From Calditrichia bacterium (GTDB lineage: Bacteria; Calditrichota; Calditrichia; RBG-13-44-9; J075): a DNA stretch of 64,000 nt. Positions 1 to 64,000 of the stretch are shown here, one piece after another; within the stretch, counting starts at the first letter, position 1, and each line of letters opens with the position of its first letter. The stretch spans positions 297,808-361,807 of the forward strand of contig JACKAQ010000001.1 in NCBI GenBank assembly GCA_020634975.1, in the 5' to 3' direction. A program made the translations under genes and the position numbers. The notes below the pieces were generated by a model, which saw only the letters and a list, made by a program, of their open reading frames with translations, had not been told where the DNA came from and did not search any database.

Positions 1-2172
1 AATGCTGCGCCAGTGGCGCTCGATGATGCATTCACCATTTTGGAAGATCACCCATCGCTGCTGAATGTTTTGGCGAACGACAGCGACCCGGATAACGACC
101 CGTTGAGCGTTTCCGTGGTAACCTCCCCGGCGCATGGCACTGTCAGCGTCGTCGCCGATACATCATTTTTATATACGCCTGCGGCAAATTTTTTTGGCGC
201 GGATTCGTTCGATTACGAAGTGAGCGATCCGGATAACGCAACAAATATCGCAACCGTTTACATCACGGTTCAACCAGCAAACGATCCGCCGGTGATTACA
301 ACACTACCCGACATAACTTTTGATGAAACAGAAACTTACACCATCGATTTGGATGATTTTGTGAGCGACGCCGATCACGGCGACAACGAGCTGAGCTGGT
401 CTGCAACTGTTCTCACAGCCCAAAAACAGGACGGGAAGCCAGTAACAAAATCGGAAGCGATGGAACCGGAAGTTGCAACCATTGAATTGGTGAATGTCGA
501 TACATCGGATTTGCAAATCAGCATCGATCCGGCAACACATATCGCCAGTTTTACGGGCAGTTCTGTAGGGCTGAACGTATTTACTGTTAGATTCGCAGTA
601 TCCGATCCGGTCGGGTTCAGCGATACGGACACCATTTCTGTGACGGTCACCGGTACGCTGTCGCCGCCGGTGCTGGTCAATCCCATCAGCGACGCGGTAT
701 TTAACGAAGACAGCGGACCGGTTGTGGTTGCTAACGATTTGAACACGGTGTTCAGCAACCCGGAAACGACGCCGCTCGTTTTCAGCGCGGTGTCATTAAA
801 CAGCAATATTCAGACAATTTTGCAGGGCGATCAGCTGTCGGTAGTGGCATCGCAAAATTACAATGGCAACGGCACTGTTATCGTTTCCGCCAATAACACG
901 ATCAGCACATCGGATACTTTTTTGGTGACTGTTTTATCGGTGAACGATCGTCCGGTGGTCAATTTGCCAAATGTCGCGTTTCCGGCGGATGATATTTACC
1001 AACTCGATCTCGACAATTTTGTGATTGATGTAGATAATCCGGACGCAGTGCTGCTTTGGACAGCGCAAGTACTCACCTCGACCACCGGAAATCCCAACGA
1101 TCTCACGATATCAATCGATCCGGTTTCACACGTTGCGGCATTTTCTGTAACATCAGGTAATTTTGGCACTTACAGCGCCAGATTTAACGTAATGGATCCC
1201 GGCGGTTTGAGCGCTGCGGATACTATCACTGTCAGCGTCACAGAATTTTTTGTGAACACTGCGCCGATGGTTGTCAACCCGGTTCCCGATGCGCAATTCC
1301 CGGAAGATGCATCGCCAAAACGGCTGCCGGCAAAACTGAGCGACGTATTTTTTGATCCCGATATCAACCAGACACTGACATTTTCGGTGAGTTCGAACCG
1401 TTCGGATATTGTGGCAATTGTGCTGGGCGACAGCGTGCAAATCAGCTATCCGCCCGATTTCAACGGGAGCGGCTCGGTGTTTATCACTGCAACGGACGAC
1501 AGCAGCGCTACCGCCAGCGATACGGTGCAGGTAACAATTCTGCCGGTCAACGATCCACCGCAAATTAGCGGATTGGCACAGCAACTCACTTTCCCGGCAA
1601 ACGCATTTGTGACGATCAATTTGTGGATCGCAGTGTCTGATCCCGAAACAGCAGATTCGCTTTTAAGCTATTCCTTTTCTTCAACGAATGATTCAGTGCT
1701 GTTCAGCTTTAACGCAGCAAATGGCGATTTAACACTTTCTGCACACCCGGCATTCGGCGGAACCGCGAATTTGTTCGTAACCGTTAGCGATTCGCAAAAC
1801 GCCTCCGCCAGCGATACGATCAGCGTTACGGTTCAACCGGTTTCGGGCATCGATGATGTTGTATCGATTCCTCAAAGTATTGCGTTACATCAAAATTATC
1901 CCAATCCATTTAACCCGGAAACTACCATAAAATTTCAGTTACCGGTAGCGACAACTGTTCGGTTGGTCATTTACAATATGCTCGGTCAGCAAGTTCGCGA
2001 ATTGCTGAATACGGCGTTGGCAGCCGGTTACCACAGTGCTCGCTGGAATGGATTTGATGATCGCGGCAATCCCGTAACCAGCGGCATTTATTTTTACCGG
2101 ATGGAAATCGCGGGGCTTAACGAAACTGTTACAGGTCAACACCTCATCCGTAAGATGATCCTGATGAAATAA
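1..2172 (+). CDS. T9SS-sorted adhesin with cadherin/Ig-like tandem repeats (C-terminal part; 5' end lies outside the window)
   Basis: The ORF is open from the window edge. It carries repeated ~95-aa modules of the VLANDSDPDNDPLSV...YTP..NFFGADSF.Y.V.D and VNDPP/VNDRP type. The C-terminus is NYPNPFNPETTIKFQLP...IYNMLGQQV...GYHSARWNG...GIYFYRM, a T9SS type-A C-terminal sorting domain. Confidence 0.8.
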   Translation, partial: NAAPVALDDAFTILEDHPSLLNVLANDSDPDNDPLSVSVVTSPAHGTVSVVADTSFLYTPAANFFGADSFDYEVSDPDNATNIATVYITVQPANDPPVITTLPDITFDETETYTIDLDDFVSDADHGDNELSWSATVLTAQKQDGKPVTKSEAMEPEVATIELVNVDTSDLQISIDPATHIASFTGSSVGLNVFTVRFAVSDPVGFSDTDTISVTVTGTLSPPVLVNPISDAVFNEDSGPVVVANDLNTVFSNPETTPLVFSAVSLNSNIQTILQGDQLSVVASQNYNGNGTVIVSANNTISTSDTFLVTVLSVNDRPVVNLPNVAFPADDIYQLDLDNFVIDVDNPDAVLLWTAQVLTSTTGNPNDLTISIDPVSHVAAFSVTSGNFGTYSARFNVMDPGGLSAADTITVSVTEFFVNTAPMVVNPVPDAQFPEDASPKRLPAKLSDVFFDPDINQTLTFSVSSNRSDIVAIVLGDSVQISYPPDFNGSGSVFITATDDSSATASDTVQVTILPVNDPPQISGLAQQLTFPANAFVTINLWIAVSDPETADSLLSYSFSSTNDSVLFSFNAANGDLTLSAHPAFGGTANLFVTVSDSQNASASDTISVTVQPVSGIDDVVSIPQSIALHQNYPNPFNPETTIKFQLPVATTVRLVIYNMLGQQVRELLNTALAAGYHSARWNGFDDRGNPVTSGIYFYRMEIAGLNETVTGQHLIRKMILMK

Positions 2173-2765
2173 ATTGAACCGACAAATTTCTGAGCCGGTG
2201 GTTTTAACAATCGCCGGCTTTTTATTCGGTTTGTTTGTGAAATTATGTTTATCGATGCGTTGCCAAATCACACATTTTGCACATTTTTTATTCACCTTCA
2301 ATCGCCCCAACAGAATTCATTTTCTCAAATTAAGAGTTTGTGCTGTCTGTCATTCCACCCCTAACCTCAATACCTACATTGTTGTAGATTAATATTTACA
2401 AAAACATAGTGGTTATTCTACTTAGATCGTGCAAATTCAACAATCGGGATATTTGGCAGGTTAAAAGGCATTAAACCGGAATTGGTTTACGATATCAACA
2501 GGCGTGTTGATTTGGAGTGGGTTTTTTGGTGAATTGTATGGGCAATAATCACATCACTACCATTACTACTAAAACTTTTCCGGTAACGCCGATTCAACAG
2601 TATTTGCAAAGGTGTTACAGTTTAACTAAAGATTCAAAAAAATGAATTTTCAGTCAATTTTTAAAATATTTGTCCGATAGATGAAATGATCGATAAAACC
2701 AGAGATTTCAAATGTTATTTAAAACTACAACCTATCTCATAAGATTAATCAACTGAAAGGACGCA

Positions 2766-5700
2766 ATGATGCAACGAGACAAAGGATTCGGTGTGATTCT
2801 CACGCTGTTTTTCCTGTTGCTAGTCGGGATGACTGCTGCTGCACAAACCACATATACGTGGAATGTGTTAGACGGCACATGGGATACCGCTACGAACTGG
2901 TCGCCCAACGGTATTCCCGGCACAACGGATAATGTCATCATTTCCAATGGTATTCTCCGGATGAACGGTGTTGATCGTACGATAAACAACATCAACATCT
3001 CGCAAGTATCCGGAGGGGATACGCGTATCGAAATGACCGGTAATTTGACGATCAACGGTACGATGACCTGGGATAATGGTTACATTTTAGGTGATACATT
3101 AACCACAGGCATCGACGATACGCTGACAATTGCAGTCGGTGCTGCGTTGGAAATGAACACCGGCAGCAAAAAGAATGCAGACAATATTGCCATTGTCAAC
3201 AACGGCGCCTTCAACTGGACAGCCGGAAACTTCGATTTAACCTACCTAACCTCAACCCGAGAAAGCTATTTCCTGAATAACAGCATCGTTAATATTACGA
3301 TGACCACAGACAGGAACTTGCTCGGCGGCGAATTCACAATTTTTGAGAACCTGGGCACAATCAATTTCTCAAATACGGCGGCATCGCCGATTACGCAGTT
3401 CAGCCTGTTTTTTAACGATCAGGGGACTGTTAATGTGAATGCAGGTACATTAGATGTTCGCGTTGGCGGGGTATTCACAAAAGCCACCCATAATCTTGCC
3501 AGTGGTGCAGTCATCTGGATCCGGCGTGCCGGTTTCACAGTGGACAGCCTTGTAACCAGCGGCTCCGGTGTTTCCTTAATCGAAGACGCAACAATTACAT
3601 TAAACAACGATTTGGTTACGCAAAGTGGGGCAACCACCTATTTGCAGTCATCCGAAATAACCGGCGCAGCCAATGTGGTTGTTGACGGTACGTTTCAATT
3701 TGACAGAACCCGGATCGGCGGTACCGGCGAAGTTTTGATTAACCCGGGCGGTTCGTTCGGTCTCGTTTCGCCGCAACCAAAAAATATCGCACGGTTGATT
3801 CGCAACAAAGGCACAATCACCTGGGATGACAGCTCGATAGTTGACCTCGAAGCCGGCGGCGATATCATCAACGATACAACCGGCACAATGCTGATTACCG
3901 GTGCCGGAACGTTTTCACTGGTTGGCGGAACAGGATTGTTCACCAACTACGGCACCGTCGTTAAAAACGGTGGCGGCAAAACGAACTGGAATGTTCCCTT
4001 TGTCAACAATGGTGAAATTTCATTATTAAGTGACTCTTTGAGATTTACCAAATCACTGACCAACAACGACAGCGGCGCCGTTTCCGGTGTCGGATTTCTG
4101 GATGTATCTGCCGGTGCAGGCTTCACCAATCGTGGCGCTTTCCATCCCGGCGATACGCTCGGTGCTTTAAATTTTGTGGGCAATTATGTAAACACAACAT
4201 CCACAACTGATCTGGATATCCAGATTGGCGGCAACACGCCGGGCGCATACGACCAATTGTTGGTCAACGGCAGCGCCCAACTGGGCGGCGTTCTGTCTCT
4301 GTCGCGGGTGAACGGGTTTCATCCCGTCCCGACGGATACGTTCCACGTTGTTAAATACGGCAGCCGTACCGGAACATTCAGCTCAGTTGATTTTCCCGGT
4401 CACACCTACAATCTGGCTTACACGGACAGCAGTGTGATGTTGACCGAAATCCAGCGCGACAACTTTGCACCGGTTGCTGTAGTAGACAGCATCACCACCG
4501 ATGAAGAAGTTGCCGCCAGCGTTAACGTGCTCGCCAACGACAGCGATGGCGATGCCGATCCGATGACCATCGCCAGCTTCACGCAGCCGACCGGCGGCGT
4601 TGTTGCCCAACTTGGCGATAGCTCATTTACCTACACGCCAAATGCAAATTTCTTCGGCGCAGACAGCTTTACCTACACAGTAGCTGACGGTTTCAACGGA
4701 AGCACCGTTGGTACGGTTCGCGTTACTGTAAACAGCATCAACGATAATCCGGTTATCACCGGTCTACCCGATCTTGTTTTTGACAACGATAGCACAGAAG
4801 TGCTGAATTTGGGAACCTACACCAACGATGTCGATCACGACAAAAATACGTTGGTCTGGGCAGCAACGGTGATTGACGCACAGCCGTTACCCACTTCAAA
4901 AGTGAGCAATCCGGCATTGTTAGTTGATGTTTCTCAACTGAATGTTGCGATTACGGATTCGATTGCAACCTTTACAGCCAATGCAGATAGCGGTGGCATT
5001 TACACGGTAGTGTTCTCCGTAACCGACCCGTTGACCGGCAGCGATACCGATACAATGGTGGTAACGCTGAACATCGGCAACTTCCCGCCAGTGGTTTCCG
5101 CACCTATTCCGGATTTCAATTTTGATGAAGATTCCGGTCCGGTGGTTGTCGAATCTGACCTGAACAATGTGTTCAGTGATGGCGACATCGGCACCATTTT
5201 CACATTTACCGCGGTATCCGAAAACCCGGATATCCAGGTTTCCGTGAATGGCAACGAGCTTTCAGTAACATCGACCGCAGATTTTGTCGGCTCCGGCAAC
5301 GTAATCGTCACCGCAGATGACGATGCGGATACCGTCAGCGATACATTTTTGGTCACTATCGATCCGGTCAATGATGCACCGGTTGCGGCAAATGTACCGG
5401 ATGTCAATTTCAACGAAGATGCATCCACAACATTAAATCTGAAACCGTATGGCAGCGACATCGACAACCTGGTTGGCGAACTGAGCTGGACCGCAACGGT
5501 TATCGCTGCACAGGCGCCGCCGAGCAAACGCGGCAGCAGCTACCAGATTACACCTGCGGATCTGACTGTAAACGTCACCGGCGACACGCTGGCGAATTTC
5601 TCCGCTACGGCAGACAGCGGCGGCGTGTTCACCGTTGTGTTTACCGTCAGCGATCCGGGCGCACTCAGCAGCAACGATACGGTTACCGTTACGGTTAACC

Positions 5701-8700
5701 AAACGGCTGATGCACCGTATGTCGCTTCCGCAATTGCAGATTTGGTGTATAATGAAGATGATGTTCCGGCGACCGCTTCGGCAAATCTGAACAACAATTT
5801 TGCCGATCCCGATCCGGGAACAACCCTCAATTTCTCGGCTGTTTCTGATAACGCGGACATCTCCGCAACCGTCAGCAACGACAGCCTGCTCATCAGCTCC
5901 ACACTCAATTATAGCGGCTCGGGAACCGTGGTCGTTACGGCATCCGATGGCGGATTGTCCGTCACCGATACGTTTGCCGTAACCATCAACGCCGTTAACG
6001 ATGCGCCGGTAATTGCCACCATTCCGGATGTGAATTTCACCGAAGATGGCAGCACCACCGTTGCGCTCAACGATTATGTTGCAGATGTGGACAACCTCGA
6101 TTCCGAAATTTCGTGGGCAGCCGAAGTGCTTTCCGCTTCCGGCACCGTCACCAAAAACGGCGTAACCCGCGAAGTGACCCCGGCGGATCTGACCGTCACC
6201 ATCGACGGCAGCAACGTGGCAACTTTCGCCGCGACCGCGGATTCCAACGGTGTGTTCACCGTGAAGTTTACCGCAACCGATCCGGGTTTGCTCAGCGATA
6301 CGGATACTGTTTCCGTCACCGTCAGCTCGGTGAACGACGCACCGTTCCGCACAGCAACCATCGCCGATGTTGCATTCAACGAAGATGCTGGTCCGGTAAC
6401 GGCTTCGGCAAATCTGAACAGCAATTTCAGCGATCCCGATCCGGGAACAACGCTGGTTTTCTCGGCGGTTTCGGATAATGCAAATATCACGGCAACCGTA
6501 TCCGGTAGCCAATTGACCGTCAACGCCGCAGCCGATTTCTTCGGCACCGGAAATGTTGTCGTCACCGCTTCGGACGGTTCGCTTGCCGCAACCGATACAT
6601 TCGCCGTTACCGTAAACGCGGTAAACGATGCGCCGGTAGTTGCCGGCATTCCGGATGTCGGTTTCTCCGAAAACGGTTCGCAAACGGTTTCTCTCGATGA
6701 TTATGTAACCGATGTGGACAACCTGCCAGCAGATATGAGCTGGGCTGCTGAAGTGCTCAGCGCTTCCGGCACTGTCACCAAAGGCGGCGTTTCCCGCGAA
6801 GTGACCCCGGCGGATCTGACCGTCACCATCGACGGCAGCAACGTGGCGACCTTCTCCGCGACCGCGGATTCCAACGGTGTGTTCACCGTGAAATTTACCG
6901 CAACCGACCCCGGCACACTCGCCGATACCGACACCATTACGGTAACGGTTACGCCGGTAAACAACGCGCCGGTTATTTCCGCCATTCCGGATGCTTCCTT
7001 CCCCGAAGATGGCAGCGAAACCGTTGCACTGAACGATTATGTTTCTGATGTGGACAACAGCGACTCAGAAATTACATGGGTTGCAGAAGTGCTCACCGCT
7101 TCCGGAACGGTAACCAAAAACGGATTTGTCCGTCAAGTGACCCCGGCAGATTTGAGCGTTACTATCGACGGTAACAATGTTGCGACATATTCCGCAACTG
7201 CGGATTCCAACGGTGTGTTCACCGTGAAATTTACCGCAACCGATCCGGGTCTGCTCAGCGATACGGACACCGTTACCGTAACCATCAGTTCGGTGAACGA
7301 TGCGCCGTTTGTTGTAACGCCGATCTCCGATGTAACCTTCAACGAAGATGAAGGTCCGGTAACCGCAACAACCACACTGAGCTCAAACTTCAGCGATCCC
7401 GATCCGGGCACAACTCTGATTTTCTCAGCAAGTTCAGACAACGTAAATATTACCGCCACCGTCAATGGCAATGCGCTGGACGTTAACGCCGCCGCAAATT
7501 TCTCCGGCACGGGCAACGTTTTGGTGACTGCTTCCGACGGTTCGCTGACGGTTACTGATACTGTGGCTGTCACTGTTAACGCTGTGAACGATGCGCCGGT
7601 GGTTGCCAATATTCCGGATGTCACTTTCTCCGAAGATGGCAGCACAACCGTTGCGCTGAACGATTACGTTACAGACGTAGATAATCTCGACTCCGAAATT
7701 TCGTGGGCAGCCGAAGTGCTTTCCGCTTCCGGCACCGTCACCAAAGGCGGCGTCACCCGCGAAGTTACGCCCGCAGATCTGACCGTCTCCATCGACGGTA
7801 ACAATGTGGCGACCCTTTCCGCGACCGCGGATTCCAACGGTGTGTTCACCGTGAAATTTACCGCAACCGATCCGGGTCTGCTCAGCGATACCGATACCAT
7901 CACTGTAACGGTTAATTCGGTGAACGATGCGCCATTTGTGGCATCTGCTATCGCCGATGTATCGTTTAACGAAGATGGTGGTCCGGTAACCGCAGCCGCA
8001 AACCTGAACAGCAACTTTGCTGATCCCGATCCGGGCACAACCCTGCTCTTCTCGGCAAGTTCGGATAACGCGAACATCTCTGCGTCGCTCTCCGGCAGCC
8101 AATTGAGCGTCAACGCCGCAGCCAACTTTTTTGGCGCCGGCAATGTGATTGTCACTGCTTCCGATGGTTCGCTTTCCGTGACCGATACATTTGCCGTCAC
8201 CGTTAGCGCAGTGAACGACGCACCGGTCGTTGCCAATATTCCGGATGTTTCATTTACGGAAGATGGCAGCACAACCGTTGCGCTGAACAATTATGTGAAC
8301 GACGTGGACAACCTCGATTCCGAAATTTCGTGGGCGGCTGAAGTGCTTTCCGCTTCCGGCACCGTCACCAAAAACGGCAGAACCCGGGCGATCACACCCG
8401 CAGACCTGACTGTTTCGATCGACGGCAGCAACGTGGCGACCTTCTCCGCGACCGCGGATTCCAACGGTGTGTTCACCGTGAAATTTACCGCAACCGACCC
8501 CGGGCTGCTCAGCGATACTGACACGATGACCGTGACCATCAGCTCGGTGAACGATGCACCGTTTGTGGCAGTTGCCATTCCCGATCTCGCGTTTAACGAA
8601 GATGAAGGCCCGGCAATTGCATCAGCAAACCTGAACAACAATTTCAGCGATCCCGATCCGGGAACGACCCTGTTGTATTCGGTCAGCTCGGATAACGCGA

Positions 8701-11700
8701 ACATCACCGCGGCGCTTTCCGGCAGTCAGTTGAACGTTAATGCTTCAACCGACTTCTCCGGCAGCGGCAACGTGATTGTCATCGCCTCAGACGGTTCGCT
8801 GACCGTTAGCGACACCTTTGCCGTCACCGTTAACGCGGTGAACGATGCACCGGTGGTTGCAACCATCCCGGATGTTTCCTTTTCCGAAGATGGCAGCACA
8901 ACCGTCGCACTGAACAATTATGTGAGTGACGTGGACAACCTCGATAGCGAAATTTCGTGGGCGGCTGAAGTGCTTTCCGCTTCCGGTACCGTCACCAAAG
9001 GCGGCGTTACCCGCGAAGTTACGCCCGCAGACCTGACCGTTTCGATAGACGGCGGCAACGTGGCAACCCTCTCTGCGACTGCGGATTCCAACGGTGTATT
9101 CACCGTGAAATTTACCGCAACCGATCCGGGTCTGCTCAGCGATACCGATACCGTCACTGTTACCGTCAGTTCGGTGAACGATGCGCCGTTTGTTGTAACG
9201 CCGATCTCCGATGTAACCTTCAACGAAGATGAAGGTCCGGTAACCGCAACAACCACACTGAGCTCAAACTTCAGCGATCCCGATCCGGGCACAACCCTGA
9301 ATTACACAGCAAGTTCGGATAACGCAAACATCACTGCCACCGTCACCGGCAGCCAGTTGACCGTCAACGCTTCCGCCAATTATTTCGGCACCGGAAACGT
9401 AGTCGTCACCGCCAGCGACGGCGCACTGAGCGTCACCGATACGTTTGCTGTCACCGTAAATGCAATCAACGATGCACCGGTAATTGCCACCATCCCGGAT
9501 GTTTCTTTCCCCGAAGATGGCAGCTCCACCGTTGCGCTCAACGATTATGTTGCAGACGTGGATAACCTCGATTCCGAAATCGGGTGGGTTGCTGAAGTGC
9601 TTTCCGCTTCCGGCACAGTCACCAAAAACGGCAGAACCCGGGCAATCACACCCGCAGACCTGACCGTAGGAATCGATGGCAACAACGTCGCGACTTTCTC
9701 CGCCTCTGCGGATTCCAACGGTGTGTTCACCGTTAAATTGACCGCAACTGATCCGGGTGACCTGTCAGATACGGACACCGTTACCGTGACCATCAGTTCG
9801 GTCAACGATGCGCCGTTTGTGACATCGGCTATCGGTGATGTATCTTTTGTTGAAGATTTGGGTCCGGTGGTTGCATCGGCGGATCTGAACAGCAACTTTG
9901 CCGATCCCGATCCGGGCACAACGTTGATCTTTACCGCAACCGCGGATGCCGGCATTCTGCCGAGCATCAGCAACGGTCAACTGACTGTAAACACGCAACT
10001 TAACTACACAGGTACCGGCAACGTGGTGGTTCGCGCCAGCGATGGCAGCGCATCCGTTACCGATACGTTCAGCGTAACCGTCAGCCCGGTCAACGATCCG
10101 CCGGCAATTGCTCCGGCAATGCCCGACATCTCCTTCCCAGAGGGTGAATCCACCACGCTGGCACTTAACGATTACGGCACCGACCCGGACAACCTGGACA
10201 GCGAACTGAGCTGGACAGCAACGGTGCTCTCCGCAACTTCCGGAACATTGACTGTTGATATCGACGGCAGCAACGTTGCCACCTTCTCCGCATCCGGTGC
10301 GGACAGCGGCGGCGTGTTCACCGTTAAATTCGACGTCAGCGACCCGAGCGCGCTCAGCGATACGGACACGATCACCGTGACCATCGCCAACGTGAACGAT
10401 GCACCGGTGATTGCCCCGGCGATCCCGGATATCAGCTTCCCGGAAGATGGCTCCACAACGCTCGGTCTGAACGAATATGTCAACGACATCGATAACCTCG
10501 ACAGCGAACTGAGCTGGACAGCCGAAGTGCTCTCAGCTGCCGGTACGGTTACCAAAAACGGCGTTACCCGCGAGATTACACCGTCGGATCTCACCGTTTC
10601 AATTGATGGAAACAACGTCGCATCGTTCGCCGCATCGGCGGATTCCAACGGCGTGTTCACCGTCAAATTTACCGTGACCGACCCGGGCGCACTCAGCGAT
10701 ACGGACACCATTCTGGTGACAGCAAACAGCGTCAACGACGCACCGGTGATTGCTCCGGCAATTCCGGATATCAGCTTCCCGGAAAACGGTTCGTCCACCC
10801 TTTCGCTGAACGATTACGTCACCGATATCGATCACAATGACAGCGAACTGAACTGGACAGCCGAAGTGCTCACCGGCAATGTTAACCAGTTGACCATCGC
10901 GATCGATGCCAATAATTCGGCGACTTTCTCCTCCTCGGCAGACAGCGGCGGCGTGTTCACTGTGAAGCTGACCGTAACCGACCCGGGCGATCTGTCCGAT
11001 ACGGACACGATTTCCGTGACCATCGCGGATGTGAACGACGCACCGGTGATTGCCCCGGCGATGCCGGATGTCAGCTTCCCCGAAGATGGCAGCACAACGG
11101 TCGCGCTGAATGATTATGTGAATGACATCGATAACCTCGACAGCGAACTGAGCTGGACAGCCGAAGTGCTCACTGCATCGGGAACGTTCACCAAAGACGG
11201 ACGCACCCGCGAAGTGACCCCGGCAGACCTCTCGGTCGCCATCGATGCGAACAATGTCGCAACCATCTCCGCAACCGCGGATTCCAACGGCGTGTTCACC
11301 GTGAAATTCACCGTAACCGATCCGGGCAACTTGTCCGATACGGATACGATCGCAGTGACCATCGCCAGCATCAACGATGCACCGGTGATCGCTCCGGCAA
11401 TCCCGGATGTCAGCTTCCCCGAAGATGGCAGCACCACCGTGGCGCTCAACGATTATGTTAGCGATGCGGATCACAGCGACGCTCAACTGACCTGGACAGC
11501 ACAGGTGCTCACCGCTACGGGCGGCAGCACAGCCGTGCAGATCGATCCGTCCGACCTGAGCGTAGCGATCGACGGAAACAACGTTGCCACCTTCTCCGCA
11601 ACAGCGGACAGCGGCGGCGTGTTCACCGTGAAATTCACCGTATCCGATCCGGGTAATTTGACCGATACGGATACCATCACCGTAACCGTGGAAAGTGTGA

Positions 11701-13523
11701 ACGACGCGCCGGTGGTTGTCAACCCGATTGCCAATGTTGCCTTCAACGAAGATGCAGCGCCGGTAACCGCGACAGCTAACCTCAGCGCTGTGTTCAGCGA
11801 TGCTGACCCGGGAACAACACTGGAAATTACCGCCACAACCAGCGATGCAAACGTGACTGCAACGATCTCGAACGATAGTTTGATCGTCGGCGCAGCTGCG
11901 AACTACTTCGGAAACGCACAGGTTTTTGTATCCGCAAGTGACGGCATTGCCAGCGTTACAGACACAGTAGGCGTAACCGTGGTTGGCGTGAACGACGCAC
12001 CGGAAATCACCCCGGCGATGCCGGATGTGGCATTCGGTGAAGACGAAAGCACAACGCTGAACCTCGATGATTACGTTGCCGACGTGGACAACGCAGCCAG
12101 CGCAATGCTCTGGACCGCTGAAGTGCTCACAGCAACCGGCGTTACCCGCGGCGTTTCTGTTGACCCGACCGATCTGGATGTGACGATCGATCCGGCAACC
12201 CGCGTGGCAACCTTCAGCGCAACTTCGGATACCAGCGGTATCTTCACCGTGAAGTTCACCGTCAGCGATCCGGGCAACCTCACCGATACGGATACAATTA
12301 CCGTAACCATCTCCGGTGAAAACGATCCGCCGGCAGTTGCCAATGCCATCGCCGATGTAACCTTCGACGAAGACAGCGGACCGGTTGTCGCAGCCGGAAA
12401 CCTGAATACAGTATTCAGCGATCCCGATCCGGGTACCGTGCTGACCTTCTTTGCAGCATCAAATGATCCGGATATTCAGGTATCGATTTCCAACGACAGC
12501 CTGTATGTTACCTCCTCGCTGAACTACTTCGGCGCTATCAGCGTGGTTGTAAGCGCAGACGACGGCACCTTTGCCGTGGATGATACGTTTGATGTCACCA
12601 TCAATCCGGTGAACGACGCACCGGTGCTGGTCAATCTGCCCGCAGCTATCGAGTTTGCGGAAGATGACAGCATCACATTCTTCCTCGATACGCTGGTCAC
12701 GGATGTGGACAACACGATTCAGGAAATTGTGTTCAGTCTCGCACCGTCTGATCCGGTTATTTCGGATAATGTGGATCTGGTTCTGGATCCGGTTGCCCGC
12801 ACCATCACACTGGTTCCGAATGAAAACTTCAACTACCTCGGTGGTCAGGTATATGTTACCGCAACAGATATCGGCGGATTGAGCGACAGCGACACGCTGG
12901 ACTTCAACATCCTGCCGGTAAACGATGCGCCCTACTTCCTGGTTGAATTTGAATCGGACACTGTCAAACAGGATTCCACCATCGGTGGCAATATCTGGGA
13001 AATCGTCGAAGATCCGGAAACAGAGGATGCACTTCTGACCTATACCTTCAGCGGCAATCCCGATTCGTTGCTCGTCACTTACGACGAAAATACCGGTGAT
13101 GTAACCATCACGCCGGTATCCGGATTTACCGGAACGGTTGCGCTGGAATTCACCGTCAGCGACGGCGAACTGAGTGCATCTCAAACACTTACGGTAGTTG
13201 TTGAACCGACGGTAGGTATTTTCGACGACCCGACGGCGCTGCCGACATCGTTCGACATCACCCAAAACTATCCGAACCCGTTCAACCCGAGCACCTCGCT
13301 CAAATTCCAGTTGCCGACCGCAACGGATGTGCGACTGGTGATTTATAACGTGCTCGGTCAGAAAGTCCGCACGCTGGCTAACCAGCAATTCCAGGCGGGC
13401 TATCACGAAGTGAAATGGGACGGTATGAACGATTACGGTGTGCGCGCTGCAACCGGCGTTTACATCTATCGCTTCGAAGCCGGCAAGTTCGTGAAAGTGA
13501 TGAAGATGACCTTGATGAAGTAA
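2766..13523 (+). CDS. Giant (3585 aa) T9SS-sorted repetitive adhesin with an N-terminal signal peptide and ~30 alternating A/B cadherin-like modules
   Basis: The start follows an AAAGGA ribosome-binding site. The signal peptide is MMQRDKGFGVILTLFFLLLVGMTAAAQ. About 560 aa of non-repetitive N-terminal region is followed by VNDAPV.. (module A, ~112 aa) and VNDAPF.. (module B, ~97 aa) repeats. It ends in the same T9SS CTD (NYPNPFNPSTSLKFQLP...GVYIYRFEAG). Confidence 0.85.
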   Translation: MMQRDKGFGVILTLFFLLLVGMTAAAQTTYTWNVLDGTWDTATNWSPNGIPGTTDNVIISNGILRMNGVDRTINNINISQVSGGDTRIEMTGNLTINGTMTWDNGYILGDTLTTGIDDTLTIAVGAALEMNTGSKKNADNIAIVNNGAFNWTAGNFDLTYLTSTRESYFLNNSIVNITMTTDRNLLGGEFTIFENLGTINFSNTAASPITQFSLFFNDQGTVNVNAGTLDVRVGGVFTKATHNLASGAVIWIRRAGFTVDSLVTSGSGVSLIEDATITLNNDLVTQSGATTYLQSSEITGAANVVVDGTFQFDRTRIGGTGEVLINPGGSFGLVSPQPKNIARLIRNKGTITWDDSSIVDLEAGGDIINDTTGTMLITGAGTFSLVGGTGLFTNYGTVVKNGGGKTNWNVPFVNNGEISLLSDSLRFTKSLTNNDSGAVSGVGFLDVSAGAGFTNRGAFHPGDTLGALNFVGNYVNTTSTTDLDIQIGGNTPGAYDQLLVNGSAQLGGVLSLSRVNGFHPVPTDTFHVVKYGSRTGTFSSVDFPGHTYNLAYTDSSVMLTEIQRDNFAPVAVVDSITTDEEVAASVNVLANDSDGDADPMTIASFTQPTGGVVAQLGDSSFTYTPNANFFGADSFTYTVADGFNGSTVGTVRVTVNSINDNPVITGLPDLVFDNDSTEVLNLGTYTNDVDHDKNTLVWAATVIDAQPLPTSKVSNPALLVDVSQLNVAITDSIATFTANADSGGIYTVVFSVTDPLTGSDTDTMVVTLNIGNFPPVVSAPIPDFNFDEDSGPVVVESDLNNVFSDGDIGTIFTFTAVSENPDIQVSVNGNELSVTSTADFVGSGNVIVTADDDADTVSDTFLVTIDPVNDAPVAANVPDVNFNEDASTTLNLKPYGSDIDNLVGELSWTATVIAAQAPPSKRGSSYQITPADLTVNVTGDTLANFSATADSGGVFTVVFTVSDPGALSSNDTVTVTVNQTADAPYVASAIADLVYNEDDVPATASANLNNNFADPDPGTTLNFSAVSDNADISATVSNDSLLISSTLNYSGSGTVVVTASDGGLSVTDTFAVTINAVNDAPVIATIPDVNFTEDGSTTVALNDYVADVDNLDSEISWAAEVLSASGTVTKNGVTREVTPADLTVTIDGSNVATFAATADSNGVFTVKFTATDPGLLSDTDTVSVTVSSVNDAPFRTATIADVAFNEDAGPVTASANLNSNFSDPDPGTTLVFSAVSDNANITATVSGSQLTVNAAADFFGTGNVVVTASDGSLAATDTFAVTVNAVNDAPVVAGIPDVGFSENGSQTVSLDDYVTDVDNLPADMSWAAEVLSASGTVTKGGVSREVTPADLTVTIDGSNVATFSATADSNGVFTVKFTATDPGTLADTDTITVTVTPVNNAPVISAIPDASFPEDGSETVALNDYVSDVDNSDSEITWVAEVLTASGTVTKNGFVRQVTPADLSVTIDGNNVATYSATADSNGVFTVKFTATDPGLLSDTDTVTVTISSVNDAPFVVTPISDVTFNEDEGPVTATTTLSSNFSDPDPGTTLIFSASSDNVNITATVNGNALDVNAAANFSGTGNVLVTASDGSLTVTDTVAVTVNAVNDAPVVANIPDVTFSEDGSTTVALNDYVTDVDNLDSEISWAAEVLSASGTVTKGGVTREVTPADLTVSIDGNNVATLSATADSNGVFTVKFTATDPGLLSDTDTITVTVNSVNDAPFVASAIADVSFNEDGGPVTAAANLNSNFADPDPGTTLLFSASSDNANISASLSGSQLSVNAAANFFGAGNVIVTASDGSLSVTDTFAVTVSAVNDAPVVANIPDVSFTEDGSTTVALNNYVNDVDNLDSEISWAAEVLSASGTVTKNGRTRAITPADLTVSIDGSNVATFSATADSNGVFTVKFTATDPGLLSDTDTMTVTISSVNDAPFVAVAIPDLAFNEDEGPAIASANLNNNFSDPDPGTTLLYSVSSDNANITAALSGSQLNVNASTDFSGSGNVIVIASDGSLTVSDTFAVTVNAVNDAPVVATIPDVSFSEDGSTTVALNNYVSDVDNLDSEISWAAEVLSASGTVTKGGVTREVTPADLTVSIDGGNVATLSATADSNGVFTVKFTATDPGLLSDTDTVTVTVSSVNDAPFVVTPISDVTFNEDEGPVTATTTLSSNFSDPDPGTTLNYTASSDNANITATVTGSQLTVNASANYFGTGNVVVTASDGALSVTDTFAVTVNAINDAPVIATIPDVSFPEDGSSTVALNDYVADVDNLDSEIGWVAEVLSASGTVTKNGRTRAITPADLTVGIDGNNVATFSASADSNGVFTVKLTATDPGDLSDTDTVTVTISSVNDAPFVTSAIGDVSFVEDLGPVVASADLNSNFADPDPGTTLIFTATADAGILPSISNGQLTVNTQLNYTGTGNVVVRASDGSASVTDTFSVTVSPVNDPPAIAPAMPDISFPEGESTTLALNDYGTDPDNLDSELSWTATVLSATSGTLTVDIDGSNVATFSASGADSGGVFTVKFDVSDPSALSDTDTITVTIANVNDAPVIAPAIPDISFPEDGSTTLGLNEYVNDIDNLDSELSWTAEVLSAAGTVTKNGVTREITPSDLTVSIDGNNVASFAASADSNGVFTVKFTVTDPGALSDTDTILVTANSVNDAPVIAPAIPDISFPENGSSTLSLNDYVTDIDHNDSELNWTAEVLTGNVNQLTIAIDANNSATFSSSADSGGVFTVKLTVTDPGDLSDTDTISVTIADVNDAPVIAPAMPDVSFPEDGSTTVALNDYVNDIDNLDSELSWTAEVLTASGTFTKDGRTREVTPADLSVAIDANNVATISATADSNGVFTVKFTVTDPGNLSDTDTIAVTIASINDAPVIAPAIPDVSFPEDGSTTVALNDYVSDADHSDAQLTWTAQVLTATGGSTAVQIDPSDLSVAIDGNNVATFSATADSGGVFTVKFTVSDPGNLTDTDTITVTVESVNDAPVVVNPIANVAFNEDAAPVTATANLSAVFSDADPGTTLEITATTSDANVTATISNDSLIVGAAANYFGNAQVFVSASDGIASVTDTVGVTVVGVNDAPEITPAMPDVAFGEDESTTLNLDDYVADVDNAASAMLWTAEVLTATGVTRGVSVDPTDLDVTIDPATRVATFSATSDTSGIFTVKFTVSDPGNLTDTDTITVTISGENDPPAVANAIADVTFDEDSGPVVAAGNLNTVFSDPDPGTVLTFFAASNDPDIQVSISNDSLYVTSSLNYFGAISVVVSADDGTFAVDDTFDVTINPVNDAPVLVNLPAAIEFAEDDSITFFLDTLVTDVDNTIQEIVFSLAPSDPVISDNVDLVLDPVARTITLVPNENFNYLGGQVYVTATDIGGLSDSDTLDFNILPVNDAPYFLVEFESDTVKQDSTIGGNIWEIVEDPETEDALLTYTFSGNPDSLLVTYDENTGDVTITPVSGFTGTVALEFTVSDGELSASQTLTVVVEPTVGIFDDPTALPTSFDITQNYPNPFNPSTSLKFQLPTATDVRLVIYNVLGQKVRTLANQQFQAGYHEVKWDGMNDYGVRAATGVYIYRFEAGKFVKVMKMTLMK
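4735..12930 (+). repeat. Intragenic tandem repeat array with a ~627-bp A+B unit; many copies are identical over more than 100 nt
   Basis: One example is the ~125-nt stretch ttcggtgaacgatgcgccgtttgttgtaacgccgatctccgatgtaacc..., which is exact at ~7289 and again at ~9166. The motif gattccgaaatttcgtgggc recurs at 6100, 7689, 8317 and 8940. Confidence 0.8.
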
Positions 13524-13595
13524 CTGATTTTATGGAACTTGCAGAATTAAAACACTGCAAGTTCTGTGATTGCAACATCTGAGTTTTTACAAAAA

Positions 13596-13631
13596 GCCCT
13601 GCAAATTTAACCATTTGCAGGGCTTTTTTTG
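13596..13631 (+). terminator. Rho-independent terminator after the giant adhesin gene
   Basis: A GCCCTGCAAAT-loop-ATTTGCAGGGC hairpin is followed by TTTTTTT. A second hairpin (GAACTTGCAG...CTGCAAGTTC) sits at 13534-13565. Confidence 0.6.
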
Positions 13632-13703
13632 TGTCAATTTCCAAATCGGTTGACCGGGAATCGTTTATGCGGTATTTTCTGCAAAAAATATGAGGAGAAG
13701 ATA

Positions 13704-14051
13704 ATGCCATTAGAATTTTACAAATTTTTGCATATCATCAGCGCGATTTTAGTGTTGATGGCGTTGGGCTCTGCCGCTGCCAATAGCGCCGTAAAAGCTG
13801 CCGGTCAAAAGCTCTACGGGATGTTGCACGGTATTGGCATTTTGATAATGCTGGTCGCAGGATTTGGCGCGCTCGCCAAATTGGGAATGAATTTTTCCGG
13901 GTGGGTGATCACCAAAATTGTGCTGTGGGTGGTTCTCGGCGGAATGCTGACGCTCATCAAAAAGATGCCGGATAAAGCGATGTTGCTCTGGTACGCATCA
14001 TTCGCAGTTGCTGCGATTGCCGCATTTATGGCAATTTATAAACCGTTTTAG
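13704..14051 (+). CDS. Small 4-TM integral membrane protein (SirB2-like, hypothetical)
   Basis: A GAGGAG ribosome-binding site lies 6 nt before the ATG. The 116-aa product has four hydrophobic helices. Confidence 0.55.
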   Translation: MPLEFYKFLHIISAILVLMALGSAAANSAVKAAGQKLYGMLHGIGILIMLVAGFGALAKLGMNFSGWVITKIVLWVVLGGMLTLIKKMPDKAMLLWYASFAVAAIAAFMAIYKPF

Positions 14052-14078
14052 ACATCAGTATCGGATTCAATATTTTAA

Positions 14079-14108
14079 GGGACATGGCATGCCGTGTCCC
14101 TTTTTTTT
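14079..14108. terminator. Bidirectional rho-independent terminator between convergent genes
   Basis: A GGGACATGGCATGCCGTGTCCC perfect hairpin is followed by T8. Confidence 0.6.
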
Positions 14109-14165
14109 ATGTTTGTTATCAGGCAAGGATAAAGGATAAAGGATAAAGCATAAAATATTACGAAA

Positions 14166-15518
14166 TCATTTCGTTTTCTGCGTTCCAGGAACGAAATCGA
14201 AAACCGCGGTTTGGATGGCGGTTGTTTCCTCGCCGGTGAATACCGCAAAAATGGCTGCCACTCGTCCGCCAAACGCATCCACATTCAGATAATCCCCGAA
14301 AAACACCTCTTTATTACACTGGAAAGGCTTGATTTTACTGAGCTTATGATTTGTGAACGTTTGCCCGCCGTCGAGGCTGCGGGCGAGATAAATTTCGGTG
14401 GTTGTATCGTTGGAGTTGCGGCGATCGTAATACGCGATATTAACCGAGCCATCCACCGGATCAACCGCCATCCACGTAAAAAACTGCGCTTTGCCGTTGA
14501 AAATCGGGTCGTCGTTCACGCGAATGTGTTTTGACCAGGTTTCGCCGCCATCGCGGGAATATTTGAGGAACACGTCCGGATCGCCGTTGCGCTCGTCGAT
14601 CCAGTTGACGTAAACGCTGCCGCGATGCGGCCCGTCGCTCAAATCCGTTTTGGTCACCGGGAATCCGTTGCAGCGGGAAATCCCTTCGATGTCAATATTC
14701 CAGCCGCCAACCAGTTCAGTGAGCACTTTTTCTTTGGTGAAAGTGACGCCCGCATCCAACGATTTTTTGAACACCAGCCCGCGCGGACCACTCCAGGCGA
14801 TATACACTTCCCCATTCGGACCGGTTGCCGGAACCGCGCCTTCCACGGTGTAATCGTCATCTTTGCAGTCGCCGCCGATGTCCGAAATGCGATACGGCGA
14901 ATCAAATGTTTTCCCGCCGTCGGTGGATCGCGAAAAGAAAATCTGGGTGGAATCGTACGGCGTTGCGCCGTAATAGGCATCAAATCGCGTCCACGCGATG
15001 TACACATTCCCTTTGTTTGGCGATGTCGCGGCGTTGTCCGTAATCATCCACGGTTTGTCCTCGTGCGGCCGCAGCGAATTATCGTGATCCACCACTTTCA
15101 CCGGACCGTTCCAATTTTCGGTATTTTTGTCAGAATAGGTCACCCAAATACCGCTGGCTTTGCGCAGATTGGTGCGCAATCCGCGAAACGCGATAAAGCA
15201 GTGATAGGCAATCCCATCCGCGTTGAAGGTCATCACATCGTCGCCCTGAACGCGCTGTTCCGGGTTCATTTCGGTGATAATTTTCCAGGTTTTGCCGCCG
15301 TCGCTGGAGTGATAGCGCATGTTCACTACCCGGGTTTCGCCCGCGTCTGTGTCGCCATAGCGGATGGACGCGCCAATAATATTATCCGGATTGGTCGGGT
15401 TGATGGCGATGGACGGCTCCACCGGACGTTTGAACCAATCCTCAGAAAGCGTTGCGATGTGATAATTCTGCGCAACAACCGACAGGCTGAGCAACATAAC
15501 AAAAAACAGATGTTTCAT
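14166..15518 (-). CDS. Secreted BNR/Asp-box repeat glycoside hydrolase (sialidase-like beta-propeller)
   Basis: It has a signal peptide (MKHLFFVMLLSLSVVAQ). Five Asp-boxes are present: SSDGGKTW, SRSTDGGKTF, SLDAGVTF, SRDGGETW and SLDGGQTF. Confidence 0.75.
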   Translation of the reverse strand: MKHLFFVMLLSLSVVAQNYHIATLSEDWFKRPVEPSIAINPTNPDNIIGASIRYGDTDAGETRVVNMRYHSSDGGKTWKIITEMNPEQRVQGDDVMTFNADGIAYHCFIAFRGLRTNLRKASGIWVTYSDKNTENWNGPVKVVDHDNSLRPHEDKPWMITDNAATSPNKGNVYIAWTRFDAYYGATPYDSTQIFFSRSTDGGKTFDSPYRISDIGGDCKDDDYTVEGAVPATGPNGEVYIAWSGPRGLVFKKSLDAGVTFTKEKVLTELVGGWNIDIEGISRCNGFPVTKTDLSDGPHRGSVYVNWIDERNGDPDVFLKYSRDGGETWSKHIRVNDDPIFNGKAQFFTWMAVDPVDGSVNIAYYDRRNSNDTTTEIYLARSLDGGQTFTNHKLSKIKPFQCNKEVFFGDYLNVDAFGGRVAAIFAVFTGEETTAIQTAVFDFVPGTQKTK

Positions 15519-15617
15519 TGGGATTCTCCGACTGTTATTAATTTTCGGCGATTTGTGATTTTTTGGCGATTTGTGAATTACGGCATTTCGTGAATTACGG
15601 CGATTCGTGAATTGCCA

Positions 15618-18440
15618 CTACGGATTTTTTATCCGAACCATCGCATAATTTGCGGTTTCCCGGACAATCGGGTCGGAACTGGTGAGCAGCGCTTCCACCT
15701 GTTCGTGAAAACGCGTTTCGTTCAATTCCGCGATCAGATACAGCGTGCAGGCCTTCAGCCACTCATCGGGTGATGCGAGCATTTTCTCGAAACACTCATC
15801 TTCGGTAAGTTCGCTGATGGCAAATTCGCGGCGGCTCATTTCGATCAGTGCGTCCAGCGAATTATTTTCGACAATCGGGATAATCAGCCGTTTTAGCGAG
15901 GTATCCAGCACATTGTCCAGAAATTCAACCGCGTTCGCGCGAATATCCTGCCGATTGCTGACCACACCCAAATAGGCGTTATACATATCGCGCGGGCGAT
16001 AGCGCAGCCCCAGCAGCCGGAAAATACGTTCCAGATTTGCGTCCAGTTTTTCCTCCAGCGCTTTGATGAGCAGCCGCCGCGCCTGCAACACCCGCGAGGC
16101 TGCAACGCTCTGTTCGCCATCGGCGATGGCGCTGTGCTGCTGCACATTCAGCACGGAAAGCGTATCCATGTAATCGTGCGTTTCGTTCAAAATAATCGAT
16201 TCGATGGTTTTTTCCGGGAATTTCAGCATCGGGAAATCGCGACGCATTTTATTGAGCGCCCGCAGCACTTCGTAGCGCATCAGCTGCTTATCGTGATCGA
16301 GCTGGTTCACCAGAATTTCCACTGATTCCTGCACACCAATCATGCTGATCACCCGTGGCAAATTCATCCGGATGCTCCGTTTTGTTTCGGGATGCGTCAG
16401 CCGCGCGCTCAATTCCGGCAACACCTGTTCGCCGAATTCCGCCAGCGCTTCGCGGGCAAATTTCCGGACAGATTTATCGCCGATGAGATCGATCAGTTTG
16501 GGAACAAACGCCTTTTCGTGCAAAATGCCGATACTGGTTGCCGCCATCTGGATCACTTCGACATGTTGATCCGCAATCAACTGCCGCAAAAACGGTTGCA
16601 GTGCCGGCAATCGCGCTTCACCAATTGCTTTGGCAACGCTCACGCGGATGTATGATTTCGCTTCGGGATCTGCCAGCGTTTCCGTTCCGGACAACATTTT
16701 TTCGATCAATTTCGGCAAATCAAACGCTTCGCGAATATCCGGATTTTCGCCGTATTCCCGAGCCGCAAACATCAGCGCTGCGGCGTTTACGCGGTATTCA
16801 TCCGACTGTAAAAAATTTTGCAGAACAGCAACTTTTTGTTTCCCCACAGCTTTTTGCACCAGATAACCAACCGCCTCCAAACGGACACTCTGGCTTTCAT
16901 CAGAAAGCAGTTGGTTTGCCGCTTCGGAAATATCGACCGTTTCGTATTTGCTCAACAAACGCAACGCCTGTTCCCGAATTTCTGCAGAATGGTGATCCAG
17001 CAATCGTTTCAAATGTTCGACAAATTGTTGATTTTTAACGTTTTCCAGCAATTTCAACGCATACAAAATTTGCCGCGAATTATCACCTTCGAGAATTTTC
17101 AACAGACTGTCGAACAGCGCCGCTTCTTCCGGGTTCACTGAAAAATCCTCCAAATCGATGGTTCGTTTTTCAATCGCCAGCCGGAACGCATTGATGTATT
17201 CGCGGCGTACCTGCCAAATCAGCGCACCCCAAATAACAATCAATCCGATGATCAGCAAACTGACCTGTCCGGTGGAAAATCCCAACCACACGTTAAAAAT
17301 AATGAGCATAACGCCGCCAACGCCGGTCGCCAGACTATCCACAAAAACATCGATAAACGATTTTGCCTGCGTTTTAACCGACGACGGCACCGGCAAATAC
17401 AGCAACTCGAAACTGGCTTTATTGATCGATTGTTTGAAACTGCCATCCGCTACTTTGATGAGCACCGCCGCCCACAATTCCGGGAAAATGAGGATGGAAA
17501 CCGCACCCACAAAAATCCCGAGCGGCAGCAACAGCAGCGAAGCGACCACACCCAATTTGCTCAACATTCGCCGGGTGAGAAACAGTTGGATGCCCAGCGA
17601 AACGATACTCAAATTAGAGAGCCAAACCCCGAAAAATGCCGTTCGTCCATCTTTGCTGCCGATGCTCGCTTCCACAACTGCGTTAAATTGGTAATCCACC
17701 AAATTCGCCACAATTACGCTGACACCGACAATCGATGCCAACACCGTTAAGTGGTTGGAATTTTTGAAGATAGTGAGCGGGTTTCCGGCAGACTTTTGCT
17801 GAAATTGCCGTTGCTGATAATTTTTTTCAACCCGTTGATCGGTGGGGCGTTCCCGCCAGACAATGCGCAAAATGAACAAACAAATGCTCACGAATCCGAA
17901 ACAAATCAGCAGCAGGTTTTCCGTGCCGATCACCAGCGCAAGGTTGGTTAAATATCCCCCGAAAATCCCACCGGAAATGGCACCCGCGCCGATGAAACTG
18001 AACAATCGCCGCGCCTCGCGAGCGTTAAAAACGTAGTTCGCCATCACCCAAAATTGCGATGTGGTGATCGCCCCGAAAATCGCCACCCACACATAAAACA
18101 CATACACAAACCAGCTTTGCTGAACATCAAATTTGAGCAACGCCCAAAACGCCAGCAAACAAACCAGCACGATAACCAGCGTGCCGCGAATCAATTTATT
18201 CAACCGCAACTGGTTCGAAAAACGGGTGTAATAAGTCGAGACAACCGCCGCCGCAATCGCCACCAGAATAAAAACATACGGCAACTGGCTGGCGTTGAAC
18301 CGGTCCAGAAACAGCGAGTTGCGCACCGGTTTGAGCATCAGCAACGATGAGATGATCAAGAAAACGTATGCAAACATCAGTAATGCACGTTTTAACTCAC
18401 CATCGCGAATATCGAACAATTTTTGGAACAGCGTTTTCAT
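15618..18440 (-). CDS. TLC/MFS-type (ATP/ADP-translocase-like) polytopic transporter domain fused to a C-terminal HEAT/PBS-lyase-like repeat domain
   Basis: About 12 TM helices are followed by ~500 aa of alpha-helical repeats (LRLLSKYE..., VRLEAVGYL...). The start is placed at MKTLFQKLF; the six-frame ORF extends to 18572. Confidence 0.65.
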   Translation of the reverse strand: MKTLFQKLFDIRDGELKRALLMFAYVFLIISSLLMLKPVRNSLFLDRFNASQLPYVFILVAIAAAVVSTYYTRFSNQLRLNKLIRGTLVIVLVCLLAFWALLKFDVQQSWFVYVFYVWVAIFGAITTSQFWVMANYVFNAREARRLFSFIGAGAISGGIFGGYLTNLALVIGTENLLLICFGFVSICLFILRIVWRERPTDQRVEKNYQQRQFQQKSAGNPLTIFKNSNHLTVLASIVGVSVIVANLVDYQFNAVVEASIGSKDGRTAFFGVWLSNLSIVSLGIQLFLTRRMLSKLGVVASLLLLPLGIFVGAVSILIFPELWAAVLIKVADGSFKQSINKASFELLYLPVPSSVKTQAKSFIDVFVDSLATGVGGVMLIIFNVWLGFSTGQVSLLIIGLIVIWGALIWQVRREYINAFRLAIEKRTIDLEDFSVNPEEAALFDSLLKILEGDNSRQILYALKLLENVKNQQFVEHLKRLLDHHSAEIREQALRLLSKYETVDISEAANQLLSDESQSVRLEAVGYLVQKAVGKQKVAVLQNFLQSDEYRVNAAALMFAAREYGENPDIREAFDLPKLIEKMLSGTETLADPEAKSYIRVSVAKAIGEARLPALQPFLRQLIADQHVEVIQMAATSIGILHEKAFVPKLIDLIGDKSVRKFAREALAEFGEQVLPELSARLTHPETKRSIRMNLPRVISMIGVQESVEILVNQLDHDKQLMRYEVLRALNKMRRDFPMLKFPEKTIESIILNETHDYMDTLSVLNVQQHSAIADGEQSVAASRVLQARRLLIKALEEKLDANLERIFRLLGLRYRPRDMYNAYLGVVSNRQDIRANAVEFLDNVLDTSLKRLIIPIVENNSLDALIEMSRREFAISELTEDECFEKMLASPDEWLKACTLYLIAELNETRFHEQVEALLTSSDPIVRETANYAMVRIKNP

Positions 18441-18677
18441 TTGATGCGCGATTTCCCGCTCTGTGGTCTGTTTTGGTGACTGACAAACATACGAAGCGCC
18501 ATTGAATATTGCAAGATGGATGAAGAAAGGATAAAAGATGAAAAATCCGGAATCCCGGATTACATCCTTCAATGCGCCTCTTTAAAACAGCTCAGGATGC
18601 AACGACTGGCAACACCGGCACTTTTTAAAAAAAATAAATTTGAATAATTCATCCGGGCACGGGTAATATTAGATGTC

Positions 18678-19271
18678 ATGGAAACAAAACCAACAGACAT
18701 CGCAGAACGCGAGCTCATTTTACTCAGCCAACAAGGCGATGAGCTGGCTTTTTCGCAATTGGTGCAGTTGCACTACCAACAGGCAATTTCACTGGCAACT
18801 TACTGGACGGGCAACAGCGATGCGGCAATGGATATTTCGCAGGATGCATTTGTACGTATCTTTCGCAATATTGCCACTTTTGACATTGAAAAATCGTTCG
18901 CCGCGTGGCTGTACACGATTGTGAAACATTTGAGCTGGAACCACAATTCCCGAAAGAAAAGCCGCTGGCTGGTGTTCACGGATTTTTTGGTGAACAGAAA
19001 CAGCACATTTGTGGAAAATTTTGGCGGCAGCGATACGAATTCCGGCGAAGCCGATTTGGAAATCGACGAGCAAAAAGCCCAGATTCGCCGGGCGATGCAA
19101 CAGCTTTCTGAACCGGACCGCGAAATTATTTTGCTAAAAGATGTGCAGGATTACACATACAAAGACATCAGCGAAATGCTTAATATTCCTGCCGGATCGG
19201 TGATGTCCCGTCTGTTTTATGCCCGCAAAAAGCTGGCAAAATTGGTGGAAAAGGAGGTAAAGGATGAATAG
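18678..19271 (+). CDS. RNA polymerase ECF-type sigma-70 factor
   Basis: Sigma region 2 (FSQLVQLHYQQAISLATYW, DISQDAFVRIF) and region 4 (REIILLKDVQDYTYKDISEMLNIPAGSVMSRLFYARKKL) are both present. Confidence 0.85.
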   Translation: METKPTDIAERELILLSQQGDELAFSQLVQLHYQQAISLATYWTGNSDAAMDISQDAFVRIFRNIATFDIEKSFAAWLYTIVKHLSWNHNSRKKSRWLVFTDFLVNRNSTFVENFGGSDTNSGEADLEIDEQKAQIRRAMQQLSEPDREIILLKDVQDYTYKDISEMLNIPAGSVMSRLFYARKKLAKLVEKEVKDE

Positions 19272-19716
19272 ATCGATCGATCGCCACAAAGAATTGATGA
19301 TGAAACAGATCGACGGAGAAATTTCACCCGGCGAAGCACAGGAACTGGCTGAAATATTGTCGGAAAATCCGGAGCTGCAATCGGAATACAACATGCTAAA
19401 AACGGCAAAAGAGAAAGCACAAACTATGAAATCGCATCACTTGCCGGAGCTGGTGTGGGAAGATTATTGGGGAAAATTATACAACCGGATGGAACGCGGC
19501 ATCGCCTGGATTCTCGTTTCCATCGGTGCAATTCTTGTTTTGGGCTATGCACTGTGGGAATTTTTGTCGCAACTTATGGCAGATTCAACAATGCCTGTTG
19601 CGCTCCGATTTGGCATTTTCGCCCTGTTTTTTGGCGCACTTATTCTGATTTTCTCGGTTTTCCGCGAGAAAATTTTGCTGCGAAAACACGATAAATATAA
19701 GGAGATTCAACGATGA
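19264..19716 (+). CDS. Putative membrane-anchored anti-sigma factor
   Basis: It overlaps the sigma gene by 8 nt. It has a cytoplasmic N-terminal helix and a single TM segment (WILVSIGAILVLGYALW), a typical ECF partner. Confidence 0.5.
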   Translation: MNRSIDRHKELMMKQIDGEISPGEAQELAEILSENPELQSEYNMLKTAKEKAQTMKSHHLPELVWEDYWGKLYNRMERGIAWILVSIGAILVLGYALWEFLSQLMADSTMPVALRFGIFALFFGALILIFSVFREKILLRKHDKYKEIQR

Positions 19717-20030
19717 TCGAGCTAAGTTCAATGGATAACATTCCCGGAAAAACCATTACAAAATCTTTGGGCATTGCCAAAGGCAACACGATCCGGGCGC
19801 GGCATATCGGCAAAGATATTCTGGCAGGATTGAAAACAATTATCGGCGGTGAAATTGAGGAATACACCAAACTCATTGCGGAAGCACGGGAGCAAGCACT
19901 TGACCGGATGATCGAAGATGCCCGTTCACTCGGCGCAAATGCAATTGTAAATGTCAGATTTTCAACATCTTACGTAATGGGTTCTGCGTCGGAAATTTTG
20001 GCGTACGGTACCGCCGTTTTTGTCGAATAA
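19713..20030 (+). CDS. ybjQ: YbjQ/UPF0145 (DUF74) family protein
   Basis: It overlaps the anti-sigma gene with ATGA. The sequence is MIELSS...IGGEIEEYTKLIAEAREQALDRMIEDARSLGANAIVNVRF, characteristic of the family. Confidence 0.8.
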   Translation: MIELSSMDNIPGKTITKSLGIAKGNTIRARHIGKDILAGLKTIIGGEIEEYTKLIAEAREQALDRMIEDARSLGANAIVNVRFSTSYVMGSASEILAYGTAVFVE

Positions 20031-20101
20031 TCATTGCGGAACGGCTGCGATCGTTCCCGGCAATACGCAACACACAACTTTTTTACGCTTCGGAGAAAAA
20101 A

Positions 20102-21550
20102 ATGAAACCGTTAATCACAACCTTGCTGGCAATCGGAATTCTCGCCGGCGTGATTGCCTGCGGCACAAACGGCAACGCGCAGGATGTGCCGGACGCCGTT
20201 TTAGGCAACTGGGAAGGCAAATTGAAAGTGCAGGCGATGGAGCTGCGGCTGGTGTTCCGTTTCGCGAAAACCGCCGAAAAAGTGACTGCCGAAATGGACA
20301 GCCCGGATCAGGGGACAACCGGCATTCCGGTGAGCAATGTGAGTGTGAATGGCGATCAATTGGCTATCGAAGTATCAACAATTAATGGCACTTACAGCGG
20401 CACACTATCGCCGGACGGCAACACAGTGGACGGCAAATGGAAGCAGAGCGGGATGGAATTTCCGTTGGAAATGAAGCGAGTGAGCGAACTAACCAAACTC
20501 AACCGGCCGCAGGAACCGCAGCCACCATTTCCCTACCAAACGGAAGATGTGACATTCAAAAATGATCCAGCGAAAATCGAACTTGCCGGAACGCTGTGCA
20601 TTCCCACCGGCGACGGCCCTTTTCCGGCGGCAGTGCTCATTTCCGGCTCCGGCCCGCAAGATCGCGATGAATTTTTGCTCGGGCACAAACCGTTTTGGGT
20701 GATTGCCGATGATTTGGTACGGCGCGGCATTGCTGTTTTGCGATATGACGATCGCGGTGTCGGCAAATCCACCGGCGATTTTGGCGCAGCAACCAGCCAA
20801 GATTTTGCAACGGATGCCTTTGCCGCGGTGAAATTTTTGCAATCGCGCGGGGAAATTGATCGCGGGAAAATCGGGCTGATCGGGCATAGCGAAGGCGGAT
20901 TGATCGCGCCGATTGTCGCAGTCGATCATCCGGACGCAATCGCGTTTATCGTAATGCTGGCCGGTCCGGGGCTGCCCGGCGACCAGATTTTGGAAATGCA
21001 ATATCAACTTATTGGAAAACAATCAGGGCTCAGTGAAGAATTATTGACGTTTACCAAAGAAAATAGCCATAAAACCTATGAAATTATCAAGACCGAGCCG
21101 GACAATCAAAAAGCAGCCCAAAAACTGCGCGATTTGTTCGATGAAAATTGGGAAAAAATGAGCGATTCTTTAAAAGCTGAAGCGCAAAAATCCGGTGATC
21201 CCAAACAGCAGCTCGAGCAAAACATTCAAATTTTGACCAATCCCTGGTTTCGCTTTTTTTTGAGTTACGATCCGCGACCGACGCTTGCAAAAGTACAGTG
21301 CCCGGTTTTGGCAATTAACGGAGAGCTGGATTTGCAAGTGCCACCAAAGGAAAATCTGGCAGCAATAGAAACCGCGCTTAAATCCGGTAAAAACAGCGAT
21401 GTAACCGTAAAAGAATTTCTAAAACTCAACCACCTTTTTCAGACATCGACCACCGGCGGACCGGATGAATATGGCAATATCGAGGAAACATTTGCCCCGG
21501 TTGCACTGGATTTTATGGGAGAATGGATCGTCGAACGGTTTGTGAAATAG
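20102..21550 (+). CDS. Lipoprotein alpha/beta-hydrolase
   Basis: It has a lipobox (LAGVIAC), a GHSEGG nucleophile elbow and an a/b-hydrolase core. Confidence 0.7.
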   Translation: MKPLITTLLAIGILAGVIACGTNGNAQDVPDAVLGNWEGKLKVQAMELRLVFRFAKTAEKVTAEMDSPDQGTTGIPVSNVSVNGDQLAIEVSTINGTYSGTLSPDGNTVDGKWKQSGMEFPLEMKRVSELTKLNRPQEPQPPFPYQTEDVTFKNDPAKIELAGTLCIPTGDGPFPAAVLISGSGPQDRDEFLLGHKPFWVIADDLVRRGIAVLRYDDRGVGKSTGDFGAATSQDFATDAFAAVKFLQSRGEIDRGKIGLIGHSEGGLIAPIVAVDHPDAIAFIVMLAGPGLPGDQILEMQYQLIGKQSGLSEELLTFTKENSHKTYEIIKTEPDNQKAAQKLRDLFDENWEKMSDSLKAEAQKSGDPKQQLEQNIQILTNPWFRFFLSYDPRPTLAKVQCPVLAINGELDLQVPPKENLAAIETALKSGKNSDVTVKEFLKLNHLFQTSTTGGPDEYGNIEETFAPVALDFMGEWIVERFVK

Positions 21551-21583
21551 ATTCTTTTGGCAGGATAAAATGAATGTTTACAA

Positions 21584-21611
21584 AAAAGCGTGCAGTTTTG
21601 CACGCTTTTTT
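21584..21611. terminator. Bidirectional terminator hairpin
   Basis: AAAAGCGTGCAGTTTTGCACGCTTTTTT lies between convergent genes. Confidence 0.55.
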
Positions 21612-21617
21612 GTTGAA

Positions 21618-22364
21618 CTAAACCACATCAATTTCACCGGCGGAGGCAAAAATATGGTGCGGACGCCATGCAACTGTGTCGATATCTTCGCGGGTGCTGA
21701 CACCGGTGAGCACCAGAATCGTCTCCAGTCCGGCTTGAATGCCTGCCAGAATGTCTGTCTGCAAATTGTCCCCGACAATCACGGTGTTTTCCGAATGCGC
21801 ATCAATATTATTGAGCGCCGCTCGCATAATCCATGCGCTCGGTTTGCCCATATACAGCGGTTTTTTGCCGGTGATTCGCTCAATCGGCGCACATAACGCG
21901 CCGCAAGCCGGATAGCCTTTCGGTCCGGCAACGTCCGGATTGGTGCCGATAAACCGTGCACCTTCCATAATATGGTAAGATGCCTTCCGGATCATTTCCC
22001 AATTGTATGATCGCGTTTCCCCGACAATTACAAAATCAGGATCGATATCCGTAATCGTAAAACCGATTTTATACAATTCATGCGTTAAAGCGCCCTCACC
22101 GATAACATATGCTTTTCTCCCGTCCTGTTTTTCCAGAAAATCCGCAGTTGCCATTGCCGATGTGTATAAATTTTCCGCCGGAACTTTGATGCCCGCAGAC
22201 GCCAGCCGGTTTTGCAAATCCTGTTGCGTTTGCGACGGATAATTGGTCAAAATCACCAATGGGTTGCCCTGTTTCAACAGTCGTGCAATAAATTTATCCG
22301 CACCGGGAATCAGTGCGTTGTTGTGCAGTAACACCCCGTCAATGTCGCAGATGACGTTTTTCAT
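21618..22364 (-). CDS. nagD: HAD-superfamily subfamily IIA phosphatase (NagD/UmpH-like)
   Basis: The sequence is DIDGVL...GKPSAWIMRAA...VGDNLQTDILAG, with HAD motifs I to IV. Confidence 0.85.
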   Translation of the reverse strand: MKNVICDIDGVLLHNNALIPGADKFIARLLKQGNPLVILTNYPSQTQQDLQNRLASAGIKVPAENLYTSAMATADFLEKQDGRKAYVIGEGALTHELYKIGFTITDIDPDFVIVGETRSYNWEMIRKASYHIMEGARFIGTNPDVAGPKGYPACGALCAPIERITGKKPLYMGKPSAWIMRAALNNIDAHSENTVIVGDNLQTDILAGIQAGLETILVLTGVSTREDIDTVAWRPHHIFASAGEIDVV

Positions 22365-22457
22365 TTTGCTCCCAGATCAATATTGCAATTGTTCGTTTCA
22401 ATCGTTAAACTTACAAATAGATGTTTGCATTCTACAACTCAATAATAATCTGTTCAC

Positions 22458-25154
22458 ATGAGACTTATCATGGATTGTTTTCCAAAAAGCATCCAGTTCC
22501 GGCATCCGTGGCGCAATTACCAGCAACGGGTTTTGGATGAACTCGCATCTCATCTTAATGATCGAAAATTGCATGTGATTGCTCCACCGGGTTCGGGAAA
22601 AACCGTTTTGGGGATCGAGGCTATGTTGCGCATTGGCCGTCCAACGCTGATTCTTTCTCCAACAATCACGATACGCAATCAATGGATCGAACGGCTGATG
22701 ACAGATTTTTTGCAAACAAACAACCGCCCGGACTGGATTTCGCACTCTATTCACAATCCCAAATTTGTAACTGTTTCTACTTATCAGGGCTTGCACGCAG
22801 TGATGTCCGGAATGAAAAAGGATCCGGCACCCATTGAATCTGATCATAACCCGCCTATTTCCGGATCAAACAAAACAAAAACGTTTTTAACCGCAATCGA
22901 GAAATTAGGGATTTCAACAATCATTGTCGATGAAGCGCATCACCTCAAAAATGAGTGGTGGAAAAGTCTGATGAGTTTTGTCGAACATATTCCCCAACCA
23001 CATATTGTTGCCTTAACCGCAACACCGCCATACGATGTTTCTTATGCGGAATGGCAACGCTATCAAGACCTTTGCGGCGAGGTTGATGCTGAAATTTCTG
23101 TGCCGGAACTAATGATATCCGGTGATTTATCACCACATCAGGATTTCATATATTTCTCGACTCCCAGCGAGGCAGAGACACAAACTATCCGGGAATTTCA
23201 GAACGCAGTCATGCAAATTCAGGAAGAGATTGAGCTGTCGCCGGAATTAAGTGACCTCGTTTTGGCTCATCCATGGATTCAATTTCCGTTCAAAAATATC
23301 GAAGCCATTCTGGATAAACCGGATTATTATTCCAGTATGCTGATTTATCTGAAACATACCGGGCATCTCATAAATCAAGAGAACATAGATATTTATCAAT
23401 TTGAAATTTCAGATATTCCCAAGCTGGACCTCGAATGGCTGGAAATTTTTCTAACGCATATTTTTTACAACGATCATGAGCATTATCAACCCGTTGATGC
23501 TGTGTTGAGCAAATGGCAAAAGCTTCTTAAACAAGCTGGTGCAATTTATCGACGCAAAGTGACATTGCAGGATTCTGAGATAATTCAGAAAGCGTTAAAC
23601 AGCAGCGTGAGCAAACTGGACAGCATTGTATCAATTTTTCGAGAGGAATATAAGGTGTTGCGCCAGCGGCTGCGGTTGGTAATTTTAACGGATTTTATCC
23701 GAAAATCGGATATGCCAACTTTTGAATTCCCTGATATTGGAATGAAGCGTTTGGGTGTTGTACCAATTTTTGAACAGTTACGGCGGGAATTTATAGACGA
23801 TATTCAGATTTGCGCCCTCAGTGGTTCGTTGGTGATCATCCCGGAAACCGTTTTCGGCGAATTTGAAATTGCAGCCATTGAATTTGGAATCGCTAGAAAC
23901 GATTTCCGCACTTTCCCGCTCGCACACGATCCGGGATTTTTGCGGATTGAATCGTTTTCCGGCAAACAACAGCACATCGTCCGAATCATCACTCACCTTT
24001 TCGCAACTGGTCAACTAAACATTATTGTCGGAACGAAATCGTTACTCGGAGAAGGGTGGGATGCACCGGCAATCAACACACTTATTTTAGCAACCACCGT
24101 TGGATCATTCGTGCTCTCCAACCAAATGCGTGGCAGGGCAATACGCATATTAAAAAATGATCCGGAAAAAGTTGCAAATATCTGGCATTTGGTGTGCGCG
24201 GAAAAAGAATTGAGCAACGGCGGCAGCGATTTTATGATACTCAAACGTCGGTTTAAGGCGTTTGTGGGAATTTCAAATAATGATCCGGAAATTGCCAACG
24301 GTATTCAACGAATGGGTGAATTAAACCTAAATGAAAATACAGTTGCAAAAATCAATCAACAGATGCTCGCGATAGCAACGCAGCGGCACCAAATTCGCAA
24401 GAAATGGACTGCCGCACTCGCAACCGGTAACATGAAAGCCAATATGGTCGAAGAAATTAACGCCCCAAAACAGTCTGTAAGGAGCGGTGTTGGTATACGC
24501 TATTTGCGAAAAAAAGCAATGCTGGCGGGTATCACAGCGGGCAGTTTTTTGACAACTTTTCTTGCTTACCTGGCTTTGGGAGGCACATCCGCTGAAGGGC
24601 TAAGTGTAGTATTTTTAATGGGATCGGGATTGGCAAACATCTACCTTTTGCCGATAACAGCCCGGCAAATTTGGCATTATTTTACATCCGGACCAGAACC
24701 CAAAAGTGTTGAGTTGATAGCAAATATTTTATTAAAATCGCTATTTGATAGCGGTTTCATCCGTACGCCATTGGAGCAACTAAAAATCGTTATAAAATAC
24801 ATAAACTCAGAAGAAATAACCTGTTATCTGATTGGTGGAAATTCCCACGAAAAAGCTACATTTCTGGATGCTGTTCACGAGATGCTTTCTCCTGTTGATA
24901 ACCCGCGATATTTGATTGCGTTGTTAAATGACAGAAAACCACGCAATAATGAATTTTACACCGTCCCAAAAATATTGGCAAAACACAAATCATCTGCAGA
25001 AAATTTGATTGCTTATTGGGAAAAGGAAATTGGCAAAGCCAGGTTGATTTTTACAAGAACAATTGAGGGTCGCCAATATTTATTGCAGGCAAGAATTCAA
25101 TCGTTGAAAATGTTACGCCAGAAAAAGATAGACCGGCAACGGATTTGGAAATAA
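22458..25154 (+). CDS. SF2 DEAD/DEAH-box (ResIII-like) helicase with a large insertion and a C-terminal predicted membrane-anchored region
   Basis: Motifs present are Q (RNYQQ), Walker A (PPGSGKT), DEAH (VDEAHH), motif III (TATP) and motif VI (QMRGRAIR). TM-like segments lie at ~aa 690-740 (AGITAGSFLTTFLAYLALGG, VVFLMGSGLANIYLLPI). Confidence 0.7.
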   Translation: MRLIMDCFPKSIQFRHPWRNYQQRVLDELASHLNDRKLHVIAPPGSGKTVLGIEAMLRIGRPTLILSPTITIRNQWIERLMTDFLQTNNRPDWISHSIHNPKFVTVSTYQGLHAVMSGMKKDPAPIESDHNPPISGSNKTKTFLTAIEKLGISTIIVDEAHHLKNEWWKSLMSFVEHIPQPHIVALTATPPYDVSYAEWQRYQDLCGEVDAEISVPELMISGDLSPHQDFIYFSTPSEAETQTIREFQNAVMQIQEEIELSPELSDLVLAHPWIQFPFKNIEAILDKPDYYSSMLIYLKHTGHLINQENIDIYQFEISDIPKLDLEWLEIFLTHIFYNDHEHYQPVDAVLSKWQKLLKQAGAIYRRKVTLQDSEIIQKALNSSVSKLDSIVSIFREEYKVLRQRLRLVILTDFIRKSDMPTFEFPDIGMKRLGVVPIFEQLRREFIDDIQICALSGSLVIIPETVFGEFEIAAIEFGIARNDFRTFPLAHDPGFLRIESFSGKQQHIVRIITHLFATGQLNIIVGTKSLLGEGWDAPAINTLILATTVGSFVLSNQMRGRAIRILKNDPEKVANIWHLVCAEKELSNGGSDFMILKRRFKAFVGISNNDPEIANGIQRMGELNLNENTVAKINQQMLAIATQRHQIRKKWTAALATGNMKANMVEEINAPKQSVRSGVGIRYLRKKAMLAGITAGSFLTTFLAYLALGGTSAEGLSVVFLMGSGLANIYLLPITARQIWHYFTSGPEPKSVELIANILLKSLFDSGFIRTPLEQLKIVIKYINSEEITCYLIGGNSHEKATFLDAVHEMLSPVDNPRYLIALLNDRKPRNNEFYTVPKILAKHKSSAENLIAYWEKEIGKARLIFTRTIEGRQYLLQARIQSLKMLRQKKIDRQRIWK

Positions 25155-25176
25155 AACATTGCCGGTTGTTCATCAA

Positions 25177-26217
25177 TCATGAAACCCGAACCGTATCCAA
25201 TCCCCACTGAATCACTTTCAATTGAAAGCGCACCGCATTTTGAAAATCCAGCGGTTTCAGCCCGAACTCTTTGATCTCTTTTGCAATGGATTCGCCATTT
25301 GCCAATTTGAGGCGCAACGCCGGCAATTTTTCTTTGAAAGCAAGATATCGCTCCGGCGTACCGGTATATTTCAGCGAAGGATTTTCTACAATAAACAACG
25401 GCAGTTCGGTTACCAAACACAGCAGATCGCCACCGAGCGAGCGGATAAATTCCATCGAGCTAAGGTGAAATTTTTCAGCAGTTTGCGGATCGTTTTGCGA
25501 CAGAAAATACGCTTGCATCGCCCGGCCTTCCGGTGTGGTGGTAAATCCCGGAGCGATATAATCAAACCCTTTCTCCCCGCCCCTGTCGTGATCGTGTCGC
25601 CGCAATCCGAGTTCGTTGGCGAGCAGCACAAATTTTTGCTGAATGCGTTCCGTTCGCTCAATCCAGTTGCGGTCGATGAGCAACATTGCGCCTTCCGAAA
25701 ACGCCATTCCGTGCAGACTGATGTGCAAATCAAACGGCCCAAATTCCCGCCAGATTTCCGTTGCCAACCGGTTTTCCGACCGCATTTCCGGATAGCCGAA
25801 CTCGATATCCTGTCCGGGCTGTTCCCGAAAAACGTGGTGAATAAATTCAGAAACATCCGGCCATTTGCGAATCCAAGATTGATTTTTTGCCTCGCCATCC
25901 GGGTTGATATGCGGAAAAATTACAAACCGGAAATCCGCCAGAATATCGGCGAACGCTTCGCGATGGCGCAGTATTTCGCAAATAAACATGCGCAGCGTTT
26001 CCGGCCCAACCGGCTCATCGGAATGCGATCCGGCAATCAGGCTGACGGTTTTGGCGCCGTTGCCCAAAATTACCGCGTCAACCGGACGACCGCCCTCGCT
26101 CTTTCCGGCAACGCGATATTCGGCAATATCGCTATTTGCAGCGCACGACTGTTTGATTTCATCGCGAACGGCATCGCTTTCGCGAAAATTTTCCGGTAAT
26201 TTGAAACGTTTTAGCAT
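25177..26217 (-). CDS. M14-like zinc carboxypeptidase / succinylglutamate desuccinylase-aspartoacylase family protein
   Basis: It has the Zn ligand-like HSDEP, PHINPDGE and DLHISLHGM motifs. Confidence 0.45.
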   Translation of the reverse strand: MLKRFKLPENFRESDAVRDEIKQSCAANSDIAEYRVAGKSEGGRPVDAVILGNGAKTVSLIAGSHSDEPVGPETLRMFICEILRHREAFADILADFRFVIFPHINPDGEAKNQSWIRKWPDVSEFIHHVFREQPGQDIEFGYPEMRSENRLATEIWREFGPFDLHISLHGMAFSEGAMLLIDRNWIERTERIQQKFVLLANELGLRRHDHDRGGEKGFDYIAPGFTTTPEGRAMQAYFLSQNDPQTAEKFHLSSMEFIRSLGGDLLCLVTELPLFIVENPSLKYTGTPERYLAFKEKLPALRLKLANGESIAKEIKEFGLKPLDFQNAVRFQLKVIQWGLDTVRVS

Positions 26218-26267
26218 TGAATCACCTTGTGATAGACCGTTTATTGGTTTCCGATTTTTGTAAAAAA

Positions 26268-26945
26268 TTATCCGCCGAACAACGCAAAACCGCGTCTCGC
26301 TTCGCGGACAAATGTTGCCACCTTTTCAGCAGATTTCCGACCGTCCTCAGCCTCGACGCCGGTGTGCACATCCACCGCAGCCGGACGAACGATGCGAATC
26401 GCATCGAACACGTTTTCGGGTGTCAGTCCGCCGGCGAGCATCAGCGGTTTTGGGGAAATCTCCACGAGTTTCCGGCTGATTTGCCAATCGTGGGTTTTCC
26501 CGGTGGCACCATCCGCGCCCGTTGCCGGATCGTGCGTATCCGTAATAAAACCATCGACCAACGGCGCGAGTGTTTGGGTCATGTTTTCCAACTCGCTCAA
26601 ATTATCCCCGCGAACGATGAGGCTTTTTAAAATAAACACATCCGGCGCGGATTTCCGCAATTGTTGCAATTCTGCAAGTTCAATATTTCCATGAATTTGC
26701 ACGGTTTTGGCGTGCAGCATTTTGCACAATTCCAAAATTTCCGCCGCCGTGTTGAGATAGGTAATCAACACGCCAGAACGATTTTCCGGTAGATTGGCGA
26801 TAATCGCCGCTGCATCTGCATCGTTGATATCTTCCGCATTTACGGTCAATCGCAGCGGAAAGCCGAGCCAATCCACGCCCGAATCGAGCAGCAGTTGCGC
26901 TTCCGCAGCATCAATGATGCCGGCAATTTGAATGATATGTTTCAT
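26268..26945 (-). CDS. trpF: N-(5'-phosphoribosyl)anthranilate isomerase
   Basis: MKHIIQIAGI...KLVEISPKPLMLAGGLTPENV is a TIM-barrel TrpF signature. The six-frame ORF runs further upstream to 27563 only because there is no in-frame stop. Confidence 0.75.
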   Translation of the reverse strand: MKHIIQIAGIIDAAEAQLLLDSGVDWLGFPLRLTVNAEDINDADAAAIIANLPENRSGVLITYLNTAAEILELCKMLHAKTVQIHGNIELAELQQLRKSAPDVFILKSLIVRGDNLSELENMTQTLAPLVDGFITDTHDPATGADGATGKTHDWQISRKLVEISPKPLMLAGGLTPENVFDAIRIVRPAAVDVHTGVEAEDGRKSAEKVATFVREARRGFALFGG

Positions 26946-27083
26946 TTCGCAAGATAAACCATTGCGGCAGAAAATACAACCGGGATTCCGCATTCGCATG
27001 CGGCAACCGTTTGCTTTTTTGCTAACGCTTAAGTAACATTTATCTTTAAATTTATTACGATAAAACAAACTGCAGCGAAGAAA

Positions 27084-28049
27084 ATGAGAACAATCTCCGA
27101 AACACAACTGGACGAAATATTTGGCATCGGCAGCGCCGTCACATTTAAACAAGTGATTGAAGAAGCGCGAATGCTGGCAAAAATTCCCCGCCCGATCATG
27201 ATTCAGGGCGAACGCGGAACGGGCAAGGAATTGCTGGCGCGCGCCATTCATTTGGAAAGCGACCGGAAAAAACAACCGTATGTTGTGGTCAATTGTGCTG
27301 CGTTTCAGGAAGATTTGTTTGCTGCGGAAATGTTTGGCCGGGAAAAAGGCGCGTACACCGGCGCTGTTGATTCGCGTCCCGGCAGACTGGAACTGGCCGA
27401 CGGCGGCACGCTGTTTTTGGACGAAGTGGCGAATATGAGCCGTGCGGTTCAGGAAAAATTGCTTCGCGTGATCGAATATCAACAATTTGAACGGCTCGGC
27501 GGCAGCAAACCGATTTCGGTGGATGTGCGGATTATTGCCGCAACCAACGCCAATCTCGATCAACTCATGGAAAAATCAGAATTTTTGCCGGATTTGTATG
27601 ACCGGTTATCGTTTGCGGTGCTCACTTTGCCACCGCTGCGAAAACGACGGGAAGATATCCCATCGCTGATCGAACACTTCATTTGTCAACTCCACAAAGA
27701 AATTCCCAACCTCGAACACAAATCGTTTACGCCTTCCGCGATTCAGGAACTCCAGAATTACCATTGGCCGGGGAACATCCGGCAGCTCAAAAACATCATC
27801 GAGCGCATTTATATTTCCGACGAAGACGGTACCATCAACGCATCGGAACTGCCGATCGAAATTACATCTGTGGAACCGATCCGCGGTAATTTCTACGAAA
27901 AAGTGCGCGCGTACGAAATCAACCTGTTGCTCAACTCGCTGAAAGATTTTGATGGCAACCAGCGCGCCGCAGCCGAAAATCTTGGGATGTCTTACGACCA
28001 GTTCCGCCACTTCTACAAAAAATACAAGTTGGAAGATTATCTGGTGTAA
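27084..28049 (+). CDS. pspF: Sigma-54-dependent transcriptional activator, AAA+ domain plus C-terminal HTH only (PspF-like, no receiver or sensor domain)
   Basis: It has Walker A (GERGTGKE), a GAYTGA loop (GAFTGA variant), Walker B (LFLDEV), an arginine finger region and a C-terminal Fis-type HTH. Confidence 0.85.
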   Translation: MRTISETQLDEIFGIGSAVTFKQVIEEARMLAKIPRPIMIQGERGTGKELLARAIHLESDRKKQPYVVVNCAAFQEDLFAAEMFGREKGAYTGAVDSRPGRLELADGGTLFLDEVANMSRAVQEKLLRVIEYQQFERLGGSKPISVDVRIIAATNANLDQLMEKSEFLPDLYDRLSFAVLTLPPLRKRREDIPSLIEHFICQLHKEIPNLEHKSFTPSAIQELQNYHWPGNIRQLKNIIERIYISDEDGTINASELPIEITSVEPIRGNFYEKVRAYEINLLLNSLKDFDGNQRAAAENLGMSYDQFRHFYKKYKLEDYLV

Positions 28050-28118
28050 AACACCGACACCGTTGGCGCAATACACCAACCCGATTTCATAAGTTCAATA
28101 AAAACAATAGATTTATTT

Positions 28119-28134
28119 TGGCATTCAGATTGCA
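28119..28134 (+). promoter_or_regulatory. Sigma-54 (-24/-12) promoter
   Basis: TGGCAT-TCAGA-TTGCA has exact consensus spacing (GG at -24, GC at -12). It lies 70 nt downstream of the activator gene and ~180 nt upstream of the next ORF. Confidence 0.55.
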
Positions 28135-28312
28135 ATATTATGGCATGAAGCCTGTGAAGGGGCTGTTAAATGACCAAAATAAATGACAATATGAAACAGA
28201 TTTCCAGAAATTGTCGGGCAGATTTTCTCACCGGAAGATTTCCGGTTTATCCGCGGCAATTGCTGAGAAATATCTTTTTCAACGAACAAGCTTGAGTTTT
28301 TTGGGGTGTGTT

Positions 28313-28732
28313 ATGGTGCAGCAAGACCGTTTTCAATATGAAATGAAGAACATTCTGGAAGCAAAAACATTGCTGGTTGTGCGGGCTGCAAAGCGCGTTC
28401 ACTACCGGTTGGGCAATGTTTCCGATCAAAAAAATTATCTGGATGCATTACAACGCGAATTTGAAGCGGATCATATTCGCTTCAAGAAAGAAGAACCGCA
28501 GCCGGAAGAAGACCTGCCCTCGCGAAGGCTAAAAAAGGATTATCTCTGCTTTGGCAACATGCTGGTGCGAACTATTAATGGTAATGTGATTCCCGAAAAC
28601 GATATTTTAAATTTTCGTAAAGAGCTGAAAAGATTAAACTTGCAATGCGGACTGATCGTAGGATTTTCGGATGACGGCATTGTCGTTGAACGGGTGACGG
28701 TTACAGAATCAAATAAACACAATTTATCCTGA
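28313..28732 (+). CDS. Hypothetical protein, first gene after the sigma-54 promoter
   Basis: It is a 139-aa ORF co-directional with the cluster. I recognise no domain. Confidence 0.4.
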   Translation: MVQQDRFQYEMKNILEAKTLLVVRAAKRVHYRLGNVSDQKNYLDALQREFEADHIRFKKEEPQPEEDLPSRRLKKDYLCFGNMLVRTINGNVIPENDILNFRKELKRLNLQCGLIVGFSDDGIVVERVTVTESNKHNLS

Positions 28733-28748
28733 GCAAACGGAGCACATC

Positions 28749-29282
28749 ATGAAAACAGTACCGCTATTTGAAGAAGAGCAGCAATTTCGCCAACCCTGGC
28801 TGATGGCGCTGCTCGGCATTACGGTGGCGCCGATTACACTGTTTTTGATTTATGTGATGATTTCGCAACTGGTTTTCGGAATTCCGGTTGGCAGCAAACC
28901 GATGCCGAACGCGATGGCCATCTGGTTCATGCCGTTGATGGTGTTGATTTGCAGCGGCATTATTTGGTTGTTTTGGAAAAGCAAATTAATCGTTCGCATC
29001 GATTCGGAAATGCTGCTTATCCGTTTTTTCCCATTCACGAAACGGGAAATACCGCTCTCGAAAATCCGGGAATTTGAAGCGCGGAAATACAATCCGCTCG
29101 GCGAATACGGTGGTTGGGGCGTACGATTGGGCTGGAAAGGCGGCAAAGCCTACACGGTCAGCGGAAATCACGGTGTTCAATTTGTGTTTCGTAATGGCGA
29201 AAAATTGTTGATCGGCTCGCAAAAAGCGACAGAATTTGAAGCTGCACTGCGGAGCGCTCTCGCTGAAAAAATAGACAAATAA
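28749..29282 (+). CDS. Membrane protein with 2 TM helices plus a C-terminal bacterial-PH-like domain (hypothetical)
   Basis: It has two N-terminal TM segments followed by a ~90-aa beta-rich domain. Confidence 0.5.
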   Translation: MKTVPLFEEEQQFRQPWLMALLGITVAPITLFLIYVMISQLVFGIPVGSKPMPNAMAIWFMPLMVLICSGIIWLFWKSKLIVRIDSEMLLIRFFPFTKREIPLSKIREFEARKYNPLGEYGGWGVRLGWKGGKAYTVSGNHGVQFVFRNGEKLLIGSQKATEFEAALRSALAEKIDK

Positions 29283-29332
29283 ATGTTTAATAATATTACA
29301 CTTACAACACTCATTTTTCGGAGGATTTTATC

Positions 29333-30055
29333 ATGAATATTTTTCAAAGAATCACAAAATTGGTCGAAGCCAACGTCAATTCGATGCTGGATAAAGCCGA
29401 AGACCCGGAAGTGATGGTTCGCCAAATCATTCGTGAAATGGAAGAAAGCATCATCGAATTGCGCCGCGAAACCGTAAAAGCCGTTGGCGCCCGCAAATTG
29501 CTGGAAAAGAAAATGCAGCTGCTCAATGAAAAATCCGCTGATCTCCAGCAAAAAGCCACACTCGCGCTGGAAAACGGAAACGAAGATTTAGCGCGCAAAT
29601 TGCTGGAACAAAAAATCGATGTCGAGAAAGAGAACAGCCAACTCGCAAATGAAGTAGAAACAGCAACTTATCTTGCCGAAAAAATGAAACAGGATTTGGT
29701 AAAACTGGAAGACCAGGTGCAAATTGCCCGTCGCCAAAAAGAGGAATTGATTCGCCGTAAACTCGCCGCCGAACGCAAAATGAACGCCACCGGCGCCATT
29801 CGCAAAACCCGCGATGCGTTGGAAGCGCTCACCGGTGCCACCAATAGTGCGGACGCGAATATCAACGCCATCGAAGCGCAAAAAGATAAAATTCTGCAAT
29901 TGGAAGCCGAAGCCGAGGCGATGGAAGAATTGATGGAAGGGAAATCCGCAGACGCCGAAAGCGAAAAAGAGCTGGAAAAAATGATCCAGAATAAAGCGGT
30001 GGAAGACGAATTGGCAAAGCTGAAAAAGATGCTCAGTGACGGCAAAAAAAAGTAG
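29333..30055 (+). CDS. pspA: PspA/IM30 (Vipp1/LiaH) family protein, paralog 1
   Basis: There is a GGAGG ribosome-binding site. The N-terminus MNIFQRITKLVEANVNSMLDKAEDPEVMVRQIIREMEE is followed by a long coiled coil, the typical PspA signature. Confidence 0.85.
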   Translation: MNIFQRITKLVEANVNSMLDKAEDPEVMVRQIIREMEESIIELRRETVKAVGARKLLEKKMQLLNEKSADLQQKATLALENGNEDLARKLLEQKIDVEKENSQLANEVETATYLAEKMKQDLVKLEDQVQIARRQKEELIRRKLAAERKMNATGAIRKTRDALEALTGATNSADANINAIEAQKDKILQLEAEAEAMEELMEGKSADAESEKELEKMIQNKAVEDELAKLKKMLSDGKKK

Positions 30056-30113
30056 CGAATTGAAACAGATCATAAAACCAATTTCGAGTAGCTAATTCAA
30101 TGGGAGAATCACC

Positions 30114-30734
30114 ATGTTAAAACTATACCTCGCCTGCCTATTATTTGGTGGCTTATTTATCATCATCTCCCTGTTTTTTGGCGCGGATGCTGACGCGGAA
30201 GCCGATGTGGATGTGGATGTTGACACTGACATCGACGTGGATACGGATGTGGAAATGGACGCCGACGCCGCAGAAGTCGAAGTTTCCGGCGAAGGTACTG
30301 TGGAAGCCATTAAATTTCTCAGCTTTCGCAATTTTGTGTTTTTTGTGGCCTTTTTCGGGCTCACCGGCAGCCTGCTCACCTGGATTGGCAGCAACTTTTT
30401 GTTGACGTTTGGCGCAGCCATTACGCTGGGATTTGTGGCGGCAACCGTTATGCATCGGGTGATGAAACAACTGGCGGCAACCGAAGTGGGCGAAACGCTG
30501 AATCTCGACCGGTTGGTTGGCATGCCGGCAAAAGTGACGATCAACGTTTCCCGGGATCATCGCGGCAAAGTATCGCTGGAAGCCGTCGGACAACGCATGC
30601 AGCTCCTCGCCCAAACGGCAGAAGAATCGGAACGCGATGAGTTCAGTGTTGGTGAATCGGTTTACATTTTGCACGTAAAAAACGGTATTGCATTTGTTGT
30701 GGAAGAAGCCTTTATCAACTCCGCAACCATTTGA
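30114..30734 (+). CDS. NfeD-like (YuaF-type) membrane protein with an acidic low-complexity linker and a C-terminal OB-fold
   Basis: It has an N-terminal TM segment, a DADAEADVDVDVDTDIDVDTDVEMDADAA tract, further TM segments and a C-terminal beta domain (KVTINVS...VGESVYILHVKNGIAFV). It lies directly upstream of the flotillin gene. Confidence 0.6.
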   Translation: MLKLYLACLLFGGLFIIISLFFGADADAEADVDVDVDTDIDVDTDVEMDADAAEVEVSGEGTVEAIKFLSFRNFVFFVAFFGLTGSLLTWIGSNFLLTFGAAITLGFVAATVMHRVMKQLAATEVGETLNLDRLVGMPAKVTINVSRDHRGKVSLEAVGQRMQLLAQTAEESERDEFSVGESVYILHVKNGIAFVVEEAFINSATI

Positions 30735-30784
30735 TCACCCGTTTATTTATAAATTCGCAGATGTAAAATAATGGAGGATGTCAC

Positions 30785-30982
30785 ATGATTACCAAAGATT
30801 ACCACCGCACATTATTTCTTTCGATGATTTTGATCGCCCTCGGTGTGTCGATTTCCACCACAATGGGGGATTCTTCGGGCACCATTGGCACGGTGATGAT
30901 CGCCGTTGGCGGCTTATTTTTTATCATCGGAATGACCAAAAGAAGAAAATTTGAACAAAAAAATCACCACCCAAAATCATAG
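30785..30982 (+). CDS. Small 2-TM membrane protein
   Basis: It has a GGAGG ribosome-binding site, 65 aa and two hydrophobic helices. Confidence 0.4.
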   Translation: MITKDYHRTLFLSMILIALGVSISTTMGDSSGTIGTVMIAVGGLFFIIGMTKRRKFEQKNHHPKS

Positions 30983-30993
30983 AAAGGTTAGCT

Positions 30994-31173
30994 ATGATAT
31001 ACGTTGGTTTACTGATTTTAGCTTATGTGGCGGTTTGTCTCTATCGCGGAAATTTGATTTGGGAATTGGGCGTTTCCCGCCGCAGTAACAGTCCTTATTT
31101 TTACTGGTTTGGTATCGGAACTTATTCGGTAGTCGCGCTGATGATGATTTACGCAGGCTACATAAATCTATAA
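30994..31173 (+). CDS. Small 2-TM membrane protein (59 aa), not in the ORF track
   Basis: An AAAGG ribosome-binding site precedes it. The sequence is MIYVGLLILAYVAVCLYRGNLIWELGVSRRSNSPYFYWFGIGTYSVVALMMIYAGYINL. Confidence 0.3.
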   Translation: MIYVGLLILAYVAVCLYRGNLIWELGVSRRSNSPYFYWFGIGTYSVVALMMIYAGYINL

Positions 31174-31228
31174 TAAACATTTGTTTGCAATTCAACTTAA
31201 CCAACTTAACTTTTAGGAGGGTTGTGAT

Positions 31229-32773
31229 ATGGATTTCATAAGTGCTATCATATTTATCGTTGTTATCCTCGCGGTTGTTGTGGTGATGATGGTCAGCCGC
31301 TTGCTGATTGTCTGCCATCCCAACGAAGTTGTGATACTTTCCGGACGCAAACGTAAACTGCCGGACGGATCGATTGTCGGTTACCGGCTCATTCGCGGCG
31401 GTCGCGCGGTGCGCATGCCGGTGCTGGAAAAAGCAGCCCGCATGTCGCTGGAATCGATTCCCCTGGAGCTTTCGGTGCGCAACGCGTATTCCAAAGGCGG
31501 TATTCCGTTGAATGTGGATGCCATCGCCAACATCAAAATTGATTCGACAGAACCGGCGTTCGGCAACGCGGTCGAGCGTTTTTTGATGAAACCGATGCAG
31601 GAAATTCACCAGATTGCGAAAGATACGCTGGAAGGTAACCTGCGCGGCGTGCTGGCATCGCTGACGCCGGAAGAAGTGAACGAAGACCGCCTGAAGTTTG
31701 CCCAAAGCCTTATCGAAGAAGCGGATAACGATTTGAACCAACTCGGTTTGCAACTCGATACGCTGAAAATTCAGAATGTCGCGGACGAAGCGGGATATCT
31801 CGATTCGATCGGTCGCCGCAAAACCGCCGAAGTGCTCTCAACCGCACGAATGGCAGAAGCCGCAAAAGCCGCCGAAGCGGAACAGGCAGAAGCGGAAGCA
31901 CGCCAGTTTGCGGAAATTGCCAAAGCCAAAGCAGATCAGGAAATTAAAGCGGCGCAAATTTCTGCGGATCGCGAAGTGAAGATGGCCAAAGCCCGCGCCG
32001 ATGCCGCAGCCCGTCAGGCGGAAGCGGAGCAGGAAGCCGTCGCAAAGGAAGCGGAAGCGACATCACTGCGGAAAGCTGAGGTCGCAAAAGCAATGGCTGA
32101 TCAGGAAATTCGCACATCGCAAATTAAGGCAGATCAAGAGGTTAAGGTATCTCGCGCTATTGCAGATCAACAGATCGAAACTGAGAACAACAATCTGCGT
32201 ATGAAAAAAGCGGAACTGGAACGCGAAGCCATTATCATGGAAAAAGAAGCGGAAGTTGCCGGACAAAAAGCCCAGGCAAAATACGAACAGGATATGGAAG
32301 AAGAACGCATTCTGCTGCAACAAAAACGCCTGATGGCAGACGTTATCGAACCCGCAAAAGCCAAAAAAGAAGCGATGGAGCTGGAAGCACGCGGCGAAGC
32401 TGCGCCGATTCTCGAGAAAGGTAAAGCGAACATCGAAGTGCTGGATCAGATGATCAAAACCTACCTCAGCGCCAAAGGTGAAGGCGAAAAAGTATTCATG
32501 CTGAACATGTTGCCGGATATTATCAAACAACTGTCCGACACGGTGAACAAGGTCACGATCGACAAAGTGAGTGTGATCGACAGCGGCGGAAACGGCAGCC
32601 ACGGCGTGGCAAATTTCATCAACCAGTTGCCCGCAGCAGTGGTTTCGCTGGCGGAACAGATCGAAAACGCCACCGGTGTGAACATCCTCAACCAGTTCAA
32701 ACAGAAACCGGAAATTGGTCAGATTGTCCACCACAACGGTGAGCACGACAAAGCGAAAGATGATGAGAAGTAG
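31229..32773 (+). CDS. floT: Flotillin (SPFH/Band-7 domain, FloT/YuaG-like)
   Basis: It has an N-terminal TM segment and an SPFH domain, followed by long Ala/Glu-rich EA-repeat coiled coils (AEAEQAEAEARQ...). Confidence 0.85.
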   Translation: MDFISAIIFIVVILAVVVVMMVSRLLIVCHPNEVVILSGRKRKLPDGSIVGYRLIRGGRAVRMPVLEKAARMSLESIPLELSVRNAYSKGGIPLNVDAIANIKIDSTEPAFGNAVERFLMKPMQEIHQIAKDTLEGNLRGVLASLTPEEVNEDRLKFAQSLIEEADNDLNQLGLQLDTLKIQNVADEAGYLDSIGRRKTAEVLSTARMAEAAKAAEAEQAEAEARQFAEIAKAKADQEIKAAQISADREVKMAKARADAAARQAEAEQEAVAKEAEATSLRKAEVAKAMADQEIRTSQIKADQEVKVSRAIADQQIETENNNLRMKKAELEREAIIMEKEAEVAGQKAQAKYEQDMEEERILLQQKRLMADVIEPAKAKKEAMELEARGEAAPILEKGKANIEVLDQMIKTYLSAKGEGEKVFMLNMLPDIIKQLSDTVNKVTIDKVSVIDSGGNGSHGVANFINQLPAAVVSLAEQIENATGVNILNQFKQKPEIGQIVHHNGEHDKAKDDEK

Positions 32774-32948
32774 GTTAAAAAAACCGCACCATCAGCATGA
32801 AACGCTTGTTCCGCGCTGATGGTGTGTTAAAACAAACGAAAACAAATATTTAGAAATACATCGAATTTTTCAAAAAATGAAAAAGAACAAGACTATTTCT
32901 GCCGGGTTGATGAAAGTATGAACAGAAAAAAACCTAAAACACTGAGCC

Positions 32949-33395
32949 GTGAAGATAGAGCTAAAAGGCGAAAAAGAGAGACTAATCAAACTCATTTTAT
33001 CAAAGCTATTCATCAGCCTTTTATTGGGGATGTTTAACGGTGCAGTTGTAGATAATATTAAAATAGGATTCTGGTCGGTTTTAATTTTCATAGCAACATT
33101 TACGGCTTCCTATTTTATTAGAAATTACATTCGTGTTCGACTTTATCTAACTGCTGTTCTATGGGGTTTGGTTTGGGGCGCATGTATGTCAGGTATCTTA
33201 ACACTCAATTATTACGGACGACATGGGTTCAGAGATGATACGATCGCATTAGCAATTATTATGCTTTTGGGTTATTCACTCATGTTCGTAATAGATATTT
33301 ATATTGGGAGACATGATTATATTAAACCAGATTTTCAGTCTTATGGTGAGTTTTACAAAAGCTGGTTCAATTATAAGTATCTTAAAAACAAATAA
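32949..33395 (+). CDS. Hypothetical 4-TM membrane protein in an AT-rich islet (GTG start)
   Basis: The ORF is 148 aa. The local GC (~33%) is far below the neighbours. Confidence 0.3.
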   Translation: MKIELKGEKERLIKLILSKLFISLLLGMFNGAVVDNIKIGFWSVLIFIATFTASYFIRNYIRVRLYLTAVLWGLVWGACMSGILTLNYYGRHGFRDDTIALAIIMLLGYSLMFVIDIYIGRHDYIKPDFQSYGEFYKSWFNYKYLKNK

Positions 33396-33427
33396 TTAGA
33401 CTCAAAATATTTGAAAGGAGCACAGTA

Positions 33428-33991
33428 TTGGGATTCACAAATTTTTTCAAAGGAAAAAAAGAAGGTGAAGAATTTGATCCACTACGGGACTTGACACTTT
33501 CAAAAATGAAGGTCGGGTATTTTGTTGAATTTGATCTGAAAACCTGGCAGGTTACCGCATACAATAAATACGATTTTGGCGACGGCTTATGGAGCGAGGA
33601 ATGGGAACTGACCTCCGGTCGCGAAAAAATCTGGCTGGAAAAACGCGAAGATGACGAAGTGGAATGGACCGTCAGCAAAAAGCTGCCAATCGGCGCAATT
33701 GCGGAAGATGTCCGCCAGCACGTCAAAGATTTCGACGATCCGCCGGGGCAAATTTCCGTGAAGGAAAAAACGTTTTATCTGGATGAATCCGGTTCGGTCT
33801 ATTATTATCCCGGTGGCAACACTCAACAACAGGGTCAGGGTATCATCGCATGGGAATATATTGATGATGACGATGAAAATTTTGTGAGCATCGAGCAATG
33901 GGGCGAGGATGATTTTGAAGCATCGCAAGGCTATTATGTGGAAGAATTTATGTTTAGCAACATCCTGCCGTCGGGGGACGCACAAGCTTGA
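33428..33991 (+). CDS. DUF4178-like protein (PspA-neighbourhood family)
   Basis: It has a TTG start after AAAGGAG. The sequence KVGYFVEFDLKTWQVTAYNKYDFGDGLWSEEWEL...IWLEKREDD fits the DUF4178 pattern as I recall it. It has an acidic C-terminus. Confidence 0.45.
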   Translation: MGFTNFFKGKKEGEEFDPLRDLTLSKMKVGYFVEFDLKTWQVTAYNKYDFGDGLWSEEWELTSGREKIWLEKREDDEVEWTVSKKLPIGAIAEDVRQHVKDFDDPPGQISVKEKTFYLDESGSVYYYPGGNTQQQGQGIIAWEYIDDDDENFVSIEQWGEDDFEASQGYYVEEFMFSNILPSGDAQA

Positions 33992-34102
33992 CGGAAGCAT
34001 GGATAAAGGATAAAGTAAATTTTTTGACTTTTTCAATATTAAACAATAAAAAACAACATTTCTAAATCAATAAAATACAAACACTTAAAAAAGGGGTTTG
34101 TT

Positions 34103-34819
34103 TTGAAAAAAACAATTACATTTGCACTTTTCGGAATTGTTGCGTTGCTGCTGTCGAGCTGCGGCGCATCGAATCCGGTTGAGAAAATGCAACGCGAGCT
34201 GGACGATTATCCGGAATATTCCATTATTCTGGAAGATATGAAAATGGAAGGCACTTTTTTTAAGGATTACTTTCATCAATATAAAATTATTCATGCGGAA
34301 AAAGCCGGTGATTCGCTGGCATATTTCACCAATCAAACAGAATGGATTTTGGTAGATGAAGATTTTTTCAGCAATTACCAACGGTATTTGGGAATGACAA
34401 TTGCATCCAAATCTGCTGAAGGTGATGTGAGCGACTCTCCGCAACCGCCGGGCTACCAATATGTTGGCGATGAACGCTACGGCCAATGGCGAACCGATAA
34501 CTCCGGCAACAGCTTTTGGGAATTTTACGGAAAATATGCCATGTTGCAGGCGCTGCTCGGCGGCTGGAATCGCCCGATTTATCAGGATGACTGGCGCGAT
34601 TACCGCACCTCCCGGCGCAACAATCAGCCGTATTTCGGCAAAAATCGCCAGTGGGGCACCGACGGAACCGCAACGAAAAAAACGAATCCAACATTTTTCC
34701 AACGCCGCCAAATGCGCGAGCAGGCGTCCAAACAATCCTTTACGGATAAGCTGAAACAACGCACACGCCGCAGTAATATGAGTAAATCCCGAAGCCGCAG
34801 CGGTGGTTTTGGAAAATAA
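34103..34819 (+). CDS. Lipoprotein with a basic C-terminal tail (possible DUF4247-type partner of DUF4178)
   Basis: It has a lipobox (LLSSC) and a Trp/Tyr-rich central region. The C-terminus is KLKQRTRRSNMSKSRSRSGGFGK. Confidence 0.5.
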   Translation: MKKTITFALFGIVALLLSSCGASNPVEKMQRELDDYPEYSIILEDMKMEGTFFKDYFHQYKIIHAEKAGDSLAYFTNQTEWILVDEDFFSNYQRYLGMTIASKSAEGDVSDSPQPPGYQYVGDERYGQWRTDNSGNSFWEFYGKYAMLQALLGGWNRPIYQDDWRDYRTSRRNNQPYFGKNRQWGTDGTATKKTNPTFFQRRQMREQASKQSFTDKLKQRTRRSNMSKSRSRSGGFGK

Positions 34820-34834
34820 ACAAATGAGGAAATA

Positions 34835-35017
34835 ATGAAACATAACGATCAAAATCAGGACAATAAAAAAGAAATGGGAAAATGGGTTGCCGTTGGCATC
34901 GCTATCGGAACGGCAATGGGCGTTTCGATGGATAATATCGGGCTTGGCATCTCGTTGGGTCTTGTGATCGGTCTGGCAATCGGCACAGTAAAATCCCGAA
35001 ATGATAAAACGGAGTAA
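34835..35017 (+). CDS. Glycine-zipper small membrane protein
   Basis: It has a GAGGAA ribosome-binding site. The sequence is WVAVGIAIGTAMGVSMDNIGLGISLGLVIGLAIG. Confidence 0.45.
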   Translation: MKHNDQNQDNKKEMGKWVAVGIAIGTAMGVSMDNIGLGISLGLVIGLAIGTVKSRNDKTE

Positions 35018-35020
35018 AAA

Positions 35021-35866
35021 ATGACTTTAGACCAAACCATATCCGGACTAATTTACCTTATTGCAGTGTTTATACTTTTTTGGCTGGGAAAAGTGGTTTA
35101 TGGAATAACCAATCCGCGCATCAATTTGCGCGATGAATTGGTGAAAAAAGATAATCTGGCGATGGCGCTGGCAGTGATCGGCTACTATTTCGGGCTGATT
35201 ATCGCGTTGGGTGGCGTGCTTTCCAGCGAATCCGCAGGATTGTTCATCGATCTGTTCGAAATATTTTTTTACGGCATTATTTCGATTGTCCTGATGAATT
35301 TTTCGATTAAAATCAATGACAAAATCATCCTCAGCAAATTTGACAATATCAAAGAAATTATCGATGATCAGAACGCCGGAACGGGCGTTGTGGAAGCGGC
35401 CAACCACATTGCTGTGGGCATGATTATCGCCGGCGCGATGAGCGGCGATTACGGCGGCTGGGCAACTGCGCTCACATTCTGGATTTTGGGACAAGCCGTG
35501 CTGATTGTCGCAGGCATTGTTTACGCCAAAATTCTGCCGTTCGATCTGCACGCGGAAATCGAAAAAGATAACGTTGCTGTGGGCGTTGCGTTTGCGGGTG
35601 TGCTGATCGCCATCGGCAACATCTTGCGCATCGGCTCCACCGGCGATTTTATTTCGTGGCAACAGAATCTCACCACGTTTTTCGGATTCGTCATATTCGG
35701 ACTGGTGCTGCTGCCGGTTTTGCGCTTTCTGACCGACAAAGTGTTGCTCCCCGGCGAAAAACTTACCGATGAACTGGTGAACCAGACAAATCCGAATATC
35801 GGTGCCGGTGCGGTGGAAGCGTTTGCCTATATCGGTGCGTCGTTTTTGATTGGTTGGGTTATATAG
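35021..35866 (+). CDS. Membrane protein with internally repeated DUF350-like units
   Basis: There are four repeats of N-x-A-x-A/G-x-x-x-x-G-x-x-I-A-x-G with TM helices: DNLAMALAVIGYYFGLIIALGG, NAGTGVVEAANHIAVGMIIAGA, DNVAVGVAFAGVLIAIGN and NIGAGAVEAFAYIGASFLIG. Confidence 0.5.
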   Translation: MTLDQTISGLIYLIAVFILFWLGKVVYGITNPRINLRDELVKKDNLAMALAVIGYYFGLIIALGGVLSSESAGLFIDLFEIFFYGIISIVLMNFSIKINDKIILSKFDNIKEIIDDQNAGTGVVEAANHIAVGMIIAGAMSGDYGGWATALTFWILGQAVLIVAGIVYAKILPFDLHAEIEKDNVAVGVAFAGVLIAIGNILRIGSTGDFISWQQNLTTFFGFVIFGLVLLPVLRFLTDKVLLPGEKLTDELVNQTNPNIGAGAVEAFAYIGASFLIGWVI

Positions 35867-35914
35867 CTGGTTTCTAGTTTCTGGTTTCTGGTTTCTGGAT
35901 TGAAGATTCTGGAT
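35867..35914 (+). repeat. Heptamer array TTCTGGT/TTCTGGA (x5, degenerate) immediately 5' of the four-helix-bundle gene
   Basis: The sequence is ctggtttctagtttctggtttctggtttctggattgaagattctggat. Confidence 0.6.
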
Positions 35915-35951
35915 GCTCTGAAAAATGTAAACTTAAGTGCAGAATGTGAAA

Positions 35952-36395
35952 ATGAGTTACAAAAAATTGCAGATATGGCAGCTATCTCGTGAAATTGTGA
36001 TTGATATTCACAAAATGACGCTGGAAACGTTACCAAAATTTGAGATGTTCGAAACAGGATCACAAATTCGCAGATCGAGCAAATCGACCAAATCTTTGAT
36101 TGTGGAAGGATACGGCAGGCGCTATTATAAACAGGATTTCATACGTTATTTATTGAATGCGCTCGCCTCTAACGATGAAACAATTGATCATTTAGAAACC
36201 CTTTTCGAAACAAAGTCTTTATCTGATTCAATTCTGTACGAAAACATACACGAACGGCTTATTTCTTTAGGTAAAATGCTCAACAATTTCATCAACTCGG
36301 TTCAAAAAAATCATCAGACACCATCGATTTATGTAAAGGAAGAAATGCCAGACTATCTGAATTTTCCGGAAACAAAAGATGACAAAACAGAATAA
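35952..36395 (+). CDS. Four-helix-bundle protein (TIGR02436, 23S rRNA intervening-sequence protein family)
   Basis: [59 protein letters not shown] matches the family. GC is ~33% against ~52% for the neighbours. Confidence 0.7.
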
Positions 36396-36451
36396 AATTT
36401 TTGCAAATATAGATTCGGAATCCAGAACTTGCGCTGAGCGCAGCCGAAGCG

Positions 36452-36481
36452 TCCAGAATCCAGAATCCAGAATCCAGAATC
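36452..36481 (+). repeat. Heptamer array TCCAGAA x4 (reverse complement of the upstream array) immediately 3' of the four-helix-bundle gene
   Basis: The sequence is tccagaatccagaatccagaatccagaatc. It is preceded by a further TCCAGAA copy and the near-palindrome GCGCTGAGCGC at 36421-36445. Confidence 0.6.
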
Positions 36482-36495
36482 TCTCCGGCAACTGG

Positions 36496-38013
36496 TTGCT
36501 GAAAGCCTGCATTTTCGCCACCGGGTTATCCGGAATTGTGGCGGAATACGTGATGTCCACGCTGGCGAGTTATCTGCTCGGTAACTCCGTTTTGCAATGG
36601 ACACTCACTATTTCCATCATGCTGTTTGCGATGGGCGTTGGCAGCCGTTTCAGCAAATTTGTGGATGACGCGTTGCTGGATGCCTTCGTTTTCACGGAAT
36701 TACTGCTCTCCGTTTTATGCGCGATCAGCGCTACAACTATCTATTTTTTATCGGCTTACATGAATCCGATAACACCGCTGATTTACACGCTGTCATTCGC
36801 AATCGGTTTGCTGATCGGGCTGGAAATTCCGCTGGCAACCCGTCTCAACGATTATTTTGAGGATTTGAAAATCAACATCAGTTCGGTAATGGAAAAAGAT
36901 TATTACGGCGCGTTGCTCGGCGGCTTGCTGTTTGCGTTTGTCGCCCTCCCCTACCTCGGTTTAACTTATACGCCCATTTTGCTCGGCGCAGTAAATTTTG
37001 CAGTCGCGGCGGCGCTATTTTGGCAGCATCGCGATTCGCTAAAATTTCCGAAAACACTCACTGCCGGATTTTTGATCGTGCCCGCCTTGCTCGGCGCATT
37101 GGCCGTTTCGGCGGAGCCGATTGTGCTGTATGGCGAGCAGCAAAAATATGTGGATAAAGTTGTTTATCAGGAGCAAACGCCCTATCAGCGAATTGTGATC
37201 ACTCAATTCAAAAATGATTACTGGCTGTATCTCAATGGAAATGAACAATTTAGCAGCTACGACGAACACCGCTATCACGAACCGCTGGTGCATCCGGCAA
37301 TGCTGGCGAGCGTTGCGCATAAAAATGTGCTGATTCTCGGTGGCGGCGATGGATTGGCTGCGCGGGAAATCCTCAAATATCCCGACGTCGAAAAAATTAC
37401 GTTGGTCGATCTCGATCCGGCGATGACGGAACTCGGCAAGAATTACCCGGTTTTTCGCCAACTCAACCAAAATGCGCTCAGCGATCCCCGGGTGCACATT
37501 CGCAACGAGGACGCATACACATTTTTGCAGCAAACCCGGGAAATTTTCGATGTGATTATTATCGATTTGCCCGACCCGAAAACCATCGAGCTGGCGCGAT
37601 TGTACACCCGGGAATTTTATCAATTGGCGAAACGTCAACTGTCCAAAGGCGGGATTGTGGTTACGCAAGCTGGCAGCCCGTTTTTTTCACGGGAAGCGTA
37701 TCTCTGCATATTGCAAACGATGCGAACTGCCGGATTGGCTGCGATTCCTTATCACAACCACATTCCAACACTCGGCGAATGGGGCTGGGTGCTGGCAATG
37801 AATGCGGAAATTGACGAAAATCGTTTGAAAAATCACCTGCTATCACTATCATTTGATGATTTGCAAACACGTTTTTTAAACCGGGACGCAATGGCGGCGA
37901 TGCTTCTTTTCGGCAAAAACGAACTGGCCGGTATCGATGCCATTCGCGTTAATTCTGAACTGGAACTCGCATTATTTGATTATTACAAAAATGGGTCGTG
38001 GGAATTTTATTGA
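36496..38013 (+). CDS. Spermidine/spermine-synthase-like aminopropyltransferase fused to an N-terminal polytopic (~7 TM) membrane domain
   Basis: The C-terminal domain has LILGGGDGLAAREILKYPDVEKITLVDLDP...DVIIIDLPDP, the SpeE fold motifs. The N-terminal 220 aa are hydrophobic helices. The start is uncertain: I use TTG 36496, and the open frame begins at 36379 inside the repeat. Confidence 0.7.
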   Translation: MLKACIFATGLSGIVAEYVMSTLASYLLGNSVLQWTLTISIMLFAMGVGSRFSKFVDDALLDAFVFTELLLSVLCAISATTIYFLSAYMNPITPLIYTLSFAIGLLIGLEIPLATRLNDYFEDLKINISSVMEKDYYGALLGGLLFAFVALPYLGLTYTPILLGAVNFAVAAALFWQHRDSLKFPKTLTAGFLIVPALLGALAVSAEPIVLYGEQQKYVDKVVYQEQTPYQRIVITQFKNDYWLYLNGNEQFSSYDEHRYHEPLVHPAMLASVAHKNVLILGGGDGLAAREILKYPDVEKITLVDLDPAMTELGKNYPVFRQLNQNALSDPRVHIRNEDAYTFLQQTREIFDVIIIDLPDPKTIELARLYTREFYQLAKRQLSKGGIVVTQAGSPFFSREAYLCILQTMRTAGLAAIPYHNHIPTLGEWGWVLAMNAEIDENRLKNHLLSLSFDDLQTRFLNRDAMAAMLLFGKNELAGIDAIRVNSELELALFDYYKNGSWEFY

Positions 38014-38089
38014 GAACCGATTGATAAACAACCTGATCAGCAAAATAAAATCGAATAGATAGAAGCCAAAAGCCAAGTGCCAAAAGCCA

Positions 38090-39100
38090 ATGAAAAATAT
38101 TGCCCATAACATTATCAAATTTGTCATCAAGGAAAACCTGCACCGCATTTTGCTGATCATGTTGTTGCTGATTGTTTTCGGTGCGGTGGGCATGGCGATT
38201 TTTGAGCCGAATGTCAATTGGGATAACGCATTGTGGTGGAGTATCGTCACGTTGACCACTGTCGGATATGGCGATATTGCGCCAACTACGTTCGGCGGGC
38301 GCATCGTTGGATCGATCATCATGATTTTGGGTATCGGCATTTTGGGGATGTTCACGGCAACCATCGCCAGCGTATTTGTGGAGCAAAAACTGAAAGTGAA
38401 TCGCGGAATGAGTAATTACGATTTCACCAATCACACGATTATTTGTGAATGGAATTATCGCGCCAAAGAAATTTTGAGAGAGCTGCGTTCAGACAGTCGC
38501 GTGCTGGATCAACCCATCATTTTGATCGCAGATATCGACGAAAAACCGGTGAATGACGAAAATCTCCATTTCATCAAAGGCGAAGTGGACGAAGCAAATT
38601 TGCAGCGCGCCAATATTGCGGCTGCAAAAACGGTCGTCATTCTCGGCGATGACAAATTGGATAACAACGCCCGCGATGCGCAAGTGGTGCTCGCTGCGCT
38701 GATTATCGAATCCATCAACCCGAGCGCTTACACAATTGTGGAATTGGTGAACGAACAAAACGTGGCGCATTGCCGTAAAGCGCATGTGGACGAAATTATT
38801 GTTTTAAATGAGTTTAGCAGCCGCCTAATTGCCCGCGCAGCGCTCGATCACGGTATTTCGAAAGTGATGAGCGAACTGCTCAGCGCCAGCACCGGCAACA
38901 ATTTGTATCAGGTGCCGGTGCCCCGCGAACTGGCAGATCAATCATTTCTGGTTGTGTTTTCGGAGATGAAACGCACCCGGAACAGCATTGTTCTGGCGGT
39001 GTATCGCCGGGATCAGGATATCGTAATTTCCAACCCGGATGTGGATTTGAAAGTAGCAGCGAACGACCAGTTGGTCATCGTTTCGCAAAACGAACAGTAA
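38090..39100 (+). CDS. MthK-like K+ channel (2TM pore plus RCK/TrkA-N domain)
   Basis: The selectivity filter is TLTTVGYGD, followed by an RCK Rossmann domain. Confidence 0.85.
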   Translation: MKNIAHNIIKFVIKENLHRILLIMLLLIVFGAVGMAIFEPNVNWDNALWWSIVTLTTVGYGDIAPTTFGGRIVGSIIMILGIGILGMFTATIASVFVEQKLKVNRGMSNYDFTNHTIICEWNYRAKEILRELRSDSRVLDQPIILIADIDEKPVNDENLHFIKGEVDEANLQRANIAAAKTVVILGDDKLDNNARDAQVVLAALIIESINPSAYTIVELVNEQNVAHCRKAHVDEIIVLNEFSSRLIARAALDHGISKVMSELLSASTGNNLYQVPVPRELADQSFLVVFSEMKRTRNSIVLAVYRRDQDIVISNPDVDLKVAANDQLVIVSQNEQ

Positions 39101-39114
39101 TTTGAGGTGATGAA

Positions 39115-39480
39115 ATGTCCCTTTTTTCGAGAATCGCAGGAATTATTCGCGCTAACCTGAATTTCCGGCGCGATGATGTTGACATCGACGATAGCGTTTA
39201 CGAAGAAATTCGTGATTCGCAGCGCGAATATCAACGCCAAAAACAGCAGCGCAACGATGCCAATCATCACCGGAATGACGATCCGTTGGCCAAACACTAC
39301 GCCAATCTTGAAGTGCCGTACGGCTCGGATCTGGAAACTGTCACCAAATCGTGGAAAGCGTTGCTGCGCAAATATCACCCGGATATTCATTCCGGCGATC
39401 CCGAAAAACAGAAAATTGCGAATCAACTTGTTCAGGAATTAAACCAATCTTATAATGAGTTGAAAAAAAAGTTACGCTAA
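39115..39480 (+). CDS. J-domain protein (C-terminal DnaJ domain) with a PspA-like N-terminal amphipathic helix
   Basis: The J domain is DLETVTKSWKALLRKYHPDIHSGDPEKQKIANQLVQELNQSY (HPD motif). The N-terminus MSLFSRIAGIIRANLN parallels MGIFSRIFKIF and MNIFQRITKLVEANVN of the two PspA paralogs. Confidence 0.65.
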   Translation: MSLFSRIAGIIRANLNFRRDDVDIDDSVYEEIRDSQREYQRQKQQRNDANHHRNDDPLAKHYANLEVPYGSDLETVTKSWKALLRKYHPDIHSGDPEKQKIANQLVQELNQSYNELKKKLR

Positions 39481-39556
39481 AAATTGATCATAAATAATTG
39501 TTTTCATTAGGATTAATCAACACAATTAATTCACTATTACAACAGGAGGCTAACGT

Positions 39557-39958
39557 ATGGCCATGTTTAGCAAATTCGAAATGGTTAAGGATTATTTAAT
39601 GGAACTCGGCTTTGCGATTATTCGCGAAGATGAGGATGAAGAGATCGTGGTTGTAAATGATCCCGATAATGGCATCAACAATATGGTCATCGATTGCGAA
39701 GACCCGATTGTGATTATGGAGCAATTGATTATGGAAGTGCCGGAAAAACCCGGTGATTTGTATGAAAAATTGCTGAAAATGAACCGCACACTGGTTCACG
39801 GCGCATTTGTGCTGGATGAAGAAGGCAAACGCGTTATTTATCGCGATACGCTGCAGTTGGAAAATCTCGATAAAAATGAGCTGGAAGCCTCGATTGTCGC
39901 GCTTTCCATGGGCATTGCAGAATTTGGCAGCGAGTTGCTGAAATACGCAAAACGCTAA
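39557..39958 (+). CDS. YbjN-like small acidic protein (candidate PspA-associated partner)
   Basis: It has an AGGAGG ribosome-binding site and 133 aa. It lies immediately upstream of the second pspA. Confidence 0.45.
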   Translation: MAMFSKFEMVKDYLMELGFAIIREDEDEEIVVVNDPDNGINNMVIDCEDPIVIMEQLIMEVPEKPGDLYEKLLKMNRTLVHGAFVLDEEGKRVIYRDTLQLENLDKNELEASIVALSMGIAEFGSELLKYAKR

Positions 39959-40021
39959 TTTTTTTATCGCTTAACTATTTGATAATATTTAATTTGAAAC
40001 CAAACTTCAGGAGATAAAAAG

Positions 40022-40741
40022 ATGGGTATTTTTTCGCGCATATTCAAAATTTTCCAGTCGGAGGCGCATTCAGTTGTGGATCAACTGGAAGATCCGATCA
40101 AATTGACCGAACAGGGCATTCGCGATTTGAAAAAAGATTTGGCGCAAGCCATGCGTAGCCTGGCGGAAGTGAAATCGTTGTCCATCCGCATGCGCAAAGA
40201 CGGCGAAGACCAGAAAAAGCTTGCTGCCGATTACGAACGCAAAGCCATGATGCTGCTCCAACGCGCCCAAAGCGGCGAACTGGACGCCGCAGAAGTTGAC
40301 CGTTTGGCAACCGAAGCGCTCACCAAAAAAGAAGATTCCTCACGCCGCGCACAGGAATTTATGACCAATCACGAGCAGCAGCAGAAAATGGCTGACCAGT
40401 TGCAGAACAAAGTGAACAAACTGAAATCTGCGATTTCCAAATATGAAAACGAGTTGGTCACTCTTCGCGCCCGCGCCCGCACTGCGGAATCGATGAAAAA
40501 AATCAACAAACAAATGGCGCAAGTTGATGCATCCAGCACCGTTGCGATGCTCGAAAAAATGAAAGACAAAGTGACCGAAGAAGAATCGCTGGCGGAAGCC
40601 TACGGCGAAATGGCCGACACAACCAAATCCGTTGACGAAGAAATTGACAAAGCGTTGGCGGGTGCGTCTGTGGATGCCGCAAAAGATTCGCTGGCAGCGC
40701 TAAAAGCCAAAATGGGCTTAAAAGAAGGCGATGCCAAATAG
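40022..40741 (+). CDS. pspA: PspA/IM30 family protein, paralog 2
   Basis: The N-terminus MGIFSRIFKIFQSEAHSVVDQLEDPIKLTEQGIRDLKKDL is followed by a coiled coil. Confidence 0.8.
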   Translation: MGIFSRIFKIFQSEAHSVVDQLEDPIKLTEQGIRDLKKDLAQAMRSLAEVKSLSIRMRKDGEDQKKLAADYERKAMMLLQRAQSGELDAAEVDRLATEALTKKEDSSRRAQEFMTNHEQQQKMADQLQNKVNKLKSAISKYENELVTLRARARTAESMKKINKQMAQVDASSTVAMLEKMKDKVTEEESLAEAYGEMADTTKSVDEEIDKALAGASVDAAKDSLAALKAKMGLKEGDAK

Positions 40742-40779
40742 TTGTTTTTTAATCAGTTGTAATTTTTTTAATAAAAAAA

Positions 40780-40808
40780 GGGGCGTATTTAACACACGCC
40801 CCTTTTTT
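40780..40808. terminator. Bidirectional rho-independent terminator
   Basis: A GGGGCGT...ACGCCCC hairpin is followed by T6. It lies between pspA2 and the convergent rfbC. Confidence 0.6.
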
Positions 40809-40858
40809 ATTCCAAATTGATTTTTTGCGAGCCACAAACAATCGTTTGCCAAAAATAC

Positions 40859-41419
40859 TCAGTATTCGGGCAACACATCTTTCGGCGCATTTTTCAACGC
40901 CGGGTGCAATTCGTCTTTCGGCGATAAAACCGGATTTACATCCAGTTGCCAGTCGATGCCAATTTCCGGATCGGACCATTGGATGCCGTATTCATCTTTT
41001 CCGTCGTAAAAATCCGTGCATTTATAGGTCACGTTCGCGGTTTCGCTGACCACGTAAAATCCGTGGGCGAATCCCGGCGGCACATAAATTTGCCATTTGT
41101 TGCGTTCGGAAAGCGTTACACCGACCCATTTTCCAAACGTTGGCGAGCCTTTGCGGATGTCCACTGCCACATCAAAAATTTCGCCGGAAACCGCCTGAAC
41201 CAGTTTGCCCTGCGGGCGTTTCAATTGATAATGCAATCCCCTCAAAATGCCTTTTGTGGAAAACGAGTGATTGTCCTGCACAAAATTTTCGCGAATACCG
41301 GCTTCGGCGTATTTTTCCGCATGAAATGTTTCCATAAAAAAGCCGCGCGGATCGCGGAACACCCGCGGCTTGATAACCAGAACTTCCGGAATTTCCGTTG
41401 GCTCAACCGTAATCGACAT
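40859..41419 (-). CDS. rfbC: dTDP-4-dehydrorhamnose 3,5-epimerase
   Basis: RGFFMETF...RGLHYQ...KLVQAVSGEIFDVAVDIR is a cupin RmlC signature. Confidence 0.9.
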   Translation of the reverse strand: MSITVEPTEIPEVLVIKPRVFRDPRGFFMETFHAEKYAEAGIRENFVQDNHSFSTKGILRGLHYQLKRPQGKLVQAVSGEIFDVAVDIRKGSPTFGKWVGVTLSERNKWQIYVPPGFAHGFYVVSETANVTYKCTDFYDGKDEYGIQWSDPEIGIDWQLDVNPVLSPKDELHPALKNAPKDVLPEY

Positions 41420-41422
41420 GAA

Positions 41423-42814
41423 CTAACGCCTCTTTTGTTTGGGTTTTAACGTTGGCGATCCGACCGCCAGATATGTGTATCCGTGCGCAACCAGATCTTC
41501 GTAATCGGGAATCATCCGCCGCCCGTCGATGATGAGATACGGCGGCGAAACCGTGTTCTCGATAATCGATGAAAGCCCGCGAAATTCCTCCCAATCGGTA
41601 GAAATAAACAGCGCATCACTGTCGATCAGCGCCTCCCGGACCGATTTGCTATACACAATTTTCTGATAATCCGGTGATTTTTCGGGTTCATAATATTTTT
41701 TTGCTTCCTCAATTGCCAGCGGATCGTATGCCTGAATCCGGCGAACGCCGTATCCGAGCAGCGTTTCGATAGCTTTTAGGGATGACGCATCCCGGATATC
41801 ATTTGTCTGTTTTTTGAAAGCTAACCCTAATATTGATATAACTTTACCTTCAAAATTAAAATTAGCTTCCTGAATCGCTTTTTTCACCAGATAGGTTTTC
41901 TGGAATTCGTTGATCTCGAAAGTGGATTCCAACAATCGGGTGTTCACATCGTGCTTTTTCAATTGAAAAATAAGCGACTGAATATCTTTGCCAAAACAAC
42001 TGCCGCCCGCGCCGTTGCTCATGTACGATCCCCAGGTGCTGATGCGCTCATCGGCGGTTACGCCGCGCCGCAAATCATCCACCCGGACGTTGGCAATTTT
42101 TTCCCCGATGCGTGCGCCAACACCATTCCAAAATGAAATGTAAGTGAGCAGCAACGTGTTGGAAACGTATTTGATCGCCTCGGCGGTTTCCGGCGTGGTT
42201 TCAATATATTTAATCCGCACATGATTGACAAATTGGGAATACACCCGCCGCAAAATTTTGAAATCATCTTTACTGTCGCAGCCGACCACCACCCGCGATG
42301 GTTTTCGCGCCTGCGAAACCGCCGTTCCCTCCGCCAGAAATTCCGGATTGGTGGCGATGCCCACGTTTTTTGCGCCGTGTTCGTGTAAAATGCGCTGCAA
42401 CCGGCGGATCGTGCCAATCGGCACGGTGCTTTTATCGGTGATCACCACCCGCCGGAGATCGCTGCGTTTTGCCAATAACGCGGCAATTTTATGCACGGCG
42501 CTATCATATAATTCCAGATTGCTGGAGCCATCCGCATTGGCCGGTGCCGGCAGGCACAGAAAAATAACGTCCGTGCCTTCGATAATTTCATCAATTTTAT
42601 GGGTGAAAAACAGATGTTTGCCAAGGTTATCACTAATGATATCCGCCAGTCCGGGCTCGTTGACAAACTGGTGAATCCGTTCGGGATTTCCGGTTGCGTA
42701 TGCATCAATTTTTGCTGGATTGGTATCGTATCCGTGCACCTCGTGCCCGTATTCCGAGCAGATTGCGGCGTGCACCAACCCCACATAACCTGTGCCGGCA
42801 ACAATAATTTTCAT
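41423..42814 (-). CDS. UDP-glucose/GDP-mannose-dehydrogenase-family nucleotide-sugar dehydrogenase
   Basis: It has an N-terminal GTGYVG Rossmann motif and the catalytic GGSCFGKD. Confidence 0.85.
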   Translation of the reverse strand: MKIIVAGTGYVGLVHAAICSEYGHEVHGYDTNPAKIDAYATGNPERIHQFVNEPGLADIISDNLGKHLFFTHKIDEIIEGTDVIFLCLPAPANADGSSNLELYDSAVHKIAALLAKRSDLRRVVITDKSTVPIGTIRRLQRILHEHGAKNVGIATNPEFLAEGTAVSQARKPSRVVVGCDSKDDFKILRRVYSQFVNHVRIKYIETTPETAEAIKYVSNTLLLTYISFWNGVGARIGEKIANVRVDDLRRGVTADERISTWGSYMSNGAGGSCFGKDIQSLIFQLKKHDVNTRLLESTFEINEFQKTYLVKKAIQEANFNFEGKVISILGLAFKKQTNDIRDASSLKAIETLLGYGVRRIQAYDPLAIEEAKKYYEPEKSPDYQKIVYSKSVREALIDSDALFISTDWEEFRGLSSIIENTVSPPYLIIDGRRMIPDYEDLVAHGYTYLAVGSPTLKPKQKRR

Positions 42815-43074
42815 GTCGAAGACCTCGCTGTAACATGTGGCAGAATCATTTTTCGCATTAGACTAAACCACCAAATAATGGCGCATCAATAATTTTGACA
42901 TCATACGATCAAATTGCCGGGGTGATTAATTGAGAGGCATTGCGAAAAAAAGATCATCGTACCGATAAGCATTTATTGAGCGATTTGCACAATCAATTGT
43001 CGCGAAAAGATTGTGCATCAATTTAAAGCAGTTATAAATTTTATCCAAAAAGATGAATTTAACTGAAGCTAAAA

Positions 43075-44982
43075 TTAATCATTCAGAAAACTCAATAATG
43101 TAATGTAGCGCAACATCAACCGTGGATTCAATTGTTTTTCTGTATTTTTCCGGCGAATTTGGTTGGCGATAAAATCCGGAATTCGCCGGTCGTGCCGGTC
43201 AATCGCATCTGCGGCCCAGCGTTTTACTGCCGGGTGTTGAAGGAATTTTCGCGCTTCCGCATCGGGATTTACGGCTGTTTTGCCGGTCGCCATATTTTTT
43301 CCGCCAACCAGATTTTGGCGGGTGATCATTCGTGCGGCTTCTTTAAACCGGTAAATTTGCGGCGCATCCAGCGGATTTCTGCCCCACAATTCGTTCGGTA
43401 AAATTGCGGCTTCCGGAAAATAAGTGTTCCAGTAATAATTATAGAGCCGGTCGCTGGCGCGAAGCGATTTGTCGGTATCGAGGCAGCTTTGCAGCACTTC
43501 GTAATCCAGAAACGGGCTGCTGCAGGCGGTGTGCTGCTGAACGCCGATCGCCTTCGCGACAGACAAACTGCGCGCCATTGTGAAATTGTGCAACGATTCC
43601 CGAAAATCCTCATGGGTGTGTCCGGCCAGCCGGTTGATTTCTAAAATGCCGCGCGCCGCGTTTAAAAACCAGCATTCGTAACCGAGCGTGAGAATCCCGC
43701 CAAGTTCCTCGTCCGGCAACGCATGCACATCGTTATAAAGCAACCGTTGGTAATGATTGATGCTTTTGATGGGCGTATTAAATTTATCCTCACCGCGAAT
43801 GTGGGAGATCATTCCGCGAACGTCGTTCGGCAAATCCAGAAAGCTCTGCCCGCCCATGATGCAATCGCCGCTCAATTCGTCCATAAAAAAACTGTCCGGC
43901 GAGTGCGATGCGCGATGCTGCCAATCGAAAACATCTGTGTGTTCCAGCGAGATCGCCAATCGCGTATGTCGTGCAATATTGTCCGAAAAATCGGGCAACA
44001 AATCCCAATTGACCGGCGCCGGGCGAACCGGCAGATTATAGTGTCGCGCCAGTTTCAACGCGGATTTGGATGCGCCGCGATTCCATAAATTCGGGCGAAA
44101 GCGCTGCAACCAGGTTGTCAGCAATTGGCTCGCGTAATCGTCGCGCAGCCCGATGTGATAATCCGCGTCGTCAAATCTGCTGAAATATTTGCTCAGCGCA
44201 TCGTGGACTTTTTCACCGGCGGCGGGCAATTCTTTTTCCCGGTACACCGGCGGTTTGAATTCGAAAATTGCCGGCGGCGTTTTGCCCAGTCGCTGCGATT
44301 CCAAATCCACCGTCAGGGTTTGCCCGGGCATCCGGCGCTCCACATTCTGGAACAGCGATTTCGCAAACGGTAAATAACCGTATTTCAGGAATTCCACCAC
44401 CGATTCTTCGGAAAGTTTAGCCACTTTCCGGAAAGCAAACGGGTTTCCGCTCAAAAAAAATCCGGATTCGGATTCCCAATAATACAGCGGCATAACCCCA
44501 TATTTATCGCCGGTAACCAGCAGTTTCTGGCGTTCTTTATCCACAATCACCAAATTGAACAACCCGCCGGCAATCGATTTCAGTCCTTTGGCAAGCGTGC
44601 TCACGCTGATTTTGTGAAGAAATTTCTGCAGGTTCACTTCGGCATCAATTGTGTTCACATCGTCGAGATAAAAATGGCCGTCCAGCAGCACGGCAAACGC
44701 CGGATTATCGACCACCTGCCACGAACTTTCCGAGACATCATTATTGGTCGTAATATTAATATTATCAAAGGAATAGAGCGAATTTGCAAAGGCGTGCACC
44801 TGCAAATATTGCGGCACAACTGCCAAGGTTGGCGCATTCTGGATTACGGGGTCAAAAACGGGAATAAAGCTTGCCGGAAAGCTGTGCTTCGCCGTTGGCG
44901 GCGAGGAAATCTGCCGGGTAAAAGCCCGGGAGGACTGGTTTTCAAAGCGTTTTCTATGTTCAAAATTGGATTGAAAATGCAT
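43075..44982 (-). CDS. Hypothetical protein with a degenerate asparagine-synthase(AsnB)-N-terminal-like region
   Basis: GGLFNLVIVDKERQKLLVTGDKYGVMPLYYWESESGFFLSGNPFAF resembles the AsnB Ntn region. There is no N-terminal Cys and no SGGxDS PP-loop. Confidence 0.35.
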   Translation of the reverse strand: MHFQSNFEHRKRFENQSSRAFTRQISSPPTAKHSFPASFIPVFDPVIQNAPTLAVVPQYLQVHAFANSLYSFDNINITTNNDVSESSWQVVDNPAFAVLLDGHFYLDDVNTIDAEVNLQKFLHKISVSTLAKGLKSIAGGLFNLVIVDKERQKLLVTGDKYGVMPLYYWESESGFFLSGNPFAFRKVAKLSEESVVEFLKYGYLPFAKSLFQNVERRMPGQTLTVDLESQRLGKTPPAIFEFKPPVYREKELPAAGEKVHDALSKYFSRFDDADYHIGLRDDYASQLLTTWLQRFRPNLWNRGASKSALKLARHYNLPVRPAPVNWDLLPDFSDNIARHTRLAISLEHTDVFDWQHRASHSPDSFFMDELSGDCIMGGQSFLDLPNDVRGMISHIRGEDKFNTPIKSINHYQRLLYNDVHALPDEELGGILTLGYECWFLNAARGILEINRLAGHTHEDFRESLHNFTMARSLSVAKAIGVQQHTACSSPFLDYEVLQSCLDTDKSLRASDRLYNYYWNTYFPEAAILPNELWGRNPLDAPQIYRFKEAARMITRQNLVGGKNMATGKTAVNPDAEARKFLQHPAVKRWAADAIDRHDRRIPDFIANQIRRKNTEKQLNPRLMLRYITLLSFLND

Positions 44983-45102
44983 TGGTGAATCCCTGCTTTC
45001 CGCAATTATTTAACTTCCGTGTGCGATTTTCGCACGCTCCGTTAATCGAAACTATCGGAGAAATGTGCGAAAATCATTACTTTTCAACCGGTTGGCAATT
45101 GA

Positions 45103-46161
45103 TCAGGCGTCGTTTCCGTAATGCTGCGAAATCCATTCCTGATATTGCCCGCTTTTGATTCGCGCCACCCATTCCGAATGATCGAGAAACCACTGAACGG
45201 TTTTGCGAATACCGCTCTCGAACGATTCTTCCGGCTGCCAGCCGAGTTCCGTGCGGATTTTGCTGAAATCGATGGCATATCGCCAATCGTGACCGGGACG
45301 ATCTTTCACAAAAGTGATCAGTTCGCGGCGCGATTTGCCACCGGATTCCGGCAGCAGTTCATCCACAATATCGCAAATCGTGTGCACCACATCCAGGTTG
45401 CGCATTTCGTTATCGCCGCCAATATTGTATGTTTCCCCGTGTTTGCCGGATGTCATAATTTGCCAGATCGCAGTGCAGTGATCGCGCACAAACAGCCAAT
45501 CGCGCACGTTTTGACCGTCGCCGTAAACCGGCAGTGCTTTGCCTTCGGCAGCGTTCAAAATCATCAGCGGAATCAGTTTTTCGGGAAATTGATACGGTCC
45601 GTAATTGTTCGAACAATTGGAAATCGTTACCGGAATGCCATACGTATGATTGTAGGCGCGCACCAAATGATCGGATGACGCTTTGGATGCCGAATATGGG
45701 CTTCGCGGTTGATACGGCGTGGTTTCCGTGAAAAATCCGGTTTCGCCGAGACTGCCGAACACCTCATCCGTGCTGACGTGGTGGAACAACGCCAGTTTTT
45801 CGCGGTTGTGGCGGGCTACTTCCAACAGGTTAAATGTCCCGATGACGTTGGTTTGGATAAATTCTCCCGGTCCGACAATCGAGCGATCCACATGCGATTC
45901 GGCTGCAAAATGACAAATGGTATCCACATCATGTTTGGCGAAAACGCGTTCGATGGCAGCGTAATCGCAAATATCAACTTGTTCAAAAAAATAACGTCCG
46001 GCAAATTGTTCGGCGATGTCCGACAAATTTTCCGGATTTCCGGCGTAAGTCAGTTTGTCCGCGTTTACAACGCGACCGCTAAATCCGGATTCTTCAAATA
46101 GATAGCGAATGAAATTAGCGCCGATAAAGCCACATCCGCCGGTAACTAAAATTGTTTTCAT
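45103..46161 (-). CDS. rfbB: dTDP-glucose 4,6-dehydratase
   Basis: It has [11 protein letters not shown] and the [11 protein letters not shown] catalytic YxxxK. Confidence 0.9.
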
Positions 46162-46373
46162 TGGTGCTTCCCGGTGTTGATTTTTCAGTGATTTTGTGTG
46201 CAGAAGATAACGGAAACGAACAATCGGATCAATTTAAAAATTCAAATTTCGGCGGGCAGTTCAATGATCGGGAAATTTTTCCCGCCGGGATTGGTAATCT
46301 GTGTCGCTGCAAAGGGTTTATCATCGGTAAACTGTTGCAAAATATGAGTTGATTTTCGAGAATCACGAAAGTA

Positions 46374-47213
46374 TTGTTGCATATGAAAAATACATTTATC
46401 CCTGAACTTCGTTCAATTGAACGCCCCAAAACGCCGTCGATCGGCTTTATTTTTTCGAACGGAAAAATTTTGCTCGCACCGGAAAACCCGGAAAATCCGT
46501 TACCGGATATATCGATAAACCCCTTTAATCAAACAAACTTACAGCGATTATTGAGCATCGGATTCTGGAATAATAACCCGTGCGTCGCAGCGGAATTACC
46601 AGATGACGCCGAAATTCCTGCGCCGTTCCAATGGCTGCCGTTGCGACAGTCTTTCGCTGTGTTAGGGGAAATCGCATTTTCGATTGCCGGACGCGCCCAC
46701 CACATGCAGCATTGGGATCGAACCCACCGGTTTTGCGGCAGTTGCGGCGCCCCGTTTCCGGCGGAACTGACCACAAATGTGAAAATTTGCAGCCGCTGCG
46801 ACGCCAGCCACTTCCCTACATTGTCACCGGCGGTGATTGTCGCGGTTACGCGCGGCAACGAAATTTTGCTGGCGCGATCCGCCCGCTTTCGCAACGCCAA
46901 AATGTTCAGCGTGTTGGCCGGATTTGTGGAACCCGGCGAAACGCTGGAATCCGCCGTTGCCCGCGAAGTTTATGAGGAAACACGCATCAGCGTGGAAAAC
47001 ATCCGTTATTTCGGCAGCCAGCCATGGCCGTTTCCGAATGCGCTAATGATAGGTTTTACAGCCACTTACGCCGACGGTGAAATTGATCTTGCAGATGATG
47101 AACTGGTTGAAGCCGGTTGGTTTTCCGCGAAAAATATGCCGCATTTATCGCAACCGCCGAGCATCGCCCGCAAATTGATCGATCATTTTTTGGCTGAAAA
47201 TGGAGTGGTGTGA
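46374..47213 (+). CDS. nudC: NAD+ diphosphatase (NudC, zinc ribbon plus Nudix)
   Basis: It has a CGSC...CSRC zinc ribbon and the Nudix box GFVEPGETLESAVAREVYEETRI. Confidence 0.85.
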   Translation: MLHMKNTFIPELRSIERPKTPSIGFIFSNGKILLAPENPENPLPDISINPFNQTNLQRLLSIGFWNNNPCVAAELPDDAEIPAPFQWLPLRQSFAVLGEIAFSIAGRAHHMQHWDRTHRFCGSCGAPFPAELTTNVKICSRCDASHFPTLSPAVIVAVTRGNEILLARSARFRNAKMFSVLAGFVEPGETLESAVAREVYEETRISVENIRYFGSQPWPFPNALMIGFTATYADGEIDLADDELVEAGWFSAKNMPHLSQPPSIARKLIDHFLAENGVV

Positions 47214-47228
47214 ATCGCGGAGCTGATC

Positions 47229-64000: not shown

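What the first reader, a model, noticed from the sequence alone, without database searches (positions are those of the whole stretch)
2766..13523. Giant T9SS adhesin with a recently homogenised ~627-bp tandem repeat array, plus an upstream paralog
The 10.7-kb gene contains ~15 A+B module pairs. Several are identical over more than 100 nt (copies at ~7289 and ~9166; the motif at 6100, 7689, 8317 and 8940), which implies ongoing concerted evolution and probable copy-number variation between strains. Modules A and B alternate strictly in the middle but switch to A-only near the C-terminus, suggesting two expansion events. The upstream gene (1-2172) is a paralog with older, diverged repeats and the same CTD. 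This is a likely phase- or length-variable surface fibre. It is also an assembly-collapse hotspot.
Basis: seen in the sequence. Interest (0 to 1): 0.55.

Follow-up and report, generated by a model that had tools for sequence, protein, structure and literature searches.

The report
Giant repeat-stalk surface fibre gene

Summary
The 10.7-kb ORF (2766-13523) and its 627-nt periodicity are real. The protein has a signal peptide, a 540-aa Antigen-43-like beta-helix head, 28 tandem-95/cadherin-like domains and a T9SS type A sorting domain. The repeat unit is a pair: a long domain (L, 112 aa) plus a short one (S, 97 aa). There are 10 L+S pairs, not about 15, plus one lone L and a five-domain L-only block that has its own 639-nt period.

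The array is not globally homogenised. Paralogous copies differ at dS 0.5-1.5, and each module still matches its positional counterpart in a sister species (dS 0.38). Only one stretch longer than 100 nt is identical (130 nt). That stretch and an 86-nt stretch look like gene-conversion tracts. Both occur only in this assembly: three conspecific assemblies and the sister species carry the unconverted sequence. They are therefore either very recent conversions or polishing artefacts.

Copy number is the same in three conspecific assemblies. It differs by exactly one 627-nt unit in the sister species, and a distant relative has only 4 pairs. Short-read contigs break inside the gene. I found no evidence for on/off phase variation. 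The upstream gene is a true collinear paralog.

The parts
1..2172 (+). C-terminal 723 codons of the upstream paralog. The full-length ortholog in L001 is 1503 aa: head, one tandem-95 domain, L-S-L-S, an end domain and a T9SS sorting domain.
   Evidence: NF012211 129.9 bits; TIGR04183 29.9 bits against a cutoff of 23; 38% identity, collinear with residues 566-1233 of the giant protein; heads 33% identical; sorting domains 50% identical.
2192..2220 (+). Terminator-like hairpin (12-bp stem followed by a T run) after the paralog's stop codon. It suggests the two genes are separate transcription units.
2766..13523 (+). Giant gene, 3585 aa plus stop codon.
   Evidence: Orthologs are intact in L001 (3794 aa) and L085 (3584 aa called).
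2766..2846 (+). Sec-type signal peptide: MMQRDK, a hydrophobic core, then AAA|Q.
   Evidence: Read from the sequence. The AlphaFold2 model has a helix at residues 5-22. No dedicated signal-peptide predictor was available.
2847..4463 (+). Head domain (residues 28-566), predicted to be a right-handed beta-helix.
   Evidence: No Pfam or NCBIfam model matches. AlphaFold2 pLDDT 87.6, all-beta. Top Foldseek PDB hits are Antigen 43 (E 8e-6), Hbp, Hap and pertactin. 5855 homologs have E<=1e-3, and many are head plus T9SS sorting domain only.
4464..4751 (+). Canonical tandem-95 / Big_9 domain (module 0).
4752..6008 (+). Two old, diverged L+S pairs (modules 1-4).
   Evidence: 42-68% amino-acid identity to the other copies.
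6009..10103 (+). Central array: L5 S6 L7 L8 S9 L10 S11 L12 S13 L14 S15 L16 S17. The period is 627 nt, and L7 (6636-6971) is a lone L.
   Evidence: The AlphaFold2 model of one L+S unit has pLDDT 92 and shows two beta-sandwiches. Cadherin, titin and adhesin-stalk folds are the top structural matches.
7285..7414 (+). Donor of the 130-nt conversion-like tract (end of L8 and start of S9).
9166..9295 (+). Acceptor of the 130-nt tract (end of L14 and start of S15). It is identical to the donor only in this assembly.
   Evidence: p<0.0005; about 30 mismatches to L085 cluster at 9194-9273. L085, L091, L087 and L001 are all unconverted.
6828..6913 (+). Acceptor of the 86-nt conversion-like tract, in the lone L7.
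   Evidence: p=0.0045; 20 mismatches to L085 at 6820-6871. L085, L091 and L001 are unconverted.
8418..8503 (+). Donor of the 86-nt tract, in L12.
10104..11711 (+). L-only block (modules 18-22) of 101, 113, 100, 113 and 109 aa: a short-L/long-L pair with a 639-nt period.
   Evidence: spacings 303, 339, 300, 339. (48-nt exact repeat at a 639-nt offset)..
11712..12623 (+). S23, L24 and S25: older, diverged copies.
12624..13217 (+). Two unique terminal Ig-like domains (modules 26 and 27). P0004 from a distant relative has the same two.
13218..13520 (+). Linker and T9SS type A C-terminal sorting domain. The model matches residues 3502-3580, which is nt 13269-13505.
   Evidence: TIGR04183 36.7 bits against a cutoff of 23. 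PF13860 36.6 against 27, and PF18962 20.8, below its cutoff of 27.

Best explanation
**What it is.** The gene encodes a cell-surface fibre of a Calditrichia bacterium.

- Shown by model matches and structure predictions: an N-terminal signal peptide; a roughly 540-aa right-handed beta-helix head of the autotransporter-passenger (Antigen 43) fold; 28 tandem beta-sandwich domains of the tandem-95 / bacterial cadherin-like family; and a type A T9SS C-terminal sorting domain.
- Inferred from what is established for T9SS type A cargo: the protein crosses the inner membrane through Sec, and the T9SS recognises its C-terminal domain and moves it across the outer membrane. That domain is then cut off and the new C-terminus is fixed to the cell surface. 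The stalk therefore projects the head outward, about 110-125 nm at 4-4.5 nm per domain. Each L+S unit adds about 9 nm.
- The conserved VNDAP linkers and the DxD and ED motifs resemble cadherin calcium sites. The rod is probably stiffened by calcium (inference).
- The head most likely mediates adhesion or cell-cell association (inference from fold only).

**How the array evolves.** It grew by duplication of two-domain units: a central L+S unit of 627 nt and a distal short-L/long-L unit of 639 nt. It now changes slowly. Purifying selection holds the protein sequence (dN/dS about 0.1), and synonymous sites have drifted. Only short identical stretches (65 nt or less between in-register neighbours) remain as substrates for recombination. 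This gives occasional short gene conversions (86-130 nt) and rare in-frame gain or loss of a whole unit. It is not rapid length switching.
For: **Architecture**
- NF012211: 528 bits, 25 stretches. TIGR04183: 36.7 bits against a cutoff of 23. Big_9, Cadherin_4 and Cadherin_5 are all far above their cutoffs.
- The L+S model has pLDDT 92 and shows two beta-sandwiches. Its top matches are cadherin-23, protocadherins, titin Ig, SraP and an RTX adhesin extender.
- The head model has pLDDT 87.6. Its top matches are Antigen 43, Hbp, Hap and pertactin.
- Head homologs occur as head plus sorting domain alone (637-785 aa), or with 4-7 tandem-95 repeats in between. The stalk is therefore an insertable spacer of variable length.
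- A distant relative keeps the two-gene tandem arrangement but has only 4 L+S pairs.

**Repeat dynamics**
- Paralog dS is 0.5-1.5 and dN 0.04-0.2.
- The sister species L001 (baseline dS 0.38) keeps positional orthologs for 27 of the 28 modules. It has exactly one extra 627-nt unit.
- Three conspecific assemblies are collinear, with the same unit count.
- Orthologous central modules are more diverged (87.7% identity, dS 0.46) than the head (90.4-90.7%, dS 0.385).
- Two conversion-like tracts account for about half of the 102 mismatches to strain L085.
- Other assemblies carry their own tracts: 65 nt in L001 (p=0.0015) and a 340-nt exact repeat in L002.
Against: - Secretion by T9SS is inferred from the sorting-domain match only. 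No T9SS machinery gene lies in the 64-kb window, and the rest of the genome could not be searched.
- The Pfam Por_Secre_tail score (20.8) is below its cutoff of 27.
- The head's similarity to Antigen 43 is at fold level only (TM about 0.30, 16% identity). It does not show adhesion. Beta-helices are also common in polysaccharide-degrading enzymes.
- Calcium binding and rod stiffness were not tested.
- The two conversion tracts occur only in this assembly, so they may be consensus or polishing artefacts.
- No expression data exist.
Confidence: 0.7

Rival explanations
1. The two long identical tracts (130 nt and 86 nt) are not biological. They are consensus or polishing errors in this assembly, where reads from one repeat copy were placed on another. 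On this reading the array itself is real but has been essentially static since the strains split.
For: - Both tracts are unique to the window. L085, L091, the short-read contig L087 (which covers only the 130-nt tract) and the sister species L001 carry the unconverted sequence.
- Tract lengths of 86-130 nt are in the range of short-read lengths.
- Outside the tracts, the central array differs from L085 at only about 0.3% of positions.
Against: - The reading frame is intact over 10.7 kb, which points to a high-quality consensus.
- The acceptor carries the window's own allele of the donor at 8450, so it copies the donor of this strain. This fits either explanation.
- Independent assemblies show comparable features: a 65-nt tract in L001 and a 340-nt exact repeat in L002.
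- The excess divergence of orthologous central modules is the long-term signature expected from conversion.
Confidence: 0.35
2. One reading: a contingency locus whose repeats are kept near-identical by frequent recombination, so that fibre length (or on/off state) varies rapidly between cells and strains.
For: - There is a one-unit difference from the sister species.
- Conversion-like tracts exist.
- Related genes range from 4 to 11 L+S pairs.
- All units are in frame, so any gain or loss gives a functional protein.
Against: - Adjacent units are only 72-87% identical, with dS of 0.5 or more.
- The longest in-register exact match between neighbouring units is 65 nt.
- Three conspecific assemblies at 98-99% identity have the same unit number.
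- Positional orthology survives a divergence of dS 0.38.
- There is no simple-sequence repeat and no promoter inversion among the assemblies.
Confidence: 0.1
3. The head is an enzyme, for example a polysaccharide lyase or hydrolase with a beta-helix fold. The protein would then be a surface-tethered degradative enzyme on a spacer, not an adhesin.
For: - The beta-helix fold is shared with PL6 alginate lyases and phage tailspikes, which appear lower in the Foldseek list.
- T9SS cargo in the FCB group are often carbohydrate-active enzymes with Por sorting domains (PMC3534657).
Against: - Lyase and tailspike hits have E of 0.77 or worse, against 8e-6 for Antigen 43.
- No catalytic Pfam or NCBIfam family matches the head.
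- One weak homolog is named 'T5SS/PEP-CTERM-associated repeat protein' by its source.
Confidence: 0.15

Closest known systems
Periscope Proteins / fibrillar adhesins (SasG, Aap, Rib, Sgo_0707; PMC8201768, PMC9210967)
   Same: Both have an N-terminal functional head, a rod of tandem folded domains and a C-terminal surface anchor. Stalk length differs between relatives by whole in-frame units. SasG also alternates two domain types (E and G5), like L and S here.
   Different: - Periscope stalks are defined by highly similar DNA repeats and by repeat number changing even between similar strains. Here repeats are 72-87% identical, and three strains have the same number.
- The anchor is a T9SS sorting domain in a diderm of the FCB group, not LPXTG.
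- The domain family is tandem-95/cadherin-like.
T9SS type A cargo of Bacteroidota (e.g. gingipains; SprB-type giant adhesins use type B)
   Same: A C-terminal domain matches TIGR04183 above its cutoff, there is an N-terminal signal peptide, and the protein is a large repetitive surface protein.
   Different: The organism is a Calditrichia bacterium. Neither the machinery nor surface attachment was shown here. The head is an autotransporter-like beta-helix.
Antigen 43 and other self-associating autotransporters (T5SS)
   Same: The head is predicted to be a right-handed beta-helix whose closest solved structures are Ag43, Hap and pertactin passengers.
   Different: There is no C-terminal beta-barrel translocator, and the C-terminus is a T9SS sorting domain instead. 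Identity is 16% and TM about 0.30. Self-association was not tested.
Tandem-95 repeat proteins (NF012211) / bacterial cadherin-like Big_9, Cadherin_4 and Cadherin_5 domains
   Same: 25 repeat matches total 528 bits. VNDAP linker motifs are present, and the predicted fold is a beta-sandwich of cadherin type.
   Different: Here two sub-types alternate: a 112-aa L with an extra hairpin (residues about 46-55 of the unit in the model) and a 97-aa S. They are duplicated as a pair.

Membership tests
T9SS type A cargo | C-terminal sorting domain matching TIGR04183 at or above the curated cutoff | tested here: met
   36.7 bits against a cutoff of 23, at residues 3502-3580. Pfam PF18962 scores 20.8, below its cutoff of 27, and PF13860 scores 36.6, above its cutoff of 27.
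T9SS type A cargo | N-terminal Sec signal peptide | tested here: inconclusive
   The sequence has a charged n-region, a hydrophobic core and an AAA|Q site. The model has a helix at residues 5-22. No signal-peptide predictor was available.
T9SS type A cargo | Genome encodes the T9SS core (PorK/L/M/N, Sov/SprA, PorU, PorV) | not testable with these tools
   None of the window ORFs scanned matches these. Sources name homologs from Calditrichota as T9SS sorting-domain proteins.
Tandem-95 repeat protein (NF012211) | Multiple tandem copies of the ~95-aa repeat above the model cutoff | tested here: met
   528.3 bits against a cutoff of 90, in 25 stretches.
Periscope Proteins | Tandem array of highly similar repeats at DNA level | tested here: not met
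   Central units are 72-87% identical, with dS 0.5-1.5. Only one exact stretch exceeds 100 nt.
Periscope Proteins | Repeat number varies between closely related strains | tested here: not met
   The number is the same in the window, L085 and L091, which are 98-99% identical. It varies by one unit in the sister species, and is 4 against 10-11 pairs in a distant relative.
Periscope Proteins | N-terminal functional domain projected by a rod, with a C-terminal surface anchor | tested here: inconclusive
   The domain order fits. Rod shape and anchoring are predictions only.
Cadherin superfamily (fold level) | Beta-sandwich EC-like domains with calcium-binding linker motifs | tested here: inconclusive
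   The fold matches cadherin-23 EC6-8 at E 3e-8, and Pfam Cadherin_4 and Cadherin_5 score above cutoff. VNDAP, DxD and ED motifs are visible. Calcium binding was not tested.
Type V (autotransporter) adhesins | C-terminal beta-barrel translocator domain | tested here: not met
   The C-terminus is a T9SS sorting domain, and no autotransporter barrel family matches. Only the head fold resembles a passenger domain.

The most novel reading that the evidence does not exclude
An autotransporter-type (Antigen 43-like) self-association head has been moved onto the T9SS pathway in Calditrichota. It is displayed on a cadherin-like stalk whose length is set by gain and loss of a two-domain (L+S) unit. The tandem pair of a short paralog (2 pairs) and a long one (10-11 pairs) would then present the same kind of head at two fixed heights above the cell surface. 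This would be a two-tier cell-cell or cell-particle attachment system.
Probability: 0.2. Interest if true: 0.45.

Novelty: new member of a known kind. Interest (0 to 1): 0.3.

Why it matters
The finding gives a clean, multi-genome example of how a giant bacterial surface-fibre gene grows and changes. Growth is by duplication of a two-domain unit. Synonymous divergence then removes the substrate for recombination, leaving rare in-frame unit changes and short conversion tracts.

It also carries a caution. Visible repeats and one long identical stretch do not make a fast-switching locus. Comparison with other assemblies showed stability among the three strains available.

In practice, the gene breaks short-read assemblies of this species. 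It will usually be missing or truncated in metagenome-assembled genomes.

Tried and rejected
- **Tandem Repeats Finder** found nothing in the gene, because its longest period is 500.
- **Rfam** gave no matches in the window.
- **Exact-protein look-up** of the giant protein found no record.
- **Word-indexed protein search with the head** returned only 3 weak hits. The exhaustive search was needed and found 5855.
- **First metagenome scan with the head** found nothing. The second, with the C-terminal 299 aa, was swamped by the generic QNYPNPFN sorting-domain motif and gave no close relative.
- **Literature searches** for T9SS in Calditrichota or Caldithrix returned nothing useful.
- **Is module L8 (6972-7307) a chimera of L001 modules 8 and 10?** A single unequal crossover would predict this. 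I rejected it because L8 is 80% identical or less to every L001 module.
- **Phase-variation signals.** There is no simple-sequence repeat beyond an A7 run. There is only one weak AT-rich inverted repeat, 17 nt and 82% complementary. No inversion appears among the assemblies.
- **Long antisense ORFs inside the repeats** (e.g. 5433-6683 on the minus strand) were treated as by-products of repeat codon composition and not pursued.
- **More conspecific contigs** did not add any that cover the conversion tracts.
Full report
**Observation.** The window holds an uninterrupted ORF at 2766-13523 (+), 3585 aa. Tandem Repeats Finder reported nothing in it because its longest period is 500. The repeat finder showed families of 6-16 copies with start-to-start spacings of 627 nt between about 5.0 and 10.1 kb. 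One spacing is 336 nt, and the spacings are 303/339/300/339 nt between 10.1 and 11.7 kb.

I cut the protein at the recurring VNDAP-type linkers. This gives 28 domains after residue 566:
- one canonical tandem-95 domain;
- 15 L-type domains (100-113 aa);
- 10 S-type domains (96-97 aa);
- two unique terminal domains.

L plus S is 209 aa, which is 627 nt. There are 10 L+S pairs, not about 15. A lone L (6636-6971) interrupts the alternation. The 'A-only' block (10104-11711) alternates short L (100/101 aa, lacking a hairpin) with long L (113 aa), at a 639-nt period. After it the order returns to S-L-S.

**Identity of the copies.** A search for all maximal exact repeats found only one longer than 100 nt: 130 nt at 7285-7414 and 9166-9295. 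The next are 86 nt (6828/8418), 65, 55 and 54 nt.

Codon-aligned comparisons give the following:

| Copies compared | Nucleotide identity | Amino-acid identity | dS | dN |
|---|---|---|---|---|
| Central L modules | 73-87% | 71-94% | 0.5-0.9 | 0.04-0.2 |
| Central S modules | not summarised | not summarised | 0.6-1.5 | not summarised |

The array as a whole is therefore old and under purifying selection. It is not freshly homogenised.

A permutation test on variable columns (the GENECONV idea) marks three tracts as longer than chance in the window:
- the 130-nt tract (no permutation reached it, p<0.0005);
- the 86-nt tract (p=0.0045);
- a 55-nt tract (p=0.0035).

**What the protein is.**
- NCBIfam gives tandem-95 repeat (NF012211) at 528 bits in 25 stretches. 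It also gives the T9SS type A sorting domain (TIGR04183) at 36.7 bits against a cutoff of 23, at residues 3502-3580.
- Pfam gives Big_9, Cadherin_4, Cadherin_5 and FlgD_ig above their cutoffs. Por_Secre_tail scores 20.8, below its cutoff of 27.
- An AlphaFold2 model of one L+S unit, using the gene's own repeats as the alignment, has pLDDT 92 and shows two beta-sandwiches. Its best PDB matches are cadherin and protocadherin EC domains, titin Ig domains, SraP and an RTX adhesin extender.
- The first 566 residues match no curated family.
- An exhaustive HMMER search found 5855 relatives of the head. The ones I scanned are T9SS cargo too. Some are head plus sorting domain alone (637-785 aa). Others have a few tandem-95 repeats in between.
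- The head model (pLDDT 87.6) is an all-beta solenoid. Its nearest solved structures are autotransporter passengers: Antigen 43 (E 8e-6), Hbp, Hap and pertactin. TM-scores are low, about 0.30.
- Residues 1-27 look like a Sec signal peptide.

**Relatives and copy number.** Scanning one genome per species with the head found one locus: a complete 6.28-Mb chromosome of a Calditrichia MAG, OZ245730.1 (L001).
- Its ortholog is 3794 aa. That is the window protein plus 209 aa, exactly one L+S unit.
- The two genomes are different species by this locus. The head is 90.4-90.7% identical at nucleotide level with dS 0.385, and the upstream paralog is 89.3% identical with dS 0.377.
- An all-against-all module matrix shows that positional orthology is kept. 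Window modules 0-7 pair with L001 modules 0-7, and window 9-27 pair with L001 11-29. Window L8 and L001 modules 8-10 have no counterpart above 80-85%.
- Modules therefore do not cluster by genome. Concerted evolution has not erased history since the split.
- Orthologous central modules are more diverged (87.7%, dS 0.46) than the head. This fits added change from conversion.

Looking up the neighbouring 450-aa protein and a head fragment brought in further assemblies of the same species.
- L085 (GCA_041391305.1, a 604-kb contig) is 98.84% identical to the window. L091 (GCA_041391265.1, a 238-kb contig with frameshifts) is 98.0% identical.
- Both are collinear across the array and have the same unit number as the window.
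- Ten short-read contigs end in or just beside the gene, at window-equivalent positions 9023, 9302, 9735, 10284, about 13000-13080 and 14137.
- A more distant relative (L002, GCA_025450675.1; head 43% identical) keeps the same tandem pair of genes. Its downstream gene has only 4 L+S pairs, and two of them share a 340-nt exact stretch.

**Conversion tracts.** Against L085 the window has 102 mismatches in 9.4 kb. About half lie in two clusters, 6820-6871 and 9194-9273. These are exactly the 86-nt and 130-nt exact-repeat tracts.
- At the 130-nt tract L085, L091, the short-read contig L087 and the sister species L001 share one sequence. At the 86-nt tract, which L087 does not reach, L085, L091 and L001 do.
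- Only the window carries sequence identical to another copy in the same gene.
- The simplest biological reading is two gene conversions in this strain: S9 into S15, and L12 into L7.
- The alternative is that reads were misplaced among repeats during consensus or polishing of this assembly. I cannot separate the two without reads. I put about 0.65 on real conversion.
- Independent assemblies carry their own, weaker signals: a 65-nt tract in L001 (p=0.0015) and the 340-nt repeat in L002.

**Phase variation.** All unit lengths are multiples of three, so recombination changes length, not frame.
- The promoter and 5' region have no simple-sequence repeat beyond an A7 run.
- They have only one weak AT-rich inverted repeat.
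- The intergenic region is collinear in L001 and L091.
- I find no support for on/off switching.

**Upstream gene.** The ORF at 1-2172 is the 3' part of a gene that is 1503 aa in L001.
- It is collinear with the giant gene: head (33% identity), a canonical tandem-95 domain, L-S-L-S, an end domain and a sorting domain. It is 38% identical over 687 aa.
- Its sorting domain is 50% identical to that of the giant gene.
- It has its own terminator-like hairpin at 2192-2220.
- It looks like the unexpanded form of the same design.

**Mechanism.**
- Shown: the domain content and order, the repeat structure, and the comparative pattern.
- Inferred from established T9SS biology (cargo with type A C-terminal domains are translocated and attached to the surface; 10.1101/2020.05.13.094771, PMC12704123): the protein is exported, its sorting domain is removed, and the fibre is fixed by its C-terminal end. 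The beta-helix head therefore sits at the tip of a rod about 110-125 nm long.
- The cadherin-like VNDAP, DxD and ED motifs suggest calcium-stiffened linkers.
- The head's function, adhesion or self-association, rests on fold similarity only.

**Comparison with known classes.** The design matches fibrillar adhesins and 'Periscope Proteins' (PMC8201768). This includes a two-domain alternation like SasG's E-G5. It fails two defining Periscope features that I tested: high DNA identity of the repeats, and repeat-number change between close strains. I file it as a T9SS-type tandem-95/cadherin-like fibrillar adhesin that works like a slow Periscope Protein, not as a member of that class.

**Verdict.** The feature is real and well supported, but it is an ordinary member of a known kind. 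The counts and the extent of identity were overstated. 'Recently homogenised' and 'phase-variable' are not supported. 'Assembly hotspot' is confirmed, as fragmentation rather than collapse.

Noticed in passing
window 9816-13523 vs L001 17678-21385: The 3' third of the gene (modules 17-27 plus the sorting domain) is much closer to the sister species (95-96% identity, dS 0.13-0.19) than the head, the upstream gene or the 313 nt downstream (89-91%, dS about 0.38). This suggests more recent exchange of this segment between lineages, or unusual synonymous constraint.
   Followed up: partly
window 11818-13101 vs 9558-11657 (against L085): Between conspecific strains the divergence is mosaic. There are 34 scattered, mostly third-position mismatches in 1.3 kb (2.6%), next to 3 mismatches in 2.1 kb (0.14%). 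Several short-read contigs also break at about 13000-13080. This looks like allelic recombination between strains.
   Followed up: partly
window 14125-14154: An intergenic 7-nt microsatellite (AAGGATA) is polymorphic. The window and L090 have 3 perfect copies. L083, L085, L087 and L089 have 2. The preceding T-run is 7 or 8 nt.
   Followed up: yes
window 15542-15613: About four imperfect 17-nt tandem repeats (TTTTCGGCGATTTGTGA-like) lie between two minus-strand genes. They are identical in all seven conspecific contigs checked, so they may be a conserved regulatory array.
   Followed up: partly
window 15618-18572 (-): A 984-aa protein combines a TLC ATP/ADP-transporter / MFS-like membrane domain with C-terminal HEAT repeats. 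This is an unusual fusion and I did not examine it further.
   Followed up: no
window 29333-30055, 31229-32773, 40022-40741: Two PspA-like genes and a flotillin (FloT-like) gene lie within 12 kb, which may be a membrane-stress cluster.
   Followed up: no
L002 8100-8439 and 8724-9063: The 1654-aa homolog in a distant Calditrichia relative has a 340-nt exact repeat at a 624-nt offset. This is an independent recent duplication or conversion of the same L+S unit, or a short-read assembly effect.
   Followed up: partly
window 2314-2330 / 2632-2648: A weak AT-rich inverted repeat (17 nt, 82% complementary, 301 nt apart) lies in the intergenic region upstream of the giant gene. L001 and L091 show no inversion, so it is probably chance.
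   Followed up: partly
window 5000-13400 (-): Many long antisense ORFs (up to 416 aa, e.g. 5433-6683) overlap the repeats. I take them to be by-products of the repeat codon composition, not genes.
   Followed up: no
L091 9735-20477: In GCA_041391265.1 the same gene is called as more than 15 fragments because of frameshifts. The public record therefore hides a single 10.7-kb gene.
   Followed up: yes

Follow-up and report, generated by a model that had tools for sequence, protein, structure and literature searches.

Two PspA modules, each conserved on its own, probably lie head to tail in a co-directional membrane-stress locus of a Calditrichia bacterium

A block of genes at positions 27084-40741 (+ strand) of a 64,000-nucleotide stretch of Calditrichia bacterium DNA (the window) was analyzed. 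It probably consists of two PspA modules, each conserved independently of the other, in head-to-tail order: a PspF/sigma-54-controlled module A (27084-32773) and a widespread module B (33428-40741) that would couple membrane remodelling to amine modification and K+ flux. Module A contains a PspF-like activator, two activator sites, a sigma-54 promoter, protein X and DUF6141-like, PspA1, NfeD-like and flotillin genes; module B encodes DUF4178, a Ctha_1186 lipoprotein, a double DUF350 protein, an aminopropyltransferase, an RCK K+ channel, a J-domain protein, a CesT/YbjN protein and PspA2. The earlier note on this DNA had proposed a single integrated supercluster. The linked membrane-stress locus stood, with halves conserved as units and an adjacency that recurs, but the data favored two separate modules over one unprecedented array, PspA1 being found upstream in 8 of 80 loci.

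Extent of the block and conservation of its modules

All plausible ORFs in the span, approximately 19, were on the + strand, in agreement with the gene calls of public assemblies of the same species and with the co-directionality described earlier. As had also been noted, the block ends in a strong bidirectional intrinsic terminator (40773-40808, both strands; AAAAAAA-GGGGCGT-atttaacac-ACGCCCC-TTTTTT, by sequence and fold), the only strong one of the block. The flanks had been called convergent; this holds downstream, but the upstream neighbor, PRAI/trpF (26268-26944, - strand), forms a divergent flank. Almost every domain named earlier was recovered by HMM searches, by homology for the lipoprotein and by a structure model for NfeD. 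Six ORFs had been overlooked (X, DUF6141-like, two small TM ORFs, a 4-TM ORF and a 23S rRNA IVP gene), and HMM searches of the ORFs found no DUF4247, PspB or PspC in the block.

Module B was surveyed in 80 genome loci spanning Calditrichia, KSB1, Acidobacteriota, Chlorobi-like genomes, Binatia, Scalindua, Nitrospirota and Desulfobacterota. Parts of it were present in most, usually without module A or the sigma-54 promoter. The core DUF4178-Lipo-DUF350-SpeE was colinear in half of the loci (40/80) and all eight genes in 18/80; CesT and PspA2 were adjacent in 63/80, the K+ channel was found in 57/80 and the J-domain protein in 26/80. PspA1 lay upstream of DUF4178 in only 8/80 loci and PspF together with PspA1 in 6/80, and adjacency of A and B was confined to few Calditrichia-like genomes. 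Independent contigs carried the order PspF-X-DUF6141-like-PspA-NfeD_TM-Band_7. Neighborhood conservation had been set as a test beforehand, and gene order was kept, for module B across phyla and for module A in several genomes; because of this conserved order, the arrangement is not attributed to chance. By these comparisons each module is conserved as a unit, and several Calditrichia-like genomes have the two side by side.

Control region and proteins of module A

The first gene (27084..28049, + strand) encodes a 321-aa PspF-like sigma-54 enhancer-binding protein (Pfam Sigma54_activat 1e-61, AAA_lid_14, HTH_8). Only 15 residues precede the AAA+ domain and the N-terminal sensor domain is absent; a Walker A motif (residue 42), a GAYTGA loop (residue 89) and a weak C-terminal Fis-type HTH (HTH_8, E 0.0027) were found. 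The best NCBIfam match was TIGR02974 pspF (354 bits, below the 443-bit cut-off) and the best PDB match was E. coli PspF (8.5e-72). The predicted sigma-54 (-24/-12) promoter that follows, TGGCATtcagaTTGCA (28119..28134, + strand), was the only 1-mismatch consensus match within the 64 kb window. The HMM and consensus matches thus bear out the earlier reading of a sensor-less PspF-like activator with a sigma-54 promoter after it.

Two candidate palindromic upstream activator sites (28042..28078, + strand) with the motif TGGYG-N5-CRCCA were identified, TGGTGtaaaaCACCG at 28042-28056, which overlaps the pspF stop codon, and TGGCGcaataCACCA at 28064-28078. They are 22 bp apart from centre to centre and precede the promoter element (28119) by 41-77 bp. 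The motif occurs seven times in the window versus 1.97 expected, a number reached in none of 100 shuffles (0/100). Equivalents were visible in the aligned control regions of eight loci; by regex search L089, L091 and L092 have one site each and L090 has none. In relatives the promoter consensus was TGGCAC-N5-TTGCW, matched in L007, L011, L012, L016, L018, L031 and L040, either downstream of the pspF stop or ahead of X, and perfect in L011, L018, L031 and L040, with similar matches in L089-L092. Every relative with PspF or X has such a promoter-like element, and in loci without module A the region ahead of DUF4178 showed no conserved site resembling a sigma-54 promoter. Conservation of the predicted promoter and candidate activator sites across relatives is a new finding.

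The first gene downstream of the promoter encodes X, a soluble GxxExxY/PDDEXK_3-like protein of 139 aa (28313..28732, + strand) whose matches to TIGR04256 (E 5e-5) and PDDEXK_3 (E 1e-3) are both below their cut-offs. By alignment it is a divergent family member in which the usual position of the E-x-K motif is not conserved. X has only 19 relatives among 1.84 billion representatives and directly followed the PspF gene or the promoter in 9/9 contexts inspected; this genomic context newly marks it as a dedicated member of module A. The DUF6141-like protein (28749..29282, + strand; 2 TM helices; E 1.5e-5, 25.3 bits versus a 27-bit cut-off) has a 50%-identical homologue in the same position in L091, and L008 also has one. 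The two divergent PspA/IM30 paralogues proposed earlier, PspA1 (29333..30055, + strand; PspA_IM30 9e-34) and PspA2 (40022..40741, + strand; 3e-42), were confirmed and are 25% identical. PspA1, with a TIGR02977 score of 119.6 bits versus 53.4 bits for PspA2 and a match to the E. coli PspA structure 4whe (4e-18), is by these scores the paralogue nearer classical PspA; PspA2 aligned along its entire length with solved Vipp1/PspA structures.

The next ORF (30114..30734, + strand) had no direct Pfam or NCBIfam match and was assigned as NfeD-like (YuaF/YqiJ-type) from an AlphaFold model with Foldseek and from its homologues, of which 7/34 match NfeD and some carry PF25842 (NfeD_TM). The protein has an acidic D/V-rich linker; its AF2 model (pLDDT 80.5) predicted 3 TM helices and a beta-barrel at the C-terminus, and the four best Foldseek PDB matches of the model were all NfeD proteins (YbbJ, YuaF, PH1510-C and 3cp0). 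The N-terminally anchored flotillin (31229..32773, + strand) combines an SPFH/Band_7 domain (Band_7 9e-13) with a long coiled coil, and the FloT model gave a full-length alignment (residues 7-487; 187 bits, below the equivalog cut-off). The NfeD-flotillin pairing suggested earlier is consistent with both assignments.

In the model proposed here, the sensor-less activator would bind the two palindromic sites overlapping its own stop codon and switch on the sigma-54 promoter for X, DUF6141-like, PspA1, NfeD-like and flotillin. By analogy to E. coli, PspA1 would keep the activator inactive until membrane damage, the presumed stress signal, pulled PspA1 to the membrane, and induction would supply more PspA1 and the NfeD-flotillin scaffold. 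The interaction is not simply transferable from E. coli because W56 of E. coli PspF, the PspA-binding determinant, aligns with K62 of the present activator.

The junction and the strain-specific inserts

At the junction of the modules in the window is a 175-bp AT-rich gap. RNAfold of this gap predicted a strong hairpin (32785..32826, + strand) with a 12-bp outer stem, preceded by an A7 run but not followed by a + strand T-run; the hairpin is also present in L007 and is possibly an attenuator or processing site. The equivalent flotillin/DUF4178 junction of L016 carries a canonical bidirectional terminator. Since a predicted hairpin and a canonical terminator occupy the same place in the two loci, the block likely holds more than one transcription unit. 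In some genomes transcription may read through from A to B and so bring module B under sigma-54 control, as the junction hairpin lacks a U-tract and the PspA1-DUF4178 gap of L012 is 92 bp without a strong hairpin.

Read-through bears on the alternative of one integrated operon of ~19 genes with a single sigma-54 promoter, in which PspF would also control the polyamine, K+ channel and PspA2 genes. We regard this as rather unlikely. It would agree with the co-directional genes, the adjacency of A and B in 8 loci, the short gap of L012, the lack of T-run-bearing intrinsic terminators on the + strand in all internal gaps and the position of the one strong terminator at 40773-40808. However, module B mostly occurs without PspF or PspA1 and there without the conserved sigma-54 site, L016 terminates between flotillin and DUF4178, the window has both the stem and the long gap at this point, and the junction is a hypervariable slot whose inserts differ between strains. 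These features favor two modules placed head to tail.

The slot holds a variable 4-TM ORF (32949..33395, + strand) that is 71% identical in L001, where the surrounding genes are 99-100% identical, and was not detected in L007, where the gap measures just 323 bp. A pair of small TM ORFs (65 aa, 30785-30982, and 59 aa, 30994-31173; both + strand) had tblastn matches in L001-L007 only, and the NfeD-to-flotillin distance from start to start is ~750-770 bp in relatives versus 1115 bp here. A 60-aa Gly-zipper TM peptide (34835..35017, + strand) was likewise found in L001-L007 only. An IVS-like cassette (35867..36481, + strand), which is inserted within the cluster and newly described, carries a gene for a four-helix-bundle "23S rRNA IVP" (35952-36395, + strand; 23S_rRNA_IVP 8e-24; TIGR02436 2.8e-25, above cut-off) between inverted heptamer arrays, (CTGGTTT)x4.6 and (TCCAGAA)x4.3, with arms (35886-35917 and 36448-36479) that are 84% complementary. 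For the Gly-zipper peptide, small TM ORFs, 4-TM ORF and IVP gene, tblastn, which easily misses short ORFs, gave matches in this species only.

The cassette, together with a RAYT-like gene and a second IVP gene in L007 and a GC content that varies along the window, might indicate a mobile or defence island, or a chance juxtaposition of unrelated membrane genes. This is very improbable: the synteny across phyla (B) and several genomes (A) contradicts it, the inserts are strain-specific additions within a stable framework, and inspection of the gene lists revealed neither an integrase nor flanking repeats of the block.

Proteins of module B and relation to published PspA systems

HMM searches supported the earlier DUF4178, DUF350, SpeE-like, RCK K+ channel, J-domain and YbjN-like calls. 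The soluble DUF4178 protein (33428..33991, + strand; 7e-24) has two beta-meander halves, a fold that yielded no functional clue. The lipoprotein (34103..34819, + strand; LSSC lipobox) had no HMM match and is 48% identical (E 5e-84) to C. thalassium Ctha_1186, the gene adjoining Ctha_1187. The double-DUF350 (YjfL-family) polytopic membrane protein (35021..35866, + strand; DUF350 6e-51, two repeats) gave 7 TM peaks in a crude hydropathy scan. The membrane-fused polyamine aminopropyltransferase (36379..38013, + strand; Spermine_synth 2e-44) has a multi-pass N-terminal domain of ~250 aa followed by a SpeE-type catalytic domain with intact GGGDG (residue 321) and DLPDP (residue 396) motifs, and thermospermine and spermidine synthases are among its PDB matches. 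It scored 605 bits with NF002956 (cut-off 472 bits) in an alignment beginning at residue 28; translation may actually begin at TTG 36496. The two-TM K+ channel (38090..39100, + strand; Ion_trans_2 2e-17) retains the TVGYGD selectivity filter (residue 57) ahead of a cytoplasmic RCK domain (Slo-like_RCK 9e-9, TrkA_N 8.5e-6), and the CesT/Tir-type (YbjN-like) chaperone (39557..39958, + strand) matched CesT_Tir_1 (1.4e-51) and YbjN (5e-11).

An enzyme that passes an equivalog cut-off with its catalytic motifs kept could point to module B as mainly housekeeping polyamine biosynthesis and K+ homeostasis, with the PspA2 link reflecting general membrane localisation and not stress repair; C. thalassium indeed has only DUF4178-Ctha_1186-DUF350-SpeE, with no PspA nearby. 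We consider this explanation improbable. CesT-PspA2 accompanies DUF4178 in the 63 loci, and stays linked to it even where the lipoprotein-DUF350-SpeE genes are on the other strand. Fusion of the enzyme to a polytopic membrane domain and its constant association with a lipoprotein and DUF350 are atypical of cytosolic spermidine synthesis, and those parts of the window with gene annotation showed no SpeD (dcAdoMet-producing). A membrane-remodelling role for module B is thus preferred.

The small J-domain protein (39115..39480, + strand; DnaJ 5e-8; HPD at residue 88; best NCBIfam match DjlA) has at its N-terminus a PspA-alpha0-like helix, MSLFSRIAGIIRANLN, joined through a polar linker to a J domain at the C-terminus. 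Most of 25 homologues conserve this N-terminus, which, scored with a PSSM of PspA N-termini, outranked nearly all of 2443 background ORF N-termini. This conserved likeness, new here, suggests mimicry of PspA helix alpha0 and DnaK recruitment. Hsp70 and the J protein CDJ2 have been tied to VIPP1 in published literature, and reportedly remodel VIPP1 oligomers. The J-domain protein is not obligatory for module B since Binatia, Scalindua and most Acidobacteriota versions lack it.

PspA2 would be partnered by the CesT/YbjN-type chaperone and the J-domain protein, whose alpha0-like helix would place the J domain at PspA2 assemblies or the stressed membrane and recruit DnaK for PspA2 assembly or disassembly. 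The aminopropyltransferase, double DUF350 protein, Ctha_1186 lipoprotein, DUF4178 and RCK channel would couple this remodelling to polyamine (or other amine) modification and K+ flux.

Comparative genomics had linked PspA with CesT/Tir, band-7/flotillin, YuaF, membrane spermine synthase, DUF350, Ctha_1186 and DUF4178 (Ravi et al. 2024, PMC11237479). Module B matches the Ctha_1186/DUF350-8TM/membrane spermine-synthase/CesT-PspA/DUF4178 operon described there and typified by Shewanella SO_3765. This operon, and not E. coli yjfIJKLMC as stated earlier, is the archetype; the E. coli components differ (ATP-grasp, DUF2491, DUF1190). The claim of novelty in FCB-group bacteria held in part: the PspA-flotillin-YuaF and PspA-polyamine links are published and the Ctha_1186 lipoprotein domain takes its name from a Chlorobi gene, but the literature searched contained no experimental data on polyamine-type PspA operons, and PMC10948618 states the same for a related six-gene operon. 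Nearly all components were thus catalogued by 2024; the sigma-54 control region and the PspA-mimicking J-domain co-chaperone are testable additions to what was known.

Gene content and conservation of the block

The block between 27084 and 40741 of the window contained approximately 19 plausible ORFs, every one of which was on the + strand, as the earlier note had claimed for this Calditrichia bacterium, a member of the FCB group. Independent gene calls in public assemblies of the same species yielded the identical gene set. The strong bidirectional terminator claimed to close the block was located, in textbook form, at 40773-40808; both this terminator and a hairpin in the middle of the block were missed by a generic terminator scan and came to light on inspection of the sequence and folding of the intergenic gaps. 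The upstream flank had been described as convergent and is not, as the neighbouring PRAI/trpF (26268-26944, - strand) points away from the activator gene that opens the block. The possibility that the block is a defence or mobile island was weighed and rejected. Within the annotated parts of the window there was no rpoN, dnaK or speD, and a look-up of the 742-aa ORF in the far flank (50895-53123) gave no record. Unrelated to the cluster, a 10.7-kb stretch (2766-13523) encodes a 3585-aa protein with cadherin-like and Big_9 repeats, near which an ECF sigma factor gene is located in a matching assembly (L088).

Nearly all of the domains named in the earlier note were detected by HMM searches. In the first half of the block, module A (27084-32773), these were a PspF-like sigma-54 activator without an N-terminal sensor domain (Sigma54_activat, E 1e-61), the first of two divergent PspA/IM30 paralogs (PspA1, PspA_IM30 9e-34) and a flotillin (Band_7, 9e-13). 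In the second half, module B (33428-40741), they were a DUF4178 protein (7e-24), a double DUF350 protein (6e-51), a membrane-fused SpeE-like aminopropyltransferase (NF002956, 605 bits, above the 472-bit cut-off), a K+ channel with its RCK domain, a J-domain protein with an HPD motif, a YbjN-like protein (CesT_Tir_1/YbjN, 1.4e-51) and the second paralog (PspA2, PspA_IM30 3e-42), which is 25% identical to PspA1. The NfeD-like partner of the flotillin and the lipoprotein gave no HMM match and were assigned by other means. DUF4247, considered for the lipoprotein and rejected, was absent from the block. Six ORFs had not been noted previously: X (28313-28732), a DUF6141-like protein with two TM helices (28749-29282), two small TM ORFs (30785-30982 and 30994-31173), a 4-TM ORF (32949-33395) and a four-helix-bundle "23S rRNA IVP" gene (35952-36395), all on the + strand. 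For the 4-TM ORF and the small peptides, neither Pfam nor NCBIfam gave a significant match, even at E values up to 10.

Conservation was assessed by aligning DUF4178 homologues, taking 80 genome loci with 10 kb flanks and mapping the window proteins onto these by tblastn. The nearest locus came from the chromosome of a Calditrichia MAG, whose DUF4178 protein shared 97% identity with that of the window. A colinear four-gene core of DUF4178, lipoprotein, DUF350 and SpeE was found at 40 of the 80 loci, and all eight module B genes were colinear at 18; the colinear form was seen in Calditrichia, KSB1, Acidobacteriota, Chlorobi-like and other MAGs. CesT-PspA2 was present at 63 loci, the K+ channel at 57 and the J protein at 26. 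In Binatia, Scalindua and Desulfobacterota the order was often K+ channel-CesT-PspA2-DUF4178, and at rearranged loci (22 in total) the lipoprotein-DUF350-transferase genes were on the other strand. Module A was much less often attached: PspA1 was upstream of DUF4178 at 8 of the 80 loci, PspF together with PspA1 at 6, and flotillin between PspA1 and DUF4178 at 5. At the 80 loci, tblastn detected four kinds of ORF in this species only: the IVP gene, the 4-TM ORF, the small TM ORFs and the Gly-zipper peptide. Gene order was thus kept in relatives, which contradicts a chance juxtaposition. The cluster is real; the part of the earlier claim that did not stand is that of a single novel array, as the "supercluster" consists of two PspA modules, each of a known kind, that were joined in this lineage specifically.

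The junction between the modules carries a hairpin with a 12-bp outer stem and no U-tract (32785-32826), past the flotillin stop codon, followed by a 175-bp AT-rich gap and a strain-variable ORF. A canonical bidirectional terminator was present at the same junction in one relative (L016), and in another, which has neither NfeD nor flotillin (L012), the junction was only 92 bp, with no strong hairpin. Modules A and B are therefore best regarded as separate units brought together by a joining event. In this genome they are probably transcribed at least partly independently, with read-through possible.

The slot between flotillin and DUF4178 was hypervariable. The 4-TM ORF was 71% identical in L001, where its neighbours were 99-100% identical, and was not detected in L007, where the gap was only 323 bp. 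Long GC-rich inverted repeats of REP-like appearance occupied this slot in L008 and L011.

The control region and proteins of module A

The activator (27084-28049) is a 321-aa protein with an AAA+ domain from residue 16, a Walker A motif and a GAYTGA loop, and is without a regulatory N-terminal domain. Its best NCBIfam match was PspF (TIGR02974) at 354 bits, below the 443-bit equivalog cut-off, and its best PDB match was E. coli PspF (8.5e-72). In E. coli, PspA inhibits PspF through the surface around W56, which is the PspA-binding determinant; this residue aligned with K62 of the activator.

The only match to TGGCAC-N5-TTGCW with a single mismatch in the 64 kb window was at 28119-28134, 70 bp past the activator stop codon. 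A promoter-like element was present at the same place in every relative with the activator or X, and matched the sigma-54 consensus perfectly at four loci (L011, L018, L031 and L040). Alignment of the control regions of relatives revealed two palindromes of the form TGGYG-N5-CRCCA, which are candidate activator sites: the first (28042-28056) overlaps the activator stop codon, and the centre of the second (28064-28078) is 22 bp from that of the first. This pattern occurred seven times in the window against 1.97 expected, a number that none of 100 shuffles reached. At the level of sequence, a predicted sigma-54 promoter with putative activator sites is present ahead of pspA, as in the classical Psp regulon. 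Loci without module A had no conserved sigma-54 promoter-like site ahead of DUF4178 and only scattered one-mismatch matches elsewhere.

An additional match to the activator-site pattern (TGGCGATAATCGCCG, 26795-26809) is within the divergent trpF, approximately 290 bp upstream of the activator start codon, and could be an autoregulatory site or a chance match. The predicted sigma-54 start is separated from the X start codon by approximately 165 nt in this species (28135-28312) and L007, whereas in L012, L016 and L040 promoter and X lie far closer together. For the 263-nt intergenic region upstream of X, the predicted folding energy was -68 kcal/mol.

Like the E. coli psp locus, the region has an NtrC-type AAA+ activator that lacks a sensor and carries a Fis-type HTH, predicted activator sites and a predicted sigma-54 promoter, and pspA in the putatively regulated operon. 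It differs in that pspF is co-directional, with a stop codon overlapping the first activator site, whereas E. coli pspF is divergent; in that module A carries X and the DUF6141-like, NfeD and flotillin proteins and is without PspB, PspC, PspD and PspE (no ORF of the block gave a Pfam match to PspB or PspC); and in that both the activator and PspA1 score below the equivalog cut-offs. According to Popp et al. (2022; PMC9239133), descriptions of the PspF regulator had been confined to Enterobacteriaceae.

The putative operon starts with X, a soluble protein of 139 aa. An ordinary homologue search gave only two proteins, and an exhaustive representative search identified 19 representatives among 1.84 billion. 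X scored below cut-off against both TIGR04256 (23.7 bits; cut-off, 35 bits) and PF13366, PDDEXK_3 (19.7 bits; cut-off, 22 bits), and the E-x-K position was not conserved in the X alignment. By these comparisons X is a distinct small family, with a predicted distant relationship to GxxExxY/PDDEXK_3 proteins. In all nine contexts inspected, X was the first gene directly 3' of the sigma-54 promoter. Exact-match look-ups of three X homologues led to independent contigs with the module A order of 321-aa activator, X, 183-aa DUF6141-like protein, PspA, NfeD_TM and Band_7. Promoter-like elements were present on the X-family contigs (L089-L092) and an activator-site match on three of the four, and their DUF6141-like protein was 50% identical to that of the window.

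PspA1 (29333-30055) matched E. coli PspA (4whe, 4e-18) and scored 119.6 bits against TIGR02977, below the 243-bit equivalog cut-off. The NfeD-like ORF (30114-30734) had no significant match in direct Pfam and NCBIfam scans, even at E values up to 10, and is too divergent for a direct Pfam match; PF01957 was matched by 7 of its 34 homologues. Its AlphaFold model (pLDDT 80.5) contained three TM helices and a C-terminal barrel, and the top four PDB matches to the model were all NfeD proteins (YbbJ, YuaF, PH1510-C and 3cp0), with target-normalised TM-scores of 0.37 for YbbJ, which is a full-length structure, and 0.71-0.84 for the other three, which are structures of soluble domains. The C-terminal OB-like beta-barrel behind TM helices that characterizes NfeD is thus predicted by the model, bearing out, with Band_7, the NfeD-flotillin pair of the earlier note. 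The flotillin (31229-32773) aligned with FloT over its full length at 187 bits; as this is far below the 700-bit equivalog cut-off, the protein is flotillin-like and not a FloT orthologue.

The linker between TM1 and TM2 of the NfeD-like protein (30196-30267) is an acidic D/V/A/E-rich tract (DADAEADVDVDVDTDIDVDTDVEMDADAAEVEV). At the DNA level it consists of a 30-nt tandem repeat, and in the model it is disordered, with pLDDT <50 for residues 26-59. An acidic tract was at the same position in the consensus of the homologue alignment.

A 3-TM NfeD-fold protein upstream of a flotillin is shared with the NfeD-SPFH pairs B. subtilis yuaF-floT, E. coli yqiJK and QmcA-YbbJ. As in the first group of PspA neighbourhoods described by Ravi et al. 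(2024; PMC11237479), in which CesT/Tir-PspA is found with band-7/flotillin and YqiJ/YuaF, the pair adjoins a PspA. Module A differs from these systems in having no CesT partner and no beta-propeller AAA+ ATPase, in its predicted PspF/sigma-54 control, and in the two small TM ORFs that split the pair in this species.

Module B and its relation to known PspA systems

The second group of Ravi et al. (2024; PMC11237479) consists of CesT/Tir-PspA, TM-fused spermine synthase, DUF350-8TM, the Ctha_1186 lipoprotein and DUF4178, as in Shewanella SO_3765. All five defining components were found in 33428-40741, and module B is a member of this group. The lipoprotein had no significant match in Pfam and NCBIfam scans, even at E values up to 10, and was identified as the Ctha_1186 type by 48% identity (E 5e-84) to the Chloroherpeton thalassium gene beside Ctha_1187. 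The catalytic domain of the aminopropyltransferase (residues 296-478) is located behind a hydrophobic N-terminal region of approximately 250 aa, and the CesT_Tir_1 protein (39557-39958) adjoins PspA2 (40022-40741), a pair that was adjacent at 63 of the 80 loci. Module B departs from the published group in its order, with DUF4178 first and CesT-PspA last; in its chaperone, which is of the CesT_Tir_1/YbjN type and not DUF2170; in the RCK K+ channel, which the Ravi paper gives for its third group only; and in the addition of a J-domain protein and the absence of an RHH regulator. Experimental data are lacking for a related operon of six genes, according to PMC10948618.

The polyamine-linked set had been likened to E. 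coli yjfIJKLMC, the type of the third group of Ravi et al. (2024; PMC11237479), which has an ATP-grasp enzyme, DUF2491, DUF1190 and a K+ channel. The two share a PspA homologue with a CesT-superfamily partner, a DUF350 protein and a polyamine-related enzyme, and yjf-type relatives such as Alteromonas also have a K+ channel, as does module B. In module B, unlike in yjfIJKLMC, the enzyme is an aminopropyltransferase, not an ATP-grasp glutathionylspermidine-synthetase-like protein, and DUF350 is doubled. Because DUF2170 (YjfI), DUF2491 (YjfK), DUF1190 (YjfM) and the ATP-grasp enzyme (YjfC) were all unmatched by Pfam in every ORF, module B is not of the yjf type, and the equivalence was rejected. 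Of the yjf families, PspA and DUF350 alone recur in the block.

Between DUF350 and the transferase, a cassette (35867-36481) contained the IVP gene between two heptamer arrays in inverted orientation, (CTGGTTT)x4.6 and (TCCAGAA)x4.3, with 84% complementarity between the arms (35886-35917 and 36448-36479). As in 23S rRNA intervening sequences (TIGR02436/PF05635), an ORF of this family is located between inverted repeats able to form a long stem, and the cassette resembles an inserted intervening sequence of this type. Unlike these, it would be placed between protein genes of an operon and not in rRNA, its flanks are heptamer tandem arrays, and its downstream arm runs into the coding sequence annotated for the transferase, where it makes up residues ~25-35. 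Since the arm falls within the N-terminus as annotated, the true start may be the TTG at 36496 instead of 36379; the family-model alignment of the transferase begins only at residue 28.

Other inserts were observed within the cluster. The closest related genome (L007) had two (6448-7029 and 14601-14960), a RAYT/IS200-like gene between PspA1 and NfeD and, separating the transferase from the K+ channel, a second IVP-family gene bounded by inverted repeats of the GCCAATAGC type. At the site of the latter, the window contains an (AAGCCAA)x4 array alone (38063-38090), which could be an empty or remnant insertion site. The DUF350-transferase junction was an insertion hot spot in several lineages, with ORFs identified by eye: a 522-aa ORF on the opposite strand in L010 (12450-14018, -), a transposase-looking ORF of 399 aa in L025 (12260-13459) and a lipoprotein-like ORF of 190 aa in L035 (6507-7079).

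The J-domain protein and implications of the joined modules

The J protein (39115-39480), whose gene lies between those of the K+ channel and CesT-PspA2, matched DnaJ at 5.3e-8 (33.3 bits, above the 27.8-bit cut-off), with the HPD at residue 88, a motif kept in the 25 homologues. Its N-terminus, MSLFSRIAGIIRANLN, resembles helix alpha0 of both PspA paralogues (MNIFQRITKLVEANVN in PspA1 and MGIFSRIFKIFQSEAH in PspA2), and was conserved in most of the 25 homologues, from several phyla. When scored with a PSSM built from 68 PspA N-termini, 14 of the 25 J-protein N-termini exceeded all but one of 2443 background ORF N-termini. A phmmer search of PDB sequences with the 26-residue N-terminus gave no match, as the query was too short. 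The main text and one supplementary file of Ravi et al. (2024; PMC11237479) contain no mention of J domain, DnaJ, Hsp70 or DnaK.

A J-domain co-chaperone tied to a polymer of the PspA/IM30 family would be analogous to chloroplast CDJ2-HSP70B-VIPP1 and cyanobacterial Vipp1-DnaK. The CDJ2-HSP70B-VIPP1 system, as Liu et al. are said to have described in 2007, assembles and disassembles VIPP1 oligomers. The present J protein differs from CDJ2 in that it has only 121 aa and is encoded in a putative pspA operon, and in that it has a PspA-alpha0-like helix whereas CDJ2 has its own client-binding region.

By analogy, PspA1 would gate PspF induction of the PspA1-NfeD-flotillin unit, and the PspA2 unit would be aided by CesT and by the J protein with DnaK, and would be coupled to amine modification and K+ flux. 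A tentative reading, which we consider rather unlikely to hold, is that the J protein is a dedicated adaptor, seated by its copy of helix alpha0 at PspA2 polymers or damaged membrane, that recruits DnaK as the ATP-driven assembly or disassembly motor of a bacterial ESCRT-III. It would then do in bacteria what Vps4 does for ESCRT-III and CDJ2-HSP70B does for VIPP1. The Calditrichia locus would, in addition, have such machinery beside a PspF/sigma-54 switch whose operon starts with X, a new PD-(D/E)XK-like protein that has probably lost catalytic activity.

Most of the gene associations had been published before, and the locus is for the most part a thoroughly documented example to which some new details are added. 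These are the joining of modules A and B, a control region of the PspF/sigma-54 type that is defined by sequence and lies outside Proteobacteria, X, and a J protein with a PspA-alpha0-like N-terminus.

PspA/Vipp1/ESCRT-III proteins act in membrane repair and remodelling in all domains of life. The locus bears on how PspA polymers are regulated outside Enterobacteria and on the energy source for assembling and dismantling them. It represents a clean, predicted switch of PspF, sigma-54 promoter and activator sites outside Proteobacteria, and its compact J-domain protein with a PspA-like helix offers a testable route from PspA to DnaK. As a natural example in which PspA modules of the flotillin type and the polyamine type are physically joined, it supports the idea that both belong to one shared pathway.

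Follow-up and report, generated by a model that had tools for sequence, protein, structure and literature searches.

The window, the 64-kb stretch of Calditrichia DNA that we analysed, holds a gene for a sigma-54 activator, followed on the same strand by two palindromes, a -24/-12 element and a long gene cluster that includes pspA. The activator gene, the parts of its protein discussed below and the region downstream of it are laid out as follows.

27084..28049, + strand: gene for a PspF-like sigma-54 activator (a bacterial enhancer-binding protein, bEBP) without a regulatory domain, 321 aa (Pfam, NCBIfam, PDB phmmer, BLASTP)
27207-27230, + strand: Walker A sequence GERGTGKE of the activator
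27252-27269, + strand: loop equivalent to the PspF W56 loop (L57, E58, K62)
27348-27365, + strand: GAYTGA loop (aa 89-94)
27585-27587, + strand: Leu168, at the position of the PspF arginine finger R162
about 27960-28031, + strand: helix-turn-helix (HTH) of the activator
28041..28057, no strand assigned: UAS1, predicted distal enhancer palindrome CTGGTG-taaaa-CACCGA, overlapping the last two codons and TAA stop of the activator gene
28063..28079, no strand assigned: UAS2, predicted proximal enhancer palindrome TTGGCG-caata-CACCAA (palindrome search, orthologous loci)
28102..28114, + strand: AT-rich IHF-like element AAACAATAGATTT, directly upstream of the -24 element
28119..28134, + strand: predicted sigma-54 -24/-12 promoter TGGCAT-tcaga-TTGCA (TGGCATtcagaTTGCA), from a pattern scan and conservation, with a predicted start at about 28145
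28145..28312, + strand: predicted 5' untranslated leader of about 167 nt, a length not kept in other loci

The preliminary description of this DNA had the activator consisting of nothing other than the AAA+ sigma-54 module and an HTH, with a GAYTGA loop, and our analysis bears this out. Pfam places Sigma54_activat (PF00158) at residues 16-178 (E=1e-61, 208 bits) and AAA_lid_14 at residues 186-263, with a weak HTH_8 match at residues 278-308 (17.8 bits against a gathering score of 22) in an HTH that BLASTP aligns with residues 302-325 of E. coli PspF. The AAA+ domain begins at residue 16 and a stop codon is reached after 17 open codons upstream of the ATG, so there is no room for an N-terminal sensor domain. 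Walker A, Walker B, the switch Asn (N64), the R168-type Arg and the sensor II Arg (R227) were all found, and the equivalents of K42, N64, D107, E108, R168 and R227 are present here and kept by 119-120 of 120 homologs. At the third position of the GAFTGA loop the same homologs have F (91/120) or Y (29/120), while the T is invariant; GAYTGA is a documented functional variant, known from HrpS and from Clostridiales EBPs. By its domains and GAFTGA-type loop we assign the protein to the sigma-54 AAA+ bEBPs. Neither a further bEBP or other GAFTGA-type ORF nor an RpoN-box ORF was found in the 64-kb window, and we found no literature on sigma-54 in Calditrichota.

Among known bEBPs the closest is PspF. 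BLASTP gives the activator 44% identity to E. coli PspF across residues 15-316, HTH included, PspF is its best PDB family by phmmer, and PspF is its best NCBIfam family (353.8 bits vs 295.7 for NifA). Like the activator, E. coli PspF is a sensor-less bEBP whose Walker A reads GERGTGKE and whose recognition helix has the form (S/T)Y(H/D)QFR...KK; residues Y304, Q306, F307, R308, K312 and K313 of the activator HTH are near-invariant in the 120 homologs and the same in E. coli PspF. PspF and HrpR/S form a known class of regulatory-domain-less bEBPs under the control of a protein in trans. HrpR/HrpS of Pseudomonas syringae also have no regulatory domain and are partner-controlled (HrpV inhibits in trans), and HrpS always has GAYTGA, but HrpRS is an obligate hetero-hexamer acting on the hrpL promoter of the type III secretion regulon, whereas here there is a single gene in a pspA/flotillin context. 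A pair of the HrpR/HrpS type was ruled out because there is one activator gene and no second GAFTGA-type ORF in the window; none of the best 25 NCBIfam matches, headed by PspF, belongs to an Hrp family.

The description "as in PspF" holds for the family and for the missing sensor, but it does not extend to the whole protein. Both PspF equivalog cut-offs (TIGR02974 / NF008622) are missed by the activator (353.8 vs 443.55; 298.5 vs 529), and PspF-model scores of two members of its clade, L051 and L020, are 340 and 343, compared with 541 and 678.6 for the E. coli PspF control. The clade is a separate, tight group, a single 50%-identity cluster, which differs from classic PspF at two sites, the W56 loop and R162. 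In E. coli PspF the hydrophobic patch Y51-L52-W56 of the W56 loop docks PspA (PMC3791423), and W56A or Y51C abolishes PspA control (sources on the W56 and F85Y points are PMC3791423, PMC6003685 and PMC3105312). In an ungapped PDB phmmer alignment these three residues correspond to L57, E58 and K62 of the activator. The W56 column of the 120 homologs is mostly R/A/C/H/E/G, with Trp outside the six commonest residues, and the loop is variable in the clade; HYLSxRW is retained by classic PspF-type representatives. The second site is the "genuine" arginine finger of bEBPs, the R162-type Arg of the RxDxxxR motif (Joly et al., 2012). This Arg is present in 27/27 outgroup bEBPs and in E. coli PspF, but 118/120 homologs have Leu or Met there, and the motif region of the activator reads F-L-P-D-L-Y-D-R-L, with no R162-type Arg; some classic PspF-type representatives are without it as well. 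Because R162A nearly abolishes the ATPase of PspF, the biochemistry of the E. coli protein may not carry over to a protein in which this finger is replaced. Clade-specific basic residues that are putative substitutes for R162 are R120, R53 and K187.

Is the -24/-12 element a promoter? As the preliminary description had it, TGGCAT-N5-TTGCA lies at 28119-28134 with exact GG/GC spacing: the sequence is TGGCATTCAGATTGCA on the + strand, with GG and GC standing 12 nt apart. It is the single match to TGGCAY-N5-TTGCW in the window, also when one mismatch is allowed. Taken by itself, a lone match in 64 kb is not beyond chance, because 0.32 exact matches are expected per window and 31/100 shuffles had at least one. 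Together with the missing + strand terminator between the activator gene and the operon, which makes some read-through into the operon possible, this is the case for an alternative in which the match is fortuitous and the operon is read through from the activator promoter or from an unrecognised housekeeping promoter. The case fails on conservation. In 11 of 14 non-identical orthologous loci (11-12 of 14 overall), which are diverged and by MAG label come from at least four phyla, a -24/-12 element (score at least 9.5; background 0.028 per kb) lies no more than 350 nt downstream of the activator gene, usually 72-75 nt beyond its last codon, and this recurrence, which makes the match significant, has a binomial tail of about 2e-20, although the loci are not fully independent. 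The spacing of the element to a conserved palindrome (see below) is fixed despite insertions, and in L017, L020 and L051 the element stands directly before pspA. In addition, no sigma-70-like site was found on the + strand of the activator-operon intergenic region. A chance match is, in our judgement, scarcely credible, and the comparisons support the element as a real, conserved promoter for the operon, in which pspA comes third after the activator gene on the same strand; the proposal that it serves the pspA-containing operon is upheld on these grounds. L017, L020 and L051 have leaders of about 30-60 nt, and a riboswitch or attenuator in the 167-nt leader here is unsupported, since an Rfam scan of 26800-29400 gave no credible match and the fold z-score of the leader (-1.34) is not significant.

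Upstream of the promoter lie the two palindromes. UAS2, the sole exact TTGGYG-N5-CRCCAA in the window, is centred 49 nt upstream of the -24 GG, and the centre of UAS1 lies 22 bp farther out, at 71 nt before the first G of this GG. A palindrome centred at -49 to -53 was found in 12 of the 14 loci (in L014 it lies at -62, and L051 has the left half-site only), and a site equivalent to UAS1, at -70 to -73, in seven of the 14; alignment A1 shows no variation in the left half-site of UAS1 (TGG[TC]G + TAA). The distance from palindrome to promoter is held even in L009, L012, L015 and L044, where insertions separate the module from the end of the gene, and when about 1 Mb of strand was searched for palindrome plus promoter almost all matches were these sites. 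With E. coli included, the enhancer positions (about -51, -62, -72 and -94) are apart by multiples of about 11 bp. We consider UAS1 and UAS2 to be the probable enhancer of the operon promoter, helically phased with it. The element between them and the promoter has two mismatches to the IHF consensus WATCAANNNNTTR, and one-mismatch versions stand in the same position in L016, L017, L018, L019 and L020; at 28102-28114 we speak of a resemblance to an IHF site.

The likeness of this arrangement to the psp promoters of E. coli is close. The E. coli pspA sites ATGATG-aaatt-CGCCAC (-94) and TTAGTG-taatt-CGCTAA (-74) have half-sites near-identical to those of TTGGYG-N5-CRCCAA, with UAS2 itself near-identical to the second of them, and the pspG site GTAGTC-aaatt-CACCAC (-61) has nearly the half-sites of the Calditrichia palindromes. 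E. coli pspA, like this locus, has two enhancer sites, and all the sites are in helical phase with their promoter. The pspG promoter carries an exact IHF consensus, AATCAATAGATTA, next to TGGCAT and in the same position as the IHF-like element, and positions 28105-28136 of the window align to it without a gap. E. coli psp and this locus thus have in common a promoter of the type TGGCAY-N5-TTG(C/T)A beside an IHF-type element, with pspA as target. The layouts differ: tandem here, but divergent in E. coli, where pspF and pspA share an autoregulating enhancer. Unlike in E. coli, one enhancer lies over the activator stop codon, and the enhancers are about two helical turns nearer to the promoter. 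In none of the 14 loci do the 250 nt before the activator contain a UAS-like site, so autoregulation of the E. coli type appears to be absent.

The promoter is followed by a run of genes on the + strand.

28313..28732, + strand: first gene of the operon, for a 139-aa protein with weak similarity to GxxExxY / PD-(D/E)XK_3 proteins
28749..29282, + strand: DUF6141-like membrane protein (match below the Pfam cut-off)
29333..30055, + strand: PspA/IM30 protein (PspA1), 240 aa, third gene downstream of the activator (Pfam PspA_IM30, PF04012, 117.5 bits)
30114..32773, + strand: cluster with a 206-aa membrane protein that has an acidic repeat (no Pfam match) and the next two entries
30785-30982 and 30994-31173, + strand: two small membrane proteins
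31229-32773, + strand: flotillin/Band 7 protein
32949..40741, + strand: remaining same-strand cluster, which opens with an unknown protein and holds the entries below
33428-33991, + strand: DUF4178 protein
between the DUF4178 and DUF350 genes, + strand: a 238-aa protein and a 60-aa protein
35021-35866, + strand: DUF350 protein
35937-36395, + strand: 23S_rRNA_IVP protein
36379-38013, + strand: spermine synthase
38090-39100, + strand: K+ channel
39115-39480, + strand: DnaJ-domain protein
39557-39958, + strand: CesT_Tir_1/YbjN protein
40022-40741, + strand: second PspA (PspA2; PF04012, 145.4 bits)

No terminator-like site was found in the + strand intergenic gaps before 40741, and the genes beyond that point are on the - strand. 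Both PspA proteins are under the equivalog cut-off of TIGR02977 (119.6 bits for PspA1 against a cut-off of 243), and PspA1 is 31% identical by BLASTP to an E. coli PspA sequence. PspB, PspC, PspD and PspE of E. coli have no counterpart here (a scan of 18 cluster ORFs gave no hit to PspB or PspC at E<=0.01); the operon has instead flotillin, DUF4178, DUF350, spermine synthase and the second PspA. This content matches themes among the partners of PspA across bacteria, namely flotillin/Band 7, CesT_Tir, DUF4178-type proteins and spermine synthase (Ravi et al., 2024; PMC11237479), in a survey that excluded transcription factors from detailed analysis. The preliminary description had spoken of canonical Psp regulatory logic. 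That phrase fits the cis wiring, in which enhancers and a -24/-12 element lead to pspA; it does not fit the replaced PspA-docking residues, the tandem layout, the missing PspB and PspC or the missing enhancer upstream of the activator.

How widely is this arrangement kept? In 12 of 14 non-identical loci (activators at least 61% identical, downstream sequence present), from MAGs labelled Calditrichia, Deferribacteres, Acidobacteriota and Thermodesulfobacteriota, pspA follows the activator on its strand, in some of them as the first gene downstream. The gene for the 139-aa GxxExxY-like protein is present in Calditrichia loci only, while pspA, a homolog of the 206-aa protein and flotillin occur together in L009, L012, L015, L018, L019, L038, L044 and L051. 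Ortholog L010 has neither pspA nor the promoter nearby. Matches of 45-52% identity (from Latescibacterota, Gemmatimonadota and others) were rejected as members of the same family, since a receiver domain of about 145 aa is present in most of them. L021 (Lentisphaerales) and L040 have no such domain; in L021, whose pspA is divergent, there are two TGGTG-N5-CACCA sites, but a -24/-12 element with the proper spacing was not found. In Latescibacterota and Gemmatimonadota, close relatives of the HTH occur joined to receiver domains, and a UAS-plus-promoter module precedes pspA in some of these loci, which suggests that the type of control over the regulator was rewired in evolution. In Desulfovibrio vulgaris, which is not a gammaproteobacterium, DVU2989 resembles the activator by its description, a domain-less single-component EBP beside phage-shock genes; comparative genomics predicted it to be a PspF-type EBP controlling DVU2988-2986 (Kazakov et al., 2015; PMC4641369). 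The Thermodesulfobacteriota locus L051 falls in the clade of the activator.

These comparisons bear on the suggestion that the Psp logic was transplanted into this bacterium, that is, that a proteobacterial pspF-pspA module was recently acquired by a Calditrichia genome. The closeness of enhancer, IHF-like element and promoter to those of E. coli pspG and pspA could be read in this way, and activator identities of 62-68% across MAGs of different phyla fit some lateral spread. Against this, the activator is merely 44% identical to E. coli PspF and sits in its own tight clade, with a W56 loop and an R162 position unlike those of classic PspF; many Calditrichia MAGs have members of the clade, their intergenic regions having diverged, and it also occurs in MAGs under the labels Acidobacteriota, Deferribacteres and Thermodesulfobacteriota; GC is 43-50% throughout, with no local anomaly; and a tandem order that includes flotillin, DUF4178, DUF350 and spermine synthase is unlike the proteobacterial one. 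We do not retain the transplant and regard a recent acquisition as very improbable.

A sigma-54, PspF-type cis logic at the locus is well supported by the promoter, the palindromes and their conservation and phasing, and we think it probable that the locus as a whole works as an enhancer-dependent sigma-54 switch of the PspF type, through which the sensor-less 321-aa activator controls a membrane-stress (PspA/flotillin) operon. From the conservation of the palindromes and their likeness to the E. coli psp enhancers, we infer that activator dimers would bind the two TTGGYG-N5-CRCCAA palindromes through the C-terminal HTH, which has the recognition-helix signature of E. coli PspF. With their sites 22 bp apart, at about 49 and 71 bp from the -24 GG on its upstream side, they would occupy one helical face, and the AT-rich IHF-like element between palindromes and promoter would probably bend the DNA. 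The AAA+ ring, with its GAYTGA loops, would then remodel the closed RNA polymerase-sigma-54 complex at TGGCAT-N5-TTGCA, and transcription would run from near 28145 into the GxxExxY-like gene, DUF6141, pspA, flotillin and on.

A major question that follows is what holds such an activator in check. Because there is no sensor in cis and pspA is the constant linked gene, the most likely answer is that PspA gates the activator in trans, in a negative feedback that would be released on membrane stress. We advance this tentatively, as something close to an even call, and if it is true the contact surface must be unlike the YLW/W56 patch of E. coli PspF, which, together with the R162 finger, is missing from the Calditrichia activator. 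Alternatively, the cis wiring could be the same and the activator not be under PspA control, being either constitutive and limited by its abundance or gated by something else. Candidates would be another product of the operon, a cue from the membrane or from lipids, or a second AAA+ protein that forms heteromers with the activator and contributes the missing arginine finger. The absent docking patch in an unconserved loop and the replaced R162 finger would fit this explanation, as would the failure to find PspB and PspC in the 18 cluster ORFs and the existence of receiver-fused HTH relatives in Latescibacterota and Gemmatimonadota, some of them with the module upstream of pspA. However, the domain-less clade has no constant neighbour other than pspA; E. 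coli PspF has a second, unmapped PspA-binding site, so that the loss of W56 is compatible with PspA control; and a sigma-54 activator without a brake would render an enhancer switch pointless. We consider independence from PspA unlikely.

What do the differences from E. coli PspF mean for the family? One possibility, which we hold to be somewhat less likely than not, is that the activators of MAGs labelled Calditrichia, Acidobacteriota, Deferribacteres and Thermodesulfobacteriota form a distinct, tight PspF-like subfamily that kept the recognition helix, the enhancer grammar and the pspA target and lost the YLW patch and the R162 finger. If so, then: 1. ATP hydrolysis would go through another inter-subunit site, for which the clade-specific Arg120 is a candidate relocated finger, 2. 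gating in trans would use another surface, or PspA would not be the gate, and 3. the receiver-domain versions in Latescibacterota and Gemmatimonadota would represent one pspA enhancer/promoter design with alternative inputs. The clade is a natural experiment for the AAA+ mechanism and for trans-regulation, in that its members are evidently selected as activators without two of the essentials (residues and patches) of E. coli PspF.

According to Popp et al. (2022), PspF has been described in Enterobacteriaceae only, and PspF-like proteins elsewhere have been hard to tie to a Psp response. At this locus a PspF-like regulator outside Enterobacteriaceae is tied to Psp at the level of the DNA, through a conserved promoter and enhancer, and the enhancer half-site, the helical phasing, the IHF-like element and the -24/-12 promoter before pspA appear to be the same from E. 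coli to Calditrichia. TTGGYG-N5-CRCCAA, with TGGCAY-N5-TTGCW about 40 nt later, can serve as a search motif in uncultured phyla. The locus consequently supports the idea of a minimal PspF-PspA core.

The activator is encoded at 27084-28049 within a stretch that is 99% identical to the Calditrichia MAG chromosome OZ245730.1, and its product carries the Pfam domains Sigma54_activat (residues 16-178, E=1e-61), AAA_lid_14 (residues 186-263) and HTH_8 (residues 278-308, sub-threshold). Its reading frame is closed by a stop codon 17 codons before the ATG, which leaves no space for a sensor domain, and the sigma-54 contact loop is GAYTGA (aa 89-94, nt 27348-27365), so the sensor-less AAA+ plus HTH activator of the preliminary description is borne out. 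The protein is 44% identical to Escherichia coli PspF over residues 15-316, HTH included, and its recognition-helix residues Y304, Q306, F307, R308, K312 and K313 are the same in E. coli PspF and near-invariant among 120 homologs. Its top NCBIfam family was PspF TIGR02974 (353.8 bits; NifA scored 295.7), at a score below the cut-off of 443.55, and its NF008622 score (298.5) was below the cut-off of 529. Two further members of its clade (relatives with at least 61% identity) likewise fell below the curated PspF cut-offs, which the control, E. coli PspF, passes.

Features of the activator locus (window positions)
5' of activator, opposite strand to it: PRAI (trpF-type) gene
27084-28049, +: activator, 321 aa (Sigma54_activat, AAA_lid_14, HTH_8)
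28041-28057: UAS1, putative enhancer CTGGTGtaaaaCACCGA, overlapping the activator's last two codons and TAA stop
28063-28079: UAS2, putative enhancer TTGGCGcaataCACCAA, sole exact pattern match in 64 kb
28102-28114: IHF-like AT-rich element AAACAATAGATTT, 2 mismatches to the IHF consensus
28119-28134, +: sigma-54 -24/-12 promoter TGGCATTCAGATTGCA, GG to GC 12 nt
28313-28732, +: GxxExxY/PD-(D/E)XK_3-like gene, 139 aa
28749-29282, +: DUF6141
29333-30055, +: PspA (PspA1)
between PspA1 and flotillin, +: 206-aa membrane protein, then two small membrane proteins
31229-32773, +: flotillin
3' of flotillin, +, in this order: uncharacterised protein, DUF4178, two more uncharacterised proteins, DUF350
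3' of DUF350, +, in this order: 23S_rRNA_IVP, spermine synthase, K+ channel
3' of K+ channel, +: DnaJ-domain protein, then CesT_Tir_1/YbjN
40022-40741, +: second PspA (PspA2), last of the listed cluster genes

Could the promoter be a chance occurrence? The TGGCAT-N5-TTGCA element noticed earlier, with its GG/GC spacing, is indeed present and was the sole match to TGGCAY-N5-TTGCW in the window, also when one mismatch was tolerated; since 0.32 exact matches are expected per window and 31/100 shuffles contained at least one, this match proves nothing alone. The element recurs, however, across orthologous loci, which we compared using 45 loci from a genome scan and 6 from exact-protein look-ups. 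Every activator with at least 61% identity was domain-less (MAG labels Calditrichia/Calditrichaceae, Deferribacteres, Acidobacteriota, Thermodesulfobacteriota and one "Deltaproteobacteria"), and of the 14 non-identical loci having downstream sequence, 12 have a same-strand pspA after it, which is the first gene downstream in L017, L019, L020 and L051. A -24/-12 element scoring at least 9.5 lies no more than 350 nt downstream in 11/14 loci, compared with 0.028 per kb as background; the binomial tail, ~2e-20, is an upper bound on significance because the loci share ancestry. The element is 72-75 nt past the last codon in the window, L008, L013, L016, L017, L018, L020 and L051, and more distant (97-302 nt) in L038, L014, L009 and L012, where insertions are present. 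Invariant columns of the DNA alignment comprise GGC of the -24, TTGC of the -12 and two TGG.G blocks; the -12 of L015 is TTGTA, as it is in E. coli pspA and pspG. A chance match is effectively excluded.

Both TGG.G blocks are parts of TTGGYG-N5-CRCCAA palindromes, UAS1 and UAS2, whose centres are 22 bp apart and lie 71 and 49 nt, respectively, 5' of the first G of GG. In 12/14 loci the centre of the proximal palindrome falls between -49 and -53 (that of L014 is at -62, and L051 retains the left half-site only); 7 loci have the distal one at -70 to -73, and L015 and L038 have additional palindromes at -94/-95. Insertions separate gene end and promoter in L009 and L012 (~220 nt), in L015 and in L044 (~1.7 kb), yet the palindrome is still beside the promoter in each, its spacing unchanged. 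A combined search for a palindrome (at most 1 mismatch) 30-120 nt 5' of a -24/-12 element in ~1 Mb of strand returned the clade sites and just a handful of others. The AT-rich stretch between UAS2 and the -24 is also conserved, and at the same position L016-L020 have AAACAAnnnnTTA, which is the IHF consensus WATCAANNNNTTR with 1 mismatch. Our searches found no enhancer within 250 nt upstream of the activator gene in 14 loci and, in the window, no terminator between that gene and the promoter. The insertions follow the activator stop codon (L009 1227-1500, L012 1316-1610, L044 445-2120, the last ~1.7 kb), and TTTTCACTTTGCAC-type repeats are abundant in those of L009 and L012.

In the E. coli pspF-pspA intergenic region, the centres of ATGATG-aaatt-CGCCAC and TTAGTG-taatt-CGCTAA lie 94 and 74 nt before the GG of TGGCACgcaaaTTGTA, which agrees both with the reported pair of pspA UASs and with enhancer positions in synthetic PpspA designs. 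E. coli pspG has GTAGTC-aaatt-CACCAC at -61 and an exact IHF consensus, AATCAATAGATTA, directly 5' of TGGCATgattcTTGTA, and window positions 28105-28136 (CAATAGATTTATTTTGGCATTCAGATTGCAAT) align with this segment without gaps, 24/27 positions being identical excluding the N5 spacer. From position and symmetry, these E. coli palindromes are probably the actual PspF contacts. IHF action at psp promoters is known from the literature. All enhancer centres in the window clade and E. coli fall at ~-51, -62, -72 or -94, and these ~11-bp steps indicate that one helix face is needed in both.

The best-supported reading is a PspF-type sigma-54 switch that depends on enhancers. In it the activator would bind UAS1 and UAS2, the AT-rich element would be where the DNA bends, and the AAA+ ring would act on the closed sigma-54 holoenzyme at 28119-28134 by remodelling it, with a transcription start near 28145. 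Comparison of sequences argues strongly for the cis part of this switch, and we infer its DNA binding, sigma-54 dependence and start site.

The locus had been described as canonical Psp logic, of which the pspA-linked PspF-type activator and the promoter stand, whereas the YLW patch and R162 are missing, PspB/PspC were not detected and the layout is tandem rather than divergent as in E. coli pspF-pspA. The YLW patch of PspF docks PspA (PMC3791423); E. coli Y51, L52 and W56 correspond to L57, E58 and K62 of the activator, whereas classic PspF-type representatives in our 50%-identity library keep HYLSxRW. These columns are variable among 120 homologs, that of W56 being mostly R, A, C, H, E or G, with Trp outside the six commonest. 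R162 has been called the "genuine" arginine finger within the "ubiquitous RxDxxxR motif", and the kcat of the R162A mutant is very low (0.18 in the paper's kinetics table; Joly et al., 2012). Its position is Leu168 (27585-27587) in the activator and Leu or Met in 118/120 homologs, but Arg in E. coli PspF and in 27/27 more distant bEBPs in the loci. The clade-specific basic residues R120, R53 and K187 might compensate. Six library representatives (P0166, P0169, P0177, P0207, P0233 and P0258) have the HYLSxRW loop and an LLDRL motif, yet M, K or L at the R162 position; because such W56-containing PspF-type proteins exist, RxDxxxR is less universal than published, with natural exceptions beyond the clade. 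As clustering at 50% leaves only one or two representatives of the entire clade, it is a tight subfamily.

What, then, restrains an activator of this kind? Negative feedback by PspA is our leading idea, if a tentative one with slightly less than even chances, because there is no sensor, pspA is the only constant neighbor, and bEBPs controlled "in trans" are a known class (PspF and HrpR/S). The main rival is that PspA does not gate the activator. The latter lacks the docking surface of E. coli PspF, which, however, also has a second, unmapped PspA site.

The cluster genes downstream of the activator are all on the + strand with short gaps, and we found no terminator-like site in the + strand intergenic gaps at 28.0-40.7 kb. 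Their content fits the PspA neighborhood themes of Ravi et al. (2024; PMC11237479); PspB or PspC was not detected among the cluster ORFs scanned, and rpoN is not present within the 64-kb window. The cluster end (38090-40741) holds the K+ channel, the DnaJ-domain protein, the chaperone-like CesT_Tir_1/YbjN-type protein and PspA2, which is 25% identical to PspA1 and has the higher Pfam score (145 bits). The GxxExxY/PD-(D/E)XK_3-like gene (28313-28732) and 23S_rRNA_IVP (35937-36395) are small genes of kinds common in intervening sequences; the former, first after the sigma-54 promoter, is confined to Calditrichia loci. Elsewhere, a perfect palindrome, CCGCATTCGCATGCGG, at ~26983-26998 in the divergent intergenic region of the PRAI and activator genes could be an operator or hairpin, and identical 14-mers recurring at ~6100-9700 with a period of ~627 nt and multiples (e.g., GGCAGCAACGTGGC at 6207, 6834 and 8424) indicate a gene made of long tandem repeat domains.

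Other layouts occur among relatives. Latescibacterota/Gemmatimonadota homologs with 46-50% identity (L022 5500-6906, L026 ~429, L039 ~1182, L040 ~1262) share the clade HTH signature SYDQFRHFYRKY, and mostly have a ~145-aa extension, which in L022 holds a receiver domain; the L040 homolog is domain-less. In L026, L039 and L040, TGGTG-N5-CACCA and a -24/-12 element lie directly before pspA, ~5 kb 5' of the activator. In the receiver-carrying loci, the same regulator/target pair may exist in a response-regulator form. A 75%-identical ortholog, L010 6001-6966, is an "orphan": its downstream genes are convergent, and neither an enhancer nor a promoter nor pspA lies within 6 kb. In Lentisphaerales, a domain-less homolog with 51% identity (L021 5750-6000) has a divergent pspA, an E. 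coli-like layout, and its intergenic region holds two ATGGTG-N5-CACC sites, with no correctly spaced -24/-12 element found there.

Was this logic transplanted, as first proposed? Recent transfer from Proteobacteria is disfavored because the clade is distinct from classic PspF, numerous Calditrichia MAGs carry it and the composition profile is flat. The PspF-pspA logic itself is textbook. A domain-less EBP adjoining psp genes was predicted in Desulfovibrio (Kazakov et al., 2015; PMC4641369), and JGI pipelines name many clade proteins "psp operon transcriptional activator"; Psp-system surveys have excluded transcription factors (Ravi et al., 2024), PspF-like proteins outside Enterobacteriaceae were stated to be hard to link to the Psp response (Popp et al., 2022), and our search found no paper on sigma-54 in Calditrichota. 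What is new is the demonstration of an enhancer/IHF-like/promoter grammar common to E. coli and the clade, the tandem arrangement in which one enhancer overlaps the stop codon, and the definition of a subfamily without the YLW patch and R162 finger.

Follow-up and report, generated by a model that had tools for sequence, protein, structure and literature searches.

Gene content of the cluster

The window analyzed here is a 64,000-nucleotide stretch of the genome of a Calditrichia bacterium (GCA_020634975.1, JACKAQ010000001.1:297808-361807). It carries on its plus strand the following genes and features:

27084..28049, plus strand: PspF-like sigma-54 enhancer-binding protein, composed of AAA+ and Fis-type HTH domains
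28119..28134, plus strand: candidate sigma-54 (-24/-12) promoter, TGGCATtcagaTTGCA
28313..28732, plus strand: GxxExxY / PD-(D/E)XK-like protein, the first gene 3' of the candidate promoter
28749..29282, plus strand: DUF6141-like membrane protein; it has two TM segments, and its C-terminal domain is rich in beta structure
29333..30055, plus strand: PspA1 (240 aa), PspA/IM30, an ESCRT-III-like membrane remodelling protein
30114..30734, plus strand: NfeD2/YuaF-type (NfeD-like) protein (206 aa); three TM helices, with an acidic loop between the first two, precede an OB-fold barrel at the C-terminus
30186..30281, plus strand: acidic D-x-D-x tract in the NfeD-like protein, from D25 to E56 in the TM1-TM2 loop
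30785..30982, plus strand: small ORF s65 (65 aa)
30994..31173, plus strand: small ORF s59 (59 aa)
31229..32773, plus strand: flotillin, SPFH2 type (514 aa), with an N-terminal anchor, an SPFH domain and an extended Ala/Glu-rich coiled coil at the C-terminus
32786..32825, plus strand: stem-loop directly past the flotillin stop codon (-24.9 kcal/mol)

A preliminary description of this DNA had proposed a module running from PspA to flotillin. The positions it gave for the five ORFs (PspA, NfeD-like, the two small ones, flotillin) agree exactly with our ORF list, and profile matches, fold and synteny bear out the identities of PspA, the NfeD-like protein and flotillin. The span from PspA to flotillin stands as well, but the PspF-like gene, the candidate sigma-54 promoter and the two genes 5' of PspA had been missed, as had the earlier publication of such an arrangement. 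The spacers between PspA1, NfeD, s65, s59 and flotillin measure 58, 50, 11 and 55 nt, in that order, and no canonical terminator was found between these genes. Because the genes share a strand, are separated by 11-58 nt without an internal terminator, and are framed by an upstream sigma-54 match and a 3' hairpin, they are probably co-transcribed as one operon.

PspA1 matches Pfam PspA_IM30 over residues 2-232 (8.7e-34; 117.5 bits versus a gathering score of 33.9) and over its whole length aligns with E. coli PspA at 31% identity (3e-26). It falls under the NCBIfam cut-off for the PspA equivalog (119.6 versus 242.95 bits), and by these scores is a member of the PspA family and not the enterobacterial equivalog. 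The second PspA of the window (40022-40741) is just 25% identical to PspA1. A polyamine-linked Psp module is encoded nearby in the same window.

The flotillin has a hydrophobic N-terminus (FISAIIFIVVILAVVVVMMV), a Band_7 domain (Pfam, 9e-13, residues 30-223) and an Ala/Glu-rich repeat region that is visible in the translation. It aligns with human flotillin-1 over residues 27-494 (1e-37) and with flotillin-2 (1e-23). Its match to NCBIfam FloT (8e-55) reaches 186.7 bits, under the cut-off of 700, so that its profile scores assign it to the flotillin family but not to the FloT equivalog. The stem-loop that follows (z = -5.2 versus shuffles) is kept in the near-identical sister genome (locus L001), beyond which the two sequences diverge completely, and it probably marks the 3' end of the operon. 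It has no U-tract on the plus strand, and is therefore only a putative terminator.

Two genes separate the candidate promoter from PspA1. For the product of the first, the matches to NCBIfam GxxExxY (4.9e-5) and to Pfam PDDEXK_3 (1.1e-3) stay under the cut-offs; it has a counterpart in the same slot in four related loci (L002-L005, 32-37% identity). The second matches Pfam DUF6141 just below the cut-off (1.5e-5; 25.3 versus 27 bits); a homologous gene lies 5' of PspA in L001 (95%) and in L003 and L004 (47-50%), and is missing at the L002 and L005 loci.

A PspF-like activator and a candidate sigma-54 promoter

The protein encoded upstream is a sigma-54 activator (Pfam Sigma54_activat, 1e-61, plus HTH_8), without an N-terminal sensory domain in its Pfam layout. 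Its top NCBIfam match is phageshock_pspF (9.7e-106), at 353.8 bits against a cut-off of 443.55, and its identity to E. coli PspF is 44% (2e-88). In the alignment of the two, GAYTGA replaces GAFTGA, and a Lys stands at the position of E. coli W56, the Trp with which E. coli PspF binds PspA. Given the score below the PspF cut-off and the missing W56, the PspA-PspF feedback of E. coli may not apply here.

The candidate promoter reads TGGCAT-N5-TTGCA and starts 70 nt past the pspF stop codon; it is the sole match to TGGCAC-N5-TTGCW with at most one mismatch in the 64 kb window. PspF-like homologues are found 5' of PspA in nine related loci (L001, L002, L004-L006, L009, L020, L021, L024), and in L001-L005 and L009 comparable GG-N10-GC elements occupy the interval from PspF to the operon's first gene. 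The element at 28119-28134 is thus a predicted sigma-54 promoter, and the locus has a PspF-type layout in which a bEBP consisting of AAA+ and HTH domains only adjoins pspA. The same layout, a sensory-domain-free bEBP beside pspA with a sigma-54 promoter, characterizes E. coli pspF/pspABCDE; there, however, pspF is divergent, whereas it is co-directional in the window, and the window operon lacks PspB, PspC, PspD and PspE. Searches with Pfam and NCBIfam detected PspB or PspC domains in none of the ORFs from 27084 to 33395.

An NfeD subfamily with an acidic loop

The NfeD-like protein has no direct match in Pfam or NCBIfam, and none to NfeD (PF01957) or YqiJ_N (PF21001) even at E ≤ 1. Within its family (n = 29), 17 members match Pfam NfeD (best 2e-5) and six YqiJ_N, and the family profile matches YuaF (3.5e-6). 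The AlphaFold model (pLDDT 80.5) contains helices at residues 2-23, 71-90 and 95-124 (pLDDT of the TM helices ~90), a beta barrel at 138-196 (strands >90), and a disordered segment at 26-58. Its four best Foldseek matches in the PDB are all NfeD proteins: YbbJ (8Z5G, 1.5e-5), YuaF (2K14, 6.7e-5), PH1510-C (3WWV) and 3CP0. The best of these, YbbJ, is part of the E. coli QmcA-YbbJ cage, which supports a co-assembly of the window protein with its SPFH partner. The gene lies directly 5' of, and co-oriented with, the SPFH (flotillin) gene, the two small ORFs aside. NfeD also co-oligomerises with FloA in S. aureus, where the two act under stress (PMC11222466). Yet the partners in these two complexes are of the stomatin (SPFH1) or FloA type, and neither complex has an acidic loop or a link to PspA.

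The preliminary description had singled out an acidic tract in this protein, quoting what corresponds to residues D25-A53. The tract is real and is shared far beyond this protein. It lies in a stretch, residues 25-64, that has 18 Asp/Glu but not one Lys/Arg, and a loop with at least eight D/E is carried by 114 of 116 homologs (medians: 16 D/E, 0 K/R and 11 DxD motifs). A profile search returned 7,752 representatives of 50%-identity clusters at E ≤ 0.001 (655 at E ≤ 1e-30). In a hydropathy scan of 120 homologs, 116 showed two or more TM segments. Across phyla, composition and periodicity are kept, but length and sequence are not. By this pattern, the D-x-D-x tract is not peculiar to the window protein but marks a large NfeD subfamily. 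We found no description of this poly-(Asp-x) loop in the searchable literature. From the predicted topology it would lie on the cytoplasmic side. As it is also found in family members without a PspA neighbour, the tract is a matter of NfeD/flotillin biology rather than of PspA.

Conservation of the gene order and relation to known systems

The order NfeD-flotillin is found in 54 of 57 related loci. The flotillins 3' of NfeD are 52-79% identical to that of the window in L002-L012, and less so in more distant loci. No flotillin match was found 3' of NfeD in L013, L027 and L031; the contigs of the latter two stop just past the NfeD match. Nothing is conserved across the related loci in gene content 3' of flotillin. 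PspA lies directly 5' of NfeD-flotillin in 13 of the loci, which span Calditrichota, Acidobacteriota, Omnitrophota and Syntrophobacteraceae: on the same strand in 11 (L001-L007, L009, L020, L021, L024) and divergently in two (L010, L027). No adjacent PspA was found in about 34 of the 47 loci of the NfeD subfamily with enough upstream sequence. Among close relatives, the PspA-NfeD junction itself is interrupted by an IS200-like ORF in L001 and by a 464-aa ORF in L002, and spans 300-400 nt in L003-L005. Such junctions mean that PspA and NfeD need no tight translational or stoichiometric coupling.

The association of PspA with flotillin and NfeD/YqiJ/YuaF proteins has already been published from comparative genomics: in Acidobacteriota, PspA is accompanied by Band_7/FloT and NfeD (Popp et al., 2022, PMC9239133), and PspA operons can include a TM-band-7-flotillin protein as well as one of the YqiJ/YuaF 3TM type (Ravi et al., 2024, PMC11237479). 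As far as these papers describe the neighbourhoods, they combine in one operon the same three protein types as the window, and our Acidobacteriota loci L009, L021 and L024 share with it the order PspF-PspA-NfeD-flotillin. The described operons of Ravi and colleagues centre on a CesT/Tir-PspA dyad, often with an AAA+/beta-propeller ATPase; PspA1 has neither and is instead preceded by the PspF-like activator and the candidate sigma-54 promoter. Relative to the operons presented in both papers, the window adds the lineage-specific genes GxxExxY, DUF6141-like, s65 and s59, and the relevant parts of the two papers do not name Calditrichota as a host phylum.

SPFH2-NfeD2 operons are known to co-evolve (Hinderhofer et al., 2009, PMC2636767). 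As in the window, a 3TM/OB-fold NfeD-type protein is encoded immediately 5' of flotillin in yuaF-floT(yuaG)-yuaI of B. subtilis and yqiJ-yqiK of E. coli (PMC2636767), but both of these operons lack PspA. In pairwise comparison, E. coli YqiJ, which lacks the poly-(Asp-x) loop, gives no significant match, and identity to YqiK is just 18%. Another parallel is the stress-induced pspA-ydjGHI (samGHI) operon of B. subtilis, which combines PspA, an SPFH protein and small membrane proteins; its SPFH protein YdjI recruits PspA to the membrane, where the formation of PspA foci depends on it (Scholz et al., 2021, PMC8581546). YdjI, however, is soluble and anchored by YdjG/YdjH, whereas the window flotillin has its own anchor and an NfeD partner, and the B. 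subtilis operon is under sigma-W, as opposed to the predicted sigma-54/PspF of the window. With 13 loci in several phyla, the published association and the YdjI precedent, the link between PspA and flotillin put forward in the preliminary description is supported.

A possible role in envelope stress

On balance, we favor the view that this region is an envelope-stress operon driven by the PspF-like protein and sigma-54, in which PspA1 is plausibly tied to a flotillin scaffold. The activator, having no sensory domain of its own, would drive the promoter at 28119-28134 and give a single transcript up to the hairpin at 32786-32825, encoding, in order, the GxxExxY and DUF6141-like proteins, PspA1, the NfeD2/YuaF-type protein, the two small membrane proteins and flotillin. 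Judging from homologs, flotillin and NfeD would co-assemble at the cytoplasmic membrane face into an SPFH cage or scaffold, to which NfeD would contribute its three TM helices, OB-fold domain and polyanionic cytoplasmic loop, while the co-produced PspA1 would polymerise at damaged membrane. By analogy with YdjI and PspA in B. subtilis, the scaffold plausibly recruits or positions PspA1, and PspA1 may in turn feed back on the PspF-like activator.

The link could, however, be one of co-regulation only, PspA1 and NfeD-flotillin being independent membrane-protective effectors that share a stress-induced promoter without contact or dependence. This would fit the lack of an adjacent PspA at most NfeD-flotillin loci of the subfamily, the unrelated genes and long spacers tolerated at the junction, and the situation in B. 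subtilis, where floT and pspA are sigma-W targets at separate loci (PMC8581546). Such independence seems doubtful to us, as at least four phylum-level groups share the identical gene order and an interaction between PspA and an SPFH protein has been demonstrated experimentally in B. subtilis (PMC8581546).

We regard it as quite unlikely that NfeD-flotillin, perhaps with the DUF6141-like protein, is a sensor that replaces PspB/PspC and frees the PspF-like activator from PspA1, and is not itself a repair scaffold. The absence of PspB/PspC domains from the operon ORFs, the control in trans that an activator without a sensory domain must be subject to, and the conserved membrane partners beside PspA speak for it; against it, the PspA-contact residue W56 is not conserved, no signalling from flotillin or NfeD to bEBPs is known, and genes for PspB/C might lie in another part of the genome.

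A bolder reading concerns the acidic loop. If NfeD and flotillin were stoichiometric, tens of loops would form a dense polyanionic ring below the membrane patch enclosed by the cage, which could bind Mg2+/Ca2+ or polyamines, and could also serve as a docking site for PspA's N-terminal helix, which is basic and amphipathic. That NfeD-flotillin would thereby be a platform for PspA polymerisation in these phyla, possibly even a sensor in place of PspB/C, is speculative and rather unlikely.

Two lineage-specific small membrane proteins

Each of s65 and s59 encodes two hydrophobic segments and follows a Shine-Dalgarno sequence (GGAGGA for s65; AAGG, weaker, for s59). They had been described as unannotated, yet both are already deposited in NCBI as hypothetical proteins (e.g., MCB0264604.1, MCB0264605.1). 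Among the 57 related loci both are intact in the near-identical L001 and absent from the other 56, where the median NfeD-flotillin gap is ~25 nt compared with 495 nt here. Relative to L001, s65 has three synonymous changes and one nonsynonymous, and s59 nine and six (P=0.002, with a skew in the annotated frame only); taken together, the annotated frame has 12 synonymous changes among 19 substitutions (P=1.7e-4), a skew that is gone in the other two frames. The two ORFs thus look like real translated genes. While s59 has no homologs beyond its own 90% cluster, s65 belongs to a small 2-TM family (22 homologs, 42-85% identity, invariant motifs ILIALG and IAVGGLF) found mostly in unrelated gene contexts: no SPFH or NfeD neighbours were seen in 26 metagenome loci, nor in the other contigs examined, apart from three Saprospiraceae-like contigs (L058, L067, L069) in which an s65 homolog lies directly 3' of a stomatin-type SPFH gene.

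By this distribution, s65 and s59 are recent lineage-specific inserts and not conserved core subunits. The preliminary description had suggested that they could be accessory subunits. A dedicated role of this kind in the NfeD-flotillin (or PspA) complex would fit their position within the operon at short spacers, the good Shine-Dalgarno of s65, the purifying selection relative to L001 and the three stomatin-linked homologs. Since both are missing, and the gap mostly short, at the 56 other loci, s59 is an orphan and the kin of s65 mostly live elsewhere, we consider this very improbable. That the ORFs are spurious and yield no protein, as their short, hydrophobic nature and the weak Shine-Dalgarno and lack of homologs of s59 might suggest, is scarcely credible given their intactness in L001, the frame-specific skew and the well-conserved s65 family.

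Significance

The arrangement is sound but largely ordinary, having been described in other bacteria; with this locus, the published PspA-flotillin-NfeD operons gain a clean example from Calditrichota that is headed by sigma-54/PspF. Such operons seem to pick up lineage-specific mini membrane proteins, which calls for caution before every embedded small ORF is called a subunit. The most useful new detail is the poly-(Asp-x) loop as a mark of the NfeD subfamily, a concrete element for mutation. Finally, the gene order shared across several phyla lends weight to the idea that ESCRT-III-like PspA cooperates with SPFH scaffolds in bacterial membrane maintenance.

Composition and limits of the module

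The five genes named in the preliminary description of this locus were all recovered in a six-frame ORF list, in the same places and all on the + strand. The module is, however, larger than first described, since a regulator, a candidate promoter and two genes precede PspA1 and a strong hairpin follows the flotillin gene:

27084-28049, +, PspF-like sigma-54 activator with an AAA+ domain and HTH, without a sensory domain
28119-28134, +, candidate sigma-54 promoter TGGCATtcagaTTGCA, 70 nt after the stop of the PspF-like gene
29333-30055, +, PspA1, 240 aa
30114-30734, +, NfeD-like protein, 206 aa
30785-30982, +, s65, small two-TM protein, 65 aa
30994-31173, +, s59, small two-TM protein, 59 aa
31229-32773, +, flotillin, 514 aa
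32786-32825, hairpin directly 3' of the flotillin stop (-24.9 kcal/mol, z = -5.2)

Good Shine-Dalgarno sequences precede the genes for the NfeD-like protein (GGGAGA), s65 (GGAGGA) and flotillin (AGGAGG), that of s59 being weaker (AAGG). PspA1 matches Pfam PspA_IM30 (8.7e-34) and has 31% full-length identity to E. coli PspA. The flotillin matches Band_7 (Pfam) and aligns almost full length with human flotillin-1 (1e-37, residues 27-494); its score falls far under the NCBIfam FloT equivalog cut-off, and we therefore regard it as a flotillin-family protein rather than a strict FloT ortholog.

The assignment of the NfeD-like protein, of which an identical copy from a Calditrichia bacterium MAG is deposited, relies on a family profile and a predicted fold, as direct scans returned zero Pfam or NCBIfam matches. 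A BLASTP comparison with E. coli YqiJ was not significant, and the two proteins are only remotely related. Among 29 homologs, 17 have a weak match to Pfam NfeD and six to YqiJ_N, and the family profile matches the soluble domain of B. subtilis YuaF (3.5e-6). The AlphaFold model (pLDDT 80.5) contains three TM helices and a confidently predicted C-terminal beta barrel, with the acidic loop disordered. Its best four PDB matches are NfeD proteins without exception, namely YbbJ (from the QmcA-YbbJ cage), YuaF, PH1510-C and 3CP0. The profile match to YuaF and these fold matches therefore identify it as an NfeD2/YuaF-type flotillin partner.

The PspF-like activator shares 44% identity with E. coli PspF. 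Its sigma-54 contact loop reads GAYTGA instead of GAFTGA, and a Lys aligns with W56, the PspA-contact residue of the E. coli protein; these two replacements make a PspA-PspF feedback uncertain here. The candidate promoter is the sole match to the sigma-54 consensus with at most one mismatch in the whole 64-kb window. Comparable GG-N10-GC sites occur at the matching position in related loci; L006, L007 and L021 had no site with at most two mismatches. The two genes between the candidate promoter and pspA encode a GxxExxY/PD-(D/E)XK-like protein and a DUF6141-like membrane protein. The former (28313-28732) is the first gene after the promoter, a position it also holds in L002-L005 (other Calditrichaceae loci), and is only 32-37% identical across these loci versus 75-79% for the flotillin, which implies either fast evolution or repeated insertion. 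No convincing, canonical intrinsic terminator was found between PspA1 and flotillin, the + strand matches all lying inside coding sequence. The hairpin after the flotillin gene is kept in the near-identical sister genome (L001), and beyond it the two genomes diverge completely; we take it as the probable 3' end of the operon, although it has no U-tract. An Rfam scan of 26500-41000 gave no match at E<=0.1.

Conservation of the gene order

Scanning species-representative genomes with the NfeD family (closer-homolog alignment) yielded 57 loci, in 54 of which a flotillin gene follows the NfeD gene. The three without a flotillin match are L013, L027 and L031, the contig ending just past the NfeD match in the last two. 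PspA lies upstream of NfeD in 13 of the 57 loci, on the same strand in 11 and divergently in two (L010, L027). The same-strand loci are labelled as Calditrichia/Calditrichaceae (L001, L003, L004), a 'Deltaproteobacteria' MAG (L005), Omnitrophota (L006), Syntrophobacteraceae (L007), Acidobacteriota (L009, L021, L024) and, in two cases, simply as uncultured bacteria (L002, L020). A PspF-like gene stands ahead of PspA in nine of the PspA-bearing loci, and no conserved gene was found 3' of flotillin in the related loci. Based on these recurring neighbours and the lack of a conserved downstream gene, the core module is (PspF)-PspA-NfeD-flotillin.

The junction between PspA and NfeD is loose and an insertion hot spot in relatives. 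It holds a 193-aa IS200/Y1-transposase-like ORF in L001 (9426-10007) and a 464-aa ORF without Pfam match in L002 (3606-5000), and spans 300-400 nt in L003-L005. Spurious ORF translations in the spacers of L003-L005 (e.g., RVIRFAVICLRRQLCSAR in L003) suggest that these may contain internal repeats.

An acidic loop in the NfeD family

The acidic tract pointed out in the preliminary description corresponds to D25-A53 of the NfeD-like protein, and residues 25-64 comprise 18 Asp/Glu and zero Lys/Arg. Its conservation is borne out: two TM segments could be detected in 116 homologs, and 114 of these keep at least eight D/E in the TM1-TM2 loop (medians of 16 D/E, 0 K/R and 11 DxD motifs). Across phyla, Asgard archaea among them, Asp alternates with hydrophobic residues in this loop over a stretch of varying length. 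The family itself is large, the profile search returning 7,752 representatives of 50%-identity clusters at E<=0.001 and 655 when the cut-off is tightened to E<=1e-30; E. coli YqiJ is without the tract. Since the tract is also present in members without a PspA neighbour, it belongs to NfeD/flotillin function. The OB domains of NfeD proteins and the SPFH domains of flotillins are cytoplasmic, and Lys/Arg residues flank the start of TM2 and come after TM3; for these reasons the loop probably lies on the cytoplasmic face. We found no published description of the tract in the literature searched, including under DUF1449.

Two small genes between NfeD and flotillin

The two small ORFs, first suggested as possible unannotated accessory subunits, are both already at NCBI as hypothetical proteins. 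Both are intact in L001, with three synonymous and one nonsynonymous change in s65 and nine and six, respectively, in s59. Combined, 12 of the 19 changes are synonymous (P=1.7e-4), a skew confined to the annotated frames, and s65 and s59 thus look like real genes. They are absent from all related loci but L001, which speaks against an accessory role, and the gap between NfeD and flotillin (median ~25 nt in 54 loci) reaches ~495 nt only in the window and L001. Both are thus lineage-specific genes and not conserved parts of the module.

A homolog search with s59 returned its own cluster alone, so it is an orphan. The s65 family is compact, consisting of ~60-aa hairpin proteins with the invariant motifs ILIALG and IAVGGLF, and its members occupy varied gene contexts. 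In three of eight contexts looked up, all one synteny group (Saprospiraceae-like; L058 4055-5189, L067 45-1066, L069 1057-2073), a 262-aa stomatin-type SPFH gene, whose product has its own TM anchor, precedes the homolog by 30-158 nt, with no NfeD gene visible there. Beyond this group and the present module, no SPFH adjacency was found for the family, and none of 26 metagenome loci (tblastn; Pfam scans of 20 neighbouring ORFs) had an SPFH or NfeD neighbour. A general link of the family to SPFH proteins was therefore rejected, and the second adjacency is a weak lead rather than evidence for a subunit role. In six related metagenome contigs (L071, L072, L078, L081, L083, L090) the s65 homolog is paired with a conserved upstream ~155-aa four-TM protein without Pfam family, the copies being 65-89% identical to one another; the remaining homologs adjoin unrelated genes. 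Two database variants of s65 from other assemblies (P0134, P0136) are frameshifted, one being a 100-aa read-through and the other having an altered C-terminal half, and may reflect assembly errors or occasional natural disruption of s65.

A second Psp-type module downstream

The flotillin module is followed directly by a second Psp-type module (33428-40741, +), whose genes are, in order:

DUF4178 protein
lipoprotein-like protein, 238 aa
TM protein, 60 aa
double-DUF350 protein
35937-36395, +, 23S-IVS four-helix protein
TM-fused spermidine-synthase-like protein
RCK K+ channel
39115-39480, +, J-domain protein, 121 aa, two genes upstream of PspA2
CesT_Tir_1 protein
PspA2, the second PspA of the window

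It matches the polyamine-linked CesT/Tir-PspA operons described by Ravi et al. (2024, PMC11237479), a second operon type in which DUF4178, a lipoprotein, DUF350 and a 7TM-spermidine-synthase stand beside CesT/Tir-PspA. Assigning its DUF4178-SpeE cluster to the flotillin module was rejected: the two modules adjoin only in the window and L001, the cluster being flotillin-linked in no other locus, and the hairpin and a spacer lie in between. This spacer (32826-33428; L001 12700-12980) is completely different right past the conserved hairpin, holding a 148-aa four-TM protein (32949-33395) in the window and an unrelated, shorter sequence in L001, and is thus strain-variable.

The N-terminus of the 121-aa protein, MSLFSRIAGIIRANLN, resembles the PspA N-terminal helix motif, which reads MNIFQRITKLVEANVN in PspA1, and the protein ends in a DnaJ J-domain (Pfam 5e-8). 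It could recruit Hsp70 to PspA polymers; neither DnaJ nor Hsp70 is mentioned by Ravi et al. (2024, PMC11237479). The gene for the 23S rRNA intervening-sequence protein, between the DUF350 and spermidine-synthase-like genes, runs 17 nt past the listed start of the latter and has the highest dS of the cluster versus L001 (0.55).

A probable stress operon with a putative scaffold for PspA

A 2009 study (PMC2636767) defined the SPFH2-NfeD2 operons (yuaF-floT, yqiJK), and PspA has been described with Band_7/FloT and NfeD, plus HTH regulators, in Acidobacteriota (Popp et al., 2022, PMC9239133). Ravi et al. (2024, PMC11237479) likewise described operons in which PspA occurs with a TM-band-7-flotillin protein and a 3TM protein of the YqiJ/YuaF kind. 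Co-assembly of NfeD with an SPFH partner has been shown by FloA-NfeD (PMC11222466) and QmcA-YbbJ (PDB 8Z5G), and in B. subtilis PspA depends on the SPFH protein YdjI to reach the membrane (Scholz et al., 2021, PMC8581546). The best-supported reading of the locus is a sigma-54/PspF-type stress operon that would co-produce PspA with an NfeD-flotillin scaffold. The main rival to a physical role of this scaffold is that PspA and NfeD-flotillin are merely co-regulated, without contact, and both would share the candidate promoter. Under the scaffold reading, NfeD-flotillin plausibly positions PspA. The locus is thus a known kind of module, correctly observed, in a new lineage; the under-described family feature here is the acidic loop, to which two lineage-specific small genes are added.

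Follow-up and report, generated by a model that had tools for sequence, protein, structure and literature searches.

A putative envelope aminopropyltransferase module in a Psp-type membrane-stress gene cluster of a Calditrichia bacterium

Positions 33428-38013 of the analysed stretch of DNA (64 kb, hereafter the window) are the central part of a Psp-type membrane-stress gene cluster of a Calditrichia bacterium. The operon type is already known (Ravi et al. 2024, PMC11237479) and the present locus is a Calditrichia member of it. New with respect to this prior description is the split, across 80 genomes, into a lipoprotein-DUF350-SpeE core and a separate PspA/CesT(/K+ channel) module with DUF4178. 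Also new are the PspF/sigma-54 setting, the residue invariance, the MFS-half fold with its membrane carboxylates, and a predicted periplasmic location of the catalytic domain. The set is best read as a putative system that, upon stress, aminopropylates some envelope amine rather than putrescine.

The gene cluster and its regulatory setting

In the 64 kb window, the set belongs to a same-strand run of 18 ORFs that is preceded by the gene of a PspF-like activator and by a site resembling a sigma-54 promoter; all features given below lie on the + strand. A preliminary description had rightly noted the likeness to polyamine-linked PspA neighbourhoods, the same gene set being explicit in Ravi et al. 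2024 (PMC11237479), but overlooked the larger PspF/sigma-54/PspA/flotillin cluster around it. The five ORFs that it named were all found in place, and its DUF4178, DUF350 and Spermine_synth assignments all scored above the curated cut-offs of Pfam and NCBIfam. A sixth gene (23S_rRNA_IVP/TIGR02436, 35937-36395) had been omitted.

The PspF-like sigma-54 activator (27084..28049; Pfam Sigma54_activat, E 1e-61; AAA_lid_14, E 1e-23) begins its AAA+ domain at residue 16 and thus has no N-terminal receiver domain. In 7 loci, among them L002 and L009 (the latter being the nearest relative), a homologue likewise precedes this gene set. The -24/-12 promoter-like site (TGGCATTCAGATTGCA, 28119..28134) was the sole match with at most one mismatch in the window, where about 3.4 are expected by chance, so that a single match is weak and not significant by count. 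Its weight comes from its position between the pspF-like gene and the ORF that opens the run. At the equivalent position, perfect sites occurred in L002 and L005, and a one-mismatch site in L009.

There follow two ORFs without assigned function (28211..29282; 173 aa and 177 aa, the latter with a sub-threshold DUF6141 match), a first PspA/IM30 copy (29333..30055; PF04012, E 9e-34) and a flotillin module (30114..33395). The latter is composed of a 206-aa acidic membrane protein, two small TM peptides, an SPFH/flotillin protein (31229-32773; Band_7, E 9e-13; FloT-like NF058507, E 8e-55 but under its cut-off) and a 148-aa membrane protein. Among the 80 loci, the ORF pair was found in L009 only, as was a flotillin module adjoining the set.

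Conserved core and accessory genes

The preliminary description treated the set as one unit. Comparison of 80 loci, from different species carrying more than 10 phylum-level labels, instead split it into a core trio, a PspA-CesT-DUF4178 module, and lineage-specific genes (the Gly-zipper peptide and the IVP gene). Of the 80 loci, 78 have DUF350 next to SpeE and 74 have the lipoprotein. Order and strand of lipoprotein, DUF350 and SpeE were constant and the genes closely spaced (median gaps 15 and 5 nt), an association that is far beyond chance. These three genes form the obligate core, and DUF4178 belongs to a movable PspA/CesT module: present in 51 loci, it was always found together with PspA/CesT and on either strand relative to SpeE. 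The DUF4178/PspA/CesT genes were co-directional in Calditrichia and Acidobacteriota and convergent in Binatia, Latescibacterota and Gemmatimonadota; none was found within 10 kb in Desulfobacterales and Nitrospinota.

The lipoprotein (34103..34819; 238 aa, Ctha_1186 type) displays a signal peptide ending in LLLSSC, whose lipobox cysteine (Cys20) was invariant across 42 homologues. An aromatic-rich core is followed by a basic R/S/G-rich tail with Lys as last residue; no family match was found in Pfam or NCBIfam. The DUF350 protein (35021..35866; PF03994, E 6e-51) is a tandem (YjfL x2) with 8 TM segments and mutually homologous halves (z = 12.7). PF03994, a 133-position model of 4 TM segments, matched in two stretches, so that the 8 segments correspond to four older 2-TM motifs, as the preliminary description had stated. 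Its orientation was predicted as N-out/C-out, with predicted cytoplasmic loops that are conserved, acidic and K/R-rich (73 homologues).

The DUF4178 protein (33428..33991; 187 aa; PF13785, E 7e-24, 85 bits against a cut-off of 25) has neither signal peptide nor TM segment, and a search of solved structures returned no relative among them. Downstream of the SpeE-like gene lie a K+ channel with a cytoplasmic RCK/TrkA-N domain (38090..39100; Ion_trans_2, E 2e-17; Slo-like_RCK, E 9e-9; TrkA_N, E 9e-6), a small J-domain protein (39115..39480; DnaJ, E 5e-8), a CesT/Tir-YbjN-type chaperone-like protein (39557..39958; CesT_Tir_1, E 1e-51) and its partner, the second PspA/IM30 copy (40022..40741; PF04012, E 3e-42). 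They were recorded in 34, 16, 45 and 46 of the 80 loci, respectively.

Two further genes are lineage-specific. The 60-aa glycine-rich membrane peptide (34835..35017) displays repeated GxxxG spacing, seen by eye. Both ORF and repeats of the "Gly-zipper" peptide of the preliminary description thus stood, but a profile search gave no glycine-zipper match and the only homologue was that of L009, which makes the name a descriptive label. The IVP gene, encoding a 23S-rRNA-IVP four-helix-bundle protein (35937..36395; PF05635, E 8e-24; TIGR02436, E 3e-25), is inserted between DUF350 and speE, overlapping the speE start by 17 nt. It occurred in L001 and L009 only, the DUF350-speE junction measuring about 5 nt in the other loci. 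A left heptamer tandem repeat (TTTCTGG-like, 35870..35912) is inverted relative to a right-hand array (CCAGAAT x4, 36453..36480) lying within codons 25-34 of the speE-like ORF. In L009, the left array differs in copy number and 45 nt of the right array region are missing, in frame.

Catalytic domain of the SpeE-like protein

The membrane-fused SpeE-like aminopropyltransferase (36379..38013; 544 aa; PF01564, E 2e-44) scored 604.5 bits with NCBIfam model NF002956/PRK03612.1 (cut-off 472) and also matched NF037959, "fused MFS/spermidine synthase" (60.8 bits, cut-off 40). The N-terminal tetramerisation domain PF17284 was weakly detectable (15.3, cut-off 22.1). The protein is laid out as a six-helix MFS-like half (43-217), a seventh TM helix (228-246) and the catalytic domain (247-544).

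Residues were mapped by aligning the protein with thermospermine synthase 6bq2 and T. thermophilus SpeE, with roles taken from PMC6514230, which for the ribose/adenine pair names only the stacking Ile. D324 is the GGGDG Asp of the aminopropyl pocket, L345 the adenine stacker, D378 the adenine N6 acid, and D396 and D399 (the D-x-x-D pair) the catalytic base and the substrate Asp; Y299 and H300 were also among the mapped positions. D344 is the ribose acid, a role known from SpeE structures. With the exception of L345, all were invariant in 120 sequences. The preliminary description had left the fate of the catalytic residues to be checked; none has been lost, be it the Asp of GGGDG, the two acids for ribose and adenine or the D-x-x-D pair, and the dcSAM-binding motifs are kept. 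The alignments have thus shown that the enzyme retains each residue that dcSAM binding and amine deprotonation require.

The nearest catalytic relatives were thermospermine/broad-specificity synthases rather than putrescine-specific ones. No experimental report on the function of the membrane-fused enzyme was found in the open-access literature, in agreement with the preliminary description, which held the function of such proteins not to be established. No AdoMetDC gene was visible within the window, a point against the reading proposed below. A link of the family to dcSAM comes from class 1b AdoMetDC motif genes located 3-5 kb from speE in L015 and L053, two hits in a scan of 82 sequences that comprised the 80 loci, L081 and the window.

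Membrane topology and proposed mode of action

Seven hydrophobic segments precede the catalytic domain, which bears out the fusion to a domain of about 7 TM segments proposed earlier. K+R counts were 4.0, about 3, 2.8 and 3.5 for the N-tail and even loops, and about 0 for the odd loops. Likewise, 77 of 150 cluster representatives were predicted as 7-TM, typically with some 10-14 K+R on the even side versus 0-2 on the odd side. TM7 is directly preceded by a K/R-rich loop and followed by a neutral or acidic stretch, a pattern that marks a C-out helix. In its fold, the membrane domain resembles a single six-helix MFS half plus a seventh helix; such a half being N-in and C-in, one extra helix would also bring the catalytic domain to the far side. 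Conservation of the transporter-like domain equals that of the catalytic core, and it contains invariant carboxylates embedded in the membrane. On the basis of hydropathy, the positive-inside rule and analogy with MFS proteins, the catalytic domain is predicted to be periplasmic. Against this, its cysteine depletion was weak (0.39% in the catalytic domain across 77 loci, versus 0.22% in the lipoprotein and 0.56% in DUF4178). The local polyamine synthesis at damaged membrane suggested in the preliminary description presumes an enzyme at the cytoplasmic face, whereas the seven spans, the N-in bias and the MFS half predict the far side; nor are its closest relatives putrescine-specific. That interpretation, as a whole, is partly supported.

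Our preferred reading is put forward tentatively, with confidence slightly short of even: an envelope-spanning trio, aminopropyl transfer to an amine that is not cytoplasmic putrescine, and expression tied to PspA. The functional core would be a three-protein module spanning the envelope in many phyla. Its members would be the lipoprotein, attached to the inner membrane at the outer side, the 8-TM tandem DUF350, and the enzyme, whose catalytic domain, joined via the seventh TM helix to the MFS-like half-transporter, would lie next to the lipoprotein at the periplasmic side. Instead of free cytoplasmic putrescine, aminopropyl groups would be transferred to a polyamine of greater length or to an amine bound in the envelope, for instance that of a lipid head group or of the lipoprotein itself. 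One cationic substrate, either dcSAM or this acceptor, would be carried through the membrane by the transporter-like domain, by DUF350 or by both, and the product would add positive charge to the stressed envelope or stabilise it. Expression would be tied to PspA via the PspF-like activator and the sigma-54 promoter, the DUF4178/CesT/PspA(/K+ channel/DnaJ) genes providing a putative cytoplasmic membrane-repair arm.

It is possible, though we consider it somewhat less likely, that the catalytic domain is instead cytoplasmic and merely membrane-tethered, as the model of the preliminary description implies, making spermidine, thermospermine or a longer polyamine at the inner leaflet from cytoplasmic dcSAM; the product would stabilise the damaged membrane or leave via the MFS-like domain/DUF350 to the lipoprotein. 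The intact dcSAM site agrees with this. Moreover, dcSAM is made in the cytoplasm and no SAM-family enzyme is known to work in the periplasm, so that a periplasmic catalytic domain needs an unprecedented export of the donor. YjfC, the polyamine enzyme of the E. coli sister operon yjfIJKLMC, is cytoplasmic and likewise paired with DUF350 and a lipoprotein. In the AF2 secondary-structure string, residues 167-216 form one unbroken helix; a single span there would leave the catalytic domain on the cytoplasmic side. Loop 154-175, the most conserved one, is predicted to face the cytoplasm and would suit a cytoplasmic catalytic domain docking there. Yet the seven segments and their strong N-in charge bias are conserved family-wide, and both the TM7 flanks and the MFS half with its extra helix point to the far side. 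In addition, the E. coli speE deletion was reportedly not complemented by MFS-SpdSyn fusions (other members, not the window protein) in work by Li and colleagues in 2019.

The SpeE-like domain is unlikely to be mainly a ligand sensor (of dcSAM, MTA or polyamine) that gates the MFS-like/DUF350 machinery without net synthesis and, with the RCK K+ channel, couples polyamine/cation status to PspA-mediated membrane remodelling. In favour of a sensor, Ravi et al. (PMC11237479) propose that it "monitors polyamine concentration", 34 of the 80 loci also encode a ligand-gated K+ channel, and PF17284 is only weakly detectable; however, D396, D399 and D324 are strictly invariant across phyla, beyond the binding residues, as expected of an active enzyme, while enzyme-derived sensors usually lose such residues. 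That five functionally unrelated genes adjoin by local accident is extremely improbable, even with the Gly-zipper peptide, IVP gene and flotillin module as lineage-specific additions, and is refuted for the core trio by an order kept with near-zero gaps in 74-78 of 80 species-level loci under more than 10 phylum-level labels, DUF4178 co-occurring with PspA/CesT in every arrangement.

Comparison with known systems

The closest counterpart is the "second group" CesT/Tir-PspA operon (Ravi et al. 2024, mSystems, PMC11237479), exemplified by Shewanella oneidensis AAN56744-AAN56747, which shares with the window the CesT/Tir-PspA dyad, 7TM-SpeE, 8TM YjfL/DUF350, the Ctha_1186-type lipoprotein and DUF4178. 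The C. thalassium archetype locus displays DUF4178, a 247-aa protein (48% identical to the window lipoprotein), DUF350 and SpeE in matching order. Unlike the second group, the window copy is merged with a PspA-flotillin module (first group of Ravi et al.) and adds the RCK K+ channel (third group), a J-domain gene, a second PspA, the PspF-like activator with its sigma-54 site and the IVP insertion; no RHH regulator follows the set.

E. coli yjfIJKLMC (YjfI, PspA-family YjfJ, DUF2491 YjfK, DUF350 YjfL, DUF1190 YjfM and peptide-spermidine ligase YjfC) follows the same logic: a PspA homologue, a small chaperone-like protein, DUF350, a lipoprotein and a polyamine-conjugating enzyme. YjfM is predicted to be a lipoprotein and, like the one of the window, bears a basic tail rich in G, S and R. 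Homology was detectable between the window DUF350 and YjfL (hhalign 83%) but not for lipoprotein/YjfM, DUF4178/YjfK and CesT-like/YjfI (hhalign 1%, 0.3% and 0.2%). YjfC is a soluble ATP-grasp ligase, in contrast to the aminopropyltransferase of the window, and DUF350 has 4 TM segments there versus 8 here.

Clusters of MFS-SpdSyn fusion, AdoMetDC and DUF350 were reportedly described by Li, Kurihara, Kim, Liang and Michael in 2019. They share with the window an MFS-type membrane domain fused to a SpdSyn-like domain, and the clustered DUF350. Yet the window is without AdoMetDC, and its best model is NF002956/PRK03612, not NF037959. ACL5 (6bq2) and the T. thermophilus triamine/agmatine aminopropyltransferase SpeE (1uir/3anx) are soluble and cytoplasmic, with an N-terminal beta-hairpin oligomerisation domain; in the window protein this region directly follows TM7 and stays below the Pfam cut-off.

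Like the classical enterobacterial PspF-sigma54-PspABC system, the window cluster combines a receiver-less PspF-type activator, a -24/-12 promoter-like site and PspA. It differs by two PspA copies and a much larger effector set (flotillin, polyamine module, K+ channel), and neither PspB nor PspC was detected in it. The AT3-SGNH O-acetyltransferases OafA/OafB are laid out as an integral membrane domain, an additional TM helix and a far-side transferase domain; in OafB, the donor group from the cytoplasm is relayed by the membrane domain to the periplasmic one. Although their folds and chemistry are unrelated to those of the SpeE-like protein, they offer a possible analogue of its layout, in which sidedness and donor passage are predicted.

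Genes and family assignments

Six ORFs, all on the forward strand, were called between 33428 and 38013. The preliminary description had named five of them and missed the sixth (35937-36395), which codes for a 152-aa four-helix-bundle protein with a profile match to 23S-rRNA-IVP / TIGR02436 (hereafter the IVP gene). The 187-aa product of 33428-33991 matched DUF4178 (Pfam PF13785) over 135 of 136 profile positions, with 85 bits against a gathering score of 25, and the 238-aa product of 34103-34819 is a lipoprotein with a canonical lipobox, the cysteine of which was invariant in the family alignment. The DUF350 protein (35021-35866, 281 aa) covered two full 4-TM stretches of the 133-position model PF03994 (172 bits against 26). 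Its two halves were homologous (z = 12.7) and a [KQ][DN]N-x-[AG] motif recurred ahead of TM2, 4, 6 and 8, in agreement with the fourfold repeat claimed for it. Both DUF assignments were thus upheld by profile searches. The label "Gly-zipper" is a descriptive one: the 60-aa glycine-rich membrane peptide displayed GxxxG spacing and gave no match to the Pfam families Gly-zipper_Omp, YMGG and OmpA at E <= 0.1.

The last gene (36379-38013) codes for a 544-aa SpeE-like protein (PF01564, E 2e-44). Residues 28-542 aligned to positions 10-519 of the 522 of NF002956 / PRK03612.1 ("polyamine aminopropyltransferase"), a full-length match of 604.5 bits against a curated cut-off of 472, and the protein also scored above the cut-off of the NCBIfam subfamily model "fused MFS/spermidine synthase". 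Together with the seven hydrophobic segments that precede the catalytic domain, this bears out the proposed fusion of an aminopropyltransferase-like domain to a domain of about seven TMs.

A conserved trio and a mobile PspA module

Eighty species-level loci encoding relatives were fetched and all window proteins were mapped onto them. The nearest locus (L009) lies on a Calditrichia MAG chromosome (OZ245730.1) and its SpeE-like protein is 95% identical. Apart from truncated contigs, every locus had both DUF350 (78 of 80) and the lipoprotein (74 of 80); the order was always lipoprotein, DUF350, SpeE on the same strand, with median gaps of 15 and 5 nt. A second module comprised DUF4178 (51 loci), PspA (46), a CesT-like protein (45), a K+ channel (34) and DnaJ (16). 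This PspA/DUF4178 module ran in the direction of the trio in Calditrichia and Acidobacteriota and lay downstream, in convergent orientation, in Binatia, Latescibacterota and Gemmatimonadota; Desulfobacterales, Nitrospinota and others did not have it within 10 kb. The glycine-rich peptide accompanied the set in L009 only and the IVP gene in L001 and L009 only, and clustering of all neighbouring ORFs of the 80 loci disclosed no further widely conserved partner. Given this pattern of presence and order, the five genes first described as one set are better viewed as an obligate lipoprotein-DUF350-SpeE trio, one member (DUF4178) of a mobile PspA module, and lineage-specific additions. The split into core trio and PspA module is new in the present analysis.

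The trio is very widespread. The search yielded upwards of 7,800 protein clusters, spread over Acidobacteriota, Calditrichota, Chlorobiota, Desulfobacterota, Binatia and Gemmatimonadota, and the literature adds Mycobacterium and Shewanella as carriers.

The junction between the DUF350 and speE-like genes, normally about 5 nt, appears to be a recurrent insertion site. The IVP gene lies there between two tandem arrays of heptamers that are inverted relative to each other, the left one (35870-35912) TTTCTGG-like and the right one (36453-36480) with four copies of CCAGAAT; residues ~17-34 of the SpeE-like protein are encoded by the right array together with a small palindrome, TGCGCTGAGCGCA. These arrays are unstable, since L009 lacks 45 nt in frame at the right one and 14 nt of the left one. 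Other lineages displayed unrelated insertions. Judged by eye, they resemble a Uma2-like endonuclease in L002, an AAA ATPase (opposite strand) in L003, a transposase-like ORF in L016, a short-chain dehydrogenase in L041 and L075 (Latescibacterota and Gemmatimonadota) and a thiolase in L063.

Wider cluster and regulation

The six genes belong to an unbroken run of 18 same-strand ORFs (28211-40741) with gaps of at most 175 nt. Ahead of the set, the run codes for two proteins without assigned family, PspA, an acidic membrane protein, two small TM peptides, a flotillin (SPFH) and a membrane protein; after it come a K+ channel with an RCK domain, a J-domain protein, a CesT/Tir-YbjN-type protein and a second PspA (40022-40741). 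The PspA-flotillin module (29333-33395), which consists of PspA, the acidic membrane protein, the two TM peptides, SPFH/flotillin and a 148-aa membrane protein, places its flotillin part between the first PspA and DUF4178, an arrangement that adjoins the set only in L009 among the 80 loci.

Directly upstream of the run lies a gene (27084-28049) for a sigma-54 activator of 321 aa. Its AAA+ domain begins at residue 16, so that it has no N-terminal receiver domain, as in the architecture of PspF. Between this gene and the first ORF, a -24/-12 promoter-like match with one mismatch, TGGCATTCAGATTGCA, was found at 28119. It was the sole match with at most one mismatch in the window, where ~3.4 would be expected by chance, so that the count itself is not significant. 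At the equivalent position, two other loci (L002 and L005) displayed perfect -24/-12 sites and L009 a one-mismatch site. As read from the sequence, a PspF-type activator and a promoter-like site (27084-28134) thus head the whole run.

No Rfam element, riboswitch or other, was detected in the window. The second PspA gene was followed by a convergent gene on the opposite strand (40859-41419, RmlC-like by eye) and not by the terminal RHH transcription factor that is optional in the group-2 operons of Ravi et al. A motif scan of the window for AdoMetDC was negative; among 82 sequences scanned, the class 1b motif (ESHxSIHTWPE) occurred 3-5 kb from the speE-like gene only in L015, an Acidobacteriota MAG (~12438, reverse strand), and L053, a Pseudodesulfovibrio MAG (~6318, forward strand). 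Elsewhere in the window, a cadherin/Big_9-repeat protein that ends in a type IX secretion sorting domain (13-2172, forward) precedes a 3,585-aa ORF (2766-13523, forward), and a 984-aa protein (15618-18572, reverse) has HEAT repeats in addition to a TLC ATP/ADP-transporter/MFS-like membrane region.

Catalytic site and acceptor

Residues D324, D344 and D378 of the SpeE-like protein aligned to the corresponding dcSAM-site residues of structures 6bq2 and 1uir. D344 and L345 occupied the positions of the ribose acid and the adenine stacker, and we take D344 to be the ribose-binding acid. By the roles mapped through this alignment from plant enzymes (PMC6514230), D324 is the Asp of GGGDG, in contact with the aminopropyl amine, and D378 is the adenine N6 acid; the adenine-stacking residue named in that work is Ile. 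D396, the catalytic base, and D399, the substrate-positioning Asp, both fall in the IDLPDP gate loop (D-x-x-D), and Y299 and H300 aligned to the acceptor site, within an invariant Y299-H300-E301. All of these except L345 (i.e. D324, D344, D378, D396, D399, Y299 and H300) were invariant in 120 relatives. The SpeE catalytic residues are therefore retained and the dcSAM-binding motifs are present.

The acceptor side looked different from that of a classical spermidine synthase (SpdSyn). A "TQAG" segment resembles the thermospermine/Thermus type rather than the putrescine-site Glu of classical SpdSyn. The putrescine groove is closed by an N-terminal beta-hairpin tetramerisation domain (PF17284), and here this domain stayed below threshold (15.3 bits against 22.1, 18 residues matching only) in a region that comes straight after TM7. 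Both features point away from putrescine as the acceptor. Related MFS-SpdSyn fusions, with which DUF350 is said to cluster, reportedly made no spermidine and did not complement an E. coli speE mutant (Li et al. 2019). Searches of the open-access literature for Rv2601, COG4262 and membrane-bound aminopropyltransferase returned no relevant report of experimental function.

Membrane domain and sidedness

Conservation, expressed as majority-residue frequency, was 0.78 in TM1-6 (residues 43-217) against 0.74 in the catalytic core and 0.48 in TM7 (228-246). TM1-6 are thus as conserved as the catalytic core and TM7 is a poorly conserved linker. Polar residues E56, E107, E149, R155, N157, E172 and D174, in or near the membrane, were invariant or nearly so. 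Over 170 residues, the membrane domain superposed on a six-helix half of NorA at 2.4 A. Members of the MFS have 12 TMs in two six-helix halves (Pfam MFS_1), and no MFS sequence profile matched the SpeE-like protein, which is why we call the domain MFS-half-like and not an MFS member. Two copies may pair into a 12-helix transporter.

Positively charged residues were distributed unevenly in 120 sequences: K+R averaged 4.0 in the N-tail, ~3 in loop 2-3 (counting R90 and K93), 2.8 in loop 4-5 and 3.5 in loop 6-7, and ~0 in loops 1-2, 3-4 and 5-6. Seven TMs with the same bias were predicted for 77 of 150 representatives of 50%-identity clusters. In many representatives predicted to have six, the charge pattern was shifted in phase, as if one helix had been overlooked. 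Seven segments, this bias, and the analogy with an MFS half (N-in/C-in) plus one helix therefore predict a periplasmic catalytic domain (247-544), on the side of the lipoprotein, a placement to which we give about even odds. The DUF350 protein is predicted to be N-out/C-out, with its conserved acidic and K/R-rich loops in the cytoplasm and tiny periplasmic loops. No relative of known structure turned up for DUF350 or for DUF4178.

Against the periplasmic placement stands the fact that dcSAM is cytoplasmic; moreover, no SAM-family enzyme is known to us to act in the periplasm. A structural observation also counts against it: the AF2 secondary-structure string rendered residues 167-216 as a single helix. 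We suspect that a tight TYTP turn was read as helix there, since 170 residues superpose on the NorA half. As a compartment marker, cysteine depletion of the catalytic domain was strong in the close family (0.14%) and weak over 77 diverse loci (0.39%). Two further candidates for evidence were discarded. An apparently single-TM, signal-anchored SpeE-like protein (P0268) cannot serve as proof of export: this singleton comes from a 1.5 kb contig, all its close relatives have 505-530 aa, and its gene call is probably truncated. Likewise, a group of ~485 aa with seven predicted TMs is no independent test of parity, its TM domain being a distant homologue (hhalign 91.6%).

Proposed activity

The best explanation is that the envelope-spanning trio is induced by stress and transfers aminopropyl groups from dcSAM to an amine other than putrescine, with the catalytic domain probably outside the cytoplasm; we put it forward tentatively, at slightly less than an even chance. 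A more specific version, which we consider unlikely as a whole, would have the half-MFS domain, probably as a dimer, pass dcSAM over the inner membrane via its invariant carboxylates and hand it to a periplasmic catalytic domain that would aminopropylate an envelope amine. This amine might be the head group of a phospholipid, or it might be provided by lysine residues in the adjoining lipoprotein, its conserved C-terminal Lys among them.

The main rival is the polyamine synthesis at the cytoplasmic face envisaged in the preliminary description, which is doubtful. It agrees with the location of dcSAM, a cytoplasmic metabolite, with the single helix drawn by AF2 and with the intact catalytic residues; the seven segments with N-in charge bias and the MFS-half analogy, which predict a periplasmic catalytic domain, speak against it.

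Should the extracytoplasmic version be true, the trio would contain the first extracytoplasmic SAM-family transferase and add a novel, Psp-controlled way of altering the charge of the envelope; a periplasmic catalytic domain would imply new envelope-remodelling chemistry that could bear on cationic-antimicrobial resistance. A cytoplasmic one would instead make the protein a membrane-localised polyamine synthase coupled to export. The trio touches on two wider problems, namely the role of PspA-type membrane repair systems beyond coating membranes and the reason why many bacteria make dcSAM without making spermidine.

Relation to known systems

The likeness to polyamine-associated PspA neighbourhoods noticed earlier is real: Ravi et al. 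2024 (PMC11237479) described an operon type in which a CesT/Tir-PspA dyad is accompanied by a 7-TM transporter-like domain with a SpeE-like domain fused to it, an 8-TM protein of the YjfL/DUF350 family, the "Ctha_1186" lipoprotein and an intracellular DUF4178 protein, and all five components of this group-2 operon are present here. The cluster is thus a Calditrichia member of an operon kind already described computationally, and the interpretation first given to it is essentially that of Ravi et al. and of Li et al. 2019. In Chloroherpeton thalassium, the order is DUF4178, a 247-aa protein, DUF350 and SpeE; the 247-aa protein shares 48% identity with the lipoprotein of the window and, judging from its position, corresponds to locus tag Ctha_1186.

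A more distant parallel is the yjfIJKLMC operon of E. coli K-12 (NC_000913.3, 4410133-4414191), which combines a PspA homologue, DUF350, a DUF1190 protein (a predicted lipoprotein) and YjfC. RefSeq names the latter "peptide--spermidine ligase", following Pederick et al. 2023 as cited in PMC11762307. In hhalign comparisons of the two systems, only DUF350 was detectably homologous (83% with YjfL). No homology was detected between the lipoprotein and YjfM/DUF1190 (1%; a local match of 33 columns had E 0.04-0.05), between DUF4178 and YjfK/DUF2491 (0.3%) or between the CesT-like protein and YjfI (0.2%), and none of 42 lipoprotein family members matched the DUF1190 profile at E <= 1. The basic C-terminal tail of YjfM (…TKKASTVSRGGYGRSSSARGHWGG) resembles that of the window lipoprotein (…TRRSNMSKSRSRSGGFGK) in composition, homology being undetectable. 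The shared logic of a polyamine-conjugating enzyme, DUF350, a lipoprotein and PspA suggests, by analogy, that both systems may couple polyamine-like groups to a component of the envelope or assemble them on it.
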